Shown: piece after piece, positions 1 through 64,000 of the stretch
Position numbering within the stretch: the stretch's first letter is position 1
Layout of the letters: each line of letters opens with the position of its first letter
Assembly: GCA_965262725.1 (NCBI GenBank)
Contig: OZ253555.1
Location: 352,001 to 416,000 of the forward strand
From: Dehalococcoidia bacterium
GTDB lineage: Bacteria > Chloroflexota > Dehalococcoidia > UBA2979
Length of the DNA stretch: 64,000 nt
Direction: 5' to 3'
The notes under the pieces: model-generated
The model's input: the letters and a program-made list of their open reading frames with translations, nothing else
Databases searched by the model: none
Told to the model about the DNA's origin: nothing
Position numbers and translations under genes: made by a program

Positions 1-1009
1 GACCCTCGGATGCCCCTTCGCCAGGAACCCCCCGGCGGAGGGCTTCGAGTACGAGGCGAGACTTGCCGATTTCCGCCAACCCAACCAGGCGGCCTACGCT
101 CCGAGGCTGTCCGATCGCTACTCGCTCGCGCAGGAAAATGCCGATCTCGTCAAGGCGCCGGTCCTCCACCCAGGGCGAACCATCGTGTTCGGCGCGGTCG
201 GCCCAGTGGTGCCACGAGCGAAACGGGCCAAGGAGGCCGGGGCTCGCGCTCTCCAGGAGCGAGTGGGCAACCGCTGGATGAGCGTTGATCCATGCAGCAA
301 GCTGGCTAGCGTCCCGGAAGCGAACTCGGGCACCATGGATGTCCAATCCGGCGCGGAGGAGCGCGTCGAGCATCTTCTCTTCTCGCGCCGCGATCTGCTG
401 CTGCGTGTACGGGCGGGTGGACAGCATGATGTAGTGCCCCCCGCTCTCAAGGGCGGAGCGGATCATCGGTTTGACCTCTCCGGTTTTCGTGACCATCTCG
501 CGCCCTGCCGCTGCCGGCCCGATGCTCCCGGTCTTCAGCTGAAAGAGACAAAGTCGGCCGGGAAGGAAGGGAGTTCGCTCTTGTCGCTCCTCCCAGCTGA
601 TGCGCGCGTCCTCGCCTCCGTCGGGCGCATCAATGTTGTCCGTAACGTGAATACCATCAGCTGGAAGGCCTTGAGCGAGGGCTTCCGCGTGTAGCAGCAG
701 GCGCACGCACCTCTGAAGCTCCAGCTTCGACATGGTGGCCACGTGGTGGCTCGTCACCCCGAAGGGAAGAGGTCGAGAGACTGCGGGGTGTGACCGTCGG
801 TCGGGATACAACTTGCCGAGAGCCCCCGGATCTGCCTTGAGGAGAAGGAGCAAGTTCACGATCGCCGCTGATGGTGCCACCGTCCCCGTTTCGTACTTGG
901 CGAAGGCGTTCGGTCCCCCGCCGATCAGTTCGCCGGCCTCGCGTTGCGTTAGACCGAGGCTCTCCCGGACTACGCGGATCTCGTCAGGCTCAAGCGGCGC
1001 GGTGGGCAT
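1..1009 (-). CDS. N-terminal part (runs off window) of MqsA/XRE-like HTH + PD-(D/E)xK-like nuclease + P-loop NTPase fusion protein
   Basis: Not in the ORF track. Manual translation from ATG at 1009: MPTAPLEPDEIRVVRESLGLTQREAGELIGGGPNAFAKYETG (MqsA-type HTH), then IDAPDGGEDARI..FQLK (restriction-fold motif), then RLVGLAEIGKSRLVLEAL (Walker A-like). No stop seen before the window edge. Confidence 0.75.
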   Translation of the reverse strand, partial: MPTAPLEPDEIRVVRESLGLTQREAGELIGGGPNAFAKYETGTVAPSAAIVNLLLLLKADPGALGKLYPDRRSHPAVSRPLPFGVTSHHVATMSKLELQRCVRLLLHAEALAQGLPADGIHVTDNIDAPDGGEDARISWEERQERTPFLPGRLCLFQLKTGSIGPAAAGREMVTKTGEVKPMIRSALESGGHYIMLSTRPYTQQQIAAREEKMLDALLRAGLDIHGARVRFRDASQLAAWINAHPAVAHSLLESASPGLLGPFRSWHHWADRAEHDGSPWVEDRRLDEIGIFLRERVAIGQPRSVGRLVGLAEIGKSRLVLEALRRGVPGEGASEG

Positions 1010-1186
1010 CTGAACAATCCTGATACCATGATGGTGTAAACAACATTACATGACCCATGCTAGTCGGCTAGCCCCTCGACCGCAACCCCGACCTGCACTC
1101 GTCCGGGATTCCGGCCCGTCCGGAACTCGGTGTCAGTTGGCGCATGACCCTGGTGGCGCGGTCGCGGCGGGCGAGCACCCCCGACG

Positions 1187-1930
1187 TCAGCGGCGCCGCC
1201 GGCGCCGGCGCTTTCGCCATTCCTCCATCGTCTGCGCCCCCTTGCTGAGGTTGCACCTGGCACAAAGCGCCTGCAGGTTTTCGCGCGCATTGGTGCCGCC
1301 ACGGGCGATCGGCGTCATGTGGTCCACGTGGGCGGTGGCTACCGTGATGGGTCGGCGGCATCCGGGGCACCGTCCGCCCGTCTCGGCGACCAGGCGCGGC
1401 GCGTGGCGACGCAGCGGGGCTCGATCGGTGGAGCTGGCGATGCACGCCTCGCACCTCGGCGCTCTCAGGCGGTCGGGGTGGAACAGGTACAGCCCGCACT
1501 TCTGGCAGCGGTAGCGGTACATGAGGGGCGGGAGCGGCAGGCGCAGCTCCTTGCTCGCCACGTGGCGATCGTAGAGGTGACGGACCGAGCGATTGCCCAC
1601 CCACCGACGCCCCGCCTCGAGCATCGCCAGGTAGCGCCGACACTTCACGCACGGCTCATGCGGCACGGGGTCGCCGGCGAAGCGCCGTGTTGGTGCGTCC
1701 TCGGGGCGGTAGGTATCCAGGCGACCGAGGATCACGCTAGGCCAGCCCGCAGGAGGTGGAGACGGCACGCCCCAGGCGCGCAACTGGGTTCGTGAGTAGC
1801 CACCTCGGGCCGTGCGGCCGGCGCGCAGCCCGTCCCCGGTGACGCGAGCTGCCGCCCATCCCCACCACGTGGGGGAGCGCTGCTCGTCAGTCAGTGGCAT
1901 CGTCTGCACCCGACCCACCCAATGTCTCAC
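1187..1930 (-). CDS. HNH endonuclease domain protein
   Basis: CPGC...HVDHMTPIARGGTNARENLQALCARCNLSKG; start uncertain. Confidence 0.75.
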   Translation of the reverse strand: MRHWVGRVQTMPLTDEQRSPTWWGWAAARVTGDGLRAGRTARGGYSRTQLRAWGVPSPPPAGWPSVILGRLDTYRPEDAPTRRFAGDPVPHEPCVKCRRYLAMLEAGRRWVGNRSVRHLYDRHVASKELRLPLPPLMYRYRCQKCGLYLFHPDRLRAPRCEACIASSTDRAPLRRHAPRLVAETGGRCPGCRRPITVATAHVDHMTPIARGGTNARENLQALCARCNLSKGAQTMEEWRKRRRRRRR

Positions 1931-2127
1931 CTGTCATGGCGAGCCTTACGATCGCGGTGGCACGCCCAGCTCGGCCAGCAACCTCCCGATGAGGCGGTCA
2001 GGGCCAGCAGCTTGTCGCCGGCGTGCGCTCGTCCTGCTGCTTCGGGGCCAGTTAGTGCTTCGCTCCTATTTCCGCACGTTCGATATCGGGCATCCCTAGG
2101 CTCGCTGGTCGACCCCGTCTACGCTGT

Positions 2128-2694
2128 TCAAGCGTCGGTTGAGTCGCTGGCGAGTATCGGGGCGCCAGATCTGCCCCGGTCCCATTGGTAGATCGGCGAT
2201 GCGTGCGAGCCTCGGGCATCAGTCCAGCCGATCTTCATGAGAGAGTGGTCCGAGACGTGCAAGTCCCCTGGTACGGGCGGGTGGAATTCATACTCGGCGA
2301 AGGAAAACGAGCCGAGTCCCTCGAGGCGCTCGCGGTAGAACACACCGCCCTTGTCGCCTTGGCGGTATGCCACCGAAATGTTGGTGGCCTCACCCCGCCC
2401 GGTGTTCTGGACCAATATCCAGAAGGGGGGGATCCCCCACATTCGCCCCGCCGTCCCTTCGGATGTGCGCGCCCGCTCCCGATGCGCAATAATGAGATTC
2501 GCGAGTCCTTCTTCTGCCCGACGGGCGTGCTCGATCTTCACGAGCTCTGCGGTCGCATTGGCCATCTCTCTCGTAGCGGATGCCATACCGCTGGTCTTCC
2601 AGGCCAACCAACCGGTGGCAATCGCAAGCAAGGCCGTCACCACGGCAAGGACGAGAGTGCCGATCGCAGTCCAGTCCCCGGCTAGATCATCCAT
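2128..2694 (-). CDS. hypothetical protein with N-terminal TM helix
   Basis: MDDLAGDWTAIGTLVLAVVTALLAIATGWLAW hydrophobic helix, later VQNTGRGEATNI. Confidence 0.6.
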   Translation of the reverse strand: MDDLAGDWTAIGTLVLAVVTALLAIATGWLAWKTSGMASATREMANATAELVKIEHARRAEEGLANLIIAHRERARTSEGTAGRMWGIPPFWILVQNTGRGEATNISVAYRQGDKGGVFYRERLEGLGSFSFAEYEFHPPVPGDLHVSDHSLMKIGWTDARGSHASPIYQWDRGRSGAPILASDSTDA

Positions 2695-2914
2695 CGGTAC
2701 AAGATAGACGACCCATACCTTTGAGGCCCCATGCGCGCGGGTAGCGCCGTCACCGCAACGCTGCGGTGCGGCGCCGGCACCTCCGAAGAACAACGGTAGC
2801 CCACTCCGGGCGGCTGTCCTGAGAACACAGCCAGCCGGGGGCTCGCCCGCGACCGCATGAGAGGATACTCGCCTCCCAGCCCGTACCCTCTCGTCACACC
2901 GGATCCCACCGAAC

Positions 2915-2935
2915 ATGGCCACAACTTGGCCACAA
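2915..2935. repeat. 11-bp tandem direct repeat ATGGCCACAACTTGGCCACAA, identical copy at 13883-13903; putative integrase arm-type site
   Basis: Exact 21-bp match between the two loci; function inferred. Confidence 0.6.
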
Positions 2936-3196
2936 GATCGGCCCACGCGCAGCCTTCACGGGGGTGGTCGGCTAAGGGCACGCGGTGGACCACACCGGGC
3001 GTGACCATGCAGAGCCTGGGGCTCCGAGCGATGTCGCTTGAGCTGCGTAACGCACGCATCTGAAGCCCGCCGAGCGCGGCGTCCATCTACGCGGCAACCC
3101 GGCGCAGCGGCTCGGCCGCGACTCTGGACGTGGGTATCGGGCTCGCGCCTCCGAAGGTTTCTCCAGCCCTCCGCGAAAGAGCGAACCAACGAGGGC

Positions 3197-3238
3197 AATG
3201 ACCCTGGCGAAGTGGCACATAGACCCTGGCGATTCACA
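3197..3238. mobile_element. solo IS21-family terminal remnant related to the IS21 at 58129-60732
   Basis: AATGACCCTGGCGAAGTGG..ATAGACCCTGGCGATTCACA matches the end at 60658-60732, finishing in CA. Confidence 0.7.
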
Positions 3239-3257
3239 TGATGGCTCCAAAATTCTG

Positions 3258-4851
3258 GGGCGCTAAGCTCGATCCTGTCCGATCCCATGCGGTCCCTCTG
3301 AGTGCCGACCAATCCTGTTCGCTCGGCCAATGCCGAGGCTGGTGTTGTCTTCTGTACCGGCTCGTCCCAGGCAGTACCACCCAACATGTACAAGATGTAC
3401 CCACTGCAGCGGAGCTGACCGGCCTGACGGGACCCCTTCGTGAGACCGAAGCCGAACCGCGTGAAATTGCCCCGCTGAGCACGTCCGCGTAATGCCGGGC
3501 GACGCAGCCATGCAACGCAGTGTCTCGTTCACTATCGAGAGGCCGGTCCTGAGCTGGCCACGCCAATACTCCCGAGGGAGGCGGGCGCGTTCGTGCACAC
3601 GCTGAAGAGGCAGACCGCTTCGCGCAGGACGACGTCGCGGGCGCTCCAGTTGAATCGTTCGAGCGCGGCGAAGCGGAAGTCATCGTAAATACGTCCCCGC
3701 CGCCTCCGTACGCACGCTCGACGATCTTGCCCGTGAGTCTCCGCAGGCGGGCCGCTGGGCGGCTTTGCGGTCGCCCGGAGACGCGGCCGGGACCGGCCTC
3801 ATTCGGCTGAGGCGCGTCTTTGCACGGGCCGATCACGTAGACTCACTGACATGCCATCGAGGCAGCATGAGCAGTGGAAAGGCGCGTTCCTAGACTTGCT
3901 CCTTCGGAAGCTGACGCCCTGCGCCTACTGCTCGCTCGGGCTTCGTGACAACCATCCCCCGTGGCACCTCTACGAAGAGCGCTCGATCGCCTCCCAGTTC
4001 ATCACGTGGAGGTGTCGTTCCGGCGGACACGACCACATCTTCGACCTGCTCGACGGAGCCGTCCGCGCCGTTGCCGAACGGCGGCTGTCACGGGCGCAGG
4101 GGGGTTACTGCGTGCCCGACATCACGATGCTCGACGCGCGCGACGAGCCAACGGCGCTGCTCGAGGTCGAGCACACCCATGCGCCGGAGCGCTCGCTCAT
4201 CGCCGCCGGGGAGCGCGACATCCCGCTCTTCGTGGTGTCCGCCCCGGCGGACTGGCTGCTCGAGCCCGGCTTCGCTCCGCCCGAAGCCTGGGGCCACACA
4301 GCCGAGGATCGCGCGCTGCGCGAGGGGGCGGACGCGTTCAACCGTTCACCGGGCAGCGACCTCAGCCGCCGCTTCACGTACTCCACCGTCGACGAGGATG
4401 ACGGCCACCTCGCCTCCGGTCGCTACGTCGGCTCCGCGCCCGGCCCCGGCGACCGGCCCCCGTTGCATGGCCACGCGATCCAGGCCCGAAGCTGCTCGTG
4501 GTCGTGTGATCGCGCGCACGAGGCCCTGAAGCGGCAGTGGCCCGGGCACTAGGCGCGGGAGCCTCGGCAGAAGGGCGGCGGGGCTCATTCTCAATGGAAA
4601 GACGTTCAGGCCCGATGGGGTCGCCTCGCTCCTTCTTCGCCGAGTTTGGGTCGGCTGGGACTACAGGGCGCGCGACCAAGGGCTCATGAGACCTCCAGAA
4701 TCGGTGCTGATTGGTCCCGGGACGTGTGACTTGGTCCCTCTCCAATCCTGAATCGAGCGGTCGCCGTCACGCCGCGTCCCCTGTCGTACCGCCCTGTGCC
4801 TCCGTGTTGATCCCCAAATTGATCCCCAATTATTGTCCTTCTTAGCAATTG
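3258..4851. repeat. ~1.6 kb direct repeat, copy 1 (copy 2 at 22542-24132)
   Basis: Colinear high similarity from GGGCGCTAAGCTCGATCC to CTTAGCAATTG. Confidence 0.92.
3851..4552 (+). CDS. hypothetical protein, probable PD-(D/E)xK nuclease fold (CoiA-like)
   Basis: VAERRL..VPDITML..LLEVEHTH; CxxC near the N-terminus; conserved in the duplicate. Confidence 0.6.
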   Translation: MPSRQHEQWKGAFLDLLLRKLTPCAYCSLGLRDNHPPWHLYEERSIASQFITWRCRSGGHDHIFDLLDGAVRAVAERRLSRAQGGYCVPDITMLDARDEPTALLEVEHTHAPERSLIAAGERDIPLFVVSAPADWLLEPGFAPPEAWGHTAEDRALREGADAFNRSPGSDLSRRFTYSTVDEDDGHLASGRYVGSAPGPGDRPPLHGHAIQARSCSWSCDRAHEALKRQWPGH

Positions 4852-5208
4852 CATCTTTTTGGCCAAGTGGGGTCGCCGACATCTTGGGGGCCCCAACGGC
4901 TTTTTTCGTTTCCGGACAGGCGTGCGGCGCAGCTCCCGGGTGAGACTCACGATGGCGGCTCGACGACGACAGCGGTCATCGCCCGCTCCTTCCCGCGCCG
5001 GTTCGTCGCTGCAGGCCTGGGCGAACAACACTGTGGGCCCGGGCGGGACCGGTCCGTTGGCGTGCAGTTCGCCTGAGCGGGCCCCCCAGAACGTGATGCG
5101 TGCTGCGGCGACATGCTAGCGCCGGATCACCAGCGGCTCCAGCGGGCCCGGCGCCCCCGCCGATGTCGAGCTGCGTCACGCGGCTCCGAGCGGCCCCTCG
5201 CGGACTGA

Positions 5209-5733
5209 CTAGCTGCGCTCTCGCAGGAAGACGATCAGATCCAGATCGCCGGGCGAACAACCCAACTGGGTCAGGCGGACGGCCGCCTCGGCGCGGTACT
5301 GGGTTCCGTGGTTGACAAGGTGCGCCACCAACTGATCGAGTTGCTGTTCGTTGGCGACTCCAGACTGGTTCCTGTACACGACGGTGCTTGTCGCTTCGTC
5401 GTCAGTCAGAGCCGAGGCGAATTGGTGTTGCCTGGATTCCTCTTCGCGCCACGCCCCCACAAGTGCCTGGAATGTCGGAAGCTCGGTCTCCGCCAACTGA
5501 TCTGACCGTCGTGCATCGGCGAGCTCGTCCGGCGGCAGACGACCCTCCCAGCGCGCGAGCCACACGATCTCGGAGACGACGATGTGTACAAGCGTCGCAT
5601 GCAGACTGCCGAAGCTCAGTCCGTCGGCCCGCGCAAAGTAGTCCGGGTCGCTCGTCTCCGCGGAGCGGTCGATAATCAGCTTGTTCGCCCAGCGGTTGTA
5701 GTCGAGTAGCAGTCGAAGATGGTCAGCAGTCAC
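5209..5733 (-). CDS. DinB/YfiT family protein
   Basis: LLDYNRWAN..FGSLHATLVHI..HLVNHGTQYRAE..PGDLDLIVF; GTG start at 5733. Confidence 0.85.
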   Translation of the reverse strand: MTADHLRLLLDYNRWANKLIIDRSAETSDPDYFARADGLSFGSLHATLVHIVVSEIVWLARWEGRLPPDELADARRSDQLAETELPTFQALVGAWREEESRQHQFASALTDDEATSTVVYRNQSGVANEQQLDQLVAHLVNHGTQYRAEAAVRLTQLGCSPGDLDLIVFLRERS

Positions 5734-5865
5734 TCGGGGAGTCTGTCCGCTCGCTGCGACTTGCGCAATCGTGTGCAGCCAAGATGAGACGGCGCCCGCC
5801 AGCGTCGGGGCGAGATCACGAAGACGGGCAACAACCACGTGCAAATGGCGCGGCGTGTCGGCGCC

Positions 5866-6390
5866 CACGAGCAGCGGGTGCTGGACGAGGAGGAGCTGGG
5901 TGCGCTCCTGCGACAGGTCGACGGGACGGCGCACGATGCACCGATCCGGCTGACGCTCGCGACCGGCCCGCGCCAGGGTGAGCTGCTGGCGCTCCGCTGG
6001 GAGGATGTCGAACTCCGCCGCGGCGAGCTGACCGTCAATCGCAACGCTACAGGTCCTCCCCGCGGAGGGCGTCCGCTTCCGGCCGCCCAAGACGCCGAAC
6101 GCGCGCCGCACGATCGAACTCTCGGCCGCGACGGCCGCGCTGCTGGAGCGGCACCGGCGGGCGCAGGGGCGGCAGAGGCTCCGCGCCGGATCCTCTTGGC
6201 GCGACCGGGGGCTCCCCTTTCCGTCGCAGGTCGGCACGCCCTGGCTGCCGCGGAACTTCTACCGCGGCTACAGGGCCCACGTCGCGGGGGCCGGGATTGC
6301 GAGGCCCAAGGCGGTCGTGTGGCACACGCTTGGCCACACCGCTGCCACGCACTGGATCAAGACCGGCGTGGAGATCCACGTCGTGAGCCA
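5866..6390 (+). pseudogene. tyrosine recombinase/integrase catalytic-domain fragment, frameshifted
   Basis: TLATGPRQGELLALRWEDV, frameshift near 6050, then PKTPNARRTIEL..WHTLGHTAATHWIKTGVEIHVVS; both ends missing. Confidence 0.85.
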
Positions 6391-6673
6391 ACCCCGGCCC
6401 ATCCCAGCTCCGTGGTTTCTCGACGAATCGCTGCACTCGGTCTTGGTCGTCGATCACAAGGGCTCCGCCCGCCGCGGATGTCGCGGCTGCGAGCGGCCCC
6501 CGCTCGCTCCCGTCGCCCGGCCCGCACCTGCTCGCACCCCTCCGACCGTGCGCAGCCCGCAGAGTGCGGCCGGCCGCCGAGCGGCGTAGCGCCGGCCTCG
6601 GCGCGCCCCGCTCCGTGGCCCGCGGGTGCGCCGCGCGCTACGGTGCGCGGGCACACGTGGGACGGAGAGGCGC

Positions 6674-7489
6674 ATGGCCCTGGAGCCGACCTTCGAGCGA
6701 GACGGCGACCGGATCATCCCGGGCGAGGCGGCCCGCGGGCCGTGGAGTCGCGAGACGGTAGGCGGCGGCCAGCTCACCTCGCTGCTCGCCTCGGGCGTCG
6801 AACGCCACGCCGACGACGACCTGCACCCCGCGCGCATCACCTTCGATCTCTTCCGCGCCGCACCGTGGGCGCCGCTCGCGCTCACGACGCACGTCGTCCG
6901 CGACGGGTGGCGCATCCGCGTCGTCGACGTCTCGCTCCAGCACGAGGGCGTCGAGGTCGCTCGCGCGTCGGGGCTGCTGATACGCCGCTCGCAGGAGCCG
7001 CCGGGCCAGGTCGCGCAGCCGCCCTCGAACGCGATGCCCGCGCCCGAGGGCTTCGAGCCGGACCTGCCGTTGGACCCGAAGGCCAAGCGCGACCCGCGCG
7101 CGGGCGAGAGCCGCAGCGTGCGCCGCACCGGCGGCGCGGAGCCCGCGATCCGCTGGATACGCCGCAGCGCGCCGCTGCTCCCCGATCACGAGCTCACGGC
7201 GCTGGAGCGCGTGGCGGCGGCGGCCGACGCCGCGAGTCCCGTCTCGAACCGCAGCGACGAGGGGCTCTACTTCGTCAACCCGGATTCGACGCTGCTGCTG
7301 CACCGCCTGCCCGTGGGCGAGTGGATCTGCGTGGAGACGGTCGCACGCGGCGCCGCGGACGGCGTCTCCGTGGCGACCTGCATGCTGCACGACACCTCGG
7401 GCCCTATCGGCAGCGCGACGGTGGCCGGCGTGGCGACCGCGCTCAACGAGCTGATCGGCCGCCGCGCCTCGCACGCCCCCGGCGCCTGA
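6674..7489 (+). CDS. acyl-CoA thioesterase family (double hotdog) protein
   Basis: ARGPWS..VGGGQL..RITFDLFR..ERVAAAAD..FVNPDSTLLLHRLPVGEW; GGAGAGG RBS. Confidence 0.8.
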   Translation: MALEPTFERDGDRIIPGEAARGPWSRETVGGGQLTSLLASGVERHADDDLHPARITFDLFRAAPWAPLALTTHVVRDGWRIRVVDVSLQHEGVEVARASGLLIRRSQEPPGQVAQPPSNAMPAPEGFEPDLPLDPKAKRDPRAGESRSVRRTGGAEPAIRWIRRSAPLLPDHELTALERVAAAADAASPVSNRSDEGLYFVNPDSTLLLHRLPVGEWICVETVARGAADGVSVATCMLHDTSGPIGSATVAGVATALNELIGRRASHAPGA

Positions 7490-7727
7490 GCGCGCCCACC
7501 CGCGCCACCTCGACAGGCCGCGGAGCACCGGGCTGCGGCGGGTGCCGGCGCGCGCGCCGGGCGGCGAGCTGCACCGAGGCAGCCCCCCGATGCTGCGGCG
7601 CCGCGTCGGCACCTACGGTGGATCGCCAACGGCTGGAGGCTCGCGTGCGCCGTCGACCGTCACCGCCTCGCCGCGGCGCGGCCCCGCTCGAGGCGCGCCG
7701 GGCGGGCGCCGCCATGGGGCGTCGGCG

Positions 7728-8260
7728 GTGAGCCGGCAGCGCTGGCGCTCGCGCGCGGGCGACGACGCCGGCGGCGTGGGAGCGCGCCCCGTGGCGATGG
7801 GCGCGACGGCGGCGGACGGGCGGTGGCTCCGGCGCATCGCGGTCGCGACGCCGGACCTGGTGCGCCAGGCGCTGCCGTGGCTGCTCGCCGCGGTCGCGCT
7901 CGCGGCCGTCGCCGCCTACATCGTGAGCAGCCTGACGAGCCTCCGTCACACCGCGCGCGTCGCCGCCGAGCTCGGCGACGTGCGCGCGGCGGGCGCGCTG
8001 ACGATCGGCGCCGCCTTCACCCCGATCGAGTTCGGCGGCGGCGAGGGCGCGGTGCGCGCGACCTCGGGCGCGGCGCTGCAGCGTCTGGAGGAGACACGGC
8101 CCGAGGTCGAGGCGCTCCTCGGCCCGGCCACCGCCGAAGAGCGGCTGCGCGCCGTGGAGCCGTCGCTCGTCGATCTGCGTGACGGACTGATCGCGCTCGA
8201 TGGAGACGGCGACGCGTTCGTCCAGAGCGGGGCGGCGGTCGCGTTCGTCTCGTTCACGTC
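7728..8260 (+). pseudogene. membrane protein N-terminal fragment
   Basis: TM helix LPWLLAAVALAAVAAYIV with GC-rich codon bias that ends abruptly near 8260. Confidence 0.35.
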
Positions 8261-8292
8261 ACAGGTGTCCGCTCCATGCCAGCCGGATCATG

Positions 8293-9126
8293 TCAGTCAT
8301 GATCACTGTGTCGATGCCCTTCTCTCCTCCACACAATGCGCATACGCGTTCGGCGTACGTACAGAAGACCCAGTGCAGCCAGGGCGATCGCCCCGGCCAC
8401 TAGGCCCATCGCCCAACGCCTAACAGGGGGATCGGGCGATGTCGCCTCGTCCGGCACAGGGGGATTGGGCGACAGCGCCTCTCCCGGCGCAGGAGGGTCA
8501 GGCGGTGTCGCCTCTCCCGGCACAGAAGTGACCAACCCGGCTTCGGGCAACCGACCCTCGCCCAGCACATCGATGTCCGCCTGAGCGTCTTGAAGTCTCC
8601 CTGGCCGCGAGCAAGCGTTGGTCGCCAGGCTGCCCGTTAGCGTGCTACTCCCAGTATCGTCTTCCGCGATCCGATACGCGTACACAAGATATTGGCCGCC
8701 CTCGCGAAAGTTGGCAGTGCACGAAGTCGTAGGATCCACCAGAAAGATCGTTGAGAATGGCTCTCCCTTCCACACGCGAGAGACCCGTAGCTCAACCACG
8801 CGATAGTAACCGGCCGCAGGATCATAGGACCCGACCGGATCGCTCATATTCACTACGCGTCCGGCGAACACGGCGGCCGAGCGCGCGAGCATGTCCTCTG
8901 CGGATGGGAATTCCTTGCAGAGGCACGCAGACGCACGCTCGGGCGTCCAGAACAGTGCGAGGCTGAGGAGCAGCGCCACGGCTGCGAGACGCACCAACCA
9001 CGTGCACCTGGGAGGCACCGTACACACGGCCGGCAGCCTTGGGCGGTGCGCCCGAGACGCCGCCAGGGTCGCGATCAACGCGAGCCGCCGCGAGGTCGCG
9101 ACGATGAGAGCGCCCCGCAGCATCAT
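8293..9126 (-). CDS. secreted/membrane-anchored TIMP/NTR-like protein
   Basis: Signal peptide then ASA-CLC..AVFAGRVV..VSRVWKG..SC..GGQYLVYA..C; Pro-rich linker and C-terminal TM; start uncertain. Confidence 0.65.
   Translation of the reverse strand: MMLRGALIVATSRRLALIATLAASRAHRPRLPAVCTVPPRCTWLVRLAAVALLLSLALFWTPERASACLCKEFPSAEDMLARSAAVFAGRVVNMSDPVGSYDPAAGYYRVVELRVSRVWKGEPFSTIFLVDPTTSCTANFREGGQYLVYAYRIAEDDTGSSTLTGSLATNACSRPGRLQDAQADIDVLGEGRLPEAGLVTSVPGEATPPDPPAPGEALSPNPPVPDEATSPDPPVRRWAMGLVAGAIALAALGLLYVRRTRMRIVWRREGHRHSDHD
8423..8521. repeat. 3 x 33-bp imperfect tandem repeat encoding a Pro-rich linker
   Basis: GEATPPDPPAP / GEALSPNPPVP / DEATSPDPPV. Confidence 0.75.
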
Positions 9127-9404
9127 TGCCGTAGCCTACATCGCACCTCGCAAGGCGTGACCCAATGAGGAACTGCGTAACGCCTGCTACTGGGTGCGAA
9201 ATGGATCCAATCCATGCCCAGTTTGGCGATCGTTACTTCCGCACGGAACTTGAGCACGTCCCGTGTGCAACATCGATCGCCTGCTCGGAACATCGGTCGG
9301 ACTCGGGCTCAAGACTGGCGGCCCTTGGGCAGCACGAGAGGGCCGGCTGCGTTTGGGGACTGCTGTGGCAGCGACGCGCAGGGCACAGGGAGCGAGCCAC
9401 TGGT

Positions 9405-9475
9405 GCGCCGCCGGGACGCACTGGATCAAGGCCGGCGTGCCGGTGACAGCGCGCCGGCGACCGGTTGCTCATCGC
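9405..9475 (+). pseudogene. very short tyrosine integrase remnant
   Basis: AAGTHWIKAGVPV resembles AATHWIKTGVEI at ~6340; lies next to the tRNA-Ala remnant. Confidence 0.5.
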
Positions 9476-9586
9476 CGGGTCGAGGATGGCAGGGGGCAAC
9501 GAGCCATGCCAGCGCTGCCGGTCTTCGCGATCTCGGACGCTACTGGGACCGCAGTGAGAATATAAGGGGGCAGGCGATCTAGCATT

Positions 9587-9633
9587 TGGTGGACCTGAGG
9601 GGGCTCGAACCCCTGACCTCCACACTGCCAGTG
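9587..9633 (-). other. 3' half of tRNA-Ala(GGC), att-site remnant
   Basis: Reverse complement CTGGCAGTGTGGAGGTCAGGGGTTCGAGCCCCCTCAGGTCCACCA: anticodon loop, T arm, U70-C-C-A73-CCA; no D arm or 5' acceptor strand. Confidence 0.9.
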
Positions 9634-9814
9634 GGCTAGGCTCGATCCCGTCGCGTTTCCCCACATCCCGCCATGGGGAGTTTCGTACCTGCGCATTGGG
9701 GTATCCCGGCGCTCTGGACGCGTCTCATCCCGGGACAACCCGTCACGTACCATGAAACATGGCCCAAAGATGGCCCAAACGCCCCGCGAGCGCGGCTGCC
9801 GAGTTCGCCGTGGA

Positions 9815-9859
9815 CTGTCACGGTGGAGATCGTCGGTTCGAATCCGATCGGGGTCGCCA
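9815..9859 (+). other. 3' half of tRNA-Asp(GTC), att-site remnant
   Basis: CTGTCACGGTGGAGATCGTCGGTTCGAATCCGATCGGGGTCGCCA; 5' half absent; tandem repeats on both sides (9759-9779, 9917-9938). Confidence 0.88.
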
Positions 9860-10349
9860 CCATCCAAACCTGAAACCGGGCTCTTGGACGCTGCGGGTCG
9901 TGCCGCGTGGGCTCCGTTGGGGCCATTTTGGGGCCATTCGCGCGATCAAGCGACCCGGTGGCCCGCTCTATCCCGAATCCGCCCCGAGCTGATTCCCAAT
10001 TGCTGGCTTCCTTAGCAATTGTGTCCCGGCCGGATTGCGGGCGCCGACCATGCGAGGTCCCAACGGTTTTTGAGTTTCGCCACTGCCGTACCAGTGGGTC
10101 CCTCCTTGGCCCACTTGGTCCCATTCTCCAACCTGAGACTGTGATCGCCGTCGTGTCCTGTCCCATGCGATCCCACCTGTTTCTGCGCAGTCCGGCCCCA
10201 ATTCGGCCCCAATTGTTCAGGCTCTGAGCAGTTTGCCACTGAGCAGGATGACAAGTGGAAGTTCCCGGTTCGGTCCCATGTCTTGAACCTGCCACGCGAC
10301 CGGACGTGCATCACCGCGCACACACCTCAGTGGCGAGCCGTTTCGCCGG

Positions 10350-10650
10350 TCACGTCCGACGCGGATGCCGCGCCGGCGCAGCATCGACTTGAAGGCGACG
10401 GCGTGCTCGCGCTTACGCGTGAAGCGGCTGAACTTCCAGACGAGGACCTCCTCGAAGGGCGCGCCTGACTCGCCGGCCTCGTCGAGCATCCTCCTGAAGT
10501 GCGGCCTATCGGCGACGCGACCGCTCTCGGCCTCATCGACGTACTCGCGCACGACCAGGTAGTTGTTCTTCTCGGCGTGCTCGCGCAGCGCGCGCAGCTG
10601 GGCGGCGACAGAGAGGTCGATGTCCTGGCGGTCGCTGGAGACTCGCGAGC
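10350..10650 (-). pseudogene. serine recombinase catalytic-domain fragment
   Basis: RVSSDRQDIDLSVAAQL..YVDEAESG..DRPHFRRML..VWKFSRFTR; truncated at both ends. Confidence 0.88.
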
Positions 10651-10806
10651 AGCTCGACGAGCAGCTCCCACGTCCCACCGCCCGTGCCGTCCTCGGCGGC
10701 CGGTGCGCCCTCGAAGTCCGGTATGTTCGGGCCCCGCGTCGCCGAGGATCGTGCCGCCCTCGGCGAGGGGGAGGGCGTAGGCGGTGTTGTCGCCGAGGGG
10801 AGCGGG

Positions 10807-11667
10807 TCAGTCACGGTTGAATGCAGAGTTCCGTTCCGCCTCCTTCACCTCGATCAGCCGACGGGCGGGTTCGAGGTCTGCCTGGGATCCGATTACCCCC
10901 ACCGCCCAGACATAGAACGTGACAAACCATGGGTCGTCGTGCGCATCGTCGTAGAGCGATCGCAGGAGCGAGAGCCTCTGTGGATCGCGAGTTCGGCCAA
11001 TTGCCCAAGCCGTCTCGGCTGGTAGCTTCCTCGCTACCGTCATCGCGAGTGCGGGGTCAACTACGATCAGCCGTTCGATAAGCCGCGCTCTTGCTCCGCT
11101 CGGGCGAGAATCGCGATCTCGCTTTGTGTCAGACCGTTCAAGGAGCTGTACGCAGTCGCCCGCCGATAGCTCATCGGCGAACCCAGCAAGTAACGAGAGC
11201 GCTTCTCGGTCTTGGTGCTCGGCATAGAGTCCCAGCAGAATCTTCACGAGTTGTCTATCGAGTCCGCAGAGCCGGAGCGCTCGGTACCCGGTTCGACGAT
11301 GGATCACGCGTGGCCCCTCCAGAAGCCGGGTGCCGAGCGACCGCGCTCGCGGCGGTGGGACGAGCCTAATCAGCCGAAACAGTGCGCGATCAACGCGACG
11401 ACCCTCTTCGCCACGTCGCTTCATGCCGACATCCACGAGGTAGTCGAGCTTGTCAGCGATCTGACTCGTGATCGCGAGATCGTCCGATGGGTAGTCAGCC
11501 AGATAGTTGATCGCATCGGCAGGATATTCGTGATGCAGGACTGAATCGAGACGTCCGATGAGCTCATCAGCAGGCGTGCACCGGAGTTCGGCGAGTTCGA
11601 TCGTGGACCGCAGGTCGGTCAGCCGACGCCACCAAGGATCCCACTCGACATGGTCGCTAGCGCTCAT
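10807..11667 (-). CDS. hypothetical alpha-helical (HEAT-like) protein
   Basis: 286 aa ORF abutting the upstream gene, with normal protein composition. Confidence 0.55.
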   Translation of the reverse strand: MSASDHVEWDPWWRRLTDLRSTIELAELRCTPADELIGRLDSVLHHEYPADAINYLADYPSDDLAITSQIADKLDYLVDVGMKRRGEEGRRVDRALFRLIRLVPPPRARSLGTRLLEGPRVIHRRTGYRALRLCGLDRQLVKILLGLYAEHQDREALSLLAGFADELSAGDCVQLLERSDTKRDRDSRPSGARARLIERLIVVDPALAMTVARKLPAETAWAIGRTRDPQRLSLLRSLYDDAHDDPWFVTFYVWAVGVIGSQADLEPARRLIEVKEAERNSAFNRD

Positions 11668-11673
11668 GATCCC

Positions 11674-12309
11674 TCACCCAGCAGCCACGTGCGCACCATC
11701 ACGTGTCGCTGTCGCCGTTCCCATCTGCCTCTCGACGGCCTGGCGGACGAGCCCCATTACATACCGGAGGTCTTCCGCCTCGCTGAGGTCTACCTCCACG
11801 TCGCCGTTCCCCCAGCGACCGAGGTTGGTGACGTCCTTGGCAAGGCCTCTAGGATCGTGCAGCTCATGGAACCGCATATTCAACGCGAGACGGAGCCGCG
11901 AAGCCAGTGGCACCACGTCCACAAAGTTGGTTTCTGCCTTGTACGCAACGTAGTGCTTGAGGAACTCTTCGGTGACCACGGGGCCGAGCGCGAGCACTTC
12001 TTTCCGGAACATGTCGAATAGCGGTCGGAACGGGCTTCCCGGAGCAAGGTACGGGTGATCGTCAATCGTGTACGTCTCAGCCGTACGTCGCTCCGGCTGC
12101 GTCCGGTAGGGGGCGAGGCTCTCGGCCGACAGGTCGACATCCGCCCAGACGCTTGCAGCCACGCTCGCAAGACGTTCTGCCCGGAGCTCAATCGCCTGCT
12201 CGTCCCATCGCTCTAGCGATCCGATGCCCACGTTCAGTCTGAGCGGGCTCACCCTGAAGCCGCCCTCCACGTCGAGCTTCTCGACGAAGGGGCGGTCACT
12301 GTACTCCAC
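11674..12309 (-). pseudogene. C-terminal fragment of GmrSD-like (DUF262/DUF1524) protein with DUF5655 domain
   Basis: EYSDRPFVEK..GGFRVSPLRLN..WDEQAI..RA, then YVAYKAETNFVDVVP..DVTNLGRWGNGDVEV; 5' part missing. Confidence 0.8.
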
Positions 12310-12427
12310 AGGTGTCGTCTCATTGGCGAGCCGCTTCGCCGGTCATGTCCCCGCGTCCGACGCGCCATAGTCGGGCGACGAGGATGACGTCCGGCATGCT
12401 CCGAGGCAGGGACGTTCTCGAACATCC

Positions 12428-12610
12428 GACCTCCACACTGCCAGGGCGCTAAGCTCGTTCCTGTCCGATCCCAAGCGGTCCCGCTGAGTGCCGACTAGTC
12501 CTGTTTGCTCGGCTAGTGCCGAGGTTGGGGTGGTGTGCTGTACCGCCTCGTCCCATGCAGTACCACCCAGCATGTACCCAACATGTACCCACCGCAGCGG
12601 AGGTGACCGG
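12428..12610. repeat. third, partial copy of tRNA-Ala att core plus adjacent arm
   Basis: GACCTCCACACTGCCAGGGCGCTAAGCTCG..CATGTACCCAACATGTACCC matches 22526-22700. Confidence 0.85.
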
Positions 12611-12977
12611 CCCCGGACGCGAGTCCACTCCTCATAAGAGTCGCGGCGCTTCTCGAGCAAGTCTCGCCACCGGTCGGACCGTGGGTGAACGTCCGTACGG
12701 CCGACGGGGCTGGACAATCTCCCCACTGATGTACCCAACACCGGCGGCCGCGCGGCGTCCAATGCCCGGGCTTGGGCTTTGGCGGTTGGTGGGCCCACGT
12801 TGACTGTACTGCGAACTTTCGAGTTGGCCGTGGGGCTGTGAGCCGAGGAGTCAGAGGAACCACCGCAAGACGGAGAGGTCCTCTTCGCGGCCTCACGGCA
12901 TGGTGATCGGCAGGCTCGAATCTTCGCTGGCTCACCAAGGGAGACTGTACGACGAACTTTGTGCTGACCGTGGGCCT

Positions 12978-13503
12978 TCATGCCCCTCCGTCACGACGGT
13001 AGGGCCCTTTTCCGCACCGCCGGGCGAAGGCTCGAGAGCAACGAGATAGTTGCGCGCTTCCTGGCCACCATGAGTGTGGTCCTCGCAGATCGCGATAAGC
13101 CGGTCCCGCTGCGAGTCGTAGCGCATGTCAGCGAAGCGAAACGGTTGGTTGGGGGTGATGGGAACGGGATCGGGCGCTTCGTCCGAACGTCGGTAGACGC
13201 GCTGGTCGGCGAAGTTCGCAAAGTAGGTGATCCCGTCGTGGGTCAAGACCGGTGCGCCGTCGTACTCGTGGACGCGGGTACGCACGTTGTAGCCAGGTGG
13301 CGTGAGATCGGTTGATGTGCCGTCAGCCTCGCCGCGCACGAGAACGTAGCGCCCTTCTTCCGTTGGTCGTCCTTCGAGCCAGTAGGTGACCTGCCCATCG
13401 AGCGCTGTCCCTCCGAGGCGGATGGCCTGGAGGTGATCACGTCAGAGGTGATTGGGGACTTCCAAGAGCCGTACGGGGCGACCTGTGGCGTCGACGAGGG
13501 CAT
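12978..13503 (-). pseudogene. S9 family peptidase N-terminal fragment, frameshifted and truncated
   Basis: APYGSWKSPITS..YWLEGRP..EGRYVLV..NVRTRVHEYDG..FRFAD. Confidence 0.82.
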
Positions 13504-13539
13504 AGGGCAAACCTTTCGCGGCGGATTGTAGGCACGGGC

Positions 13540-13634
13540 TGCGGCTTGATGCGCCGCTGGGGATGATCGTTCGGGACGAACGCCTCAGCCGTCACCGCCA
13601 GCATGGTCGTGGTCTGCCGCCCTCGCTCGCGCAT
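13540..13634 (-). pseudogene. IS5/IS1182-type transposase N-terminal remnant
   Basis: MRERGRQTTTML..FVPNDHPQRRIK. Confidence 0.55.
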
Positions 13635-13987
13635 GGGGAACGGGGGCGAACTGTGGGGAGCTCAGGGAGACCCTGCGCCACGCCCCCCGCTGCGGAGCGG
13701 GGGGCTACGGGGGCCGCCGCGGCGCGCTCCACGGCCACCGCGCGGTCACCGCTCCCTCCTGCGGTGCCTCCTCATCGGTCGAGCCGGTCTAGGATGACGA
13801 GCACCGACGCCACGCCGCCCGACAGGGCGCCGAACGCGAGGATGGCCGGGCTCAGCTGCGAGGCACGGGGGATGCCCGCCGAATGGCCACAACTTGGCCA
13901 CAATTGTTCGCGCTTCTTAGCGGGTCTAGGCGTCGGGATTGAACCTGAGGAGGTGGCGGTTTGCGGATTCGAATCGAGACCAGCCGC

Positions 13988-15028
13988 CTAGCCGCTCTCG
14001 CGGTCGCCGACGCGTCGTAGGATTGTGCGCCCCTCTCGGTTGGCCCCCACTCCCTCGGTCGCACGCGCGCGATAGGCTCGCTGTTTTTCAGCATTGAGGC
14101 ATGGTCGGCTGCAATACCGAGTGCCGGTGCTGATGACGCGGAACATCCGCGTACAGGAGCCTCTTTGGCAGAAGCGGAAGTCGTGCCCCGCGGCGATGTC
14201 GTTGGCTGCGATCACCGCCAGTGCCGCTACTGCCGACGGCGCTGACCAGCGAAGGTCAGTCCCTCGACTACTGCGCGGCACGAGTACCTGCCGAGCTGGG
14301 GCCTGCAGGTAGTTGATCTGCGTGAAGGCCTGGAGTCGGTCTAGTACTGGGAGGCTTGCATTCAGACCCTGATTCGCCCAATCGAGGGCCCTGCGGAACG
14401 CCAGAGCCGCAGCCATGAAGTCAGGCACGCACTCCCGATACGACTCACGGAACTCCTTGGTGCCGGGTTCTGGCCACTCTCGGCTGAGCATCACCTCAGC
14501 TTCGCGACCGAGCGGGTCCTGCGAGACGAAGAGATGGGGGTTCCATTTGTGCAGGTCGGCCCACAGGGACGGGAAGAATCTCCACCACGTGCGAGTTAGG
14601 GCCTCGCTATAGAGGGAGTCGTCCCAACCTATCGACGGGTCGAGCTTGCGGAGCAGAGCGGCTGGCTCCGCAGTGGTGGTCTGGGACTGCCACCCGTAGC
14701 CGACCCACCGATGGACCGTACCCATCGGCAGCGTGACCTCGGCAGTCATCTGGAGCAACGCTCCCGTCGGCCCGTAGCGGGCGGACCACTCGGTGATGCG
14801 CCGCTTCTCGGAGTCGGTGGGCGGCAGGAATTCGTTCTCCCGGTCGGGATCAGGGACATTTGCCAGCTCAAGGTATGCGGGATTCCGCGTACGACTCACA
14901 CCGCTCCCGGCATTGTCGCTCCAGAGGTCGAACCCGATTGGCTCTCGCGAACTGCCCGACGGCAGGACATACCCGTCCCGGATCTCGTACTGGTCGAACC
15001 GCCACCAGGGGAAAGCATGAATATCCAT
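13988..15028 (-). CDS. CGNR-type zinc finger domain protein
   Basis: C-terminal FCQRGSCTRMF..RYCSRPCLNAEKQRAYRAR. Confidence 0.7.
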   Translation of the reverse strand: MDIHAFPWWRFDQYEIRDGYVLPSGSSREPIGFDLWSDNAGSGVSRTRNPAYLELANVPDPDRENEFLPPTDSEKRRITEWSARYGPTGALLQMTAEVTLPMGTVHRWVGYGWQSQTTTAEPAALLRKLDPSIGWDDSLYSEALTRTWWRFFPSLWADLHKWNPHLFVSQDPLGREAEVMLSREWPEPGTKEFRESYRECVPDFMAAALAFRRALDWANQGLNASLPVLDRLQAFTQINYLQAPARQVLVPRSSRGTDLRWSAPSAVAALAVIAANDIAAGHDFRFCQRGSCTRMFRVISTGTRYCSRPCLNAEKQRAYRARATEGVGANREGRTILRRVGDRESG

Positions 15029-15165
15029 CGTCGTTACCCTCCTGTTACCCTGATATAGTAACGCAATCGGCGCTATCCTCTAGGGACCGCGTCGGGCCGC
15101 TTGGCCCGATGCTCCGAGCGGAGAGTGTGATGTCCGTGCTCCAGACGGGAGGTGATTCGGGAGCC

Positions 15166-15687
15166 ATGGTCGATCGCGTTGGGATCTACATCGACGGGCC
15201 CAACCTCTACGGAGGTGCGCGGCGGCTGACCGGAGATGGTGGTCTCGACATCCCCGCGCTCGTGCGGTCGATCGCCGGTGGCCGCGAGATTGCGGACGTT
15301 CGCTTCTGGACCGGAGTCCTAAACCAAGCCTACGGAGCCGATGCGTACGCGAGACAGCGCCGGTTCTTCGCAGCCATCGAGCAACAACTCCCCAATGCAA
15401 GAATCGGGCGTGCCAGCATCAGGGACCGCGGTGGCCGACAGGTGGAGAAGGGCGTGGATGTAGGAGTCGCGCTCGATCTCGTCATGGGCGCTTACGAAGA
15501 TCGCTGGGACGTGGGCATTGTTGTGAGCGGGGACGGCGATCTGGCGAGGGCGGGACATCTTGTCGCCGAGATGGGGAAGAAATTCGAGGTCGTGTGCTGC
15601 GCTCGGACGCTTAGCGGGCTCCTACGGGCCGAAGCACACAGGACCACGGTGCTTCACGCTGACGATCTTCGCGCATTCCAGCGCTGA
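15166..15687 (+). CDS. NYN domain (PIN-like) ribonuclease
   Basis: IYIDGPNLY..EKGVDV..VVSGDGDL. Confidence 0.88.
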   Translation: MVDRVGIYIDGPNLYGGARRLTGDGGLDIPALVRSIAGGREIADVRFWTGVLNQAYGADAYARQRRFFAAIEQQLPNARIGRASIRDRGGRQVEKGVDVGVALDLVMGAYEDRWDVGIVVSGDGDLARAGHLVAEMGKKFEVVCCARTLSGLLRAEAHRTTVLHADDLRAFQR

Positions 15688-15906
15688 GAAGACGAAGCCC
15701 GCCGTGGTGCCGAGGCACGACGACGGGCGGATAAACGTGGCTCATGCCACGAAGAGATATTCGGGCTTCTCGGCCCCGCTTGTCAAGGCGGCAGTTGGCT
15801 GGCCCTCGTACCCCTGACGCCCTCTTGCAACATCCCAGAAGAAGGAGAGTCGATACTCAAGGCGATAGGCCTTGGATTGGGGCGGGTAGCAGGAGGGCGG
15901 TTGAAC

Positions 15907-16161
15907 GTGCCTGAACCCAACGAGGTCATCCACACGTGGACCGACGAGGACGACTTGCTGAACAACATTCGGGGCGTGCTCTTCGAGAAGACTGGCCGGC
16001 ATGCCGGGTTCGGGCCGGGCGCCGCCCCGACAGTGGAGTACGTTCTGACGCTCCAGGACCGCTTCGGCGAGCCGCTCCGGTTCCCTCTCAGGCTGGTATC
16101 ACGAACGAGCTTCCCTCTCGAGGGGGGCGAAAGTGCGAAGGAGCAGCATCGAGATGACTGA
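15907..16161 (+). CDS. small hypothetical protein
   Basis: AGGAGG RBS upstream, plausible composition. Confidence 0.4.
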   Translation: MPEPNEVIHTWTDEDDLLNNIRGVLFEKTGRHAGFGPGAAPTVEYVLTLQDRFGEPLRFPLRLVSRTSFPLEGGESAKEQHRDD

Positions 16162-16271
16162 CGCACGCGAAGAGCACATCGCACGGCTCGAGGCCCACGT
16201 GGCGGCCCTGCCGACCTTCCTCATCGCTCCGAGGAGCTCGACATGGTGTGCTACCTCTTCAGGAACAAGCG

Positions 16272-18044
16272 ATGTCCGCATTGAATGATCAACGCCCTCC
16301 GATCCGTATCACTCGTGTACGTCTATTGAACTTTAAGGGATTCGAGAAGTATTCGCTTACCCTCGACCCGATGACGATACTCGTCGGTCCGAATAACGCC
16401 GGAAAATCCACCATAATCGGTGCGTTTCGGGCGCTAAGTGTTGCTTTGCGCACGGCGCGTGCGCGCAGGCCCGTGATATTGCAGCGAGGCGATCGTAGCC
16501 AACGCGGATACCGAATTCCGACCGAGGGAATCCCGATCTCCGTCGAGAACGCTCAGCATAACTATTCGGATCAGGACGCCGTTGCGGAGTTCGAGCTTTC
16601 GAACGGCCGAACGCTTAGTTTGCTTTTTCCCCCCGGCAGAAGTTGCTCGCTAGTAGTTGACGCCGATGGGCCAATCATTAGAACTGTTGCCGATTTCAAG
16701 CATCACTTTCCAATTGATGTTGGCGTAGTACTTGTGTTGGGTCCGGTGGAACATAATGAGCAGGTCGTGGAAGACCAAACGCTGCAGCGCAATCTTCAGA
16801 CTCATCGCGCCTCAAGGCATTTTCGGAACTATTGGTACCGAAGCAGTAGGGACGAATTCCAGGCATTCCGGCACGCAGTCATGAGCTCATGGGATGACGT
16901 GGATATCGAATTCCGAGAATTGTCGTTCGGTTCAAGCGCTCCCGCCGTCGTACACATGATGTGTACGGAAAGGCGCATGACGCGAGAACTCTATTGGATG
17001 GGCTTCGGCTTTCATGTTTGGCTGCAGATCATGACACATGTGTTGAGAGCACGCGACGCGACTATTCTGGTGATCGATGAGCCTGAGACCTATCTGCACC
17101 CCGCGCTACAGCGGCACCTCCTGGGTGTCCTTCGCGGCGCGGGACCTGACTGCTTACTGGCTACGCACTCCTCGGAGCTTGTTGGCGACGCCGAGCGCAC
17201 CGAGATCGTCCTCGTCGATAAGGCACGACAATTGGGCAAGAGGCTTGGCTCTGGTGCCCACGGTGATGCGCTTGATGCTCTTGGCTCTAGGTTCAACTTC
17301 GCCCTCACGGATGTCTTGCGCCACCGTGCGGCCATCCTTGTGGAGGGGGAGACTGACTTGAAGCACCTCAAGTTGCTGGGGAGTCGTCTGTCGCCTGCAG
17401 TGCTCGGCGGCACGAGAATCCCGCCACTGATCCCCCTTGGAGGACATCGACCTGACGACGCGCGAGACATTGCACGGGCCATGAAGACACTAGTGGGGCC
17501 CGATGTCCGGCTCGCCGTCGTGCTTGACCGTGACTACCGGTCGGATGAAGAAATCGAGGCGCTTGAGGCTGCGCTGCGCGAGGATTTTCGTATAGCTCAT
17601 GTTCTCTGGAGGAAGGAACTTGAGAATTACTTCCTAACCCCTAGTTTGATCGAGAGGACGCTTCGAGCACGGAACGATGAGGAAAGCAGCAGCCTTGACG
17701 TCGTATCGCTTCTGCGATCGTTAACCGACGACTTGCACGCGGTGGCCCAGGGTCAGTGTGTGGCACAGCATCTCGCCTATGGCGCGAGGACGAGATCCGG
17801 AGTGGACCCTGCTACCCTGAGCCAGGAGGCTCTCGAGCGCTTTCGTATCCGCTGGACGACGCTCGACAGCCGCCTTGAACTCGTCTCAGGGAAGGATCTT
17901 CTACGACGACTGAATGCTGCGCTTCAAGAGCAGGGGAGGAAAGCCCTCACGATGCCGCAGCTGACAAGATGGATGACGGGGAATGACATCCCACGTGAGA
18001 TGATGACGCTCCTGCGCGAGCTTGACGTGCTGAACCCTCTCTAG
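16272..18044 (+). CDS. OLD-family ATP-dependent endonuclease (ABC ATPase + TOPRIM)
   Basis: LLNFKGF, GPNNAGKST, ILVIDEPETYLHP, ATHS, ILVEGETD, VLDRD, KELENY. Confidence 0.88.
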   Translation: MSALNDQRPPIRITRVRLLNFKGFEKYSLTLDPMTILVGPNNAGKSTIIGAFRALSVALRTARARRPVILQRGDRSQRGYRIPTEGIPISVENAQHNYSDQDAVAEFELSNGRTLSLLFPPGRSCSLVVDADGPIIRTVADFKHHFPIDVGVVLVLGPVEHNEQVVEDQTLQRNLQTHRASRHFRNYWYRSSRDEFQAFRHAVMSSWDDVDIEFRELSFGSSAPAVVHMMCTERRMTRELYWMGFGFHVWLQIMTHVLRARDATILVIDEPETYLHPALQRHLLGVLRGAGPDCLLATHSSELVGDAERTEIVLVDKARQLGKRLGSGAHGDALDALGSRFNFALTDVLRHRAAILVEGETDLKHLKLLGSRLSPAVLGGTRIPPLIPLGGHRPDDARDIARAMKTLVGPDVRLAVVLDRDYRSDEEIEALEAALREDFRIAHVLWRKELENYFLTPSLIERTLRARNDEESSSLDVVSLLRSLTDDLHAVAQGQCVAQHLAYGARTRSGVDPATLSQEALERFRIRWTTLDSRLELVSGKDLLRRLNAALQEQGRKALTMPQLTRWMTGNDIPREMMTLLRELDVLNPL

Positions 18045-18256
18045 AGGGAATGGTACGGTCTGCGCGGAGGGCGCAACTCCGGACGGAAGCCTACTTGAGG
18101 TGCCGGGTCGGGCCGGTCGACCGGGGAATCTCACGACGACCGGGTGGGATCCCGCACCGCCGCGACCGTGGCCACGTGGCCGGGAACGCCCGGCCGGAAG
18201 GGCATATGCTAGCGCCCCCGGCAGGCACTGACGTCCGGTAGCGAGAAGGGCCGCCT

Positions 18257-19006
18257 GTGCATGTGTACGCGAGTTCGACCGACGAGTTGTCCGGCGACGC
18301 GGTCCTGTGGAGGTACATGAGCTTCGCGAAGTTCATGTCGATGCTCGACAGCAGAAGCCTCTTCCTCTCGAGCATTGCGAGCGTCGACGACCAGTTCGAG
18401 GGGTCGCTGCCCCGCGGCAACGTCCTTCTGCACAGGTGGCTCAGGGAGCGCGAAGCGTCGGCGGACTCGGAGAGAGGGTCACCAGACATCGAGGAGTTTG
18501 CGAGGCGCCGGAGACGCTCCGTCGTCGTGAACTGCTGGCACCGCTCGGAGCACGAGTCCGTGGCCATGTGGAGGCTATACGCGGGAGGGCGGGAAGGCGT
18601 CGCCGTCAGGACGACCGCTGCGGATCTCCGTGGGTGCTTCCTGGAGAGTCCGCCGACGTTCGTACTCCCCGTCCGCTACATCGACTTCGACGAGGATACT
18701 GTCGACGAGATCAACGACTTCCCCCGCTACCTCGTGAAGAGGAAGCCTTTCGAGTTCGAGTCCGAGGTGCGGGCGATCAAGTTCGACGTGCCCATGAAGG
18801 ATGGAGAGATAGACCGCTCGCCGGAGTCCTATCGGCGGCCTGGCGTCCGGAACAAGGTCGACCTGGGCCTGCTCATGGGGGAAGTGATCGTCGCACCGGG
18901 AGCTGGCTCGTGGTTCTTCGAACTCGTCACGGAAGTCACGGCCCGGCACGTCTCCGGCGTGGCAGTTCGCCGCTCGTCCCTCGACTGGCAGCCAGTGTGG
19001 GGCTAG
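18257..19006 (+). CDS. DUF2971-like protein
   Basis: LWRYMSFAKF..DQFEG..NCWHRSEHESVAMWRLY..KRKPFEFESEVR. Confidence 0.8.
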   Translation: MHVYASSTDELSGDAVLWRYMSFAKFMSMLDSRSLFLSSIASVDDQFEGSLPRGNVLLHRWLREREASADSERGSPDIEEFARRRRRSVVVNCWHRSEHESVAMWRLYAGGREGVAVRTTAADLRGCFLESPPTFVLPVRYIDFDEDTVDEINDFPRYLVKRKPFEFESEVRAIKFDVPMKDGEIDRSPESYRRPGVRNKVDLGLLMGEVIVAPGAGSWFFELVTEVTARHVSGVAVRRSSLDWQPVWG

Positions 19007-19129
19007 CACGCGCGGGCCCCCCGCGATCGGCCCCCCCTGAATCGGAGCGTGACGGCCTCCGTCCGAGGCAGCCCCGCGACGATGCGGGGGGCCAGAGGTG
19101 GGCGTCTTCGATCGCGACACCGGAGGCCA

Positions 19130-19285
19130 ATGGCATCGGCCGAGCGGCTCGTGGGCACGTTCCGGCGTGAATGCCTGGACCACATCATCGTGGTGACCGA
19201 GCGCCACCTGCGCTACGTGCCGCGCGAGTTCGTGCGTCACTACAACGCCGTGCGGCCGCACCGGACGCTGGGGCTCGACGTCCCG
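19130..19285 (+). pseudogene. integrase-core (IS3/IS481-like) transposase C-terminal remnant
   Basis: AERLVGTFRRECLDHII..HYNAVRPHRTLG. Confidence 0.8.
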
Positions 19286-19353
19286 GAGCCCGGGACCGGT
19301 CCACCCGCCCCCGCAACAGGAACCGAGCTTTCTGAAGGAGGTAAGAGAGCAGG

Positions 19354-20249
19354 GTGACAACACAGGAACCATTGAACGACAGACACATCGGCTGCCCATT
19401 CCAGATACAGATGTGCGATCTGCAAGGCGGCATCAGTTTGGGGACCGCCTTCTTCTATGAGACGCAGGGAGAGACGTTCATCATTACGAACTGGCACAAC
19501 GTAACCGGAAAAGATCCGCTCACAGGCCAGTCGTTGGACACTGGTGGACGTTACCCCTTGTACATCCGGGCCAAGTGGGTTGTACGCGGTAAAGACCGTG
19601 AAGACGGCGCCTTCTCAGGGCATCTGGCAGCGCATCAGGTTGAGATCGAGGACGACGATGGTCCTCTCTGGTTCGAGCATCCCGAGCTCGGCTCGCTCTG
19701 CGACGTAGTTGCGATACCGTGGTCTGAGTCTCCGGTTGGGAAAGTGGCGTTTTCAATAACCCGGCGAACAAGATCGATGATGGGCTTATCCCCATAGACC
19801 CGGGGCTGAAAGCCCTGGTGATAGGGTTCCCGCGAGGACTTAGCACGGGGCCGGGGTTGCCAGTCATAAAGTCGGGGACGTTGGCATCGACTCCTGGCTA
19901 TGAGGTCCGACTCGGGGGAGCGTTCTCATCTGTGGGCGGAATGCAAGACGGCGTTTCACTCCCGGCGATGCTGCTCGACGTGCATACGGTGCCCGGAATG
20001 TCGGGCTCCCCTGTGTTCGGTGAGTACAGTGGATTCTGGAATCCGAAGGACCCACGCCGGCCTGGGATCTCCGACGACTCCACGTTCGGAGTCGGCCGAG
20101 TGTTTCTCGGCTGCCACAGTTCCCGGGTGCTCGAGGTTGAGGAACGAGCTGGACTGGCGATCTGTTACGGAGCCGACGTCATCGAAGAAATCTGTCGCAC
20201 CAAGCATGGCGGGTCGCGGTTCCCTCGTGCGCCAGAGACTTCGAACTGA
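19354..20249 (+). pseudogene. trypsin-like serine protease, split by one frameshift near 19730
   Basis: GTAFFY..ITNWHNV (His)..DVVAI (Asp), then in the next frame IGFPRG..PGMSGSPV (Ser). Confidence 0.8.
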
Positions 20250-20612
20250 TGCCGGTACCCTCGACCGCATCAAGGACCGTATTCGGCGCCTGACGCTGAG
20301 CGCGCGTGAGCGCCTGCCGGATGCGCCGGGGCAGCCCCGGTCAGGCTCCGGCACACCACGAGCAGCTCAGCGTCGGGCGGAACTCGCTGCAGGAGCAGCG
20401 CTCGGCGATGGTGCGGGCGCGCGGACAGCCGCAGGCCATCCGGCCCCGCCGCGGTGGCGGCGCGCGCGCCGGCCCGGTAGCCTCCTCCTCGGCTCCCCGC
20501 TGAGGCAGGCCCGTGGTGACGCACACCGGCCCCGGCCAGCCCCGTCTCCGGTTGCGGGCAGCCCCTGCGTGCCTGCAGCGCGCCCGTCCGGCGTCGGCTT
20601 CCCTCTGACGGC

Positions 20613-22090
20613 ATGGCGCAGCGGACCGACCCCACCGACGCCTCGCCCGAGCGGCCCGCGCTCGCGCTCCCCGAACGGGAGCCCGACCCTGGGAACCCCT
20701 GGTCCGACGACATGCTCGATCGCAGAGCGATCGGAAAGCGCCTGACGAACATCGTCTCATCGCAGAAGGCGCCCTTCGTCATCAGCGTCGACGGCCGCTG
20801 GGGGACCGGGAAGACCTTCGTGCTGAAGCGCTGGGCGCAGGAGCTGCGCACATGCGACCCCGGCTGGCGGGCGATCTACTACAACGCCTGGGAGGACGAC
20901 TTCGCGAGCGACCCGCTGCTCGCGATCATTGCGCAGGTCCGCGAGCACCTCGGCGAGGGCTTCGCAGAGCGGGTCCGCAGCGTCGTGGAGGCGGCGGGCC
21001 CCCTGCTCTACCATGCGGTGTCGGCCGCCTCGCTCCTCGGCACCGGGATGTCCCTCCCGCCGCTCCCGACGGAAGGTGATCGCCCCGCCTCGGAGAGGCT
21101 CGACGCCTACGATGCGAAGAGGGCGGCGACGGAGGAGCTCAGGAAGACCCTGCGGCTCCTGGCGTCCGACGTCCGGGAGGAGACTGGCCACCCGGTCGTG
21201 TTCATCATCGACGAGCTCGACCGGTGCAGACCGACCTTCGCGATCGCGCTGCTGGAGCGGGTCAAGCACATCTTCGACGTACCCGATGTCGTCTTCGTGT
21301 TCGGGGTCAACCGCCACGAACTCACGCGCTCGGTGGAGTCGGTCTACGGCGCGATCGAGGCGGGGACGTACCTTCGGCGCTTCTTCGACATGGAGTTCGT
21401 GCTCCCCGAGGCTGACCCGATGCGGTTCTGCCTCTACCTGCTGCACCGCTACGGGCTGGAGGCCTTCTTCTTCGAGCTGAGCACGCGCGCACGCGGCAGG
21501 GTCACCTCACCGAGTTCCAGACGATCTCCGAGTACCTGCCCGTGGTGGTCGGCGACCTGGGTCTCTCGCTCCGGGACATGGACTACTGCGTCCGGCTGCT
21601 GGCCCTGGCGGCGGGGGACCTCGAGCAGGGTGAGACGCTCCATCCGGCGCTCTTTGTCGTCCTCGTCGCGGTCAAGATCGACGACCCGCAGCTCTACCGC
21701 CGCTTCGTCGACGGCACCGCCCGCGGCGCGGAGCTCATCGATCACCTCAACGAGCGCCGACGGCGGACCCGCGCCGGCAGCGGCCGGTACCGGACGCGCG
21801 AAGAAGGGCGCATCCTCGACCTCGTGGAGGCCGCCGTCTACTGCGCGGACGATGCCGGCATCACCCAGACGCAGCTGGAGCTGCGGCTGCGGGGCGCCGC
21901 CCCGACGCTGCCCGACTACCTCTCCTCGGAGACGGCGGAGCTCGATCGCGAGGTCCCCATGGACCGCGAGCGCCTGAGTCACCTGGAGACCATGGTCCGC
22001 AGGTGCGCCACCGATCCCGCCCGGTACGGCGTCAGTCGCAGGTACTTGGCCGGGACGATCGACCTCTACTCTGGTCCGGGGGGGCGGTGA
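20613..22090 (+). pseudogene. KAP family P-loop NTPase, one frameshift near 21500
   Basis: VDGRWGTGKT, YNAWEDD, FIIDELDRCRP, YLRRFFD; the reading frame continues as GHLTEFQTISEYLP.. to TGA at 22090. Confidence 0.85.
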
Positions 22091-22497
22091 CCGCGCGCGC
22101 CTCGTCCCTCGCGGCGCGTCGAGAGCGGGCCTGGCTCGCGACCAGCGAGGGCTTCGTCGTCGGGCACCGCGGAGACGACGTGAGCGCGGCGGGCCCGTAG
22201 CATCGGTACACGGCAGATTGCCGGACGCGCCAGCTGAGTAGCGTCGGCGTTGCTATCGAGCGGGCGGAGATCGCGAGTGCGTGCGATCGTCGGGCTCCAT
22301 CTCGTGCTAGCAAGCGCGATGCCTCCAAAATTCCGGTGTGGAGCACGGAGCGTGTGCCCGCCCGTGTGGCCATCCCCTAGGTTGCGGACGGCAGATTGTA
22401 GAGGTCGAGCCCGGCCATCTGCGCGCGTGCATGTAACCAACATGTACCCGGTTGGCGGCGCTTGCGCGGGGTCAACGCTGGGATTTGAACCTGAAGA

Positions 22498-22542
22498 TGG
22501 TGGACCTGAGGGGGCTCGAACCCCTGACCTCCACACTGCCAG
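22498..22542 (-). other. 3' half of tRNA-Ala(GGC), attP-like junction
   Basis: Same core as 9587-9631; CATGTACCC-type tandem repeats on both sides (22430-22449, 22664-22688). Confidence 0.9.
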
Positions 22543-24132
22543 GGCGCTAAGCTCGATCCTGTCCTATCCCATGCGGTCCCGCTGAGTGCCGACCAATCCT
22601 GTCTGTTCGGCCAGTGCCGAGGTTGGTGTTGCCTGCTGTACCGCCTCGTCCCATGCAGTACCACCCAACATGTACCCGAAATGTACCCACCGCAGCGGAG
22701 CTGACCGGCCTGACGGGACCCCTTCGTGAGACCGCAACCGAACCGCGTGAAGCTGCCCCGCTGAGCACGTCCGCGTGATGCTGGGCGACGCGGCCATTCA
22801 ACGCAGTGTGTCGTTCACTATCGAGAGGCCGGTCCTGAGCTGGCCACGCCAATACTCCCCGGGGGAGGCGGGCGCGTTCATGCACACGCTGAAGAGGCAG
22901 ACCGCTTAGCGCAGGACGAGGTCGCGGGCGCTCCAGTTGAATCGTTCGAGCGCGGCGAAGCGGAAGTCATCGTAATACGTCCCCGCCGCCTCCGTACGGA
23001 CGCTCGACGATCTTGCCCGTGAGTCTCCGCAGACGGGCCGTTGGGCGGCTTGGCGGTCGCCCGGAGACCCGGCCGGGACCGGGCCTCATTCGGCTGAGGC
23101 GCGTCTTTGCACGGGCCGATCACGTAGACTCACTGACATGCCATCGCGCCAGCATGAGCAGTGGAAAGGCGCGCTCCTAGACCTGCTCCTTCGGAAGCTG
23201 ACGCCCTGCGCCTACTGCTCGCTCGGGCTTCGTGCCAACCATCCCCCGTGGCACCTCTACGAAGAGCGCTCGATCGCCTCCCAGTTCATCACGTGGAGGT
23301 GTCGTTCCGGCGGACACGACCACCTCTTCGACCTGCTCGACGGAGCCGTCCGCGCCGTTGCCGAACGGCGTCTGTCACTGGAGCAGGGGGGTTACTGCGT
23401 GCCCGACATCACCATGCTCGACGCGCGCGACGAGCCAACGGCGCTGCTTGAGGTCGAGCACACTCATGCGCCGGAGCGCTCGCTCATCGCCGCCGGGGAG
23501 CGCGACATCCCGCTCTTTGTGGTGTCCGCTCCGGCGGACTGGCTGCTCGAGCCCGGCTTCGCCCCGCCCGAAGCCTGGGCCACACAGCCGAGGATCGCAC
23601 CCTGCGCGAGGGGGCGGACGCGTTCAACCGTTCACCGGGCAGCGATCTCAGCCGCCGCTTCGCGTACTCCACCGTCGAGGACGATGACGGCCGCCTCGCC
23701 TCCGGTCGCTACGTCGGCTCCGCGCCCAGCCCCGGCGACCGGCCCCCGTTGCGTGGCCACGCGATCCAGGCCCGAAGCTGCTCGTGGTCGTGTGATCGCG
23801 CGCACGAGGCCCTGAGGCGGCAGTGGCCCGGGCGCTAGGCGCGGGCCCCTCGGCAGAAGGGCGGCGGGGCTCATTCTCAATGGAAAGACGTTCAGGTCGA
23901 TGGGATTCGCTCCTTCTTCGCCGAGTCTGGGTCGGCTGGGACGACAGGGCACGCGACCAAGGGCTTATGAGACCTCCGGAATCGGTGCTGATTGGTCCCG
24001 GGACGTGCGATCTGGTCCCTCTCCAATCCTGAGTCGGGCGGTCGCCGTCACGCCGCGTCCCCTGTCGTACCGCGCTGTGCCGCGGTGTTGATCCCCAAAT
24101 TGATCCCCAATTGCTGCCCTTCTTAGCAATTG
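22542..24132. repeat. ~1.6 kb direct repeat, copy 2
   Basis: Colinear with 3258-4851. Confidence 0.92.
23138..23838 (+). pseudogene. second copy of the 3851-4552 gene, with a 1-nt deletion near 23578
   Basis: GCCTGGGCCAC here versus GCCTGGGGCCAC in copy 1. Confidence 0.75.
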
Positions 24133-24269
24133 AATCTCTGGACGCCTGAGGACGTGTACCCGCGGTTTGCTATCCCGCCTGGGGCTTGACACGGTCCGTA
24201 CGATGACGGGCTCGTATTCGCCATGTTCGCGTGCTGAAGTCACGGCGAACCCGGACCCGAGGAGACAAG

Positions 24270-25520
24270 ATGCCCTTTGAGCGGCGACTAGCGGACGAGG
24301 CCGCCGATCTCTTGGCCAGTCTCGGCTACGGGCACGTGGCGCGCGAAGTCCAGGTCGGAGCCGGTCGGAAGGCGGCTGCCCGAGCCGACTTGGTGGCTTG
24401 GGGCCCCGATGAGTCCGGCGCCCTCTCACCGCTTGTGCTCGTCGAAGTCAAGGGTACCTTCGGTGAGCCACCCCCCCGGGGAGTGCTCGCTCAGCTTGCC
24501 GCATACGCGAACGTCCTAGGCACGCCTCAGAACTTCGTGTACGACGGGTCCTGGCACGAGGCTGACCCTTCCTTCGTCGAGTTCTTTCGGTCGGAAGGCC
24601 CACGCCCATCGCGCGCGACCGCCCGGCCTTCTGTGAGCCGAGAGGCGTTCGCCCAGTTGCTGCGTGACGTCGCCGGCCAGCGGCAAGGGCCGGCGGACGG
24701 GCAGGGATCCCGCGACTGGGGAGCGCTCCTGGCAGCGAGCAGCGAAGCTCTCGAGCTGGGGACGGCGTTCGAGCCCGGAAGTGGTGCGGTTTGGGGAAGC
24801 GTCGACTGGGTCAAGGCGCAAGGCAAGGATCTCGTGCGCCAAGCGGCTACGCCTGAGCCGGTAGCACGCGCGATGGCGCAACTGCTACGGCCGTCTCCAG
24901 ACTCCGTCGTCCTTGACCCCGCCTGCGGGATCGGTTCGATTCTCTGGGCGGCAGCAGATTGGGCGCGTGCTGAGGGTGTAGGGCTCCGCTACGAGGGACA
25001 GGATATCTCCCCGCCTCTCACTGACCTGGCAAGCGCGATCGCGCATCTTTCCGGCGAAGAATTCGAGATCCGCTGCGTTGACTCTCTCACCGCCGAGGCA
25101 GACCGCGTCGACTACATCGCATGCGACCCGCCGATGGCGGCGCGGCTCGCTAGTCCCTACGTCATGGCCGACGGGTCGCCAACCACCGACGCCGATGTCG
25201 CATTCATAGATCGCGCACTGTCTCTGCTGCGGCCACGCGGGCGGGCCGTGCTCTTGGTGCGCCGCGGAGTCCTTGGCGGCGGCGGAGCCGCTCGCCGCCT
25301 TCGCGAAGCTGTCCTCGGGCGAGCTCGGGTGACCGCTGTCGTCGGGCTGCCCCCCGGCGTCCTCGAGCCTTTCACCGGCCTATCACCGGCGCTTCTCGTG
25401 CTGGAAGACGCCGCGCCAACTCAGACGCTCATGGCAGAGCTGAGGGAAGACTGGAGCGAGCAGGTGTCGCCTAGTGGCGGTTTTCTGCGTGAGTACCTAC
25501 GGCACTTGGAGGCCGAATGA
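24270..25520 (+). CDS. N-6 adenine DNA methyltransferase with N-terminal restriction-fold domain (type I M / IIG-like)
   Basis: ADLVAW..VLVEVK; TPEPVARAM..VLDPACGIG; YEGQDI; ACDPPM; LRPRGRAVLLV..VVGLP. Confidence 0.82.
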   Translation: MPFERRLADEAADLLASLGYGHVAREVQVGAGRKAAARADLVAWGPDESGALSPLVLVEVKGTFGEPPPRGVLAQLAAYANVLGTPQNFVYDGSWHEADPSFVEFFRSEGPRPSRATARPSVSREAFAQLLRDVAGQRQGPADGQGSRDWGALLAASSEALELGTAFEPGSGAVWGSVDWVKAQGKDLVRQAATPEPVARAMAQLLRPSPDSVVLDPACGIGSILWAAADWARAEGVGLRYEGQDISPPLTDLASAIAHLSGEEFEIRCVDSLTAEADRVDYIACDPPMAARLASPYVMADGSPTTDADVAFIDRALSLLRPRGRAVLLVRRGVLGGGGAARRLREAVLGRARVTAVVGLPPGVLEPFTGLSPALLVLEDAAPTQTLMAELREDWSEQVSPSGGFLREYLRHLEAE

Positions 25521-26704
25521 GTCGTTGGGGGCTCGTCTGGGTAGAGCGCGAGTCCTTCGATCCCAGGTCCCTTCCTGAGCTCGCGGAAGGTGCACACCCC
25601 GCCTCATACAGCGGCCCCGTTCAGCTCGTCTCCGATGTCGCTCAGGCGATCGCCCCTCTGCGGCGCCCCCGCACCGCCGACCTCGTGGTCACCCCGCGAA
25701 GCATCGACCAGTTCACAGGACGGATCACACGGCTCTTCGAGTCCCATTCAGGGCTAGTGCAGCGCGTCGGGATCAACGGACTAGCCCTTGGTGATGTCCT
25801 TGTGCCGGCGGCCGGCGGGCTCTGTCACCTCGTAGACGGCCAAAGCGCTGCGCTGGCGTTCTCGTCGAGATTTGTGGCGCTGCGACCTCACTCTGTTTCG
25901 GGACTCATGCTGTGGGCGCTGCTGTCCTCTCGCTGGGGAATCCGGGCACGTCGATCGGCCGCTCCGGTGACATCTCGGTCCCTCTCCCCCGGCACGCTCG
26001 GCTCCATCCGGATTCCCAGTCTCGCCCACGGCGACCTCCTGGATAGTCCCCACCTCTCTCCGCCCAACGAGCGGTTGGTCAGACTCCTCCCCGAGCCATC
26101 CGTGGCTCTTGAGCTAGAAGGCGCCGAGTCGAGCCAGTGGCGGACAGTCCATCTACAGGCGATGGGTGCCTGGGACCCGCGGATCGTCGACACAGTCACC
26201 ATCACCGGTCCGCGCCGGCCGATCCGAGAGTTCGCCGATGTCACGGCGGCGAGGGGAGTGCCGGAACGGCATCAGCTCGCCGGTCCTGTTGGCGGGTCAC
26301 TGCCAGTGCTCTTGGCGCGCGACGTGAGCATCGGGGCGAGCGCGACGACGTGGGCTCCGAGGGACCTCGTAACGACGGTGGCCGCACCGGGAGACGTGGT
26401 CGTCACCAGGATCGGGCCGCGCCACCGCGTCGCTCTCGTCGACCGCGAACTAGCGATCGGCTCCGAGTTACTCGTTGTCCACTGCGGGGACCCTCAAGTA
26501 GGCCGCGCGCTCGCCTCGTACCTCGACAGTCCGGAAGGACGTAAGAGGCTCGGCGGACTTGAGATCGGATCCGTCATGCGGCGGGTACCCGCGGCAGCGC
26601 TGGCCGGGCTGGAGGTGCCCTGGCCCCTGCGAGACGGGGAGTCCGAGGCCGGGAATCGCCCAACGCTCGCCGACAGGATCGCTGAGGAGTTGCCTTGGCA
26701 CTAG
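25517..26704 (+). CDS. restriction-modification specificity (S-like, two TRD-like halves) subunit
   Basis: ATGA overlap with the MTase; two GDVLV/GDVVV..RIG repeats, YLDS..G, LxxLEVP. Confidence 0.65.
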   Translation: MSRWGLVWVERESFDPRSLPELAEGAHPASYSGPVQLVSDVAQAIAPLRRPRTADLVVTPRSIDQFTGRITRLFESHSGLVQRVGINGLALGDVLVPAAGGLCHLVDGQSAALAFSSRFVALRPHSVSGLMLWALLSSRWGIRARRSAAPVTSRSLSPGTLGSIRIPSLAHGDLLDSPHLSPPNERLVRLLPEPSVALELEGAESSQWRTVHLQAMGAWDPRIVDTVTITGPRRPIREFADVTAARGVPERHQLAGPVGGSLPVLLARDVSIGASATTWAPRDLVTTVAAPGDVVVTRIGPRHRVALVDRELAIGSELLVVHCGDPQVGRALASYLDSPEGRKRLGGLEIGSVMRRVPAAALAGLEVPWPLRDGESEAGNRPTLADRIAEELPWH

Positions 26705-27552
26705 GCTGCGAGCTGTCGCCGCTCGTCCTCAGCACGCTCTACGAGAGGGTACTGAGCCTCAAGTCGGACAACTCCCTCGTAGCCTTCAGCGACCGCGCGG
26801 CGCAACTCGGTCTGGATGACGACTGGTTCCGGTCCGCGATCGACGCGTACCGGCGCATGGCGGAGCTTGACTATCCGGACGTGCACACGAACCACTCCCT
26901 GCTGGCAACGTGGCTGCTCGCTGGTGAGAGACGAAACGCCAAGCTGCAGAGTGCGGAACTGGATGCCGAGTTCGCCGCACTCCCCACGACCGACGCCGAT
27001 CACCAAGCAGTACTCAGATGCTGGACCCTGGGCAAAGTGGCATTGGCACCGGACCAATGGGGTCCTCGAGCGCTCGCCGTACCGGCCTGTCCGCCTGCCG
27101 ATCCCAATGTGGCCGCTGCCTACGAAGGGCTGATCCGTCACGCCACGGCGCTTGCGGACCACGGCGAGTTCGGGGAGATGGCGCACACGGCTGTTGTCTT
27201 CAGACTGCACACCTTGGTCGAGGGCATCCTCCCGGGCACGGACTCGCCCGAGGCACGCTTCCGGGAGCGGCTAGCGAATGTCCGAGGCATCCTGACTCCC
27301 AACGAGGCGGACACTTGGCGCGCCAGTGCGGAGCATCTCTACCACCCGCGCAATGTGATGACACACCTGCACCAAGGGAAGAGCCCAAGCAGCTTCAGCG
27401 ACTACGCGAGCGACTACGATGCCGTCCAATCGGTGCGAGCTCCCGCTCTCGCCTGCGCGCTCCTTGTGTTCGACCAGGTCAGTGTCGAGCAGAGTGAGGC
27501 TACAGGGCCTGGAGTGATCGCCGCGGTCGAGCGCGACATCGATATGGTGTGA
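26695..27552 (+). CDS. hypothetical protein, possible HEPN-like
   Basis: Overlaps the S gene; RNVMTH (Rx4H) motif. Confidence 0.55.
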   Translation: MALGCELSPLVLSTLYERVLSLKSDNSLVAFSDRAAQLGLDDDWFRSAIDAYRRMAELDYPDVHTNHSLLATWLLAGERRNAKLQSAELDAEFAALPTTDADHQAVLRCWTLGKVALAPDQWGPRALAVPACPPADPNVAAAYEGLIRHATALADHGEFGEMAHTAVVFRLHTLVEGILPGTDSPEARFRERLANVRGILTPNEADTWRASAEHLYHPRNVMTHLHQGKSPSSFSDYASDYDAVQSVRAPALACALLVFDQVSVEQSEATGPGVIAAVERDIDMV

Positions 27553-28619
27553 GGTTGACTCACTCGGCACACCGCGAGCTCACGGCGTTCCCGTCGTGGA
27601 GGAGACAGGGCTGAGCATGCCTCAGGCTGCGACAGGCCTCAATTGAGCAGCTCTTGCCGGGGTGTCACCGCGACCCGGCGCTGGAAGAGCGCTCGGGGCT
27701 CCGGCCGCACGATGACGGGCGCACGGCACTACGGCGGGTCAGCAGCGCGCTCTCTCGCCGCGGGCCGAGCGCGTACCTGTACACCCGCCGCCATTGCATC
27801 GGCAGTCGGCGGACCGGAGGGGCGTGTTGTCTCCGAGGAGTCCCGTGAAGATGCAGAGACAGTCCTCGATCTCGTGCGGTTCGAGGCGCGCGAACGCGGG
27901 GGCCAGATCGGTGACGGCGATTGTCCGCGGTCGTCCGACGACATCGACTGCATTCTGGCGAGGTTGGGGTCGCCGGCACTTGGGGGCCAACGGGTCTTGA
28001 GTTCTCCCGGCTGGTGCCCTGCGGCGGCGCTCAACCCGGTGATCCTCCGCACGACCCCCTGGATGAGGGGGGGACGGGTGCGCCGATGCGGCTGCTCGAC
28101 GTGAGCCCGCTCGTTGTCGGCGAGGGCAGTGTCATGCCCGAGCGGTGGCAGCGCCGCCTGGGCTATCGCCAGAAGCGCGGGGCTCAGCCCGCGCCGCGGG
28201 GCGGTGGAGCCGCAACGTGCGGAGCTGAGTCGGCCGCGCGAGCCCCGACGGTGTCCCAAAGCCGTGAGGTCAGCTCCAGCGCGCGACGATTGCCCTGATG
28301 GCGAGCGCGATCCGGCGCTCAACTGAAGCCAGCCGGACCAGCCCGGGCCAGAACGCGAGGATGGCCGTCTCCGTGCCGAAGCGAGGGCCGGCGACTAGCC
28401 CCAGCGCAAGCTGTCCACGCGAAGAAGGCCGACGCTGACCACGGGCTTCCAGAGGAGCGCTTTACATATCGCCCGAAGCGAGGTCGTTACGGCGCTTCCC
28501 CAGCGTGTAGCGCAGCCCAAGCGGCAGGCGGTCGCCCTCGGGATCATCGCGGTATAGATGTTCCAACATGGCCAACTCGTGGAGTTCCGCCGACTCGCGG
28601 ATGCGGCGCAACTCGTCTA

Positions 28620-30657
28620 GTGTCCCGAGTCGCAATAGAGACATATAACGGGTATGGTGCGGCACAGCGGGGTTGTGCCCCATGGGGCAGACTCTGGAGT
28701 GTAGGGTCAGGGGCTGGCGCGGTGCGAGCCGTAGGCGGTGGCGCATCAGTTCCAAGCCGGTTTCCCGGTGGTGCCCAACTCCACGGCCATAGCAGCGTCC
28801 GTCTCCAGCCCCTGCCACATCGAACCGGACGTGAGGTTCTCCCTCATCCGGCTCACCGATGCCCTTCACCAGATGGCATGCAGCGCTCCCCACAACGTGG
28901 GTCGTGCCTTGGCCAGCCGGTACAGCATGTGCGGAGAGCCTCGAACCCTACCAAGTGGTTGCTAGCCCCGAGGGGCACTCACCAGTCCACACCCCCAGCA
29001 ACATGCACGGACAAAGTAGGGGTCCTTCCCATCACCGGCGGTTATGTTGTCCGTCCGGCTCCAGCGGTACTACGACCCCCTCCGCCACCCTTCCGGCTGG
29101 CTGTCCACTTCCCGGCTCTGACCGGTTATAGGACGCCTCGCTCCGACGCCCTCTCACAGGGTGCCGGGCCGGGGAGGGCTTCTCCGGTTCCCGTCGCTAC
29201 CTTCCGTACGTTCCACGTCCCATACGCCGGGAGGTTTCTTGAGGCTGCATTCCAGGATCTTCACCTCGTCCATGGCCTTCGCCCTGACCACCCGGGCTCG
29301 GCTCCTCCTTGGTCCTGTCAATAGACAGGCGAGTCTCACGGCGCGGCAGACTTCGCGTCATGCTGCGGACCGCACGTTTGCTCCCCCTCATAGGGCTCTT
29401 GACGTCGGGCTTCGACGCAGACCGTTTCCCGTCCACGCCGCCGACCTGCTAACGGGCCTCCTGACAGTTACCCGTGCCGGACTCTCACCGGCTGGCAGCA
29501 ACGAGCATGTCTCCGGACCGGTCACGTCATCACGTCACCACCCCTTCGACTTCCGGACGCACGTGATGAGCACCCGAATCGGACGGCCGACGGTCGCGAT
29601 CGTCCTGAGCGACGAGGAGCGTGAGACGCTGGAGCGGTGGGCGCGCCGGCCGACATCGGCCCAGGCGCTGGCGCTGCGCTGTCGCATCGTCCTTGCAGCG
29701 GCCGAGGGGACATCGAATAAGGCGATCGCCGCGGCGCTCGATTGCCATCCGATCACCGTCGGCAAGTGGCGCCGGCGCTTTGCCCAGTGGCGGCTCGATG
29801 GGCTACAGGATGAGCCGCGCCCCGGGGCGCCGCGCACGATCACCGATGCACAGGTGGAAGCGGTGATCGTCACGACGCTGGAGGAGCAGCCTCCCAACGC
29901 GACGCACTGGTCGACCAGATCGATGGCAGCCGCGCTCGGGATGTCGCAGTCGGGGATCTCCAGGATCTGGCGCGCCTTCGGCCTGAAGCCGCACCTCGTG
30001 GAGAGCTTCAAGCTGTCGCCCGACCCGCAGTTCATCGACAAGGTCCGTGACGTGGCCGGGCTCTATCTCAACCCGCCCGACGCGGCGGTTGTGCTGTGCG
30101 TGGACGAGAAGACCCAGATCCAGGCACTCGACCGCACCGCTCAGACGGTGCCGATGATGCCCGGCGTCCCCGCCCGCCAGACGCACGACTACATCCGTCA
30201 CGGCACGACGAACCTCTACGCGGCGCTCGATGTCGCTTCGGGATGCGTGATCACGGAGATGACCCCCCGGCACCGGGCTCGGGAGTTCCAGCAGTTCCTC
30301 ACCCTCATCGACCGCAGCGTTCCCCGTGAACTGGCGGTGCATGTCGTGCTCGACAACGTCTCCACGCACCGCACGCCCGCCATCCAGCGCTGGCTCCAGC
30401 GCCATCCCCGCTTCACCTTGCATTTCACGCCGACCTACAGCTCCTGGATGAACCTCGTGGAGCGCTGGTTTGCAGAGCTCACCAGCAAGTGGCTCCGGCG
30501 CGGCACGCACCACAGCGTCCCTGATCTGATCCGCTCAGTGGAGATGTGGGTCGCCAGCTGGAACGAGAATCCGAGGCCCTTCATCTGGCACAAGTCCGCG
30601 GACCAGATCCTTGACAACCTCGCCGGATATCTAGAGCGCATCCCTGACTCGGGACAC
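28620..30657 (+). mobile_element. IS630-family insertion sequence (contains an antisense group II intron)
   Basis: Perfect 12-bp IRs GTGTCCCGAGTC / GACTCGGGACAC, flanked by duplicated TA within CTAG. Confidence 0.95.
28701..29562 (-). ncRNA. ORF-less group II intron B, copy 1 (862 nt, intact)
   Basis: 5' GTGCG at 29562; domain V GAGCCGGATGAGGGAGAACCTCACGTCCGGTTC at 28822-28854; 3' end CCCTAC at 28701; no RT ORF. Confidence 0.93.
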
Positions 30658-30660
30658 TAG
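29566..30660 (+). CDS. IS630 family transposase
   Basis: HTH..DEPRPGAPR, HWSTRSMA, CVDEKTQIQA, YIRHGT, VLDNVSTH, TPTYSSWMNLVERWF. Confidence 0.95.
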   Translation: MSTRIGRPTVAIVLSDEERETLERWARRPTSAQALALRCRIVLAAAEGTSNKAIAAALDCHPITVGKWRRRFAQWRLDGLQDEPRPGAPRTITDAQVEAVIVTTLEEQPPNATHWSTRSMAAALGMSQSGISRIWRAFGLKPHLVESFKLSPDPQFIDKVRDVAGLYLNPPDAAVVLCVDEKTQIQALDRTAQTVPMMPGVPARQTHDYIRHGTTNLYAALDVASGCVITEMTPRHRAREFQQFLTLIDRSVPRELAVHVVLDNVSTHRTPAIQRWLQRHPRFTLHFTPTYSSWMNLVERWFAELTSKWLRRGTHHSVPDLIRSVEMWVASWNENPRPFIWHKSADQILDNLAGYLERIPDSGH

Positions 30661-31129
30661 CACCTCTGCTTCGAAGTCGGTCATGTCAGGCATAGCGCCC
30701 CCCCTTGAGTTCGACTCAGCCAGTGAAACACCCCCTGAGGCTGTTGACCATGGCTCGCGTTGGGACCGCGCATCGCCGATCAGCTTCAGCGGGAAGACGG
30801 CGGCGTCCTACGACAAGTTTGCTCTCGACTCGCGCCCCCAACTCGGCAGGCTGATGGTCGCGCACAGAGGCGAGAATGACGCCATCGTCACCCACCACCT
30901 CGACGGTGCCGGGTTCCAGCAGAACGCGTCCGAACGCCACGGCAAGCGGCCTCGGGCGATGTGCGCGGACGGCCGCCGCCGCCGTGCTCGGCTGGTGGCC
31001 ACTCGCCACCCCCCGCGCGCATGCGCAGCAGGCGCCCGATCCGCCTGCGGCCCTCATCGGCCGCGACCCCCGGCGTGTATCCGTGCTGTCATCGACTGGC
31101 CTCGGGCTATCAGAAGCCGCTCATGGGCA

Positions 31130-31250
31130 CGAGAGCTGGATGAGTACATTGCGCGCGAGGTGCTGCCGCACGTGTCGGACGCTTGGGTCGACGGGAGCAA
31201 GACGAAGATCGGCTGCAAGACCCCGCTCAACCGCCACCTCTACGAGGCTG
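31130..31250 (+). pseudogene. type I R-M HsdM C-terminal remnant
   Basis: EYIAREVLPHVSDAWVDGSKTKIG..PLNRHLY. Confidence 0.7.
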
Positions 31251-31583
31251 ACCTACGCCGTCGTGATTGAGCAGACCCCGAACAACTACGGTGCCTACGC
31301 GCCGGACGTGCCCGGCTGCATCAGCGCTGCCGGCACCCCCGATAAAATGCTGGCGATGATCCGCGAGGCTCGCACCTTCCACATCGAGGCACTGATCGAA
31401 GACGGCGATCCCGTACCCGAACCCACGATGTCCATTGACGACGCGAGCCCGTACCACAGCCAGGCCCTCTCCGAGGCCGATGAGGAGTTGCTGGCGGAGT
31501 ACGGTGATGCCCCTCCGACGCTCTCGACGCGGTTCGAGCTGGTCGAGATCGAAGTTCCTGCCCTGCAGCCCGAGGCCGTGTAG
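31242..31583 (+). pseudogene. hicB: HicB-like antitoxin with ACG in place of the start codon
   Basis: RLTYAVVIEQTPNNYGAYAPDVPGCIS..IREARTFHIEAL; paralog of 35219-35557. Confidence 0.75.
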
Positions 31584-31600
31584 GTCGTCGCAGGGGACTA

Positions 31601-31760
31601 ATGGACCTCGCTCTGGTAGACGGAGAACGGCGGACACCACCAGGGGGCCGCGGCCTCTGTCAGTACTGTGGCATCGCGATGGTCGCGAGGTGCGGACGCG
31701 TCAAGATGTGGCACTGGGGCGCACATGCCGCGATCAAGTTGCGACCCTTGGTGGGGCGGC
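31601..31760 (+). pseudogene. CoiA-like protein N-terminal remnant
   Basis: ALVDGER..GLCQYCG..MVARCGRVKMWHW. Confidence 0.55.
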
Positions 31761-31809
31761 GAGCGTGGCTGGCTGGGCTACTACGCGGTCCCAGTCCGCC
31801 GCATGCCGC

Positions 31810-32418
31810 CTAGCCGGACGACGGGTAGTCGGTATCGTCACGGACGCGTTCATAGTCCTCGCGCCGGAGCCAGTGGCACCAGATATTGCGATTCTCCATG
31901 CTCAGTCGTTGCCGGTAGCGCTCCGAGCGCCAGCCCGCGACCTCGACCCGTGCGGACCCTTCCCCGTCGAGCACTTCTTCGATTGCGGGAATGAGGTCCG
32001 TGTCGCCGGAACAGATGATCGCCACGTCGTACTCGCCCCTGTACGCGAGCAGGGCTATGTCGAGCGCCATTCTCACGTCGATCCCCTTCTCCTGGGGACC
32101 CTGCCCGTCTGCGTTGTCGGGCCAGCCGTGCGGATATCTCAACTGGCGTGCGAACACATGGCAGCCGGCCCGCTCCCAGGCTTGGCACTGCCGGACGTTC
32201 GCTCGGTACGCGGCAGGTTGCAGGTAAGCGTCAGGCCTTCCCGTATACAGCCGGACTGCGGCAAGCGACCTGCCAGGGTCTCGAGAACAGAGCAGTTCAC
32301 CCAGAGCGCGCGGTTGAAACTGGCCGACCCTGTATGGGTCGATCCCATCGTCAAAGAACGCCCGCCGGGCACCGCGATAGAAGTTCTGGGCATCCACGAA
32401 GACGATGACGCGGCTCAT
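31810..32418 (-). CDS. NYN domain (PIN-like) ribonuclease
   Basis: VFVDAQNFY..QEKGIDVRMALD..CSGDTDLIPA. Confidence 0.88.
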   Translation of the reverse strand: MSRVIVFVDAQNFYRGARRAFFDDGIDPYRVGQFQPRALGELLCSRDPGRSLAAVRLYTGRPDAYLQPAAYRANVRQCQAWERAGCHVFARQLRYPHGWPDNADGQGPQEKGIDVRMALDIALLAYRGEYDVAIICSGDTDLIPAIEEVLDGEGSARVEVAGWRSERYRQRLSMENRNIWCHWLRREDYERVRDDTDYPSSG

Positions 32419-32438
32419 GGCTGCCACCGTGGGTATGC

Positions 32439-32471
32439 AAAACCCCGCCAGCCCCCGAAGGAGCGGCGGGG
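32439..32471 (-). terminator. intrinsic terminator-like hairpin immediately 5' of the NYN gene
   Basis: CCCCGCCGCTCC-TTCG-GGGGCTGGCGGGG-TTTT on the minus strand. Confidence 0.55.
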
Positions 32472-32606
32472 AGGATTGCCGGGAGTATCAGGTGCTCAGC
32501 AGTCGAAGTCAATGAGCAGGACTCTCCTTCGCGGTGTGGCGATAGCCGAGTTCCAGACGATCTCCGAGTACCTGCCCGTAGTGGTCGGCGACCTCGAGGG
32601 GCTCCG

Positions 32607-32972
32607 CTATGCGCGGCGCTCGACCGCCTCGGTGAGGCGGTCCGCGACCTTGATCCAGCCGCGAAGTTCCTCGGCGGTTGGATCGATCTCGTAGGGGTGG
32701 TGATGGCACGCTCGACTGAGCGCCCCCCACGCGTTGCTCACGGCCGCGCCGAGTTCCTCGTCGCGGAGGTACTCCCCGAGGCAAAGCAGTTGCGCGCGAG
32801 CCGAGCATAGTTCGAGGCTAGGGGCATGACGGCGCCAGAGCTCGCGCATCGCGCTCTCTATCGCCTGCCGGGCGAGCACGGCGGCAGCACGAGGCCACAA
32901 TCCAGCGGTAGCCGCCTCAGGGCGCTCAAGGAGCACGCGAGCCTCACCGATCAGCCACCGGGCGAGGGTCAC
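32607..32972 (-). CDS. hypothetical protein (possible HEPN-like) coupled to the AAA ATPase
   Basis: GTGA overlap with the upstream gene; RAAAVLARQAIE..LSRACHHHPYE. Confidence 0.65.
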   Translation of the reverse strand: MTLARWLIGEARVLLERPEAATAGLWPRAAAVLARQAIESAMRELWRRHAPSLELCSARAQLLCLGEYLRDEELGAAVSNAWGALSRACHHHPYEIDPTAEELRGWIKVADRLTEAVERRA

Positions 32973-33721
32973 TGCAGTCGCGCCAAGTCGCGCGCCAGAT
33001 TCCCCGCCCGCTCGACGAGCACCGAGAGCGTGTCGGTGCCCATCCCCACGTGAGCGCCGCTGTTGCAGTCCTTGAACGTGTCGCCCGCCGATCGCCCGTA
33101 GCGTGAGTTGATCCCCGACAGCACATCTCCCCCGCGTGTTGAGTCATCGAACAGTGCGAGGGCGGCCTTTGCCGTCAGCGTTGTGGCGTTCTCGAGCGCG
33201 AGTTCCACGTCGCGATGGACGGCACCGCGAAGGAGACGCCTTCTTCGGAACGCGTCGGTGCACGCCGCCTCAAGCGCGCTGCGGCAGAAGCCGGGCACGA
33301 CTCGGGCCGCGACGTCAGCGTCCACGCCCTCACTGCGCACGAGAGCGCGGGCATCGTCCAGATAGCGAGCGATGGGATCGGTGCCGCGACGAACCTCGAC
33401 GACGGACTTGCCTCGACGCGCGACCACGAGCTGGCTCGCGTCGATGCCGAGCCGGCGAACTGCTTCAGGCAGTCGATCATCGTGAGTGAACACCACTACC
33501 TGTCGGACCTGTGCGATGTCATCCAGGACCTTCGCCAGTCCCTCGACCTTCGACGGATCCATCGCCTGAACGGGATCGTCGATCACCACGAAGCGGAACG
33601 GGCTCTTCTGCAGGGTGGCGCGTGGCAGAAAGAGGCTGAGGGCCAGCGCGTGCAGCTCGCCCTGGCTCATCACGCCGAGCGCGGCACCTTCCGTGCCGTC
33701 CACGCGTACGTCGAGCGACAA
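32969..33721 (-). pseudogene. C-terminal half of an SMC/Rad50-like ABC ATPase
   Basis: MSQGELHALAL (signature), VVIDDPVQAMD (Walker B), VVFTHD; Walker A half missing. Confidence 0.8.
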
Positions 33722-33894
33722 TCTCCTGCGGGTGACAGTGCCACCCTACACGGTTCCCACCACCCGCCGGATCGCATCAGAATAGGTGTTACCCAAGATC
33801 TGGATGCGCGCATCAATTGCGGCCATGCCCGGTTCGATGCTCATCAGCCGTGGCGACGGAGCTATGTAGTCGAATGGCGAGTCGCGGGCATGAG

Positions 33895-34581
33895 CTAGAG
33901 GGCGACCAACTCGGCGAGCTTTCTCGCGATGTCTGCCATCGGATTCTCTGCAGTACTCAGGCCGCTTCGCGAGCCGAGCAGGGGGCTGACTTCGCGGAGA
34001 GCTTCGTATGTCGTGTTGTGCACGATGGGGACGAGCAGGTCACGCGCCAGAAGTGCCGACAACTCTTTGTCGGCGATGCCTTCTCCTTGGATGCGGCGCA
34101 GCAGCGCAGGGGTCACCAGCACGATCCCGATTCGCGATTTCGCCAGTCCCCTGTCGATTTCGCGGAGCAACGGCGTGCCGAGGCCGACATCCTTCTCGCT
34201 GAACCAGACCGAGACGCCGAGTGACACGAGCAGATCGTGCAGCTCCTTGGCGGCCTCCTGCCGGTCGTCCCACGCATGGCAGAGGAAGGCGTCCCGGGGG
34301 CCAGGCAGGGCCGCGCGCCCTTCGACGCTCTCGCGGACAGGCGTGAGAGCCCGCACTTCTGCAGGCGTGTACGACAGGGACGAACCTGGTCGCGACCATC
34401 TCGGCCTCGCGCTGCTCCCGGACCCGCCGCCGCTGCTCCGGCCGCCGGCGCTGCTCCCCGATGAGGAGTAGGACGGGGACGAGTAGGAGCGGTAGCGGCT
34501 ATAGCCGCCACCATGTACAGGGCAGGCCGCTGCACCGCTCGCTGTACGGTGGCCCATTACTGGTGCTGTACATCTAGCCAT
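33895..34581 (-). CDS. TIR domain protein with a Cys/His N-terminal motif and a Ser/Gly linker
   Basis: DAFLCHAWDDR..VSVWFSE..EIDRGLAKSRIGIVLVTP..KEL. Confidence 0.88.
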   Translation of the reverse strand: MARCTAPVMGHRTASGAAACPVHGGGYSRYRSYSSPSYSSSGSSAGGRSSGGGSGSSARPRWSRPGSSLSYTPAEVRALTPVRESVEGRAALPGPRDAFLCHAWDDRQEAAKELHDLLVSLGVSVWFSEKDVGLGTPLLREIDRGLAKSRIGIVLVTPALLRRIQGEGIADKELSALLARDLLVPIVHNTTYEALREVSPLLGSRSGLSTAENPMADIARKLAELVAL

Positions 34582-34849
34582 GTGGCCGACGATACCGAAT
34601 ACCATCGCCGCTCTCAATCGAGCCGCTCAATGCCGAGGCCAACCAGCTACAGCCGCTCGTCGCGCCGCAGCTATGGCGTCGAAGGAACGACCTGCCGAAG
34701 CTCTGGGAACGGGCGACACCGGATGAGCGGCGTCGCCTCCTGGCGCGCCGCTCAGGCACACCGCAGGGTAGGGTCAGGCCATAGCGCACGGAGGCGCGAG
34801 CACCTTTCTTGTGCAACGGCCGACTTCCTGTGCAAGGCCGCGTTATGGC

Positions 34850-34975
34850 ACCAACGTGGTCGGAATCTTCCCCAACCGCGCCGCGGTCGTGCGGGGTCGG
34901 CGTCGTGCTGGCCGAGCAGCACGACGAGTGGGCCGAGGGGAGGCGCTACATGACGATGCCGCAGCCGTGTCGTTA
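34850..34975 (+). pseudogene. IS256 transposase C-terminal remnant
   Basis: TNVVGIFPNRAAVV / VGVVLAEQHDEWAEGRRYM. Confidence 0.75.
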
Positions 34976-35218
34976 GTCAGTACCTATGATCCGCCCGTCG
35001 TCACGACCTTTGATCTACCCCCTGCGGGGCCTCTGACCGCCCGGGCCGCCGGTCCGGCCACATCGGCCGCGCGGGCTACGCTACTGCTTCGCATCGGAGC
35101 GCTCCACGATCGCGTGATCTCCCTCGCGTCGGCGACGGTCTGCCGTTCCGGTGGTGTCGAGTCCCGGCCGCAGCCCGCCGAGCCCCTCCTCGCTGGCCTC
35201 AGGCACCGGAGGCGAGCC

Positions 35219-35557
35219 CTACAGGGCCTCGGACTGCGCCCCGGGAACCTCGACGACCAGTTCGAAGCGCGTCGAGATCGTGGGGGCAGCCTCGCCGAAC
35301 TCGAGGTAGGAGTCGAGCACGTCGTCGGGGATGGGCTCGGTGTGGTGCGCGATAGCGTCGTCGATGGACATCTTCGGCTCGGGGAGCGGTTCGCCGTCCC
35401 CCAGCATGGCCTCGATATGGAAGACGAGCGCCTCGCGGATCATCGCCAGCATCTCGTCCCAGGTCTCGCCGGTGCTGACGCAGCCCGGCACGTCCGGTAC
35501 GTAGGCGCCGTAGTTGTTGGGCGTCTGCTCGAAGACAACGGCGTACGTCAGCTTCAT
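35219..35557 (-). CDS. hicB: HicB family antitoxin
   Basis: MKLTYAVVFEQTPNNYGAYVPDVPGCVSTGETWDEMLAMIREAL. Confidence 0.85.
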   Translation of the reverse strand: MKLTYAVVFEQTPNNYGAYVPDVPGCVSTGETWDEMLAMIREALVFHIEAMLGDGEPLPEPKMSIDDAIAHHTEPIPDDVLDSYLEFGEAAPTISTRFELVVEVPGAQSEAL

Positions 35558-35690
35558 CGACGCTCTCTCCTGAGGCCGACCTGATTCATGACACTGGCCC
35601 AGAGCTTCGGCCCCACGTCTTCGCTCAGCTCGCCCGGAATCGTGACCCTGCCCGGCTTCGCCGCGTGGCGGAACTGGTTCTGTCGTGGGC
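35554..35690 (-). pseudogene. hicA: HicA toxin C-terminal remnant
   Basis: QFRHAAKPGRVTIPG..DVGPK..SVMNQVGL; ATGA overlap with hicB; GSH motif absent. Confidence 0.7.
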
Positions 35691-35987
35691 TGGGGGGAAG
35701 AAGGAGCCGCCCCTCGTCCCAGCGCCCCACGCGCACCAGCGCTGGCCGGCCGGTAGCGGGCGCTCGGGAGGAGAGGATAGGCCGACCCCCGCGGCGCCGT
35801 CCACGGGACGAGTGTGCCGGTCACGTCCGGCAAGGTGGTGTCGCAGTTCACCATTCTTATCAATTGTCAGCCGGCGGTCCGCAGCAGCACGTCCCTACGT
35901 GACGTCACCTCGACCTCCGAGACCAGAGCGACTGTGATCTTGGCCGCAGTTCGTCTGAGGACACCCACGGAAGCGCCCGAATCAGCG

Positions 35988-36192
35988 TCAGGGGCTACAC
36001 CGCTGGCATTCGATGACGTGGCGGCCAACCTCATGGGCGACTCGCAGTGCCCCCTCCTTGGACCGGAAGGGGCAGTGCCATTGCCCATCCTGTCCGCTTA
36101 CGCCGGGGGACAGCGCAAGGGCCTCCATTCTGGTGGAGTGTCGCCGAGTTGGTAGGCTTGTCTTCATTAACGTAGAAGGCCCCGGTGATCAT
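35988..36192 (-). pseudogene. frameshifted paralog of the small CxxC gene at 45048-45251
   Basis: Manual translation MITGAFYVNEDKPTNSATLHQNGGPC..(frameshift)..DGQWHCPFRSKEGALRVAHEVGRHVIECQRCSP*. Confidence 0.8.
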
Positions 36193-36556
36193 GCAGCAAT
36201 CCACTTCTTGGACAGGTTAGCGGTCGTTGCCGTGCCTTTGGGCGACGCGCAGGACAGTATCCCTTCCGCGCGCAGCCGACACCATCGGGCGGCTGCCGGA
36301 TTCGCGCATCTGGCGCGAAGGCTCGCCGGGGCGGCTCTCAAGCGCGCTCCAGCGTCGAAGGCAGCCGCGCGGGGTCGTGGTGCCGCCATCGAGGGAACCG
36401 GTTGCGAACGCTGCGCGGCTCACGTGCCCAACTCCGGCACGCCGAAGAACCCTGCTCCTTCCGTGCGGGCACCCGTGACGCCGGCCACGACGGTCGCGCG
36501 ATCAAGGAAGTGATTGCCCGATTCACACGCCCTCCCTCGCCCGCTCCTCCGGAGCA

Positions 36557-36664
36557 ACCTCCTCCTCGATGATTTCGACCCCGTAGTTGTGGAGCCCCCG
36601 GATCTGGGTACGGCAGCGGTAGGGGCCGGTCGCCTCGATGGCGGCGGCGACATCGTCGGTGAAG
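36557..36664. repeat. diverged ~105-bp copy of the internal part of ORF 37641-37958
   Basis: Shares GTACGGCAGCGGTAGGGGCCGG-CGCCTCGATGGCGGCGGCGAC-TCGTCGGTGAAG with 37776-37881. Confidence 0.8.
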
Positions 36665-36719
36665 CGGGGACCGCGGCGGCGCACGCACGCAGGACGCTGC
36701 GGTCGCGAGCGAGGACGAC

Positions 36720-37328
36720 GTGAGCACGAGAGCGGCCATCGCCATCGTCAGCGTGGTTGCGCTGGCTGTCGTGGTCGGCATTGCGCTCCTCGGGGATCTC
36801 CGTTCGCCTGTCTCCTGGCGAACCGATGCGGGTGAGAAGCAGACTACTGGGGAGTCTCGGCTTCCCGAGCGGTTCCCCCCATTCGAGATGACGCGCACGG
36901 TGACGAGGGGAGACTTCGAAACCAACGTCCTCCATCTCGTCTACACGGACTACCGGAACTGGAAGGAGACCCTCGTCAGCAGCACGAGGGAATCGAGCCC
37001 GGTCGGGACCGGGCAAGAAGTGCGGGACGGCAGGCTCGTCGGTCACCCGGACGCGGCGTCCGCGCGTGGATATCCCATTCCCGGACCATGGTTCCTTGAC
37101 GAGCAGGGGTTCGTCAGGCGCGCCAACGCCTCTCCCGGCAGCACGCTCATGACCGAGACGGTCGGACGTGACTTCGTGGTGGTCGTGGTCCGTGATGACA
37201 TCCGCTTGGAGATGCACTTCGACATCGAAACCGGCATTCCGGTCTTCTTTGAAGACGTGACGAACGGTCGACTCTACGAGCGCCACGAGGTCACCTCGCT
37301 CATCTCTCAGGGACGAAGAATCCGCTAG
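36720..37328 (+). CDS. hypothetical exported/membrane-anchored protein
   Basis: GAGG RBS, N-terminal TM helix, beta-rich body. Confidence 0.6.
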   Translation: MSTRAAIAIVSVVALAVVVGIALLGDLRSPVSWRTDAGEKQTTGESRLPERFPPFEMTRTVTRGDFETNVLHLVYTDYRNWKETLVSSTRESSPVGTGQEVRDGRLVGHPDAASARGYPIPGPWFLDEQGFVRRANASPGSTLMTETVGRDFVVVVVRDDIRLEMHFDIETGIPVFFEDVTNGRLYERHEVTSLISQGRRIR

Positions 37329-37640
37329 CCAACCCCGACCTCGTGGACGAGATGCGGGACGAGGGGATCACCCCCGCCGTGGGACTCGTCAGGCTCCACT
37401 TCCGCTGCGATCGCAACACAGGGCAACGCGGTGGCCCTACCGCTGTGCGTGGTGACGCGTTATCGCGGCCTCGATGCTCTCCCATGGCGCGCGAGGTCAC
37501 GGAAGGGTGGCGTGGCCAGCGACCGGACCCCTCGCGCTGCCGGCTCGGTGTCCGACCGGAAGCTACGGCGCACTGGAGGGTGTGCGGTCGGAGTGGCCGG
37601 ACAGGTTCTGTCTGTCCGGCCAGTGTCGCGAGCGACCCGC

Positions 37641-37958
37641 TCAGAGCCGCCACGCGAGCGGCTCGCCGTCGTTGAGGGCGACGAGCGCGTCTCGCAGGGG
37701 CTCCGGGAGGCTTTCCCAGGGCGGCAGCTCGTAGCCGTCGAATTCGGCAACACGCACCCACGTGCCAGCCGCGACCTCCTCTTCGATCAGCTCGATCCCG
37801 TAGTTGTGCAACCCCCAGATCTGTGTACGGCAGCGGTAGGGGCCGGCCGCCTCGATGGCGGCGGCGACCTCGTCGGTGAAGTTGGGACCATCGCCGTCCT
37901 CGAAGCCGAACTTCGAAAACGCGTCGGTGATCTCCCAGCAGATGATCCGTCGTGGCAT
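37641..37958 (-). CDS. small hypothetical protein
   Basis: AAGGAG RBS; DAFSKFGFEDGDG..WGLHNY; paralogous fragment nearby. Confidence 0.7.
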   Translation of the reverse strand: MPRRIICWEITDAFSKFGFEDGDGPNFTDEVAAAIEAAGPYRCRTQIWGLHNYGIELIEEEVAAGTWVRVAEFDGYELPPWESLPEPLRDALVALNDGEPLAWRL

Positions 37959-38083
37959 CAGGTTCTCCTTCTCTCTCGGTGCTGTCGTGGATGGCGAGGC
38001 CGGACCGGGGCGGCGGTCCGGCGTGATCTCCCGCGGTGCGCGTCAGGCGCCGCCCCGCCGCGCGCTCCCCGGTCCCGTGTGGG

Positions 38084-38986
38084 TCAGGGCGCCTCTTCCG
38101 GCGGCTCCTCCGGCGCCCCGGGACTCCGCCCGAGGATGTGATCGGCGGCGCGCTGCCCCTGCGCGGCGGCGACCACGACCAGTCGCCTGTCGTCGTCGAG
38201 CACGCGCAGCCAGGAGGCGATGTAGGCGGCGGACTGCTCAACCCGGGAGGGGTCGATCCCGGCCTCGCTCCCGAGGAAGGCGGCCGCGAACTCCGCCACC
38301 AGCTCCTCCTGCGAGTAGCGCTCGGAGCCGAAGCGGGCGGCCGTCCGGTAGCCCTCGCGCGCGAGGCGTCTCGGGTGGCCGGTGGAGTGGGCGAGCTCGT
38401 GGAAGAGCGTCGCGTAGTAGGCGTGCGCGTCCGTGAAGGCTGCGCGCGGCGGCACGTGCACCTCGTCGTGCTCGGGGACGTAGTAGGCGCCCTCGGCGTC
38501 CCAGTGGAGCGTCGGTGGGTCCCGGTAGCCGGCGATCACCGCCTCCGCGCGTTCCAGCGGATCCGGGCAGCCGCCGTCCACCCGTGCGGGCAGCGTCACG
38601 CCCTCGCACTGGTCGACGTTGAAGACGGCGTAGAGGCGGATCAGCGGGAAGCGCTCCACCCGCTCGGGATCCTCCCGTTCCGTCCGCTCGATCCACTTCC
38701 AGAGCACGACCCGGGTGCCGTGCTCGCCGCGGCGGACGTGTCCGCCCGCGGCCTCGGCCTGGCGGTAGGTGAGCCAGCGCGGGTCGCTCCAGCCGCGCTC
38801 GAGCGCGGTCATCTGGAGGACGAGCGTGTTGATGCCGCGGTAGGGGCGGTTGGAGCGGGCGTTGCGATGCCCGCGTGCGCGCCACGGCGTGCGCCACGGC
38901 ACGGTGCCGCGCTCCAGCGCGGCGATGATGCGGCCGGTGATCTCCTGGTAGGGGTCGGTCCGGCCGCCCGGCTGTCTACGCCGCAC
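38084..38986 (-). CDS. ardC: ArdC-like ssDNA-binding antirestriction protein (DUF1738 + zincin MPTase)
   Basis: ITGRIIAALERGTVPWRTPW, YRGIN, WLTYRQA, VFNVDQ, YATLFHELAHSTGH, YSQEELVAE. Confidence 0.92.
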   Translation of the reverse strand: MRRRQPGGRTDPYQEITGRIIAALERGTVPWRTPWRARGHRNARSNRPYRGINTLVLQMTALERGWSDPRWLTYRQAEAAGGHVRRGEHGTRVVLWKWIERTEREDPERVERFPLIRLYAVFNVDQCEGVTLPARVDGGCPDPLERAEAVIAGYRDPPTLHWDAEGAYYVPEHDEVHVPPRAAFTDAHAYYATLFHELAHSTGHPRRLAREGYRTAARFGSERYSQEELVAEFAAAFLGSEAGIDPSRVEQSAAYIASWLRVLDDDRRLVVVAAAQGQRAADHILGRSPGAPEEPPEEAP

Positions 38987-39188
38987 CGGGGTCGTCCCCG
39001 CGAGGGCGCTGCTCGAGACGCTCGTAGAGCGTGAGACGGATCGCCCGCGCCTGGGGGCGATCGGCATCGACGGCCTGGATGAGGCAGGCCCGGAAGCCCG
39101 GGATCGGGCATTCGGGCAGCGGGATCCGGGCGACGTCGTAGCGTCCGTGCCGCGTCTCGACGACGCGACTGGGGCGGTAGGCCTCCAC
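38976..39188 (-). CDS. small hypothetical protein
   Basis: Fills the gap between Rad52 and ardC with tight coupling. Confidence 0.4.
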   Translation of the reverse strand: MEAYRPSRVVETRHGRYDVARIPLPECPIPGFRACLIQAVDADRPQARAIRLTLYERLEQRPRGDDPGAA

Positions 39189-39190
39189 GG

Positions 39191-39865
39191 TCAGGCCGCC
39201 CGTGCCCCGTTGCGGCGGTGGAGTCCGCGCGAGAGCGCGTCCACGCAGGCGAGGAGCGACGGCGCGTCGAGCTCTGCGAGCGGGCGCCCGTAGCGCTGCT
39301 CGACCCAGGCGCGCGTGCGCGCCTCGTCGGATCCGGCGCTCGACGCGATCTCGAGCACGCGGCGCCTGAGCTCATCCGGCCGCGCCTCGGTCGCGCGCGG
39401 CGCCGCACTGTTCGGCACGGCTCCGAGCCCGTTCCCGAAGCGCGCCCCGAAGTGCCGGAGTGCGCGCTTCAGCCCGTCGGTGACGGCGGCCTTGGAGGCG
39501 GCCGCGTGTTCCTGTGCCGACTGGTTCCGGGCGGCGGCCGTGCCCACGTCGCTGTGAGGCGGGCAGCCCCGGGCGGCGACCCGGACGGTCGCCGTGTAGA
39601 TGCCGGCGGGAGCGTTGTCGCCACGGTCGTCCGCGGGCAGCGGCCGGTAGGCGACCTCGCCCACGACCTCGGCCCCCCAGCCGTCGTGTCCGAAGACCGC
39701 GTTGGCCTGCTCGATGGCCCGCCAGCCCTCCAGGTAGCGGAGGATCTCTCCGTCCTCGGTGATGCGCTCCGACACGAGTGCCGGGTCGAGCGGATGTGCC
39801 AGCTGCTCAAGCGCAGCCCGGCTCAGGCGGCGCGTGCGCGTCGCCCTGCGTCTGACTTCAGCCAT
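39191..39865 (-). CDS. Rad52/Rad22 family single-strand annealing protein
   Basis: YLEGWRAIEQANAVFGHDGW..HSDVG..KAAVTDGLKRALRHFGARFGNGL; AAGGA RBS. Confidence 0.9.
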   Translation of the reverse strand: MAEVRRRATRTRRLSRAALEQLAHPLDPALVSERITEDGEILRYLEGWRAIEQANAVFGHDGWGAEVVGEVAYRPLPADDRGDNAPAGIYTATVRVAARGCPPHSDVGTAAARNQSAQEHAAASKAAVTDGLKRALRHFGARFGNGLGAVPNSAAPRATEARPDELRRRVLEIASSAGSDEARTRAWVEQRYGRPLAELDAPSLLACVDALSRGLHRRNGARAA

Positions 39866-40911
39866 GATTCCTTCTCTCCTTCGCGTGCTTCGTGGAGCGA
39901 ACGCAGGAACGCCGCGCGTCCATCGCGGCGCCGTCCCAGTTCGCTGAGGTCGTGCGCCCCACCGGGGAGCGGCACGACGGTCGCCCGCTCCGCGAGCGCG
40001 GAGATGAGGCGGTCGGCGGCCTGACGGCCGGGGTGGTCGGCGTCGAGCGCGAGGTAGACGCGCCCGAGCGAGCGGAGGGCTGAGAGCGCCTCCCGCGAGA
40101 CGTGGGTGCCGAGCAGCGCGACGGCCGGCAGCCGCCACGCGCAGAGGGTCAGCCAGTCGAAGGGACCCTCGGTCACGACGGCGGCCGCGGCCCCGGCCCG
40201 GCGTACCTGCTCCAGGCCGAGCAGGGGCGACGGCAGGCGCAGGTTGAGGTAGCGCGGCTCCCGGCCGTCGAGCGACCGCGCGGTGAGCCAGGTCGCCAGG
40301 CCCCGGGCGTCCAGGTCCGGGACGACGATCCGCCCGGCGAGCGCGTCGCGATCGCCGCTCAGGAGCCCGAGCCCCCGGGCCGTGCCGAGCCCGAGCCTCG
40401 AGAGCTCCAGGTGACGGGCGAGCCCGCCGCCCGCGAAGCCGACGCGCAGCCCGGCAGCCACGCCGTCGTCGATACCGCGGCCGCGGACGTACGAGCGGGC
40501 CTCGCGGCTGCGCCCGTACTGCCCGGCGTAGAGGGAGGCGGCGGCCTCGATGACCGCCGCCTCGTCCGCGGCCACCGCCCGGACCGCTCGCCGCAGCGGG
40601 GATCGCAGGTCGGCGGCGGGCGGCGGGTGACCCCCAGCGGCGCTCCCCGCGAGCAGGGCGGCCGTCTCCCGGAACCCGATTCCCTGCAGGCGGCCGACGA
40701 AGTCGAAGACGTCGCCGCCCGCGTCGCAGCCGAAGCAGAAGTACCGGCCCGACTCCTCGTAGACCACGAGGCTCGGGGTGCGGTCCTCGTGGAACGGGCA
40801 GAGCCCGACGAGGCGGCGGCCCGAGCGCCGGAGCTCCACTCCGGCGCCCGAGACCGCGTGCGCGATCGGGTGTTGAGCCCGGATCGCCTCGATGTCGTAG
40901 AGCTCAGCCAC
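39823..40911 (-). CDS. DnaG-like primase (CHC2 zinc finger + TOPRIM)
   Basis: GLCPFHEDRTPS..YFCFGC..GGDV; RYLN; VVTEGPFDWL; LALDADHPG. Confidence 0.9.
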   Translation of the reverse strand: MAELYDIEAIRAQHPIAHAVSGAGVELRRSGRRLVGLCPFHEDRTPSLVVYEESGRYFCFGCDAGGDVFDFVGRLQGIGFRETAALLAGSAAGGHPPPAADLRSPLRRAVRAVAADEAAVIEAAASLYAGQYGRSREARSYVRGRGIDDGVAAGLRVGFAGGGLARHLELSRLGLGTARGLGLLSGDRDALAGRIVVPDLDARGLATWLTARSLDGREPRYLNLRLPSPLLGLEQVRRAGAAAAVVTEGPFDWLTLCAWRLPAVALLGTHVSREALSALRSLGRVYLALDADHPGRQAADRLISALAERATVVPLPGGAHDLSELGRRRDGRAAFLRSLHEAREGEKESWLKSDAGRRARAA

Positions 40912-41206
40912 CGCGGGTGAGCTCGAGCAGGCGCCGCCGGAAGCAGGCCTCCTCGAGCGTGAGCCTCGCGCCGGCGCCCCATCCGCCCGGCAGGTGCCGC
41001 CCGAGCAGCACCCCCGGCGGGTCACCGGACTCCCAGTAGCGGAGATGAAGCTCCGCCTCGCTGTCGCACTCGCCCAGCCGGGCGAGCAGTGCCGAGACGG
41101 CGGGCTTCGCCGCCTCGCGTCGCTCCTCGGGCCACCCGAGGTACTGCTCGTAGCTGCGTTCCCAGACGGCTCGCACCGCCTGCCGGAAGCGATTCTCCCT
41201 CTGCAT
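40904..41206 (-). CDS. small hypothetical protein
   Basis: AAGGAG RBS; stop overlaps the primase start. Confidence 0.65.
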   Translation of the reverse strand: MQRENRFRQAVRAVWERSYEQYLGWPEERREAAKPAVSALLARLGECDSEAELHLRYWESGDPPGVLLGRHLPGGWGAGARLTLEEACFRRRLLELTRGG

Positions 41207-41357
41207 GTCGCACTCCTTCCTCGGACACTCGCTGGACACCAGCCGATCGCTTCGCGCCCGCGGGCGGACGCATCTCGCCCACGCATGGACACGACGACAT
41301 CGGGGCCGCCCGAAGGCGGCCCCGAAGATGACGGCGGTGCCGGTGGCTACGAGGGGG

Positions 41358-42344
41358 TCAGGCGAGCGGGCGTGCACCCCGGAGCGCCTGCGGGGCGAAG
41401 CGTCGGCCGCGCTCCCAGCGGCTGAGGCCGAGCGCCGAGACGACCTCCCAGCCGCCGTCCGCGGTGGGGATCAGCACGGCCCCGCGGCCGAAGCCGGCGC
41501 GGTAGTGGATCGCGGCCAGCAGGTCCAGGCGGCGGCAGGCGGTGAGCCAGCAGCCGTAGAGGTGGCGTGCCAGCTCGTCCGGCAGCCCGTTCAGCTCGGC
41601 GGATTCGAGCAGCTCGATCGCCCGGGCCGGCTCGCGCCGGTACAGGCGTCGCGCCTCGCGGAGCGCCGCCTCCGCGGCCCTCGTCTTGACTGCCTGCTCG
41701 CGCCGCCGTAGCGTTACGAACGTACGTTCGAGGTCCGGCACGCTGCTGATGTTCTTTTCCACGGAAACCAGCAGCCGCCGGGCCTCACCAATCCTTCCGC
41801 CGTCCAGGTGGTCCCCGGCCAGCTCCAGCTCGTTTCGCATCCTCGCCTCCTCTTCCTGCGCCTGCTCCTCCGCCAGCAGCCGGGCGATGTCCTCACGCCC
41901 GGCGAGCGTCGCGGCCTCTCGTTCCAGCACGGCGGCGTGCGCCTCGGCCTGGTTCACGAGCCGCTGAGCCGCCCCCGCCACGCCCTCCGCCCGCTGCCCG
42001 GCGGCGGGCTCGAAGGCCGACTCAGCGAGCACGCCGGCACGGCCCGCGGCCTCGCCCAGCTCCGAGGCGACCCCCCGCAGCCGTGCGGCCTCGCTCCGGA
42101 GCGCCCTGAGGCGGCCGAGACCCTGCTCCGCCTCCCGGCGGCGCTCGCCGTCACGGGCGAGCAGCACCTGCAGCTCGTCCAGCGCCCGCCGCGCCGCCTG
42201 CGTGAGCGCCTCGATCTCCTCCGGTCCGCTGCGCCGGATCACGGGCACGAGCGCCCGCGTCCCGGGGACCGGCCCCGCCTCCGCGAACAACCCGCGGACT
42301 CCTGCCAGCTCACCCAGACTCGTGAGCACGATTTCCTGCGTCAC
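41358..42344 (-). CDS. hypothetical coiled-coil protein
   Basis: GTGA overlap with the upstream gene; long helical A/E/R-rich region and globular C-terminus. Confidence 0.65.
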   Translation of the reverse strand: MTQEIVLTSLGELAGVRGLFAEAGPVPGTRALVPVIRRSGPEEIEALTQAARRALDELQVLLARDGERRREAEQGLGRLRALRSEAARLRGVASELGEAAGRAGVLAESAFEPAAGQRAEGVAGAAQRLVNQAEAHAAVLEREAATLAGREDIARLLAEEQAQEEEARMRNELELAGDHLDGGRIGEARRLLVSVEKNISSVPDLERTFVTLRRREQAVKTRAAEAALREARRLYRREPARAIELLESAELNGLPDELARHLYGCWLTACRRLDLLAAIHYRAGFGRGAVLIPTADGGWEVVSALGLSRWERGRRFAPQALRGARPLA

Positions 42345-42965
42345 CTTCCATCACTCCTTCCCGCCGCGGCGGCGAATGCGCCGTTGCGGCCCTCGAACGC
42401 CTCCAGGGGCGATGCTTCCTTCTCGAACGGGCCCACCCACGGGGTCGGTTCCGCCGGTGCCGGCTCCGGCGCCGGCTCCGCCTCGGGCCGAACCCGTTCC
42501 GGCTCCCGCGGCATGCTCACGGGCGTTCCGAGCTGTGGGGCCACGACGCGCTGGAGCTGCTGCCTGAGCGTCGCCAGCAGCTCCTCGTCGTCCACGTCCC
42601 GGCCTGATGCCGTCAGCGCGAGGAAGAGCACGTGCCGCCTGTGGCCCTCTGCGTCCTCGAACACCTGCAGCAGCGACTCCAGCGGACGCTCCTCGAGCGT
42701 GACCGTGCGCTGCACCACCACGAGCAGGTGCCCGGGCGGCGCCACGCCGAGTCCGCGGAGGTGATCCCGCGTCACGCGCGTGATCGCACGCCTGAGGCGT
42801 CGCCCCTGTCTTCCGTCCACGTCCGCCTCGACCGTCGGGCGCCACGGCCGCCTGCGTGCGGCACACGCGCTCCGCATCGCCGTGAACCGCCGGCCGCACC
42901 AGCTCCGCATGCGGGCCACCGGCCCCGCGGCCCGGCCCCTCCGGCTCCTCTTCCTGCCTGCCATC
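42341..42965 (-). CDS. hypothetical protein
   Basis: GGAGAG RBS before MAGRKRSRR; core HLLVVVQRTV..RHVLFLAL; first gene of the operon; start approximate. Confidence 0.55.
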
Positions 42966-43491
42966 CGACTCTCTCCTTCTGCTGCTCCGTCCCGGCTCAT
43001 CGCGGCGGGACGGCCCTTAACTCGATCGCCGAGTCCTCCCCGGCACAGAAAAACCCCGTGGCACGGGAGCCGTACGGGGCCGCTTCGCCGCCGACACCCG
43101 ACCCGCGGCACGCGCGGGGCGATGCCGCAGCTCGCCTCTGCGAGGCCTCGGGTCTCAGTCGTCGCTCGTGGTCGCCTCTATGCGAACCGGGGCCGGTCCG
43201 CTTCATTCGTCTTCCTCGGTTGTCCTCCTCCGCCTGTCGAACCTCTCGGTCCGCCGTGTCGCTGTCTCGCTGCCTTCCCTGCCGCTCGTGCACCTCCTCT
43301 ACCGTCACTCGTCCCCGGGTTGCCCTGTCTGCTCGATTCGATGCCTACCGCGGAGAGCTCTGCTCGTTGCCTCGGGTGAGGGTGATCCGTGCCTGCGTCC
43401 CGGATGAGCGATCCGTGCCGGTTACTCTTCTCCCTGGAGTTGGCGGTACCGGCGAAACGCACTGCTGACAAGGGGAAGGCTACGCCCAGAC

Positions 43492-43559
43492 GTTCACAGA
43501 AAGTTCCGGCTGCGTTCCATGAGAGTTCACAACGTTCCGGATTTCTTCCGGATTTGTTC
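43492..43559. promoter_or_regulatory. array of helically phased GTTC motifs (GTTC-N7-GTTC)
   Basis: GTTC at 43492, 43503, 43514, 43525, 43534, (CTTC 43545), 43556. Confidence 0.65.
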
Positions 43560-43917
43560 CTTTTCCGCCGTGCGGGGCCGATTGGCGCCGCCAGCCCCGT
43601 CCCGGAGGGCGCCGCGACTCCCGGGCTGCGGGAATGACCCGGAACGATGGGCACGGCGCCGGCCGCACGGCCGTGGACGCGGCTCGACCCCGGTCCAGGC
43701 TGGTCGCACGAGCGATCAGCCGCGTGCCGCCGGTCCGCTACCTCAGCAGCGCATGGATTGAATCTGGGCACGCGACCGTCGGAACCTCTCCCGGGGCCCC
43801 TGCCCGTGGCCCACGCCGTCCGGTCAGGGCCGTGCGGGCCCGCTCGGGCGCCCGCGCACGGGCCGGCCACGGGCCCGCGGCTTCGCCCGGGCAGGCGACT
43901 CCGCCTTCGGGTCGCAG

Positions 43918-43954
43918 GAACGCCCTGTGAACAAATCCGGAACAAATTAGGAGC
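43918..43954. promoter_or_regulatory. inverted counterpart array GAAC-N7-GAAC
   Basis: GAAC at 43918, 43929, 43940, (GAGC 43951); GAACAAATCCGGAA is the exact reverse complement of 43546-43559. Confidence 0.65.
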
Positions 43955-44585
43955 GGATCTTTGTATTTTGTTTTCTTGAACGGGGTGTGCAGGTCGCGTT
44001 CTGGCTCGCTCACGGACGATCCGTGCATCCCCACAGCGAGCAGCACGTCCCGGCAGTCGGCTCTGTCCTCAGCGGTGGTGATCCCGCCTCAGCAGACGTG
44101 CGGCTTCTTGCGAACTCACGGGTGCTGGACGAGTTCACTGCTGGAGTCGGTACCGGTCGGTCGCATGGCGACTGCCGGTCACGCACGGGCGAGATGCCAG
44201 GAGAGGCGACGACCCTCGTCGTGCTGCCTGAGCGCATCCACGACGTCGTGGTACCGCTGGCCGAGCGGCGCCGCCGACCGAAGGCTCCGCAGGTGTGCAC
44301 GACGCCGGCCTGCACCCCCGCACGGGGACCCGTTTGCGCGGCGAAGGCCGTCCTCGTCGCCCCAGGCCGCCGGCGGCAGTGCCTGCCCGGCACGGCTCCA
44401 CCGAAGGCCCTGACCGCCGTGGGTGCGGGGAGATGCACAGAGGTGCCTCGCCGATTCTGGGACAATGGGGTCTGACGGCCTTCCGCCCCTGACGCCGCCG
44501 ACCGCCGGGAGCGGCGGGTCGCCGGCCACACCGGGGCGGGAGCGCCGCGGGACCGCATTGCTGGAGATGGGGAACGGAGGATCTG

Positions 44586-44843
44586 ATGCCCACATTCACG
44601 AAGGTGAACCCTGATGATGTCGCCGTCGGTCGCGGGCGCGCCGGTGCGGAGAGGCGGAAGCCCTACATCGAGGCGCTGAAAGCGGGCGACGCGGGGAGCG
44701 TGGAGCTTGAGCGCGGCGAGAAGCCGGCGACCGTGAAGCGGCTGCTCCAGGAAGCGGCACGCCAGTCGAACATCCGCATCCGCTGCTCGTGGACGGACGG
44801 CCAGCAGCGCATGCTGGTGTGGAAGAAAGTCGGCGCGCGCTAG
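44586..44843 (+). CDS. small basic hypothetical protein, possibly DNA-binding
   Basis: GGAGG RBS; 85 aa; divergent from the primase operon. Confidence 0.65.
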   Translation: MPTFTKVNPDDVAVGRGRAGAERRKPYIEALKAGDAGSVELERGEKPATVKRLLQEAARQSNIRIRCSWTDGQQRMLVWKKVGAR

Positions 44844-45047
44844 GCGGCGCAGGGAGCGCCGGGAGGGCCCCGGCGGATCCGCCTCGCGGCCGGCACCCCG
44901 CGCCGACTGTGCAGCGCGGCGGCAACTCGCACGTAGCGCTTGCCGCGCGCGCCGCCGTGCGGGCCGCGCACCGAACGGATAGTGCTCCGCGTGCCGCCTG
45001 CGAAGCAGGTGGAGCGCTCGAGGGGACGAGCTCGGGAAGGCAGGAGC

Positions 45048-45251
45048 ATGACCGCTGCCTTCTACGTCAACGAAGACAGGCCGACCGGCTCGGCCACGAT
45101 CCACCAGGCGGGGGGCCCCTGCCTGGTCCCCCAGCGAAAGCGGGCGCGCGATGGGCAATGGCACGGACCGTTTCGACTCAAGGAGGGGGCCCTGAGAGTC
45201 GCCCGTGACGTCGGCCGCAACGTCTACGAATGCCAGCGCTGTAACCCCTGA
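45048..45251 (+). CDS. small Cys/His (probable Zn-binding) protein
   Basis: AGGAG RBS; ATIH..C..WHGPF..CQRCNP; paralog at 35988-36192. Confidence 0.7.
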   Translation: MTAAFYVNEDRPTGSATIHQAGGPCLVPQRKRARDGQWHGPFRLKEGALRVARDVGRNVYECQRCNP

Positions 45252-45455
45252 CGCCGGGCGGAGCGGCCGTCGCCGCCCCGAAGGACCGACCGCCCGCGCA
45301 GAGCTCCCTCGGACACGATCAGTCGGCCGGTCCCCGAGCGTCTGCGTGCGCCGCGCTGCGTCCGCGACCGGTCGTCGGTGTCCGCAAACGGGCAGTGCGG
45401 CGCGTGCGCGCCCGAGCGGCGCGCGGGCGGCGGCTTCTGACCCACGGAACCACCA

Positions 45456-46340
45456 TTAGATCGACTGAAAGAAGCTCGCCTCAACGGTCACTCTCTCGAC
45501 CGTCTCGGTTCGTACGCCGAGATCAAGCCTCTTGAGGTGATCGCACAACTCGTTGCCGTCGATCAAGTCGATGGCCGGAGCCCCATCGCGTACCGCTTCC
45601 TGCTCCGCGCTCGGGCTGAAACGGCCCGTTGTCAGGAAGAGGCCCTTGTCGGCGCGACCAACCATCGATCCCCGAAAGTCTCGAATCGCCCCTGAGCCAA
45701 CCGAACCCGCATAGCGCTTGCACTGGAAGACGATCTGGAACGAGATGAGGTTGACCCGCAGGACGCCAATGCCGTCAATCCCGCCGTCGCCCGAGCGTCC
45801 GGTGACCTCCACCTTGGTGAATCCGCTTTCCCTGAGAAGCCGCTGGCAGAGACGCTCGAAGGCGTCCGGGTGCATCTCCCTCGACGCGCCGAGCAATTCG
45901 TCTGTCCAGTCGGTGTCCGCGTCGTCTTCCGTGCTGCCGAGTGAGTCAGCCGCGGGGGCGTTCTTGGCCCCACGGGTAAAGGATCTTCGGTAGCTTCGAA
46001 TGTGCTCAAGAATCCTGTCCCGAACGTCGTCCTCCGCCGTGACGGCCTCCGCCGTGAGCTCTCGTCCGTACGCGGTTATCGACCACACGCCCCGGCTACT
46101 GTTCGTTGCCGCGTCCATGCGTTTGAGGAAGGTCCGTGCCCAGGCCGCCTGGTAGTAGAACTCCGTTTTCGGACCGTTGCCGTGCGCCACCTCGCGCACG
46201 GCATCCGGAAGCTCCAGGAGGGCTGCCAAGTCCTCGGAGATCTCCCGAGTGGAGGCTGACCCACCTCGCTGTTGGAGAACCCGGAGGATCGGCAGGCATA
46301 GCTCTTCACGGGTGGGGACGCGGTCGGCCAGGGAATCCAC
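45456..46340 (-). CDS. mrr: Mrr type IV restriction endonuclease
   Basis: Mrr_N (PILRVL..AWARTFLK..SSRGVWSIT) and Mrr_cat (FERLC..VTGRSGDGGIDG..FQCKRY..IRDFRG..LIDG). Confidence 0.92.
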   Translation of the reverse strand: MDSLADRVPTREELCLPILRVLQQRGGSASTREISEDLAALLELPDAVREVAHGNGPKTEFYYQAAWARTFLKRMDAATNSSRGVWSITAYGRELTAEAVTAEDDVRDRILEHIRSYRRSFTRGAKNAPAADSLGSTEDDADTDWTDELLGASREMHPDAFERLCQRLLRESGFTKVEVTGRSGDGGIDGIGVLRVNLISFQIVFQCKRYAGSVGSGAIRDFRGSMVGRADKGLFLTTGRFSPSAEQEAVRDGAPAIDLIDGNELCDHLKRLDLGVRTETVERVTVEASFFQSI

Positions 46341-46505
46341 CCGCGCATTATGCACACGCGGTGTGCAAGGTCGCCTTACCGCACCAGAGGCCTCGACCCC
46401 GAGACGGGTGTGCTCGCGACTCCCGCGTACGGGCACGGTATCCGTTGCCGAGATCGGCCAGCGCCTGATGGGCCAGACCGACGGCGAGCGAATGCGTGAC
46501 GCGCG

Positions 46506-49500
46506 CTATTCGTTCTCGCCGCTCGGCGAATCCGGGTCCGCCGCTGTCGCGAAGCGGTACACGCGACTCTTCGCCTGGCGTACGCCCGAGAGGGTCATCC
46601 CCCTGTCATCCGTCGGGCGCAGCTGCCCGAGGGGATCGACGATCACGCGTACGGTTGGCCGGGCATCGACACCCTCGATACCGGACACGACGACGAGGAA
46701 GAAGCCGGGTGTGGTGCGTGCCCGCTTCACCTCGGCCGCCGTCAGCGATACCTGATCCGGCTCGGCACCCGCGCTGACCTTCAGCTCATAGAAGTGGCCC
46801 AGCTGGTCGATCGCGTCGGCCCCAACGCCCCGTTGGGCGCGGAGATCCACGATCTCGTCGCCGTCGGTGTCGAGCAGCATCCGCAGGATCTCGAGCCCCA
46901 CGTTCTCCTGCTCGAGGGCCGAGTACCCGCGCAGGGTGCTCCGGTTGCGGGGCGCGCTCGATCCCGGGTTCGGCTCGGCAAGATCCACGTCGCGATGCGC
47001 CCGAGCACCGATGCCGCCTGCGGGAGCCGAGTCGGGGCGTGCCCCCTCCTCCGCTCCACCCGGCGAATCGAGGAGCCTCAGCCAACGCGGGTCCACCAGC
47101 ACGCGCGGCGCACCCATCTCCGATGCCGGATGATCGGCCTCGCGCCCATCGTCGGCGGCGCCCGAAGGCCGAGCGTCGCCCGCGGCCCGTCCGGCGGCGC
47201 CGCCAGCTGCGCGACGCCCGGCTCCCGTTCGCGCGTCAATCCCCGCCAGGCGCCTCTCGATCTCCGCCTCGTTCTGTGCCTGCTCGCGCTGGGCGCGTTC
47301 GTTGGCCAGTTCCACGCGATTCGCCTCGCGTCCATCCTCGGCCTGGTCCCAGGCGGCCCGCCACGCCTGCGCGAGCTGCCGCGGATCCCCTCCGAACAGC
47401 GCGGCGATCGCCCGCCCGCCCCCATCCACGCGTGGGAGCACCGAGGGATCGCGGACGAACACCGTGCGGAGGGCGGGCTCCACCTTCGCCGCGACGCGGG
47501 CGGTGTGCACCTCGCTCACGGCGCCCACGACCGCGGGGACGCTCAACTCGAGGCTGGGATGCACGCTCACCCCGAACTCGCCGAGGTTCTCCCACGGAAC
47601 CGTCACGCTCGCTGCCAGCTGCGGGTCGTTGCGGGCGAGATCCTCATGGAGAAGCCGAAGCGCCGCTCGGAACAGCTCCGTTGAGTCCTCATCCTCGTGG
47701 GCGAGCGTCGGTTCGATCACCGCGGAGTCGGCGGTGCGGAGCTCGGTCACGCGCAGCGGGCCGAGGAGCGGTCGGAACTGTTCGAGCTCGCCGCCCGGCT
47801 CCCAGAGCGGCAGGCCGCCACGAAGCCCCTCGGCGAGGACGCGGTCATTCGTCGCATACACCGGGCGCGCGCGCGCCCGATCGCGTACCCAGCCCAGGCT
47901 CGTCCACAGCGGTAGCCGCGCGAGGGTGGGCGCCTTCACAACGTTCCCCCGCGAGTGATGCGAAGCGAGCGCCCGGAGCGTCTCGAGCAGGATGGTCAGC
48001 TCGGTGCCATCCGGCGCGCGCCGGCGGCGGGCGATCGTGCGGATCACGGCCACGCAGTCGTCTGGTGAGGGCTCCCGGAGACCGAGTGCGCGCCAGAGCG
48101 GCTCGGTGCCCTCGACAGCCGGGGCGAACGCCCGGTGGTCGCCGAATATGGGTGGCCCCGCGAGAACGCTCCGCGGAGGAAGCCAGCCCGCTTTCGTGAG
48201 GACGAGGCCTCGGCCGCGCTCGAACGCCCTGCGCAACTCGTTCTCGGTGAGATCAGAGCGAGAGTTCCGCGTCGTGAGCGAACGGGACAGAGCCCGGTAG
48301 ACAACGGCGACATCCGCGATCGTGCCGCCGGACGGGGATGCGGCCCGCAACTGATCGAGCCGGCGGACGAGCGCGGAGCGGCCGGGGTCGGTGGTGACGC
48401 CGAGCGCGCCGAGCACGTCGGGTCGCGTGGAGCGAGGAAGGTCGCGGTGAAGATAGCCCGGCGCGTCGTCACCGTAGATGGCCTCGGTCCCCGGAGTTCT
48501 GACGCGCAGCTCGGCCGGCCGGCGCGCGATCCCGCTCTCGTCGTCGAGCCAGGCAACAGCCGAGGCTTGCCAGAGCCAGAACGCGCGGACCCGCCCCCTC
48601 ATCTGCCAGTTGTGGTACTCCGCCGCGGCGTCGACTTCGGCGATGTCGCCCAGTCGCCGGTCCCACGCTCGGCCCAGGGTCGCAAGCAGCGCGCCGGCGC
48701 GCTCGCGCCTCCGTCTCTTGCCGCGCTCGCGGGTGATGTCCCGGACCACTGCCAGGAGGTCGGGGCTGTCGTAATCGTCGAGGGTGTAGGTCGCCTCACG
48801 CTCCCGCAACGCCTGACGGCGGGAGGACACGCCGCCGGCAACCCCGGCGGGCAGGCCTTTGCGGCGGTCGACATAGCGCAGCTCGAGCTGCGGGTGCGCT
48901 CGTGCGCGGGGTGCCGTCTCGGCCCCGAGCAGCCGCAGGAACTGGAGTGCTCCGATCCCGCCCCGACCGGCGGGCGAACGGAGCACGCGCGCGTACCGTC
49001 CACCGAGCCACACGAGCCCGGGCGTTTCCCGGGCCGCCACCGCGAAGCTGTCCGGCTCCCGATCGACGGTTCGGGGCAGATACGCATCCGCGGGGCGAGC
49101 GCTGAGGGTCCTGCGCCGCTTCCGGTCGTAGGTGTATGCCTCGAGGGCCACGGCGCGACCGACGTCAGCCCCGAGCTCGTCGCGTTCCGTCGGGTTCATT
49201 GGCTCGAAGGCGTTCCGCAGTGCCTGCACCTGCTCGTCCGTGAGGGGCGCATCGAGCCTGCGTCCCGATCGACCGGCAGCGGCGAGACGGCGGACCACCG
49301 CGCGATCGTCGGAGCCGTCGAGGAGGGCTCCCGACTCGCGGAGCCACGCGAGGACTGCGGGGGCTCCGTCGCCGTCGCCGAGGTGGGCGGGGTGCAACAG
49401 CGTCACGACGCCGAGCTGCTCCGCCAGCGGGGTCGCGCTCGCCGCGAGGGCCTCCGGTGCGTCCTGGGGTGGAGGGACGAGGCGCCGGCGGTCCTGGGCG

Positions 49501-51068
49501 ATCACGAACGGGAGCGTGAGCAGGCGCGCGCCGAGGCCCTCGCCGAGAGCCGCCGCGGCGAGGGCGATCGTGGCATCCGGGGCCCGGGCGTCGTCGCCCA
49601 CGAGCTCGAGTGCTTGTTCGACGCTCACTGGCTCGGGAAGGTCTGCACCGGCTGCTCGCCAGTCCTCCAGCACGGCTCGCCAGCGGCCGGCCCGGTCCCT
49701 GACCGCGCTGGGGATCGCCGCCGGGAGGCCGGCCAGTTCGGCCGTCTCGGCCGCGGTCAGGATCCCCTCCAGCGCTCGCGCCTCGACCGCGAGCTCCGCC
49801 AGGCGGACGCGGCCGCGACCGGGCACGGGGAACGCGAGGTGGGAAGCGATCCACCGCCTCGCGCGATCGGTGATCGCCTTCTCCAGGGCGCGGACTACCG
49901 GCGATGTCGTTTCGTCCTCGTCGGAGCCCGCGATCGGCATGGCGTGCCACGCGACTCCGGGATCGCGCTGGAAGAGGTCGAGCGCCGCGTGCGACCAGAG
50001 CTCGGCGATCCGGGGCAGGAGCGAGAGGTTCCAGTCGCTGTGTGCGAAGTCGCGGCGGCTCGCGAGCGGGTCGAACTGCGCGTTCACGAACAGCGGCAAT
50101 CGCGTCGAGGCGACGGGGAGTCCCTCGTGGACCTGTCCGGTCTCGACGGGGCGGAGCGGTAGCGCCACGGAGACCGGGACCGTGGAGTCGGTGGCCTTCA
50201 TGGCCCGCATGACGCCGGCGGGCGCGGAGACCTCGGTGCTGTAGACGGCCCACGAGCGCCCGTCCGCCGACTCCACTCGCTGCCGGGACGCGGTTCGGGC
50301 TCCGGGAGACGGGGGCGGGCCCAGTTCGCCCTCGTCCCGACGGGAGAGCGCGAGTTCGTGAACCACGTCGCCTTCCGGCGCGAGCAGGGTGACTCGCGAG
50401 ACGCTGCGAAGGAAGAGCAGGGCGGCATCGTCCCAGCGTTGGAGCCACTGCTCGACATCCGCCAGGCTCACGACGCCCGGTTCCAGCGGCACCCGCAGGG
50501 TGGTCCAGCCCGCCCCGCCGAACCACGCCGGCAGAGCGGGCGGCTCGATCGGCGTGACGGGGGGCTTGCCGCCGAGGCGCACGTGGTACGGGTGGCAGTG
50601 GACCTCGAGCGTGCTCGAGAGCGATCGGAGGGTCATGAGCCCGATCCCGAAGCGACCGATCGCGTCGGCTTCGTCACGCTTCGTACTGAGCCACGGCGTC
50701 GCCAGGCCGAGCACATGGCGCAGGCGCACCGGCCGGCCGTTGTGGCCTACCAGCAAGTCGGTCGGCCTCAGGAGCAGCCGGACCTGCGAGGCCCCGACAT
50801 CGTCGGCGTTCTGGACGATCTCGGAGAGCCCCTGGAGCCGATCGCTCGACAGCAGGCTGCCGCTGCTGAGACCAGCATCCAGGACACGCTTGGCGACGCC
50901 CGAGAGACGCTCGAATGCCTCACCCAGCTCCCGGGTCGCCGCCCGGGCTTCGGAGACATCGCGCGGTTCGTAGGTGGGCTCCGCACCGTCCTCGGCGTCG
51001 AACAACCGCCTGGCGGCATCCACGGCGAGCCGGACTCGCTCACCTCCAGCGTCCTGGGCCTCAGTCAT
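46506..51068 (-). CDS. large sacsin-like N-terminal GHKL ATPase protein with C-terminal DUF3883/NOV-like nuclease domain
   Basis: EIVQNADD..HNGRP..STK..IGRFGIGL; LPLFVNAQF..SRR; C-terminal GVGADAID..YELKV..LTAAE..FFLVVV. Confidence 0.82.
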   Translation of the reverse strand: MTEAQDAGGERVRLAVDAARRLFDAEDGAEPTYEPRDVSEARAATRELGEAFERLSGVAKRVLDAGLSSGSLLSSDRLQGLSEIVQNADDVGASQVRLLLRPTDLLVGHNGRPVRLRHVLGLATPWLSTKRDEADAIGRFGIGLMTLRSLSSTLEVHCHPYHVRLGGKPPVTPIEPPALPAWFGGAGWTTLRVPLEPGVVSLADVEQWLQRWDDAALLFLRSVSRVTLLAPEGDVVHELALSRRDEGELGPPPSPGARTASRQRVESADGRSWAVYSTEVSAPAGVMRAMKATDSTVPVSVALPLRPVETGQVHEGLPVASTRLPLFVNAQFDPLASRRDFAHSDWNLSLLPRIAELWSHAALDLFQRDPGVAWHAMPIAGSDEDETTSPVVRALEKAITDRARRWIASHLAFPVPGRGRVRLAELAVEARALEGILTAAETAELAGLPAAIPSAVRDRAGRWRAVLEDWRAAGADLPEPVSVEQALELVGDDARAPDATIALAAAALGEGLGARLLTLPFVIAQDRRRLVPPPQDAPEALAASATPLAEQLGVVTLLHPAHLGDGDGAPAVLAWLRESGALLDGSDDRAVVRRLAAAGRSGRRLDAPLTDEQVQALRNAFEPMNPTERDELGADVGRAVALEAYTYDRKRRRTLSARPADAYLPRTVDREPDSFAVAARETPGLVWLGGRYARVLRSPAGRGGIGALQFLRLLGAETAPRARAHPQLELRYVDRRKGLPAGVAGGVSSRRQALREREATYTLDDYDSPDLLAVVRDITRERGKRRRRERAGALLATLGRAWDRRLGDIAEVDAAAEYHNWQMRGRVRAFWLWQASAVAWLDDESGIARRPAELRVRTPGTEAIYGDDAPGYLHRDLPRSTRPDVLGALGVTTDPGRSALVRRLDQLRAASPSGGTIADVAVVYRALSRSLTTRNSRSDLTENELRRAFERGRGLVLTKAGWLPPRSVLAGPPIFGDHRAFAPAVEGTEPLWRALGLREPSPDDCVAVIRTIARRRRAPDGTELTILLETLRALASHHSRGNVVKAPTLARLPLWTSLGWVRDRARARPVYATNDRVLAEGLRGGLPLWEPGGELEQFRPLLGPLRVTELRTADSAVIEPTLAHEDEDSTELFRAALRLLHEDLARNDPQLAASVTVPWENLGEFGVSVHPSLELSVPAVVGAVSEVHTARVAAKVEPALRTVFVRDPSVLPRVDGGGRAIAALFGGDPRQLAQAWRAAWDQAEDGREANRVELANERAQREQAQNEAEIERRLAGIDARTGAGRRAAGGAAGRAAGDARPSGAADDGREADHPASEMGAPRVLVDPRWLRLLDSPGGAEEGARPDSAPAGGIGARAHRDVDLAEPNPGSSAPRNRSTLRGYSALEQENVGLEILRMLLDTDGDEIVDLRAQRGVGADAIDQLGHFYELKVSAGAEPDQVSLTAAEVKRARTTPGFFLVVVSGIEGVDARPTVRVIVDPLGQLRPTDDRGMTLSGVRQAKSRVYRFATAADPDSPSGENE

Positions 51069-51316
51069 GTCCTGGGCCCGGATCCAGGAGCGCCAGGCCA
51101 CCTGGTGATGGGGGCGTGAGGTGGAAGTCCTCTACGGCACAGCGCGAGCTGTCGATAGCGTTCCGTGGGCCGCGCGCGGGTCGCCGAGAGGCGGACCGTG
51201 AAGGGTCCGTAGCGCGGAGCGCGGGCGGGGCTGTTGCGAGAGGTCCCGGGCACCAGTGTCTGTGGCTCACCCAAGAGGAATCTCCGCGGCGCCGCGCACT
51301 GCACCAGGCACTCGCG

Positions 51317-51961
51317 CTACTCGTCGTCCCGCTCTCCGTGCTCAGTGCGCTCCCTCAGGTCGGCGAGCGATTCGCCGTTGAAGTACCAGAGGTGCGCGGC
51401 CGAGATCCAGTACGATCCCAGTCCGCCTCTACGCCGGATCTCGTTCGCGGCGGCGGTCAGCGATGTCTCTTGCCCCTCGAATTCGATCCGGCGGCGCGAG
51501 ACTACCGTGGCCGTGAACCCGGGCTCAGCTTCGGAGCCGGAGTCGTCATCGCTCCCGAAGTGCAGCACCGCTCCTGGCTCTAGCCCCACCATCTCGAAGT
51601 TGAACTTCTCTCGACGCTGCTTGGAGGCTTCCAGTGCTCGTCCAGCTTCCTCGTCTTCAACGACATCGGCCGCAGGCGTCACGTCGCGTCCCCCGGTCAA
51701 ACGCATGGCCGCAACGACGCGCTGCGCGTTGACCCGGAAAAACTCGCGGCTCCGGCGTACGCGCTGGTCACCGAATGCCTCATGCAGCAGGCGTTCGGCC
51801 CCGATGTGGTCCTCGACCTCCAGGGCGAGCGCGCACACGAAGGGCACCGGGACGCTCGTGTTGTCGAGTTGGCGCAGGCGCTGCTCGATGTCGGTCGTGC
51901 AACCGATCTTCACGACGTCGGGCATCTCCGGGTTTTCGAGACAGTAGACGATACCTGGCAT
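51317..51961 (-). CDS. GIY-YIG nuclease, T5orf172 family
   Basis: GIVYCLENPEMPDVVKIGCT..RLRQL..TSVPVPF..E..LH..REFF. Confidence 0.9.
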   Translation of the reverse strand: MPGIVYCLENPEMPDVVKIGCTTDIEQRLRQLDNTSVPVPFVCALALEVEDHIGAERLLHEAFGDQRVRRSREFFRVNAQRVVAAMRLTGGRDVTPAADVVEDEEAGRALEASKQRREKFNFEMVGLEPGAVLHFGSDDDSGSEAEPGFTATVVSRRRIEFEGQETSLTAAANEIRRRGGLGSYWISAAHLWYFNGESLADLRERTEHGERDDE

Positions 51962-52328
51962 GCGGCTCCGTTCGTGCCGGCCGCGAGCCCGTGCAGGCCA
52001 CGAGGCCGTCCCTGAAGATCAGAGGGCCATCTTCGTCACCGCGAGTGAACGTGCTCACCAGCCGCTTCCCCTCAGGGAGGGTCGGTGCGCACGAGAGTAT
52101 CCGAACCGTAAGGCGGCCCGCCAGAGAGCCAACGCCTGAGCCTTGGTCCACGTCCCGCTAGATCCAAAGCGAGTGCGCCCACGTGCAGACGCATTCCGCC
52201 GCTCAGGGCCCTGGTCGGTGCCGTCGAGGTATAGCCAGAAGTTGTGGATGAGCCAGGAGAGAGAGGCGGCGTACCCTCCCTGAGTCAACAGGAGTGGCCG
52301 GGAAGCCGGCCGGGGAGGAGTACGCCGG

Positions 52329-53352
52329 ATGTTGAGGATAGTCCATGAGGGAGGCGAGCGGGAAGCGGGGCCGGGGACGCAGGTCGGACTGGACGAGCTC
52401 TGCCGTATGGCCGCCCAGGAGATGCTCGGGGTGGCGCTGGAGGCCGAACGGCAGGCCTACCTCGAGCGTCACGCGGGCGCGGTCGATGGAGAGGGCCGCC
52501 GCGTGGTCGTCGGCAACGGCTACGCCCGCGCGAGAGAGATCACGACCGCCGCGGGACGGGTCGCCGTACAGGCGCCGCGCGTCGACGACCGCCGTCCCGG
52601 CGAGCGCTACATCTCGGCGCTTCTGCCGCCCTACATGCGGCGCTCGCCCAAGGTGACCGAGGTGTTGCCGCTGCTCTACCTGCGCGGGCTCTCGACGGGC
52701 GACTTCCTGCCCGCCCTGTCGGCGTTCTTCGGCTCGGGGGCGGGGCTCTCCGCCTCGACCGTGGGGCGGCTCACGGAGGCGTGGCAGGCCGAGCACGAGC
52801 GCTGGCAGCGACGCAGCCTGGCCGAAGTCGACTACGTCTACCTCTGGGCGGACGGCGTCCACTTCACCGTGCGTCTCGAGGAGGACCGGCTCTGCTGCCT
52901 GGTGCTGGTCGGGGTGCGCCCGGACGGCCGCAAGGAGCTGGTGGCCGTGCAGGACGGCTACCGTGAGGACACCCAGTCCTGGCTCGACCTGCTGCGGGAC
53001 CTGCGCGAGCGGGGCATGCGCGACCCCGAGCTGGCCGTCGGCGACGGGGCGCTCGGGTTCTGGGCGGCGCTGCGGGAGGTCTTCCCCCGGACCCGCGAGC
53101 AGCGCTGCTGGGTGCACAAGACCGCGAACGTCCTGGCGTCGCTGCCCGAGCGCGTCCAGGGGGAAGCAACGCGGGCGCTCCACGCCGTCTCCGGAGCCGC
53201 GACGCGCGCCGGGGCGCTGGATGCGGCGCGCACCTTCGCCGGGCAGTTCGCGCAGTGGCCGAAGGCGACAGCGAAGGTCGCCGACGACCTCGAACGGCTG
53301 CTCGCGTTCCACGACTTCCCGTCCGAGCACCACGCGCACCTGCGCACAACGA
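52329..53352 (+). pseudogene. IS256 transposase, 5' part
   Basis: LYLRGLSTGD, YLWADGV, LAVGDGALGF, QRCWVHK; ends HLRTT. Confidence 0.93.
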
Positions 53353-53519
53353 GTAGGGTGAGGAGCTGGCGCGGTACGCGCTGTAGGCCGGTGGCGCTCT
53401 TGTTCCGAGCAGGTTTCCCCGCGGTGCCCAATCCCACGGCCATGGCATATCGCCCGTTTCCAGCTCCTCCCCGTCAAACCGGACAGGCGGTTCTCCCGCA
53501 TCCGGCTTACCGACGCCCT

Positions 53520-54313
53520 TCACCGGACGGCATTCGGTTTCACCCGCCACGACCGGTTCGGCCGCGGTGCGACAACCCATCCACTGAGCGAGAGCAGACC
53601 GAGGCGGGTCGCATGGCGGTATGACACGCCGTACCGCAGACGTTGCCGACTGCGCCGACGCTTACCCCACCACACCACCAGCCGCAACGCGGCGTACGCA
53701 CTGAGCTTGCGGAACGACTTCGCCACGTTCCCGTAACGAAAATAGCCCGCCCAGCCGCGCAGGAGGCGGTTCACCTCCTGCACGATGCGCTCCACGCTCA
53801 ACACCAACCGTGACCGCACCGTCATCTCACGGATGCGGTCACGTGCATGCTGCATCGCTCGTCGCGAGGGAAAGCGTGCAAGGAATCGGAGATTCGAACC
53901 CCGCCTAGCCCGTACCCACCGGTGTTCAAAGCCGAGGAACTCCAGCCCCTCGCCTCCTTCCGCCAGGTGCACGATGCGGGTCTTCTCCGCCTTCAGCTCC
54001 AGTCCGAGCTCGGCGACCAGCTCACGGAGCAGCGCCAGCGCCGCATCCGCTTCCCGCTGCGTTCCGCAGAGCACCACAAGGTCGTCGGCATATCGCACCA
54101 GCACTCCCCGGCCCCTCGTCTCCCATTCCCGGTCAACCCGGTGCAGATAGACGTTGGCCAGAAGCGGGGATACTACCCCGCCCTGTGGCGTACCCGTCAC
54201 GCTGTGCCGCACGGCCCCGGACTCCATCACCCCGGCACGGAGCATCGCCCGCACCAGCTTCAGGAGCTTCCGGTCATATATCCGCTCCTCCACCGCCTCC
54301 ATCAACCGGTCGT
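53520..54313 (-). pseudogene. ltrA: group II intron RT/maturase, segment 3 (no endonuclease domain)
   Basis: GTPQGGVVSPLLANVYL, RYADD, KTRIV, FLGF, LRGWAGYF. Confidence 0.93.
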
Positions 54314-54450
54314 GTAGGGTCAGGTGGGAATGATGCTCTGAATTGGCCCCACCTGGAGCCGTTTTGATCCTTTGAATTGGCCCCACCCCCGACCCATCCA
54401 GGACCTACGCTCGGGTGACTGCATGACTCCCGGAGCGAGGGAAGAGGAGT

Positions 54451-56085
54451 GTGTCGAGAGTGGAGCTGTTCGAGTCTATCCGACGGATGGCGAGGGAGGA
54501 GGAGCTGTCGATCCATGAGCTGGGACGCCGGCATGGCGTGCACCGGCGCACGGTGCGGCAGGCTCTTGGGTCGGCGATACCCCCGGAACGCAAGCAGGCG
54601 ACCCGCGTGGCCCCGAAGCTCGGGCCGTACGTCTCGGTCATCCGGGGCTGGCTCGTGGACGACCTCAGCGCGCCGCGCAAGCAGCGGCACACGGCCCGGC
54701 GCATCTGGGAGCGCCTCGTCGACGAACACGGGGCGACGGTGGCCGAGCCCACGGTCCGCGCCTGCGTCGCGCGCCTGCGTCGCGAGATCCAGGGCGGGCG
54801 CGCGGTTGTGACGATCCCGCAGGTCCATCCTCCCGGCGAGGAGGCGGAGGTCGACTTCGGCACGGTGACGGTGTGGCTGGAGGGCGTCGAGACCCGGCTG
54901 GCGATGTTCGTGATGCGGCTCTCGCATTCGGGGCGGGCGGCGCACGTCTGCTTCGTCGGCGAGGGCCAGGAGTCTCTGCTCGAGGGGCACGTGGTCGCCT
55001 TCGAGCGGCTCGGCGGAGTGCCGCGGCGCATCCGCTACGACAATCTGACGGCGGCCGTCACCACCGTGCTGCAGGGACGCGAGCGCCTGCAGACCGAGCG
55101 CTTCATCGCGCTCCGCTCGCATTACGGCTTCGACAGCTTCTTCTGTGAGCCCGGCATCGAGGGCGCGCACGAGAAGGGCGGTGTGGAGGGCGAGGTCGGC
55201 CGCTTCCGCCGGCGGCACTTCGTGCCGGTCCCGAAGGTGGCGACCCTCGGCGAGCTGAACGAACGAGTGCGGGAGGCGGACCGCACCGACGACGCCCGGC
55301 ACATCGAGAGCCGCCTCGCCACCGTCGGCGAGATGGGAGAGAACGAGAAGGCCTCGCTGCGTCCGCTTCCGGCGGAGCGCTTCGACCCGTCAATCCCGCT
55401 GCGCGCGAAGGTCGACCGCAAGGCGCGCATCGCCGTGCGTAGCTCCCGCTACTCGGTCCCGGCGGCCTATGCAGGCCGGAAGCTGGACGTGCGGCTGTCC
55501 GGGAACAGCCTGACCGTGTGGGCCGAGGGGCGTGAAGTCGCCCACCACGAGCGCAGCGCCCGCACCGGAGCAGAGGTCCTGCTGCTCGACCACTATCTGG
55601 AGGTGCTCGCGCGCAAGCCCGGGGCGGTCCCGGGCTCGGTGGCGCTCCAGCAGGCGCGTGCGAAGGGACACGTCACAGCCGAGCATCAGCGCTTCTGGGA
55701 CCGCGCCCGCCGCAAGCTCGGCGACCGCGCGGGCACGCAGGCGTACATCGAGGTCCTGCTCCTGCATCGCCATCTTCCCTTCACGGCGGTGCACGCCGCG
55801 CTCGGGACGGTCAACAGGATCCAGTCGGTGAACCCCGAACTGGTCGCCATCGAGGCGCGCCGTCTCGCCGACCGCAGGCCACCAGACGCCGCCGTCGAGA
55901 GACCGCACCTGGAGCGCTACGACCGACCTGCCCCGCTCCTCGATGGCTACGATGCGCTGCTCTCGGGTGATTCCCGATGGCCCGGCACGTCGCCGGGCGG
56001 GCGCTCCCGCGCTCCGCGGTCTGCCGAGAACGCGTCGCACACCACCACAACCGCCGTCACCGCTGCGGTGTCGACGGCACGCTGA
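54451..56085 (+). CDS. istA: IS21 transposase IstA
   Basis: HTH, EAEVDFG, GGVPRRIRYDN, HEKGGVE, YSVP. Confidence 0.93.
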   Translation: MSRVELFESIRRMAREEELSIHELGRRHGVHRRTVRQALGSAIPPERKQATRVAPKLGPYVSVIRGWLVDDLSAPRKQRHTARRIWERLVDEHGATVAEPTVRACVARLRREIQGGRAVVTIPQVHPPGEEAEVDFGTVTVWLEGVETRLAMFVMRLSHSGRAAHVCFVGEGQESLLEGHVVAFERLGGVPRRIRYDNLTAAVTTVLQGRERLQTERFIALRSHYGFDSFFCEPGIEGAHEKGGVEGEVGRFRRRHFVPVPKVATLGELNERVREADRTDDARHIESRLATVGEMGENEKASLRPLPAERFDPSIPLRAKVDRKARIAVRSSRYSVPAAYAGRKLDVRLSGNSLTVWAEGREVAHHERSARTGAEVLLLDHYLEVLARKPGAVPGSVALQQARAKGHVTAEHQRFWDRARRKLGDRAGTQAYIEVLLLHRHLPFTAVHAALGTVNRIQSVNPELVAIEARRLADRRPPDAAVERPHLERYDRPAPLLDGYDALLSGDSRWPGTSPGGRSRAPRSAENASHTTTTAVTAAVSTAR

Positions 56086-56101
56086 CCACAGGAGGCACCC
56101 G

Positions 56102-56884
56102 ATGACAGCACCCCTCACCGACCAGGCCGCGGAGCTGACAATCGAGGCGATCTGCCGCGAGCTCCGTCTCCCCACCGTCAGGAAGCAGGCGCTCCCGCTC
56201 GCCGAAGCCGCGGTCCGAGACCGGATCACCCATCTGGGCTATCTCGCCGAAGTGCTGGGAGCCGAACGCGATGACCGTGAGGAGCGGCGCCGTCAGCGCC
56301 GTATCGTCGAGGCGCGGTTCCCGCGTTTCAAGTACCTCGCCGACTTCGACCTCGAGGCGGCGCCGACAGTCGACGCGCCGGCGCTCGCCACGCTGGAGCG
56401 CTGCGACTGGGTCGAAAGGGGCGAGCCCGTCGTCCTGCTCGGTGACAGCGGCACCGGGAAGTCACACCTGCTCATCGGCCTCGGCATGGCCGCCTGCCAC
56501 CTGGGGCTGCGCGTGCGGTACATGACCACGGCCGCCCTGGTGAATGAACTGGCCGAAGCGTCGGATGATCGCGCGCTCTCACGCCTCGTCGCCCGCTACG
56601 GCCGCCTCGACCTGCTCTGCCTGGATGAGTTCGGGTACGTCCACCTCGACCCGCGCGGTGCCGAAATGCTGTTCCAGATCCTGACCGAGCGCGAGGAACG
56701 GGCATCGGTCGCCGTCGCCTCCAACTCCCCGTTCTCCGAGTGGGGCCGCATCTTCACCGACCCTCGTCTCGCCGCGGCCGTCGTTGACCGCCTCACCTAC
56801 CGTGCCCATATCATCGAGACCGGCACCGAGTCCTACCGGCTCCGGGCCTCGACCTCCCCGAGAGGAGGTGCCCCAACGACCTGA
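56102..56884 (+). CDS. istB: IS21 helper ATPase IstB
   Basis: GDSGTGKSHL, LLCLDEFGY, SN.PFSEW, AVVDRL, GTESYRL. Confidence 0.93.
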   Translation: MTAPLTDQAAELTIEAICRELRLPTVRKQALPLAEAAVRDRITHLGYLAEVLGAERDDREERRRQRRIVEARFPRFKYLADFDLEAAPTVDAPALATLERCDWVERGEPVVLLGDSGTGKSHLLIGLGMAACHLGLRVRYMTTAALVNELAEASDDRALSRLVARYGRLDLLCLDEFGYVHLDPRGAEMLFQILTEREERASVAVASNSPFSEWGRIFTDPRLAAAVVDRLTYRAHIIETGTESYRLRASTSPRGGAPTT

Positions 56885-57808
56885 TCCCGGTCCCCGGGGG
56901 TGGGGCCAGATCAGAGGATCAAAGTGGGGCCAGATGTAAGCATCATTCCCAGTCAGGGGCTGGCGCGGTGCGAGCCGTAGGCGGTGGCGCATCAGTTCCA
57001 AGCCGGTTTCCCGGTGGTGCCCAACTCCACGGCCATAGCAGCGTCCGTCTCCAGCCCCTGCCACATCGAACCGGACGTGAGGTTCTCCCTCATCCGGCTC
57101 ACCGATGCCCTTCACCAGATGGCATGCAGCGCTCCCCACAACGTGGGTCGTGCCTTGGCCAGCCGGTACAGCATGTGCGGAGAGCCTCGAATCCTACCAA
57201 GTGGTTGCTAGCCCCGAGGGGCACTCACCAGTCCACACCCCCAGCAACATGCACGGACAAAGTAGGGGTCCTTCCCATCACCGGCGGTTATGTTGTCCGT
57301 CCGGCTCCAGCGGTACTACGACCCCCTCCGCCACCCTTCCGGCTGGCTGTCCACTTCCCGGCTCTGACCGGTTATAGGACGCCTCGCTCCGACGCCCTCT
57401 CACAGGGTGCCGGGCCGGGGAGGGCTTCTCCGGTTCCCGTCGCTACCTTCCGTACGTTCCACGTCCCATACGCCGGGAGGTTTCTTGAGGCTGCATTCCA
57501 GGATCTTCACCTCGTCCATGGCCTTCGCCCTGACCACCCGGGCTCGGCTCCTCCTTGGTCCTGTCAATAGACAGGCGAGTCTCACGGCGCGGCAGACTTC
57601 GCGTCATGCTGCGGACCGCACGTTTGCTCCCCCTCATAGGGCTCTTGACGTCGGGCTTCGACGCAGACCGTTTCCCGTCCACGCCGCCGACCTGCTAACG
57701 GGCCTCCTGACAGTTACCCGTGCCGGACTCTCACCGGCTGGCAGCAACGAGCATGTCTCCGGACCGGTCACGTCATCACGTCACCACCCCTTCGACTTCC
57801 GGACGCAC

Positions 57809-58128
57809 GCGGTATCGACTCGAAACACGAGGCGATATCCGTCTCCACCACCCATCGCCGACCCCGCCACGTCTCATCAATGAGCACTTGCAGGGCATCA
57901 TGCGCCGCACGCTTCGGGCGAAAGCCAAAGCTACACGGCAGAAAGTCGGCCTCAAAGACCGGCTCCGCCACCAGCTTCAGCGCTGCCTGTACGATGCGGT
58001 CGTGGACCGTCGGGATAGAGAGCGGTCGTCGCTCCGACCGTCCGGGCTTGGGAATCCAGACCCGGCGGCTCGGCTGCACGCGATAGCTCTCCGCCTTCAG
58101 TTCCACGGACAGTTCGTCAAGCAGTCGG
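57809..58128 (-). pseudogene. ltrA: group II intron RT/maturase, segment 2
   Basis: RRVWIPKPG..RPLSIPTVHDRIVQ..SFGFRPKR..WVVETDIASCFESIP. Confidence 0.93.
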
Positions 58129-58224
58129 TGTCGATCGCCAGGGTCATTGATCCACGCGTCGCCACGGTCATTAGACCACCCGGGACGCCGGTAGGCGGCT
58201 TGATATCAGTGAGCGTCTAGCGCG

Positions 58225-58998
58225 TCAATCACCTCCCGTCTGCGCCTCGAGCAGGGCGCGGTGCGGCGAGAGCCGCTGGCGGTAGCTATCGCCCTCGATC
58301 ACGATCTGGTAGCTGGCGTTGGCGAGGCGGTCGAGGGCGCTGTTGCCGAGGATCGGGTCGTCGAAGAGACCCAGCCATTCCTCCACGGCGCGGTTCGAGG
58401 TGATGACGAAGCTGGAGCTGCGGTGGCGCCCGATGACCAGCTCGTAGAGGTCGATGGACTGCTGCGCGCTGAGGCGATGGAGCCCGAGGTCGTCGAGGAT
58501 GAGCAGGTCGGGCGCGAGGAAGCTTCGGAAGACCTTCTCGGCCGAGTGGTCGACGCGGGCCTGCGCCATCTCGCGGAAGTAGTGGTCGGCCGGGGCGAAG
58601 CGGACGCTGCGTCCGGAGCGGACGGCTGAGTAGCCGAGCGCCTGGGCTAAGAAGCTCTTGCCGACGCCGACGGGGCCGACGAGCAGGACGTGCTCGCGGC
58701 GGTCGAGGAAGTGCAGCGAGAAGGCGGCGTCGAGCAGGCGGCGGTCGAGCCGGATGGCGGCCGCCCAGTCGAAGTCCTCGAGGCGGCAGAGCTGCTCGAA
58801 GCCGGCCTGGCGCAGGCGCAGCTCCAACCGCCCGTGGTCGCGGCGGCTCACCTCGTCGACGAGCAGGATCTGCAGGAAGTCCGCGTAGTCGAGGTGGTCG
58901 CGCCGCGCGAGGGCGATGCGCTCGGGCAACGTGTCGAGCATGCGGCCGAGCTTGAGGCGCTTGAGCAGCGGACGGAGGTCTGAGGTGGTGGCGGTCAT
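58225..58998 (-). CDS. istB: IS21 helper ATPase IstB
   Basis: GPVGVGKSFL, LLILDDLG, ITSNR, ALDRL, GDSYR. Confidence 0.93.
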   Translation of the reverse strand: MTATTSDLRPLLKRLKLGRMLDTLPERIALARRDHLDYADFLQILLVDEVSRRDHGRLELRLRQAGFEQLCRLEDFDWAAAIRLDRRLLDAAFSLHFLDRREHVLLVGPVGVGKSFLAQALGYSAVRSGRSVRFAPADHYFREMAQARVDHSAEKVFRSFLAPDLLILDDLGLHRLSAQQSIDLYELVIGRHRSSSFVITSNRAVEEWLGLFDDPILGNSALDRLANASYQIVIEGDSYRQRLSPHRALLEAQTGGD

Positions 58999-60575
58999 CG
59001 TGGTGCTCCTGTCGGGGTCTGCGTGCGGGACTGTGCGAAGACGGAGCCCGAGTGGGCGAAGCGCCCCGGAGGCGGCGGCAGCTCGGGCTGGTCTGGGGTG
59101 CTCTCCTGGTCGAGGGCCTCGACGAGGATGCGCTCGAGGCGGCGCACGTCGATGAGGTCGACCTCGAGCGCGCGGCGGCAGGCGGCGTCGAGGCGGTCCG
59201 GGGAGTAGCGCTCGGCGAGGCGCAGCAGCTTGTGGCCCTGCCGGAGCTTCGCCCAGGGCAGGGAGCCCTCGAAGAGACGCTCGGCGTAGGCGCCCACGGC
59301 CTCCCCCAGCTCGGCGGCGCGGCGCTGTATCCAGTCGGGCGCCCGCCTGGTGTAGGGGGTGAGCTCGGCCGGGTAGTCGTTCGGGTCGGTGGCCCGGCCG
59401 CCCCGGCGCTGGTGCGCGTGGACCTTGATGAGCTGACCGCGGTGGTAGATGCGCACCAGCTTCGAGCCGAGCTGCACCTCGACCTTCTGGCGGGGCGGGC
59501 AGGCCGTGGACGGCACCGAGTACAGCGCGTACTGGCAGGCGATGTGGTGGTCGGGATGGACCGTGGCGGTCCGCCAGTCGGGGACCTCGTAGGGCTCGCC
59601 GTCCCAGGGAGCGAGGAGAGGGAGCTCCTCCTCCCGGAAGACCTCGAGCGGCCGGCGGCGTGTCGTGCCGTGGATGCGCTGTCCCGCCACCTCCAGGCAC
59701 CAGCTGCGGGCGGCGGAGCGCAGGTCGACGACGTCCCGGAAGTCGCCGCCCTTGAAGAGGCGCTCGCGCACGTAGGGGATGCTGCGCTCGACGCGCGGCT
59801 TGTCGCGGGGATGACGCACGCGCGCGGGGTCGGTGATGAAGCCTCTGTGGCGGGCGTACTCGAGGAAGCCCCGCGTGAAGCGCGGGTGCAGCGCGTCGGC
59901 CCCGGCGACGGCGGCCGGGAAGTTATCGATGACGAGGTAGCGCGGCACGCCCCCGAAGAAGGCCCAGGCCTCCTCCAGGCCCTCGATCACAGCGTCCAGC
60001 TTCTGGCTGGTGGTGGGCCACACAAAGCAGTGGCGGGAGTAGCGCCAGACGACGACCAGCGCCCACACCGCGCGCCGGCGGCCGCTCTCGGGGTCCCGGA
60101 TGAAGCCGAGGCGGCCGAAGTCCATCTCCGCCACCTCGCCCGGCGGCCCGTCGTCCATGCGCACGGTCGACGGCAGCCGGTGGCGCCAGCCGCGGCGCCG
60201 GATGAAACGCCGCAGCGTGGTGTAGGAGACCTCGCAGCCTCGTCCGGCGAGGAGCTCCTGGATGCGCGTCAGTTGCAGGCGGTCGGTCTCAAGCCAGCGC
60301 TCGATCCGCTCCGCCCAGGGCGAGAGCAGCTCCTCGCTCGGCGCCTCGACCTGCCGCGGGCCGGAGAGGCTCAGCGTCGCCAGCGCGGCGAGCTGCTCCT
60401 CACTCGGCTCGGGACCGCCCGGCGTGAGGCCGGCCGCCTCGGCCGCCTCGACGTAGCGGCGCACCGTCACGCGCGATAGCCCCGTGCCGCTGGCGATGCG
60501 GCGCTGGCTGAGCCCCGCCTGCCAGCGTCGAATGATCTCCTGGATCTCCACCCCGTGTACCTCCCGGTAGGCCAT
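58995..60575 (-). CDS. istA: IS21 transposase IstA
   Basis: AEMDFG, FGGVPRYLVIDN, DKPRVER, HGTT, YSVP. Confidence 0.93.
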   Translation of the reverse strand: MAYREVHGVEIQEIIRRWQAGLSQRRIASGTGLSRVTVRRYVEAAEAAGLTPGGPEPSEEQLAALATLSLSGPRQVEAPSEELLSPWAERIERWLETDRLQLTRIQELLAGRGCEVSYTTLRRFIRRRGWRHRLPSTVRMDDGPPGEVAEMDFGRLGFIRDPESGRRRAVWALVVVWRYSRHCFVWPTTSQKLDAVIEGLEEAWAFFGGVPRYLVIDNFPAAVAGADALHPRFTRGFLEYARHRGFITDPARVRHPRDKPRVERSIPYVRERLFKGGDFRDVVDLRSAARSWCLEVAGQRIHGTTRRRPLEVFREEELPLLAPWDGEPYEVPDWRTATVHPDHHIACQYALYSVPSTACPPRQKVEVQLGSKLVRIYHRGQLIKVHAHQRRGGRATDPNDYPAELTPYTRRAPDWIQRRAAELGEAVGAYAERLFEGSLPWAKLRQGHKLLRLAERYSPDRLDAACRRALEVDLIDVRRLERILVEALDQESTPDQPELPPPPGRFAHSGSVFAQSRTQTPTGAPR

Positions 60576-60732
60576 CGCTGCTCCCTCCGCTGGGGATGCA
60601 GGCGATGGTGGCCGTACCGGCGACCCGGGCGGGCAGGAGTCCCTGACGGGGTGGATCAATGACCCTGGCGAAGTGGATCAATGACCCTGGCGATCTGGCG
60701 ATTTCGTGGTCTATAGACCTTGGCGATTCACA

Positions 60733-60960
60733 CAGTCGGTCCACGCCGTAGCGTTCGACCTCGGCAAGGGTGATGCCGTCGATGCCGGCTGCGCCGCGAT
60801 TGCGACGCACTTGCCCCCACCCGCGCTCCAGAACGTCCCTGCGGTGGACCTTGTCGTAGAGCGCATGAAAACGTCGTCCGGGCTCGGCCTTGGCCGCCCG
60901 GTAGAGCGTGCGCTGTAGTTCTCGGACCGTTTCCTTGGCGGGTCTAGCCTCCACGGGCAC
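60733..60960 (-). pseudogene. ltrA: group II intron RT/maturase, segment 1 (RT0)
   Basis: VRELQRTLYRAAK..RFHALYDKV..VRRNRGAAGIDG. Confidence 0.92.
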
Positions 60961-61539
60961 TCACCGATCCTTCCCCAAGCAACACGCACAGGCGAAGTAG
61001 CGGCCCTTCCCTCACCGGCGGTTCTGTTGTCCGCTCGGCTCAGTCGGTAATATGGCCGCCTCCGACTCCCTCCCGGCAGGTCGCCCACTTCCCGGCTCAT
61101 CACCGGTTATAGGACGCCTCACTCCGACACCATTCCGCAGGTACCGGGCCGGGGAGGGCCTCCCTTGTTCCCGTTGTCACCTTCCACACGTTCCACGCCC
61201 CTTACGCCGGGAAGTTCTTCGAGATTGCGATTCCAGGTCTTCATCTCTTCCATGGCCTTCGCCCTGAGGGTCGGGGCTCGGCTCTTCCTCTTTCCCGCCA
61301 ATGGCGGGGACTCTTACGACGCGGCAGGCTTCGCTTTATGCTGCGGACCGTGTGTTTGCTTCCCCTGAAAGGGCTTTCGACGTCGGGCTCCGACCCGGTC
61401 CGTTTCCAGACCAAGCCGCCGACCTGCTACCGCAGCCTCCTGATAGTTACCCGGACCGGACTTGCACCGGTTGGCGACAACGAGCACGTCTCCAGACTGG
61501 TCAGGTCATCCTGCACCGTCCTTCAACTTCAAGGCGCAC

Positions 61540-61793
61540 ACCCGATCGAGTCCACCTTCGCGACGGTGCGGCTGCGCCAGCGCGTCACGAAGGGCGCCGG
61601 GTCGCGGTCGGCGGGACTGGCGATGGCCTACAAACTGCTCGACGCCGCGCAGCAGCGCTGGCGGCGGGTGAACGCCCCGCATCTCGTCGCCGTCGTCCGG
61701 GCGGGCGGCGTCTTCGTCGATGGCGTCCTACAGGAACGAGCCGTCAGCCCGGATCCGAGCGACGACGCACGCCACGGGAGGTACGCCGCCTGA
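61540..61793 (+). pseudogene. IS256 transposase, 3' part
   Basis: (N)PIESTFATVRLRQRVTKGAGSR..AMAYKL..WRRVNAPHLV. Confidence 0.93.
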
Positions 61794-62223
61794 CTTGCCC
61801 TGGCCAGCGATCCACAACTCTTGACGATATCTCGGTGCCGTCGGAGCGGCGCGTCTGGCGCGCTCTCTTCAGGGACTGACGCCTTCCCTGTAGTTCACCG
61901 GCGAAGGCATGTCCCGCCGCCGTCACGGGCTGCCCGTGCCGCTGCCTGATCGTTCTCCGCCCGCCGGCGTGGTCGGCCGGCGGCTGCGGCGACGCTCGAG
62001 TAGGTGCCGGCGACGACGCCGACCAGGAATGAACGGGATTCGCGTGGATGCGGCCCCTGTTGCGACCGTGCGAGATGGGGCGTCGGGCAACGACGCCATC
62101 GCTTCGGGGTCGGGCCGCCTTCGCGACGGTCCGTTGAGGATTGTAGTCTCGGGGGCGAGGGCAGCGATGCGAACGGGTGCATAGAGCAACGCAAGCGGCT
62201 GCGGGAGTGGGCCGGGGATCGTC

Positions 62224-63837
62224 GTGCAGGACCGTTACGTCGGAGACGTGGGCGACTTCGGCAAGTACGGTCTGCTGCGCGCGCTGTGCTGCGCGGACGA
62301 GCACGGCGCGGCGCTCCGCCTCGGCGTCCACTGGCACCGCGTCGATGGGGGGCCACCGTCCCCTCGCGGCGACGGGAGCCACACGCAGTACCTCGACCGT
62401 CCCTCGCGACAGGAACGGCTGCTGCGCGAGTGTGATCGCGATCTGCTCGCACGGATGCGGCAACTCGTGCGCGGCACGCGCACCATCGACGCCGTCGAGA
62501 CGAGCGGCGCGCTGCCCGCGGGGACGCTGTACTTCGGCCGGGCGCCGGACTTCGCGCGGGCGCCCCGCGCGGAGCGACCCTCGCAGCGAAGCCGCTGGCG
62601 CGATGCCGGACTGCGGGCACTCGAAGACGCCGACATCGTCTTCCAGGATCCCGACAACGGGCTGGAGGTGCCGAGCAGCCGACCGCTCACCCGGCCGGGG
62701 ACGAAGCACGCGTACTACGACGACCTCCGCGCGTACTGGCAGAGAGGCCAGAGTCTCGTCGTGTACCACCACGTCGGCCGCACCTGGCGGGGGCAACAGG
62801 CGACGGCCGAGGAGCAGGTCGCGCACCGGGTGACGGAGCTGCGCCGCGAACTACCCGGAGCCGAGCCCCTGGCGCTCCGCTTCAGGCGGCGCTCCGCGCG
62901 TGTCTACTTCGTGGTGCCGGCTCCCGCGCACGACGGCAGGCTGAGGGCCAGGGCGTCGGCGTTCCTGTCGTCCGCGTGGGGCCGGGGACACCCTCCGCAC
63001 TTCGAGGGAATGGGGTGGCCGCCCCGCCACGTGGACGCACCGGGCGGAGCGCCGCGCCCGGGTCGGCCGGCGCGCGACGGCGGCGGCGGTGCGCCGAAGC
63101 CGACGATCCACGTCTCGCTGCTGGCCGGCTTCGGGGTCACCGTGGACGGCGTCGCGAGGAAGGTGCCGGAGGCGGCAAGCCGGCTCGCCGCATTGCTGGC
63201 CCTCCGGCCCGGGCGATTCTCCCGGTTTCTCGTCGCGAAGACGCTCCGGCCCGACCTCCCCCGCGCAGATGCCGCGCGGCACCTGCGCGGGGCGCTCCGC
63301 CGACTCCGCGCGTCCACGTCCCCGGCGATCGTCGAGTCCGGAAGCGAGACGGTCCGGCTCGCTTCGCACGTGACGGTCGACAGCCGGGAGGTGGATGACC
63401 TGCTTGCTCGGCGCCGCGAGGACATCGACGGGTTCCTGAGAGCGGCCGAGCCCGAGCGCCTCACCCGGGAACTGCTGCCCGGGTGGGACGAGCAGTGGGT
63501 CCTGCTCAAGCGTCACCGACACCACGCTCTCTCCTGGTACGCGCTCGATGCGTACATCCGCGAGCACATCGATCGCGGCAACCTCTCCGAGGCGCGGCGC
63601 GCGATCGACGTGGCGCTTGACGCCGACCCGCTGCACGAGCCGGCGGTGCGCGCCCTGATCGGGATCCACCGCGCAGCGGGCAATCGCGACGAGGCGATCC
63701 AGACCTATTTCCGCTTCCGGGACCGCTGGTACGACGAGATCGGACTCGAACCCCACGAGATGAAAGCACTCCTCAGGTGGCTCCTGACCCGGGACTTGCG
63801 AACGCTCGAGCCGCGCGAGCGGAGGACCGAACCCTAG
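62224..63837 (+). CDS. fusion of a conserved hypothetical domain with a SARP-like wHTH/BTAD domain
   Basis: MQDRYVGDVGDFGKYGLLR..IVFQDPDNGLE; Pro/Gly linker; LLAGFGV..LLALLAL..LLPGWDEQW..DPLHEPA. Confidence 0.65.
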   Translation: MQDRYVGDVGDFGKYGLLRALCCADEHGAALRLGVHWHRVDGGPPSPRGDGSHTQYLDRPSRQERLLRECDRDLLARMRQLVRGTRTIDAVETSGALPAGTLYFGRAPDFARAPRAERPSQRSRWRDAGLRALEDADIVFQDPDNGLEVPSSRPLTRPGTKHAYYDDLRAYWQRGQSLVVYHHVGRTWRGQQATAEEQVAHRVTELRRELPGAEPLALRFRRRSARVYFVVPAPAHDGRLRARASAFLSSAWGRGHPPHFEGMGWPPRHVDAPGGAPRPGRPARDGGGGAPKPTIHVSLLAGFGVTVDGVARKVPEAASRLAALLALRPGRFSRFLVAKTLRPDLPRADAARHLRGALRRLRASTSPAIVESGSETVRLASHVTVDSREVDDLLARRREDIDGFLRAAEPERLTRELLPGWDEQWVLLKRHRHHALSWYALDAYIREHIDRGNLSEARRAIDVALDADPLHEPAVRALIGIHRAAGNRDEAIQTYFRFRDRWYDEIGLEPHEMKALLRWLLTRDLRTLEPRERRTEP

Positions 63838-64000
63838 CAGGGTCGGGGCAGATCACCCCCTTGGCGCGGCCACGGAGTGCATTACAGTCAAGAGGGCGTC
63901 TGCGGCGTCGTTTCGGGGCGCAGGAGGCGTCTTCGGGGCCGATTCTGGCCCCCTCCGGGGCGCTTTCGCCCCGGTCGGGCGCCCGGGACCTACTCCGAGC

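What the first reader, a model, noticed from the sequence alone, without database searches (positions are those of the whole stretch)
28701..57808. Mobile ORF-less satellite group II intron that inserts into a related intron's RT gene and into an IS
Seen: two essentially identical 862-nt ribozymes (28701-29562 and 54314-57808; I noticed one substitution, GAACCCT vs GAATCCT). Both have a GTGCG start, domain V and a CCCTAC end, but no RT ORF, and they sit at two unrelated sites. One is in sense orientation inside the RT ORF of the related intron A. The other is antisense inside an IS630. Established: group II intron mobility needs an RT/maturase, and ORF-less introns and twintrons are reported but uncommon in bacteria. 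Inference: B moved recently using an RT supplied in trans, plausibly the intron A type, whose RNA domains are visibly homologous. Sitting in the RT ORF makes RT expression depend on B splicing, which would couple helper and satellite.
Basis: partly seen in the sequence, partly recalled or inferred. Interest (0 to 1): 0.88.

Follow-up and report, generated by a model that had tools for sequence, protein, structure and literature searches.

The report
ORF-less intron invading helper introns
A small self-splicing group II intron that has lost its own reverse-transcriptase gene has copied itself 28 times in this genome, mostly into the reverse-transcriptase genes of its relatives, a rare arrangement in bacteria but one already described in a cyanobacterium and an archaeon.

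Summary
Element B is an 862-nt ORF-less group II intron on the minus strand. It has a GUGCG 5' end, an Rfam D1-D4 match, domain V, and a long domain VI with a bulged A. The window holds two copies that differ by one base. One lies antisense in an IS630-like element. The other lies in sense inside the RT ORF of intron A and is itself broken by an IS21.

Genome-wide there are 28 copies, 24 of them complete and identical. Sixteen sit at one site in the RT ORF of all 12 C-type and all 3 A-type related introns. Twelve sit at unrelated sites that share the intron-binding motifs. Exon-binding loops covary with targets across A, B and C. Paralogous IS630 copies supply precise empty sites. All 12 ectopic copies lie on the lagging-strand template. 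Removing B in silico restores the RT frame.

B is therefore a recently mobile satellite intron, mobilised in trans, most likely by the C-type RT, which can only be made after B splices out. No RNA data were available. Close precedents exist in Thermosynechococcus (TeI3/TeI4) and Methanosarcina, so this is a new member of a known kind.

The parts
28701..29562 (-). B copy 1: complete 862-nt ORF-less group II intron. EBS2 GACUCG at 29330-29335, EBS1 GUGGU at 29287-29291, remnant ORF start at 28962-28982, domain V at 28822-28854, bulged branch A at 28707.
28618..30659 (+). IS630-like element hosting B copy 1. Inverted repeats at 28620-28633 and 30644-30657; transposase ATG at 29566. B lies antisense, 3 nt upstream of the ATG. 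An unoccupied C-type intron homing site lies at 30614/30615.
53353..61539 (-). Intron A: RT-encoding group II intron, about 2,080 nt without its insertions. It is inserted antisense in an IS256/Mutator transposase gene at the codons TTN|PIES. The ribozyme 5' part runs 61539->60961 (RF02003 at 61336-61473).
60733..60960 (-). Intron A RT ORF, segment 1 (GTG start to the IS21a insertion point).
58129..60732 (-). IS21-type element 'a' (IstA plus IstB) inserted in the A RT ORF, with a 7-bp duplication CCGACTG.
57809..58121 (-). Intron A RT ORF, segment 2 (RVT_1 profile positions 1-83), ending ...CFESIP plus the first base of the His codon.
54314..57808 (-). B copy 2, in sense in the A RT ORF. Intron nt 1-857 lie at 57808->56952 and nt 858-862 at 54318->54314. 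It has one substitution relative to copy 1 and is inactivated by IS21b in the 3' strand of domain VI.
54325..56951 (+). IS21-type element 'b' (IstA 54451-56085, IstB about 56100-56884 on the + strand) inside B copy 2, with a 6-bp duplication CCTGAC.
53520..54313 (-). Intron A RT ORF, segment 3 (RVT_1 positions 90-204 with YADD, plus the GIIM maturase domain and the stop codon). It is followed by A's domains V and VI down to 53353.
52329..53352 (+). N-terminal part of the IS256/Mutator-family transposase gene split by intron A. The C-terminal part resumes at 61540 on the + strand.

Best explanation
B is a deletion derivative of a C-like, endonuclease-less group II intron. It keeps the whole ribozyme and the two ends of the former RT ORF in domain IV, but encodes no protein.

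Shown:
- B has inserted precisely at 27 sites, giving 28 copies. At each site the target pairs with its EBS2 (GACUCG) and EBS1 (GUGGU) loops.
- Its preferred site is the conserved codons for FESIP|H in the RT genes of two related intron families. All 12 C-type and all 3 A-type copies are occupied.
- Taking B out restores the RT frame.

Inferred:
- B RNA is spliced and then reverse-spliced into DNA by an RT/maturase supplied in trans, most likely the C-type protein.
- That protein can only be translated from C transcripts from which B has already been spliced, so helper and satellite are coupled in a twintron.
- cDNA synthesis is primed at replication forks, because the RT has no endonuclease domain and the insertions lie on the lagging-strand template.
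For: Copy number and identity: whole-genome blastn finds 24 complete copies at 100% identity plus 4 interrupted ones.

Insertion sites: 16 copies lie at TTTCGAGTCGATACCGC|ACGACCG in RT ORFs, including one head-to-tail B-B tandem. Twelve lie at other sites.

Target pairing: at fixed spacing, 8 of the 12 ectopic sites have at least 9 of 11 possible EBS/IBS pairs. Only 1.0% of 200,000 random genome positions reach that.

Covariation: the same two loops differ among B, C and A in step with their targets.
- B: GACUCG/GUGGU against CGAGUC/ACCGC.
- C: CGGAUA/CAAUU against UAUCCG/GGUUG.
- A: GAGUCC/ACCC against GGACUC/GGGU.

Empty sites:
- 12 IS630 paralogs carry the uninterrupted site of window copy 1, with no duplication. 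Eleven of the 12 have G at -3, where the filled copy has the C that pairs with EBS1.
- Contigs joining exactly across B (skip of 862 nt, ends GT..AC) occur in 3 of 4 runs laid, and in none from the best-holding run.
- A same-genus genome has a 2,073-nt C-like intron without B.

Origin by ORF deletion: B aligns to C and A through domains I-III, the first ~90 nt of the ORF, the last ~25 nt of the ORF, and domains V-VI.

Helper: removing B restores a 461-codon frame in 9 of 12 C copies and a 444-codon frame in A, with YADD and a GIIM domain and nothing beyond. Every C and A RT is split at RVT_1 positions 83/90.

Replication link: the cumulative GC-skew minimum is near 0.41 Mb, dnaA is at 0.478 Mb and the skew maximum is near 2.52 Mb. 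All 12 ectopic B copies, 10 of 12 C and 3 of 3 A lie with their sense strand on the lagging-strand template. One ectopic copy sits within ~20 kb of the skew maximum and is ambiguous.

Precedent: trans mobilisation of ORF-less introns by related RTs was shown experimentally in T. elongatus (PMC2882425, passages).
Against: There is no RNA evidence. No RNA holder was listed, so splicing of B, and of the twintron, is unobserved.

No uninterrupted cognate RT gene exists in the assembly. The first RT molecules therefore require B to splice without its maturase, or with help from another source. This is a real bootstrapping gap.

The genome is an estimated 91.55% complete single contig. A B-less copy on an unassembled replicon cannot be excluded.

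Perfect identity among repeats may be partly inflated by consensus polishing of a metagenome-derived assembly.

C copies are themselves at least 99.8% identical and A copies about 100%. The 'inner identical, outer diverged' argument used for T. elongatus therefore cannot separate independent homing from spread of the composite element.

Short-read contigs break at the repeat borders, and none listed bridges a B/C junction by 31 nt. They give no independent confirmation of the occupied junctions.
Confidence: 0.78

Rival explanations
1. Most RT-hosted B copies are passengers. The composite twintron C(B) or A(B), or the IS630 that carries it, spread as a unit, or B spread among C copies by gene conversion. 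B itself would have homed into an RT gene only a few times.
For: C copies are at least 99.8% identical to each other and all 12 carry B. A copies are about 100% identical and all 3 carry B. C sits in a multicopy IS630 family. Mohr et al. list retromobility of the composite intron as a possible route (PMC2882425, passages).
Against: A and C are only 78% identical yet carry identical B at the same site, so there were at least two independent homings.

The head-to-tail B-B tandem inside one C copy needs a second insertion at an occupied site.

Twelve ectopic insertions show that B moves on its own.

C is found in at least three IS630 flank variants.

B-less C forms exist in other samples.

This rival is compatible with the main reading. 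It only changes how many of the 16 RT-hosted copies count as separate events.
Confidence: 0.35
2. B is mobilised by the RT of the unrelated RF02005-class introns, which are the only group II RT genes in this genome that are uninterrupted. The C and A RTs would be dead.
For: Twelve full-length RVT_1 matches in open frames of 475-500 codons belong to introns with RF02005 D1-D4 structures. No cognate RT gene is uninterrupted. Some T. elongatus RTs have relaxed intron specificity (PMC2882425, passages).
Against: B's ribozyme and its remnant domain IV, including the ORF start region, are 86-89% identical to C and 79% to A. B belongs to a different Rfam D1-D4 subfamily from the RF02005 introns. That the RT binding site usually lies in this domain IV region is recalled knowledge, not a result of any call.

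The C frame is intact after B removal in 9 of 12 copies, 8 of them with identical protein, which would be unexpected for long-dead genes.
Confidence: 0.1
3. B is no longer mobile. The identical copies reflect assembly or polishing homogenisation, or DNA-level recombination, rather than recent retromobility.
For: The genome looks metagenome-derived: same-genus records are titled MAGs. Repeats in such assemblies can be homogenised. No RNA data were available.
Against: There are 27 different flanks with exact intron boundaries and no target duplications. Targets match the EBS loops far above background. The strand bias relative to replication is complete. Four copies are broken by later IS or intron insertions, which polishing would not create. 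The twintron words are held by 20 runs from 8 studies.
Confidence: 0.05

Closest known systems
TeI3 (ORF-less) and TeI4 (RT-encoding) introns of Thermosynechococcus elongatus (Mohr et al. 2010, PMC2882425; passages read)
   Same: An ORF-less intron derived by a single domain IV deletion that keeps remnants of both ORF ends. Copy number is similar: 17 ORF-less of 28 introns there, 28 B copies here. [quoted passage not shown] Twintrons form by insertion into the ORF of the related RT-encoding intron, and the inner introns are identical. Introns also target insertion sequences. Mobilisation in trans by related RTs was shown experimentally there.
   Different: There the inner intron sits between the first two ATGs, so the RT can be made from the second ATG without splicing, and two RT genes are uninterrupted. 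Here B splits the RT domain itself (RVT_1 positions 83/90) and all 15 cognate RT genes are occupied, so no bypass is visible. The host phylum differs (probably Chloroflexota, class Dehalococcoidia, judged from the titles of same-genus and same-family records), and the intron lineage may differ too. The RT here has no endonuclease domain.
Nested ORF-less and RT-encoding introns of Methanosarcina acetivorans (Dai and Zimmerly 2003). The paper is not held. It is known here only from its title in a reference list and its description in the review PMC4424553.
   Same: A pattern of site-specific homing of group II introns into related introns and their ORFs. ORF-less members sit alongside RT-encoding ones. 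Nests have several levels; this genome has a three-level nest of A, B and an RF02005-class intron. The intron provides a perpetual homing site.
   Different: That host is an archaeon, and the review describes repeated cycles balanced by deletion. I could not compare insertion positions or copy identity because the paper itself was not available.
RmInt1 of Sinorhizobium meliloti (abstracts in the search listing; reference titles)
   Same: The RT lacks the DNA-binding and endonuclease domains. The homing site lies in an IS of the IS630-Tc1 superfamily, as for the C-type introns here. Insertion is predominantly into the lagging-strand template at replication forks, matching the strand bias seen here.
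   Different: RmInt1 encodes its own RT and is not described in what I read as forming twintrons with an ORF-less satellite. Class membership of A, B and C relative to RmInt1 was not tested.
Trichodesmium erythraeum twintron T.e.I7/I8 (Pfreundt and Hess 2015, PMC4649490; passages read)
   Same: A bacterial group II twintron for which sequential splicing, inner intron first, was shown in vivo.
   Different: Both of its introns encode proteins. It interrupts a host gene rather than the helper's RT gene, and it is a single locus, not a proliferating family.

Membership tests
Group II intron ribozyme | Conserved 5' end GUGYG and 3' end AY | tested here: met
   GTGCG at 29562-29558 and ...CCCTAC ending at 28701 on the minus strand. 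The boundaries are identical in all 24 complete copies.
Group II intron ribozyme | Domain I-IV core matching a curated covariance model above its gathering score | tested here: met
   RF02003 (group-II-D1D4-4) at 102.8 bits against a gathering score of 49, for both window copies.
Group II intron ribozyme | Domains V/VI matching Rfam RF00029 above its gathering score | tested here: not met
   37.5 bits against a gathering score of 40. The domain V hairpin itself aligns well. The shortfall comes from a ~110-nt expansion of domain VI, which is shared with introns A and C.
Group II intron ribozyme | Domain VI helix with a bulged branch-point A 7-8 nt from the 3' splice site | tested here: met
   The minimum-free-energy and centroid folds of the last 160 nt leave the A at -7 unpaired in a long helix; z-score -4.06.
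Group II intron ribozyme | EBS1/EBS2 loops complementary to the 5' exon | tested here: met
   The homing site pairs 11 of 11. Eight of 12 ectopic sites pair at least 9 of 11, against 1.0% of background positions. The loops covary with targets in A, B and C.
Group II intron ribozyme | Splicing activity | not testable with these tools
   No RNA run was listed.
ORF-less group II intron mobilised in trans (TeI3 type) | No intron-encoded protein, with remnants of the ORF ends in domain IV | tested here: met
   A 6-codon remnant follows the conserved GTG. Alignment to C and A shows the first ~90 nt and last ~25 nt of the ORF retained. Overlapping long frames hit no Pfam family.
ORF-less group II intron mobilised in trans (TeI3 type) | Closely related RT-encoding introns in the same genome | tested here: met
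   12 C-type copies (86-89% identical to B) and 3 A-type copies (79%). RT frames of 461 and 444 codons appear after removal of B.
ORF-less group II intron mobilised in trans (TeI3 type) | Multiple independent precise insertions | tested here: met
   27 sites with unrelated flanks. Precise empty sites exist in paralogs and in other samples.
ORF-less group II intron mobilised in trans (TeI3 type) | Mobilisation by a named RT demonstrated | not testable with these tools
   Needs a mobility assay.
Twintron | One intron lying inside another in the same orientation, with intact boundaries of both | tested here: met
   B lies in sense inside A in the window and inside all 12 C and 3 A copies genome-wide.
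Twintron | Sequential splicing of the inner then the outer intron | not testable with these tools
   No RNA data. The library type of the runs that show the B-less joint is not on record.
Endonuclease-less, replication-fork-primed retrohoming (RmInt1-like behaviour) | RT lacking the DNA-binding/endonuclease domain | tested here: met
   Pfam finds only RVT_1 and GIIM in the RT halves, and the frame ends about 40 residues after GIIM. Absence is judged from Pfam and protein length only.
Endonuclease-less, replication-fork-primed retrohoming (RmInt1-like behaviour) | Insertion bias to the lagging-strand template | tested here: met
   12 of 12 ectopic B (one near the terminus is ambiguous), 10 of 12 C and 3 of 3 A.
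Endonuclease-less, replication-fork-primed retrohoming (RmInt1-like behaviour) | Phylogenetic membership in RmInt1's intron class | not tested

The most novel reading that the evidence does not exclude
B has saturated every copy of its own helper, so the system is an obligate two-part retroelement. RT can be made only after B splices out, and B probably needs that RT as its maturase. Together these form a self-reinforcing on/off switch. It would keep both introns silent until a threshold of RT is reached and then release bursts of mobility, such as the one that produced 24 identical copies. On this reading the satellite is not only a parasite but the regulator of its helper family.
Probability: 0.25. 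Interest if true: 0.7.

Novelty: new member of a known kind. Interest (0 to 1): 0.52.

Why it matters
ORF-less group II introns and twintrons are described as rare in bacteria (review PMC4424553). The well-studied case of an ORF-less intron proliferating by trans mobilisation is a single thermophilic cyanobacterium (PMC2882425).

This genome offers a second, independent natural system, probably in an uncultured high-GC Dehalococcoidia lineage. It has:
- a compact 862-nt mobile ribozyme;
- a clear target code;
- a complete strand bias;
- a helper RT whose synthesis is gated by splicing of the satellite.

The system bears on how ribozyme and protein functions separate, which is a step in models for the origin of the spliceosome. 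It also bears on how parasites of selfish elements can control them. Finally, it could supply a small trans-driven intron for gene targeting.

Tried and rejected
RNA evidence: the look-up of sequencing runs listed no RNA holder, so expression and splicing could not be examined.

Occupied junctions: in read laying the short-read contigs stop at the repeat borders. No listed piece bridges a B/C junction by 31 nt on both sides, so they neither confirm nor contradict the occupied junctions. The library kind of X15 and X20 is not on record and X7 is only guessed to be DNA. The exact B-less joint could therefore be an empty DNA site or spliced RNA.

Same arrangement elsewhere:
- Among 80 loci of RT relatives from other genomes, 78 have the two RT halves adjacent and 1 could not be assessed.
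- The remaining one, L043, has a 2.7-kb insertion with no group II signature.
- A B-specific 33-mer found 0 matches in metagenome contigs.
- A degenerate 'RT site + GTGYG' pattern found 92 stretches. None of the 80 listed encodes an RT half next to the match, so they are chance hits. The other 12 were not listed.
- Of 40 related genomes, 4 have C- or A-like introns and none has B. A 1.3-kb candidate in G008 is a fragment without a D1-D4 match.

Rejected lead: a 1.33-kb insertion next to one ectopic B copy looked like a second satellite intron. It is an IS with terminal inverted repeats and 6 copies.

Gene context of the ectopic sites: frames and GC3 across the junctions gave mixed, unconfirmed results. 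I make no claim about which host genes are hit.

Outer versus inner divergence: this test cannot separate independent homing from composite spread, because C and A copies are nearly identical too.

Dai and Zimmerly 2003 and Simon et al. 2008 are not held. Supplementary files were not consulted; the supplementary alignments of Mohr et al. could refine the comparison.

Full report
**What is in the window.** All the intron sequences lie on the minus strand. The repeat finder reports 28706-29454 and 56952-57700 as identical direct repeats, with a third, 77-82% similar copy at 61140-61432. Rfam places a full-length group-II-D1D4-4 match (RF02003) on each: 102.8, 102.8 and 83.3 bits against a gathering score of 49.

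Read on the minus strand, element B starts with GTGCG at 29562 and ends with CCCTAC at 28701, a length of 862 nt. The second copy starts at 57808 and matches through nt 857, with one substitution at nt 617. There it is cut by a 2,627-bp IS21-type element (IstA and IstB by Pfam; 6-bp duplication CCTGAC). It resumes at 54318 for its last 5 nt.

B has the following features:
- a domain V hairpin inside an RF00029 match of 37.5 bits, just under the gathering score of 40;
- a long domain VI whose fold leaves an A unpaired 7 nt from the 3' end;
- no protein: the conserved GTG start is followed by six codons and a stop, and the long frames that overlap B hit no Pfam family.

**Contexts in the window.** Copy 1 lies antisense in an IS630-like element (inverted repeats at 28620-28633 and 30644-30657; DDE_3 plus HTH domains). 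It sits 3 nt upstream of the transposase ATG.

Copy 2 lies in sense inside the RT ORF of intron A (61539->53353), between ...CFESIP and HDRLM.... The two RT halves match RVT_1 positions 1-83 and 90-204, followed by the GIIM maturase domain.

Intron A is also broken by a second IS21 (58129-60732, 7-bp duplication). It sits antisense in a Mutator/IS256-family transposase gene at the codons TTN|PIES. So the window copy of the A(B) twintron is dead twice over. It omitted only the IS21 inside copy 2.

**The whole genome changes the scale.** The window is part of a single 3.67-Mb contig. blastn of B against it finds 24 complete copies at 100% identity and 4 interrupted ones, 28 in all.

- Sixteen copies sit at one sequence, TTTCGAGTCGATACCGC|ACGACCG. 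This is the FESIP|H site of RT genes. They occupy 12 'C-type' introns (86-89% identical to B; 2,074 nt without B) and 3 'A-type' introns (79% identical). One C copy holds two B copies head to tail.
- The other 12 copies are at unrelated sites.

Pfam searches of the genome show that every C- and A-type RT is split at this point. The only uninterrupted group II RT genes belong to a different family with RF02005-type ribozymes: twelve full-length RVT_1 matches.

**Insertion, not duplication.**
- The 27 sites have unrelated flanks.
- For window copy 1, 12 paralogous IS630 elements carry the uninterrupted site with no target duplication. Eleven of them have G at position -3, where the occupied copy has C.
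- For the RT site, contigs that join exactly across B (skip of 862 nt) occur in runs X7, X15 and X20 but not in X1, the best holder.
- A genome of the same genus has a 2,073-nt C-like intron without B.
- In 78 of 80 loci of RT relatives from other genomes the two RT halves are adjacent. One locus could not be assessed, and one has an unrelated 2.7-kb insertion.

**Target recognition.** Aligning B, C and A shows two loops that differ among them. Each loop is complementary to that intron's own 5' exon:

| Intron | EBS2 / EBS1 loops | Target IBS2 / IBS1 |
|---|---|---|
| B | GACUCG / GUGGU | CGAGUC / ACCGC |
| C | CGGAUA / CAAUU | UAUCCG / GGUUG |
| A | GAGUCC / ACCC | GGACUC / GGGU |

At fixed spacing, 8 of the 12 ectopic B sites make at least 9 of 11 pairs, against 1.0% of 200,000 random positions. 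The other four show the CGAG core displaced by one or two bases.

The C at -3 of the occupied IS630 copy is the base that pairs with EBS1.

The RT site itself is a conserved coding motif. Of 80 RT sites in other genomes, 43 keep at least 5 of 6 IBS2 pairs and at least 4 of 5 IBS1 pairs. B has therefore chosen a target that its helpers cannot easily lose.

**Origin and helper.** B aligns with C and A through domains I-III, the first ~90 nt of the RT ORF, the last ~25 nt of the ORF, and domains V and VI. The unusual long domain VI is shared by all three. B is thus an ORF-deletion derivative of a C-like intron.

Removing B in silico restores a 461-codon frame in 9 of 12 C copies, with identical protein in 8 of them. 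The other three have extra insertions. The same operation restores a 444-codon frame in A. The frame carries YADD and a maturase domain and no endonuclease domain.

B splits the RT domain itself, so I see no way to make a functional RT without removing B from the transcript. That the C-type RT is the helper is an inference from sequence relatedness. That B and the twintron splice at all is an inference too.

**Link to replication.** Cumulative GC skew has its minimum near 0.41 Mb and its maximum near 2.52 Mb, and dnaA lies at 0.478 Mb.
- All ectopic B copies left of the origin or right of the terminus are on the minus strand. All those between are on the plus strand.
- So 12 of 12 have their sense strand on the lagging-strand template. 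One copy, at 2.536 Mb, is too close to the terminus to call.
- The same holds for 10 of 12 C copies and 3 of 3 A copies.

This is the behaviour reported for endonuclease-less introns such as RmInt1 (abstract of PMC8914252 in the listing; review PMC4424553).

**How many independent events.** A and C are only 78% identical but carry the same B at the same site. The tandem needs a second hit on an occupied site. The 12 ectopic copies are separate events. That gives at least 15 insertions.

Within each family the outer introns are almost identical: C at least 99.8%, A about 100%. I therefore cannot tell whether each C copy was invaded separately or whether the composite spread.

**Comparison with what is known.** The review by Zimmerly and Semper states three relevant points (PMC4424553, passages):
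- They nearly always accompany related RT-encoding introns.
- Methanosarcina acetivorans introns home repeatedly into other introns.

The title of the primary paper speaks of homing into related intron ORFs. The paper itself is not held.

Mohr et al. describe T. elongatus (PMC2882425, passages). It has 17 ORF-less introns from one deletion and five twintrons formed by insertion into the RT ORF of related introns. The inner introns are identical, and mobilisation in trans was demonstrated.

The present case matches that pattern closely. The differences are:
- the position of the inner intron, mid-RT domain rather than between two start codons;
- the occupation of all 15 cognate RT genes;
- the endonuclease-less RT with its replication-linked strand bias;
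- the host, probably a high-GC member of the Dehalococcoidia, judged from the titles of the same-genus and same-family records.

**Verdict.** This is a vivid and well-defined natural system, but the principle is already in print. I rate it a new member of a known kind, with moderate interest. The boldest reading still open is that satellite and helper form an obligate, self-reinforcing switch. I give that about one chance in four.

Noticed in passing
genome G000:C1:734423-736345 (locus L092); relative loci L012, L191, L192: A ~1.92-kb RT-encoding intron of a different Rfam subfamily (RF02005) is inserted inside domain V of a B copy that itself sits in an A intron, making a three-level nest. 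In the related genome G008, 3 of 3 C-like introns examined carry an RF02005-class intron at the equivalent domain V position. This second family therefore seems to home into domain V of the B/C/A family. Its copies end in ...CCCTACCGCGAA, an unusual 3' end that I did not resolve.
   Followed up: partly
genome G000:C1:1524130-1524991 (locus L094): One ectopic B copy lies in the RT ORF of an RF02005-class intron (...PIYESGY|YGFSHGF), at a different RT motif. The same 40-nt site is present and unoccupied in 10 other copies of that family.
   Followed up: partly
window 30506-30659: C-type introns insert antisense about 45 nt from the right end of IS630-like elements (target ...GATATCCGGTGAGGTTG|TCAAGG). 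The IS630 in the window has this site unoccupied at 30614/30615, while 12 other copies genome-wide are occupied.
   Followed up: partly
window 52329-53352 and 61540-61790: Intron A splits a Mutator/IS256-family transposase gene, antisense, exactly in the conserved TTN|PIES codons. A second A copy sits at the same site of another IS256 variant, and a third at a different site.
   Followed up: partly
window 54325-56951 and 58129-60732; genome-wide: Two different IS21-type elements have landed in the A(B) twintron. The dnaA-domain search picked up about 35 IstB-like matches across the genome, so IS21 elements are very abundant. At least three other B or C copies are broken by later insertions.
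   Followed up: no
genome G000:C1:1876107-1877442 and five other places: A 1.33-kb insertion sequence with terminal inverted repeats (6 copies, at least 99.7% identical) has inserted into two RF02005-class RT ORFs within about 30 nt of each other, in opposite orientations.
   Followed up: no
window 3231-4856, 12417-12612, 22515-24137: Another repeat family in the window, about 1.6 kb at 93-97% identity between 3.2-4.9 kb and 22.5-24.1 kb, with a 196-nt piece also at 12.4 kb. It is unrelated to the finding and was not examined.
   Followed up: no
genome G000:C1:549500-551223 (locus L096): Two complete B copies lie head to tail with no spacer inside one C intron. This implies re-insertion at the 5' exon/intron junction of an already occupied site, so the first 3'-exon base (G instead of A) is not critical.
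   Followed up: partly

Follow-up and report, generated by a model that had tools for sequence, protein, structure and literature searches.

Architecture of the nest

The window analyzed is a 64,000-nucleotide stretch from a Dehalococcoidia bacterium (GCA_965262725.1, OZ253555.1:352001-416000). At positions 52226-61833 it holds a nest of five mobile elements, 9.6 kb in length. An IS256-family element contains a group II intron (intron A); intron A contains a second, ORF-less group II intron (intron B) and an IS21-family element (IS21-2); and intron B is itself split by another IS21-family element (IS21-1). To place the boundaries, each element was compared by BLAST with its further copies in this 3.67-Mb genome, and the junctions were then read. 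The features are as follows.

52217-52225, IS256-family target duplication, left copy, GGTGCCGTC, 9 bp (partner at 61834-61842)
52226-53352, plus strand, IS256-family element, left part, 1127 bp, from the left inverted repeat into the transposase gene (codons 1-341 plus 1 nt)
53353-54313, minus strand, intron A, 3' segment, 961 nt, with the C-terminal 794 nt of the RT/maturase gene, then D5 and D6
54314-54324, minus strand, intron B, last 11 nt (CCUGAC + CCUAC), from junction reading and the D6 fold
54325-56951, plus strand, IS21-1, 2627 bp, termini TG...CA, from profile matches, other genome copies and inverted repeats
54319-54324 and 56952-56957, IS21-1 target duplication GTCAGG, 6 bp
56952-57808, minus strand, intron B main body, 857 nt of 862, an ORF-less group II intron that begins 5' GUGCG at 57808
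57809-58128, minus strand, middle piece of the RT gene of intron A, 320 nt, with RT blocks to ...CFESIP, matched by RVT_1 and TIGR04416
58129-60732, minus strand, IS21-2, 2604 bp, termini TG...CA, from profile matches, other genome copies and inverted repeats
58122-58128 (left) and 60733-60739 (right), IS21-2 target duplication CAGTCGG, 7 bp
60733-61539, minus strand, intron A, 5' segment, with GUGCG at 61539, D1-D3, the EBS1/EBS2 loops and the RT start
61540-61833, plus strand, IS256-family element, right part, 294 bp, from the transposase C-terminus (ending at 61793) to the right inverted repeat
61834-61842, IS256-family target duplication, right copy, GGTGCCGTC
28701-29562, minus strand, intron B at an ectopic site elsewhere in the window, uninterrupted and used as a natural reference

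The lengths of the elements and of the two inner duplications (1421 + 2081 + 862 + 2627 + 6 + 2604 + 7 = 9608) account for the entire span of the nest. The RT gene of intron A has two separate insertion points, one taken by intron B and the other by IS21-2, whereas IS21-1 lies 5 nt before the 3' end of intron B. A sequence-only reading of the window had proposed a five-element nest resolved to the base, with three target duplications. Every boundary and family assignment was independently confirmed, as were the 9-bp IS256 duplication, GTCAGG and CAGTCGG at their junctions.

Insertion sequences

IS256-family elements are about 1.2-1.5 kb long, end in inverted repeats and duplicate 8-9 bp of their target. 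The outermost element has a Mutator/IS256-type DDE transposase, terminal inverted repeats of 25 nt that are 80% complementary, its 9-bp duplication and, without its inserts, a size of 1421 bp. The transposase ORF starts at 52329; its N-terminal 341 aa matched NF033543 (IS256 family transposase) at 252.8 bits, against a cutoff of 150, and the transposase matched PF00872 at 9.6e-53, while the C-terminal 83 aa searched alone gave no profile match. Four further genomic copies are 98.96-99.4% identical to the left part of the element. Across the intron A site the transposase reads LRTT-N-PIESTF, the motif that the earlier reading had restored by excision, and uninterrupted IS256 copies elsewhere are contiguous exactly there.

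IS21-family elements have TG...CA termini and a short target duplication (4-8 bp). The two inner elements are different members of this family, with termini TGGGAA...TTCCCA (IS21-1) and TGTCGA...TTCACA (IS21-2), and both have terminal inverted repeats. In each, an IstA transposase is followed by an IstB AAA+ helper: in IS21-1, istA lies at 54451-56085 and istB within 55943-56884; in IS21-2, istA lies in the ORF 60659-58995 and istB in the ORF 59700-58225. Matches to NF033546 (cutoff 160) scored 239.7 bits for IS21-1 and 216 bits for IS21-2, and those to NF038214 (cutoff 200) scored 249.4 and 212.1 bits, respectively. IS21-1 is present in the genome at 15 loci with 99.9-100% identity, and IS21-2 in about 15 full or near-full copies with 97.5-99.0% identity; the target duplications of these other copies are 5-8 bp long.

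Intron A and its RT gene

Intron A runs on the minus strand from 61539 down to 53353, with 5' GUGCG and 3' CCCUAC ends that fit the group II consensus (GUGYG and AY), a ribozyme core, an RT/maturase ORF in D4 and EBS-IBS complementarity. RF02003 scored 83.3 bits against a gathering score of 49; two other A copies scored 91.8 bits, and the lower value here results from a private 1-nt insertion in D1 near 61433. The D5-D6 region scored 36.5 bits with RF00029, below the gathering score of 40, with a canonical 34-nt D5 aligned, and the basal helix of D6 aligns with those of intron B and of intron C, a related intron of the same genome. The 3' segment is 100% identical to two other copies of A. EBS2 (GAGUCC) pairs with GGACUC and EBS1 (ACCC) with GGGU, and an intron A copy outside IS256 has the same IBS motifs with the same spacing in its flank.

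The RT gene starts with a GTG at 60960, and its first piece is 221 nt long. The C-terminal piece, from 54313 down to 53520, contains YADD and domain X and matched RVT_1 and GIIM. Piecewise translation of the three pieces (221, 320 and 794 nt) gave 1335 nt (444 aa) in phase, the remainders at the breaks being 2+1 at one and 1+2 at the other, where the protein reads ...GV-D-RLLDEL... and ...FESIP-H-DRL.... The pieces are colinear with an uninterrupted congeneric RT (subject residues 37-102, 104-209 and 211-472), with one split codon missing per break. The in-frame ORF of 1335 nt claimed from the sequence was thus recovered, and no internal stop codon was met in translation, as had also been claimed; the suggestion that the insertions are recent is likewise supported.

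TIGR04416 matched the middle piece over profile positions 36-137 (132.6 bits) and the C-terminal piece over positions 140-352 (210.5 bits); being fragments, both score below the 300 bits set for the whole protein. The RT/maturase is without an endonuclease (En) domain, and its nearest solved relatives are 7uim (1.2e-28) and the GsI-IIC RT (1.1e-23).

Intron B and its copies in the genome

Intron B runs on the minus strand from 57808 down to 54314, with 5' GUGCG and 3' CCCUAC ends, and is 862 nt long. D1-D3, D5 and D6 are retained, as is the D4a stem flanking the place where the RT once began, and tblastn with the RT pieces found no RT match within the 862 nt. RF02003 scored 102.8 bits against the gathering score of 49, and RF00029 scored 37.3 bits on D5-D6, below its gathering score of 40, with 41.5 bits for the homologous region of intron C. 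A D5 hairpin is followed by a long D6 in which a single A bulges 7 nt from the 3' end; this fold gave z = -4.64 and was equalled by 0 of 200 shuffles. Intron B is 86.7% identical to intron C over the 5' 551 nt and 91.5% over the 3' 176 nt. With its full set of ribozyme domains, no RT ORF and related helper introns present in the genome, it counts as an ORF-less group II intron. In the nest, the copy of the IS21-1 duplication that reads CCUGAC on the intron B strand includes the bulged branch-point A of D6.

The genome contains 28 intron B 5' ends. Twelve are at one site of the intron C RT ORF, with one more there as a tandem B-B, three are at the homologous site of intron A, and the remaining 12 are elsewhere (ectopic). 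Over the 862 nt, or as much of it as each retains, 27 of the 28 copies are 100% identical, and the nest copy differs at 1 of 857 positions, a private SNP at 57192. Searches by tblastn with the RT pieces found 15 A/C-type RT loci, and in all 15 B lies between pieces 2 and 3, at the same codon; no B-less copy of A or C was found in the genome. Every cognate A/C RT gene is therefore interrupted by B, and the uninterrupted RT genes of this genome belong to other families, only 39-47% identical. With B inside the D4 ORF of A, at a site fitting its own EBS, the pair forms a twintron for which sequential splicing is predicted.

Other species were examined for the same arrangement. Among 40 related genomes, many of them fragmented, no B-like ORF-less copy was found, and the matches in four were either split matches fitting ORF-containing relatives or weak partial matches. 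The RT of a congener is uninterrupted at the B site, where it reads CFESIPHDRL. At related loci from other species, a script scored the B site as continuous in 78 of 80; of the other two, one was flagged for a gap but its junction reads through, and one is without the upstream part. The congener and these loci point to an RT without B as the probable ancestral state.

Target-site pairing and strand bias

At its site in the intron A RT gene, EBS2 of intron B (ACUCG) pairs with CGAGU and EBS1 (GUGGU) with ACCGC, so that all 10 EBS/IBS positions pair in the nest. Over 14 distinct intron B sites a mean of 8.4 of the 10 positions were paired. At 20000 positions drawn at random from the genome the mean was 4.35, and 9 or more were paired in only 0.23% of them. 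Variants among the sites (C/U opposite G and G/A opposite U) match the prediction from wobble pairing. The sole hypervariable loop in an alignment of introns A, B and C reads ACCC, GUGG and CAAU, respectively, and in each case complements the end of the intron's own 5' exon (GGGU, CCGC and GUUG). The EBS2 stem is present in introns A and B and absent from C. The occurrence of 28 copies at EBS-paired sites suggests that intron B has been retromobile.

Of the ectopic intron B copies, 11 of 12 are co-oriented with fork movement, the fork direction being deduced from the GC skew, which has its minimum at 410248 and its maximum at 2522220. Such a bias has been reported for endonuclease-less introns such as RmInt1 in the portion of PMC8914252 consulted here.

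Order of insertion and alternative explanations

Simpler intermediates had been named as a check on the nest, and all but one kind were found. Empty IS256 copies are present in the genome (e.g. 3369670-3368247), IS256 > A > B occurs at a second locus (340883-347879), and A > B occurs outside IS256 at 732582-737446, behind the 5' exon GACUC-N4-GGGU and as part of a triple intron nest, A > B > E; the missing kind is A without B. The second IS256 > A > B locus has a different IS21-1 insertion (duplication TTCCACG), no IS21-2 and different flanks. It is without a target duplication, which indicates later recombination, so that not every junction in the system is pristine. The IS256 arms of the two A-carrying hosts differ at 9/1127 and 9/294 positions, whereas the intron A copies within them are identical over 961 + 292 nt, with one indel in 800 nt. 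Near-identical introns in diverged hosts indicate that A, or A::B, homed separately into two IS256 copies.

The sequence-only reading had also given the order as IS256, A, B and then IS21-1. The nesting is compatible with this order, but it does not fix that of A and B, because B sits at an identical codon in 15 of 15 loci and no A copy lacks it. The twintron A::B may already have been assembled when it reached IS256, or B may have followed A there by immediate homing. A strictly sequential local history, with IS256 first, then a B-less A, then B into A and the IS21 elements last, is a serious possibility that we would put somewhat below an even chance. It agrees with the nesting, B clearly moves alone (the 12 ectopic copies), and in Thermosynechococcus, in the part of PMC2882425 that treats them, identical inner introns in diverged outer introns were interpreted as separate recent insertions. 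Set against this are the complete lack of B-less A or C copies and the equally good fit of an alternative in which a composite A::B RNA retrohomed as a whole, D4 tolerating the presence of B. The C copies vary too little for a divergence test of the Thermosynechococcus type to tell unit from sequential movement: nine colinear copies have 2 variable sites in 1116 nt, and 10 copies have 0 in 960 nt.

Transposition of the IS256::A::B composite as a unit, mobilized in trans by the transposase of intact IS256 copies, would account for the same arrangement at two loci with different flanks. Each arm, however, is nearer to other empty IS256 copies than to its counterpart, and the arm divergence set against the near-identical enclosed A led us to reject this explanation as very improbable.

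Least credible of all is an assembly chimera threaded through identical repeats, with the five elements not nested on one molecule: repeats of 0.86-2.6 kb are indeed abundant (28 copies of B, 15 loci of IS21-1), but each inserted element is bracketed by a perfect target duplication whose length fits its family, host sequence is back in phase after every break, duplications bordering the repeats would not arise from a mis-join within one, the assembly is one contig of 3.67 Mb, and one contig of run X11 bridges the junction of IS256 with the 3' end of A, with 35 nt on the IS256 side. No contig spanning the 9.6-kb stretch was found among the short-read contigs of four (X1, X7, X11 and X2) of 17 runs. 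A search for RNA runs returned none. The two main joints in these contigs, 53352>61540 and 58121>60733, mirror other genome copies without A or IS21-2. The joint 54313>57809, corresponding to A without B, was not among the joints listed for the four runs, although contigs of this kind do not allow a joint to be called absent.

The small shares found in metagenomes of sponges and other sources are not taken as evidence of habitat.

Proposed mechanism

The nest is very probably a decayed stack of mobile elements, built by two mechanisms: group II intron retrohoming into other mobile elements, and cut-and-paste or replicative IS insertion. The IS256-family element lies in intergenic DNA, bordered by its 9-bp duplication, and intron A would have recognized, through base pairing, a site on the antisense strand of its transposase gene. 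Lying antisense, A would not be spliceable from the transposase mRNA, and this IS256 copy could therefore not make its own transposase. ORF-less B, a relative of A and C, occupies its cognate homing site within the A RT gene. As a non-autonomous intron it would be mobilized in trans, filling its site in every A/C intron and spilling over to look-alike sites. Because B lies within the A/C RT genes, RT would be made from A or C only after B had been spliced. Finally, two different IS21-family elements would have struck, IS21-2 in the RT gene and IS21-1 in the 3' strand of B D6, the latter placing the 3' splice site of B 2.6 kb from its branch point. The nest copy is thus probably dead, with B splicing incomplete, the A RT not restorable and IS256 disrupted, and the two IS21 elements are likely to be the only ones there with intact genes. 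The private SNP in B and the private insertion in D1 of A are signs of this decay.

The same material allows a further-reaching reading, which we consider rather unlikely, in which B is an obligate gatekeeper of its own helper within an autocatalytic, possibly bistable loop. No A/C-type RT would be made without B splicing, and ORF-less B would normally need that RT/maturase to splice. Trace self-splicing, or cross-help from the 39-47% identical D/E-family RTs, might then ignite RT production; more B would be spliced and both partners would move in bursts, the nest being a burnt-out relic of such a burst. If true, this loop would explain the near-absence of variation in the 28 B copies (one private SNP) and in 12 near-identical C copies.

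The nest is real and a good new example of a known phenomenon, and it leaves mechanistic knowledge unchanged. "Recurrent twintron A > B" describes the structure better than a one-off, as the nest is one decayed instance of a genome-wide system and not a unique accident. At base resolution it shows retroelements and DNA transposons serving each other as safe landing sites, in a stack that automated annotation would break into pieces. More may be gained from the wider system than from the locus: an ORF-less intron of this compact 3.67-Mb genome saturates the RT genes of two helper families and has moved to a dozen ectopic sites as well. It offers a natural experiment on the movement of twintrons as a unit versus in sequence, on the tolerance of an intron ORF region for an inserted intron and on the splicing of an ORF-less intron on which every cognate maturase gene depends.

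Comparison with known systems

A close parallel is with the TeI3/TeI4 twintrons of Thermosynechococcus elongatus, as far as these are set out in the sections of Mohr, Ghanem and Lambowitz 2010 (PMC2882425) used here. There too, ORF-less introns derive from RT-encoding relatives and use one conserved site in a helper RT ORF, inner copies are identical, ORF-less introns are mobilized in trans (as would be the case here), an IS or another intron provides the conserved target site of some introns, and one intron ORF is broken by an IS (TeI4g::ISEL2f). The same sections also mark differences, in that the inner intron of T. elongatus lies between the first two ATGs, so that the RT can be started at the second ATG without splicing, and two introns have continuous ORFs, whereas B here occupies 15 of 15 cognate RT genes. 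Intron B lies mid RT domain, between TIGR04416 profile positions 137 and 140, the RT is shorter (444 aa) and without an endonuclease domain, and the host, judged from its nearest named relatives, is Dehalococcoidia-like rather than a cyanobacterium. Full-text searches found nothing in print on group II introns of the Dehalococcoidia lineage.

The target of intron C is the 3' end of a transposase gene of the IS630 family. The insertion sequence ISRm2011-2 is likewise of the IS630 family. RmInt1 of Sinorhizobium meliloti, in the passages of PMC1802570 and PMC8914252 that concern it, also has an RT without D and En domains, has its natural homing site in an insertion sequence (ISRm2011-2, as IS256 is for A) and inserts with a bias toward the lagging-strand template, which we count as a common feature. 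Unlike RmInt1, introns A and C are antisense to the transposase.

The nested group II introns of the archaeon Methanosarcina acetivorans, as partly covered here from the review PMC4424553, resemble the present system in providing perpetual homing sites with no host gene affected and in multiple nesting (here the triple A > B > E at 732582-737446). No IS is reported as part of the nests in the passage of that text used here, whereas two DNA-transposon families, IS256 and IS21, are interleaved with the introns in the present case. The group II twintron of Trichodesmium, from the corresponding part of PMC4649490, is likewise a bacterial intron within an intron, with sequential splicing of the kind predicted for A and B.

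Architecture of the nested stack

For delimitation of the stack, window 52000-62200 was compared with the whole source genome (a single contig, G000:C1, of 3,674,403 bp and 70.6% G+C, on which the window occupies 352001-416000), in which other copies of all five elements are present. Boundaries were placed where similarity to these copies starts or stops, and the junctions were then read. The five-element nesting reported by the sequence-only reading was confirmed in the assembled sequence: the element lengths (IS256 1421, A 2081, B 862, IS21-1 2627 and IS21-2 2604 nt) and the 6-bp and 7-bp duplications sum to 9608 nt, the full span. Target duplications at the junctions are exactly those claimed, namely GGTGCCGTC (9 bp, IS256), GTCAGG (6 bp, IS21-1) and CAGTCGG (7 bp, IS21-2).

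Elements of the stack and its neighbours (window coordinates; elements bounded by similarity to other copies and by junctions)
52226-53352 and 61540-61833: IS256-family element
61539-60733, 58128-57809 and 54313-53353, minus strand: intron A, three pieces
57808-56952 and 54324-54314, minus strand: intron B
54325-56951: IS21-1
58129-60732: IS21-2
46506-51961 and 62224-63837: neighbours of the stack (1531-aa protein; T5orf172/MUG113, GIY-YIG-like protein; 537-aa BTAD/TPR protein)

Removal of the layers had also been said to restore a stop-free, in-frame 1335-nt RT ORF and the IS256 motif LRTT-N-PIESTF, and both restorations were borne out. Piecewise translation of the RT ORF of intron A gave 221 + 320 + 794 = 1335 nt (444 codons and a stop) with no internal stops and two split codons (D where IS21-2 inserted, H where intron B did). 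As an independent control, the pieces were aligned to the uninterrupted RT of a same-genus genome (locus L002), where they matched residues 37-102, 104-209 and 211-472, with exactly one residue absent per break. The NCBIfam group II RT/maturase profile was matched at positions 36-137 and 140-352, one on each side of B. Across the A site the transposase reads LRTT-N-PIESTF, and at least three other IS256 copies in the genome are contiguous at exactly this point.

Family assignments were made by profile and covariance searches. The IS256 family transposase profile scored 252.8 bits (cutoff 150), the IS21 family transposase profile 239.7 and 216 bits (cutoff 160) and the IstB helper profile 249.4 and 212.1 bits (cutoff 200) for the two IS21 elements, and Pfam agrees. 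Both introns exceed the gathering score of Rfam RF02003 (B 102.8 and A 83.3 bits), with D5-D6 matches slightly below the threshold of 40 (37.3 and 36.5 bits, respectively). In their fold, the final 163 nt of B show a canonical D5 hairpin as well as a long D6, the latter having a single bulged A 7 nt from the end (z-score -4.64; 0 of 200 shuffles folded as well).

Intron B throughout the genome

Seen alone, the stack had hidden a recurrent, genome-wide A/B twintron. B is an ORF-less intron of 862 nt with 28 copies, 27 of which are identical over their whole length or the parts present; the stack copy differs at 1 of 857 positions, a private SNP at window 57192. Twelve copies occupy one identical site in the RT ORF of a sister intron family, C, three the homologous codon in all three A copies, and 12 other, ectopic sites. 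A thirteenth copy at the C site forms a head-to-tail B-B pair within one C intron (genome 549500-551223), where the second B begins exactly at the end of the first, which suggests renewed insertion at the 5' exon/B junction. The RT proteins of C and A share 70-89% identity, and the flanking intron DNA 77-80%. When the whole genome was searched by tblastn with the RT pieces, 15 A/C-type RT loci were found; B lies between pieces 2 and 3 in every one, and the genome retains no A/C-type RT gene without interruption. The RT genes that are uninterrupted fall in more distant families, D (12 loci, 10 continuous over this region) and E (2 loci), which are 39-47% identical to A's RT.

Several side observations concern these families. 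One ectopic B copy (genome 1524130-1524991) lies at a look-alike site (...YESGY|YGFS) in a D-family intron, whose RT ORF it breaks. Two C copies that IS21-1 has broken (genome 2557650-2558612 and 3125451-3125988) share only 55-59% identity with A's RT in their 3' RT part, versus 70% in other C copies, which may reflect chimerism with a different intron family. All 12 C introns (L087, genome 10800-16600, and 11 further loci) are in antisense orientation, either at the extreme 3' terminus of a transposase gene of the IS630 family (NF033545, 207.2 bits, profile positions 63-297 of 299) or within a short, MITE-like derivative sharing its inverted repeats.

Outside the source genome, the congeneric RT is continuous over the B site, and 78 of 80 related loci of other species were scored continuous by script; of the other two, one, flagged for a gap, does read through the junction, and the second is without the upstream part. 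The 862-nt ORF-less form of B was not found among 40 related genomes, four of which gave B-like matches, either split matches fitting ORF-containing relatives or weak partial ones.

Targeting of the introns

Across A, B and C, the aligned 5' regions are conserved outside two loops. The first reads ACCC (A), GUGG (B) and CAAU (C), complementary to the respective 5' exon ends GGGU, CCGC and GUUG; the second, absent from C, reads GAGUCC (A) and ACUCG (B), complementary to GGACUC and CGAGU located 9-14 nt upstream of the insertion points. At B's 14 distinct sites, pairing averaged 8.4 of 10 positions versus 4.35 at random genome positions, only 0.23% of which reach at least 9, and the variants among B sites are those permitted by G-U wobble. 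The two exon motifs of A recur, with unchanged spacing, at the A copy outside IS256. This complementarity indicates true retrohoming or retrotransposition events with correctly drawn boundaries. Eleven of the 12 ectopic B copies are co-oriented with replication fork movement as judged from GC skew, a bias reported for introns whose RT is without an endonuclease (PMC8914252).

Intermediates and order of events

A search for simpler intermediates, proposed by the sequence-only reading, found several in the genome. Empty IS256 copies are present (e.g. 3369670-3368247). In a second IS256>A>B (genome 340883-347879), IS21-1 sits elsewhere in the RT gene (duplication TTCCACG) and IS21-2 is absent; its flanks (...GGCTCCT and TCACACG...) show no target duplication, which suggests later recombination between IS256 copies. 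Outside IS256, A>B occurs at genome 732582-737446 (L089, genome 732200-737800) as a triple intron nest, A>B>E, in which the RT-encoding intron E (734423-736345; RF02005, another Rfam type, 152.6 bits) splits B inside D5 (B positions 722/723). The 3' end of E reads ...CCCUACCGCGAA, not the usual AY end at the junction. Neither IS256>A without B nor A without B was found in the genome.

Transposition of an IS256::A::B composite as a unit was rejected on arm divergence: between the two A-occupied copies the IS256 arms show 9 differences in 1127 positions and 9 in 294, and the A that they enclose is identical bar one indel. Homing of A, or A::B, therefore took place independently in two diverged IS256 copies. 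A fourth A is a truncated remnant (5' 339 nt; genome 1874581-1875219) abutting the right end of an IS256, which brings the IS256 copies hit by A to at least three. A and B may move jointly or one soon after the other; the divergence test applied in Thermosynechococcus does not discriminate here, since there is hardly any variation among the C copies (2 variable sites in 1116 nt, 0 in 960 nt). Of the earlier interpretation, architecture and recency stand, but the order of A before B is not secure, no A without B having been found in the genome. Both IS21 insertions are private to the stack locus and hence later than A::B.

State of the stack copy and its surroundings

Insertion of IS21-1 left a duplication of CCUGAC, bulged A included, in the D6 3' strand of B, and the last 5 nt and 3' splice site of B now lie 2.6 kb from the branch helix. 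The RT gene is interrupted close to its 5' end by IS21-2, and A is in antisense orientation within the IS256 transposase gene. With a private 1-nt insertion in D1, this A copy has an Rfam score reduced to 83.3 bits, against 91.8 in the two other copies. Judged from these lesions, IS256, A and B would all be inactive in the stack, where only the genes of the IS21 elements are intact. Six of 15 IS21-1 loci fall within introns A, B or C, together about 1.5% of the genome; either IS21-1 prefers such targets or its insertions survive where they do no harm (a safe haven).

Among the neighbours of the stack (window 46506-51961 and 62224-63837) there is no resistance gene, and the 1531-aa protein has only a weak sacsin-domain match. 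The cumulative GC-skew minimum of the chromosome falls at window ~58248 (genome 410248), inside the stack, and the replication origin may lie close by. GC skew at genome 1-200 kb is of unexpected sign. Two inverted IS21-1 copies (genome 245325-247951 and 3648916-3651542) have swapped target-duplication halves (ACGCGG, TACATT), consistent with recombination between the pair and a resulting inversion of ~270 kb spanning coordinate 1.

Comparison with known systems

Precedent exists for every ingredient of the stack. Bacterial ORF-less introns are described as nearly always sharing their genome with related introns, which may supply RT in trans; there are several known bacterial twintrons, and Methanosarcina has nests of up to five introns from repeated homing into other introns (PMC4424553). 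Mohr et al. 2010 reported ORF-less TeI3 introns at one site of the TeI4 RT ORF with identical inner copies, introns that in the course of evolution acquired an IS or another intron as target, and one intron ORF broken by an IS (PMC2882425). The homing target of RmInt1 is ISRm2011-2 (PMC1802570). One survey states that its own pipeline misses the outer intron of twintrons (PMC8919778), in support of the expectation that automated annotation yields only fragments here. A full-text literature search found no paper on group II introns of a Dehalococcoidia-related lineage.

Interest lies mainly in the genome-wide B system and less in a single, probably dead stack. What differs from the precedents is that B here sits in the middle of the RT domain, so that RT synthesis would depend on B splicing, and its occupancy is complete, at 15 of 15 A/C-type RT loci. 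The introns are, moreover, interleaved with two DNA-transposon families, in a host lineage that has Dehalococcoidia MAGs as its closest named relatives.
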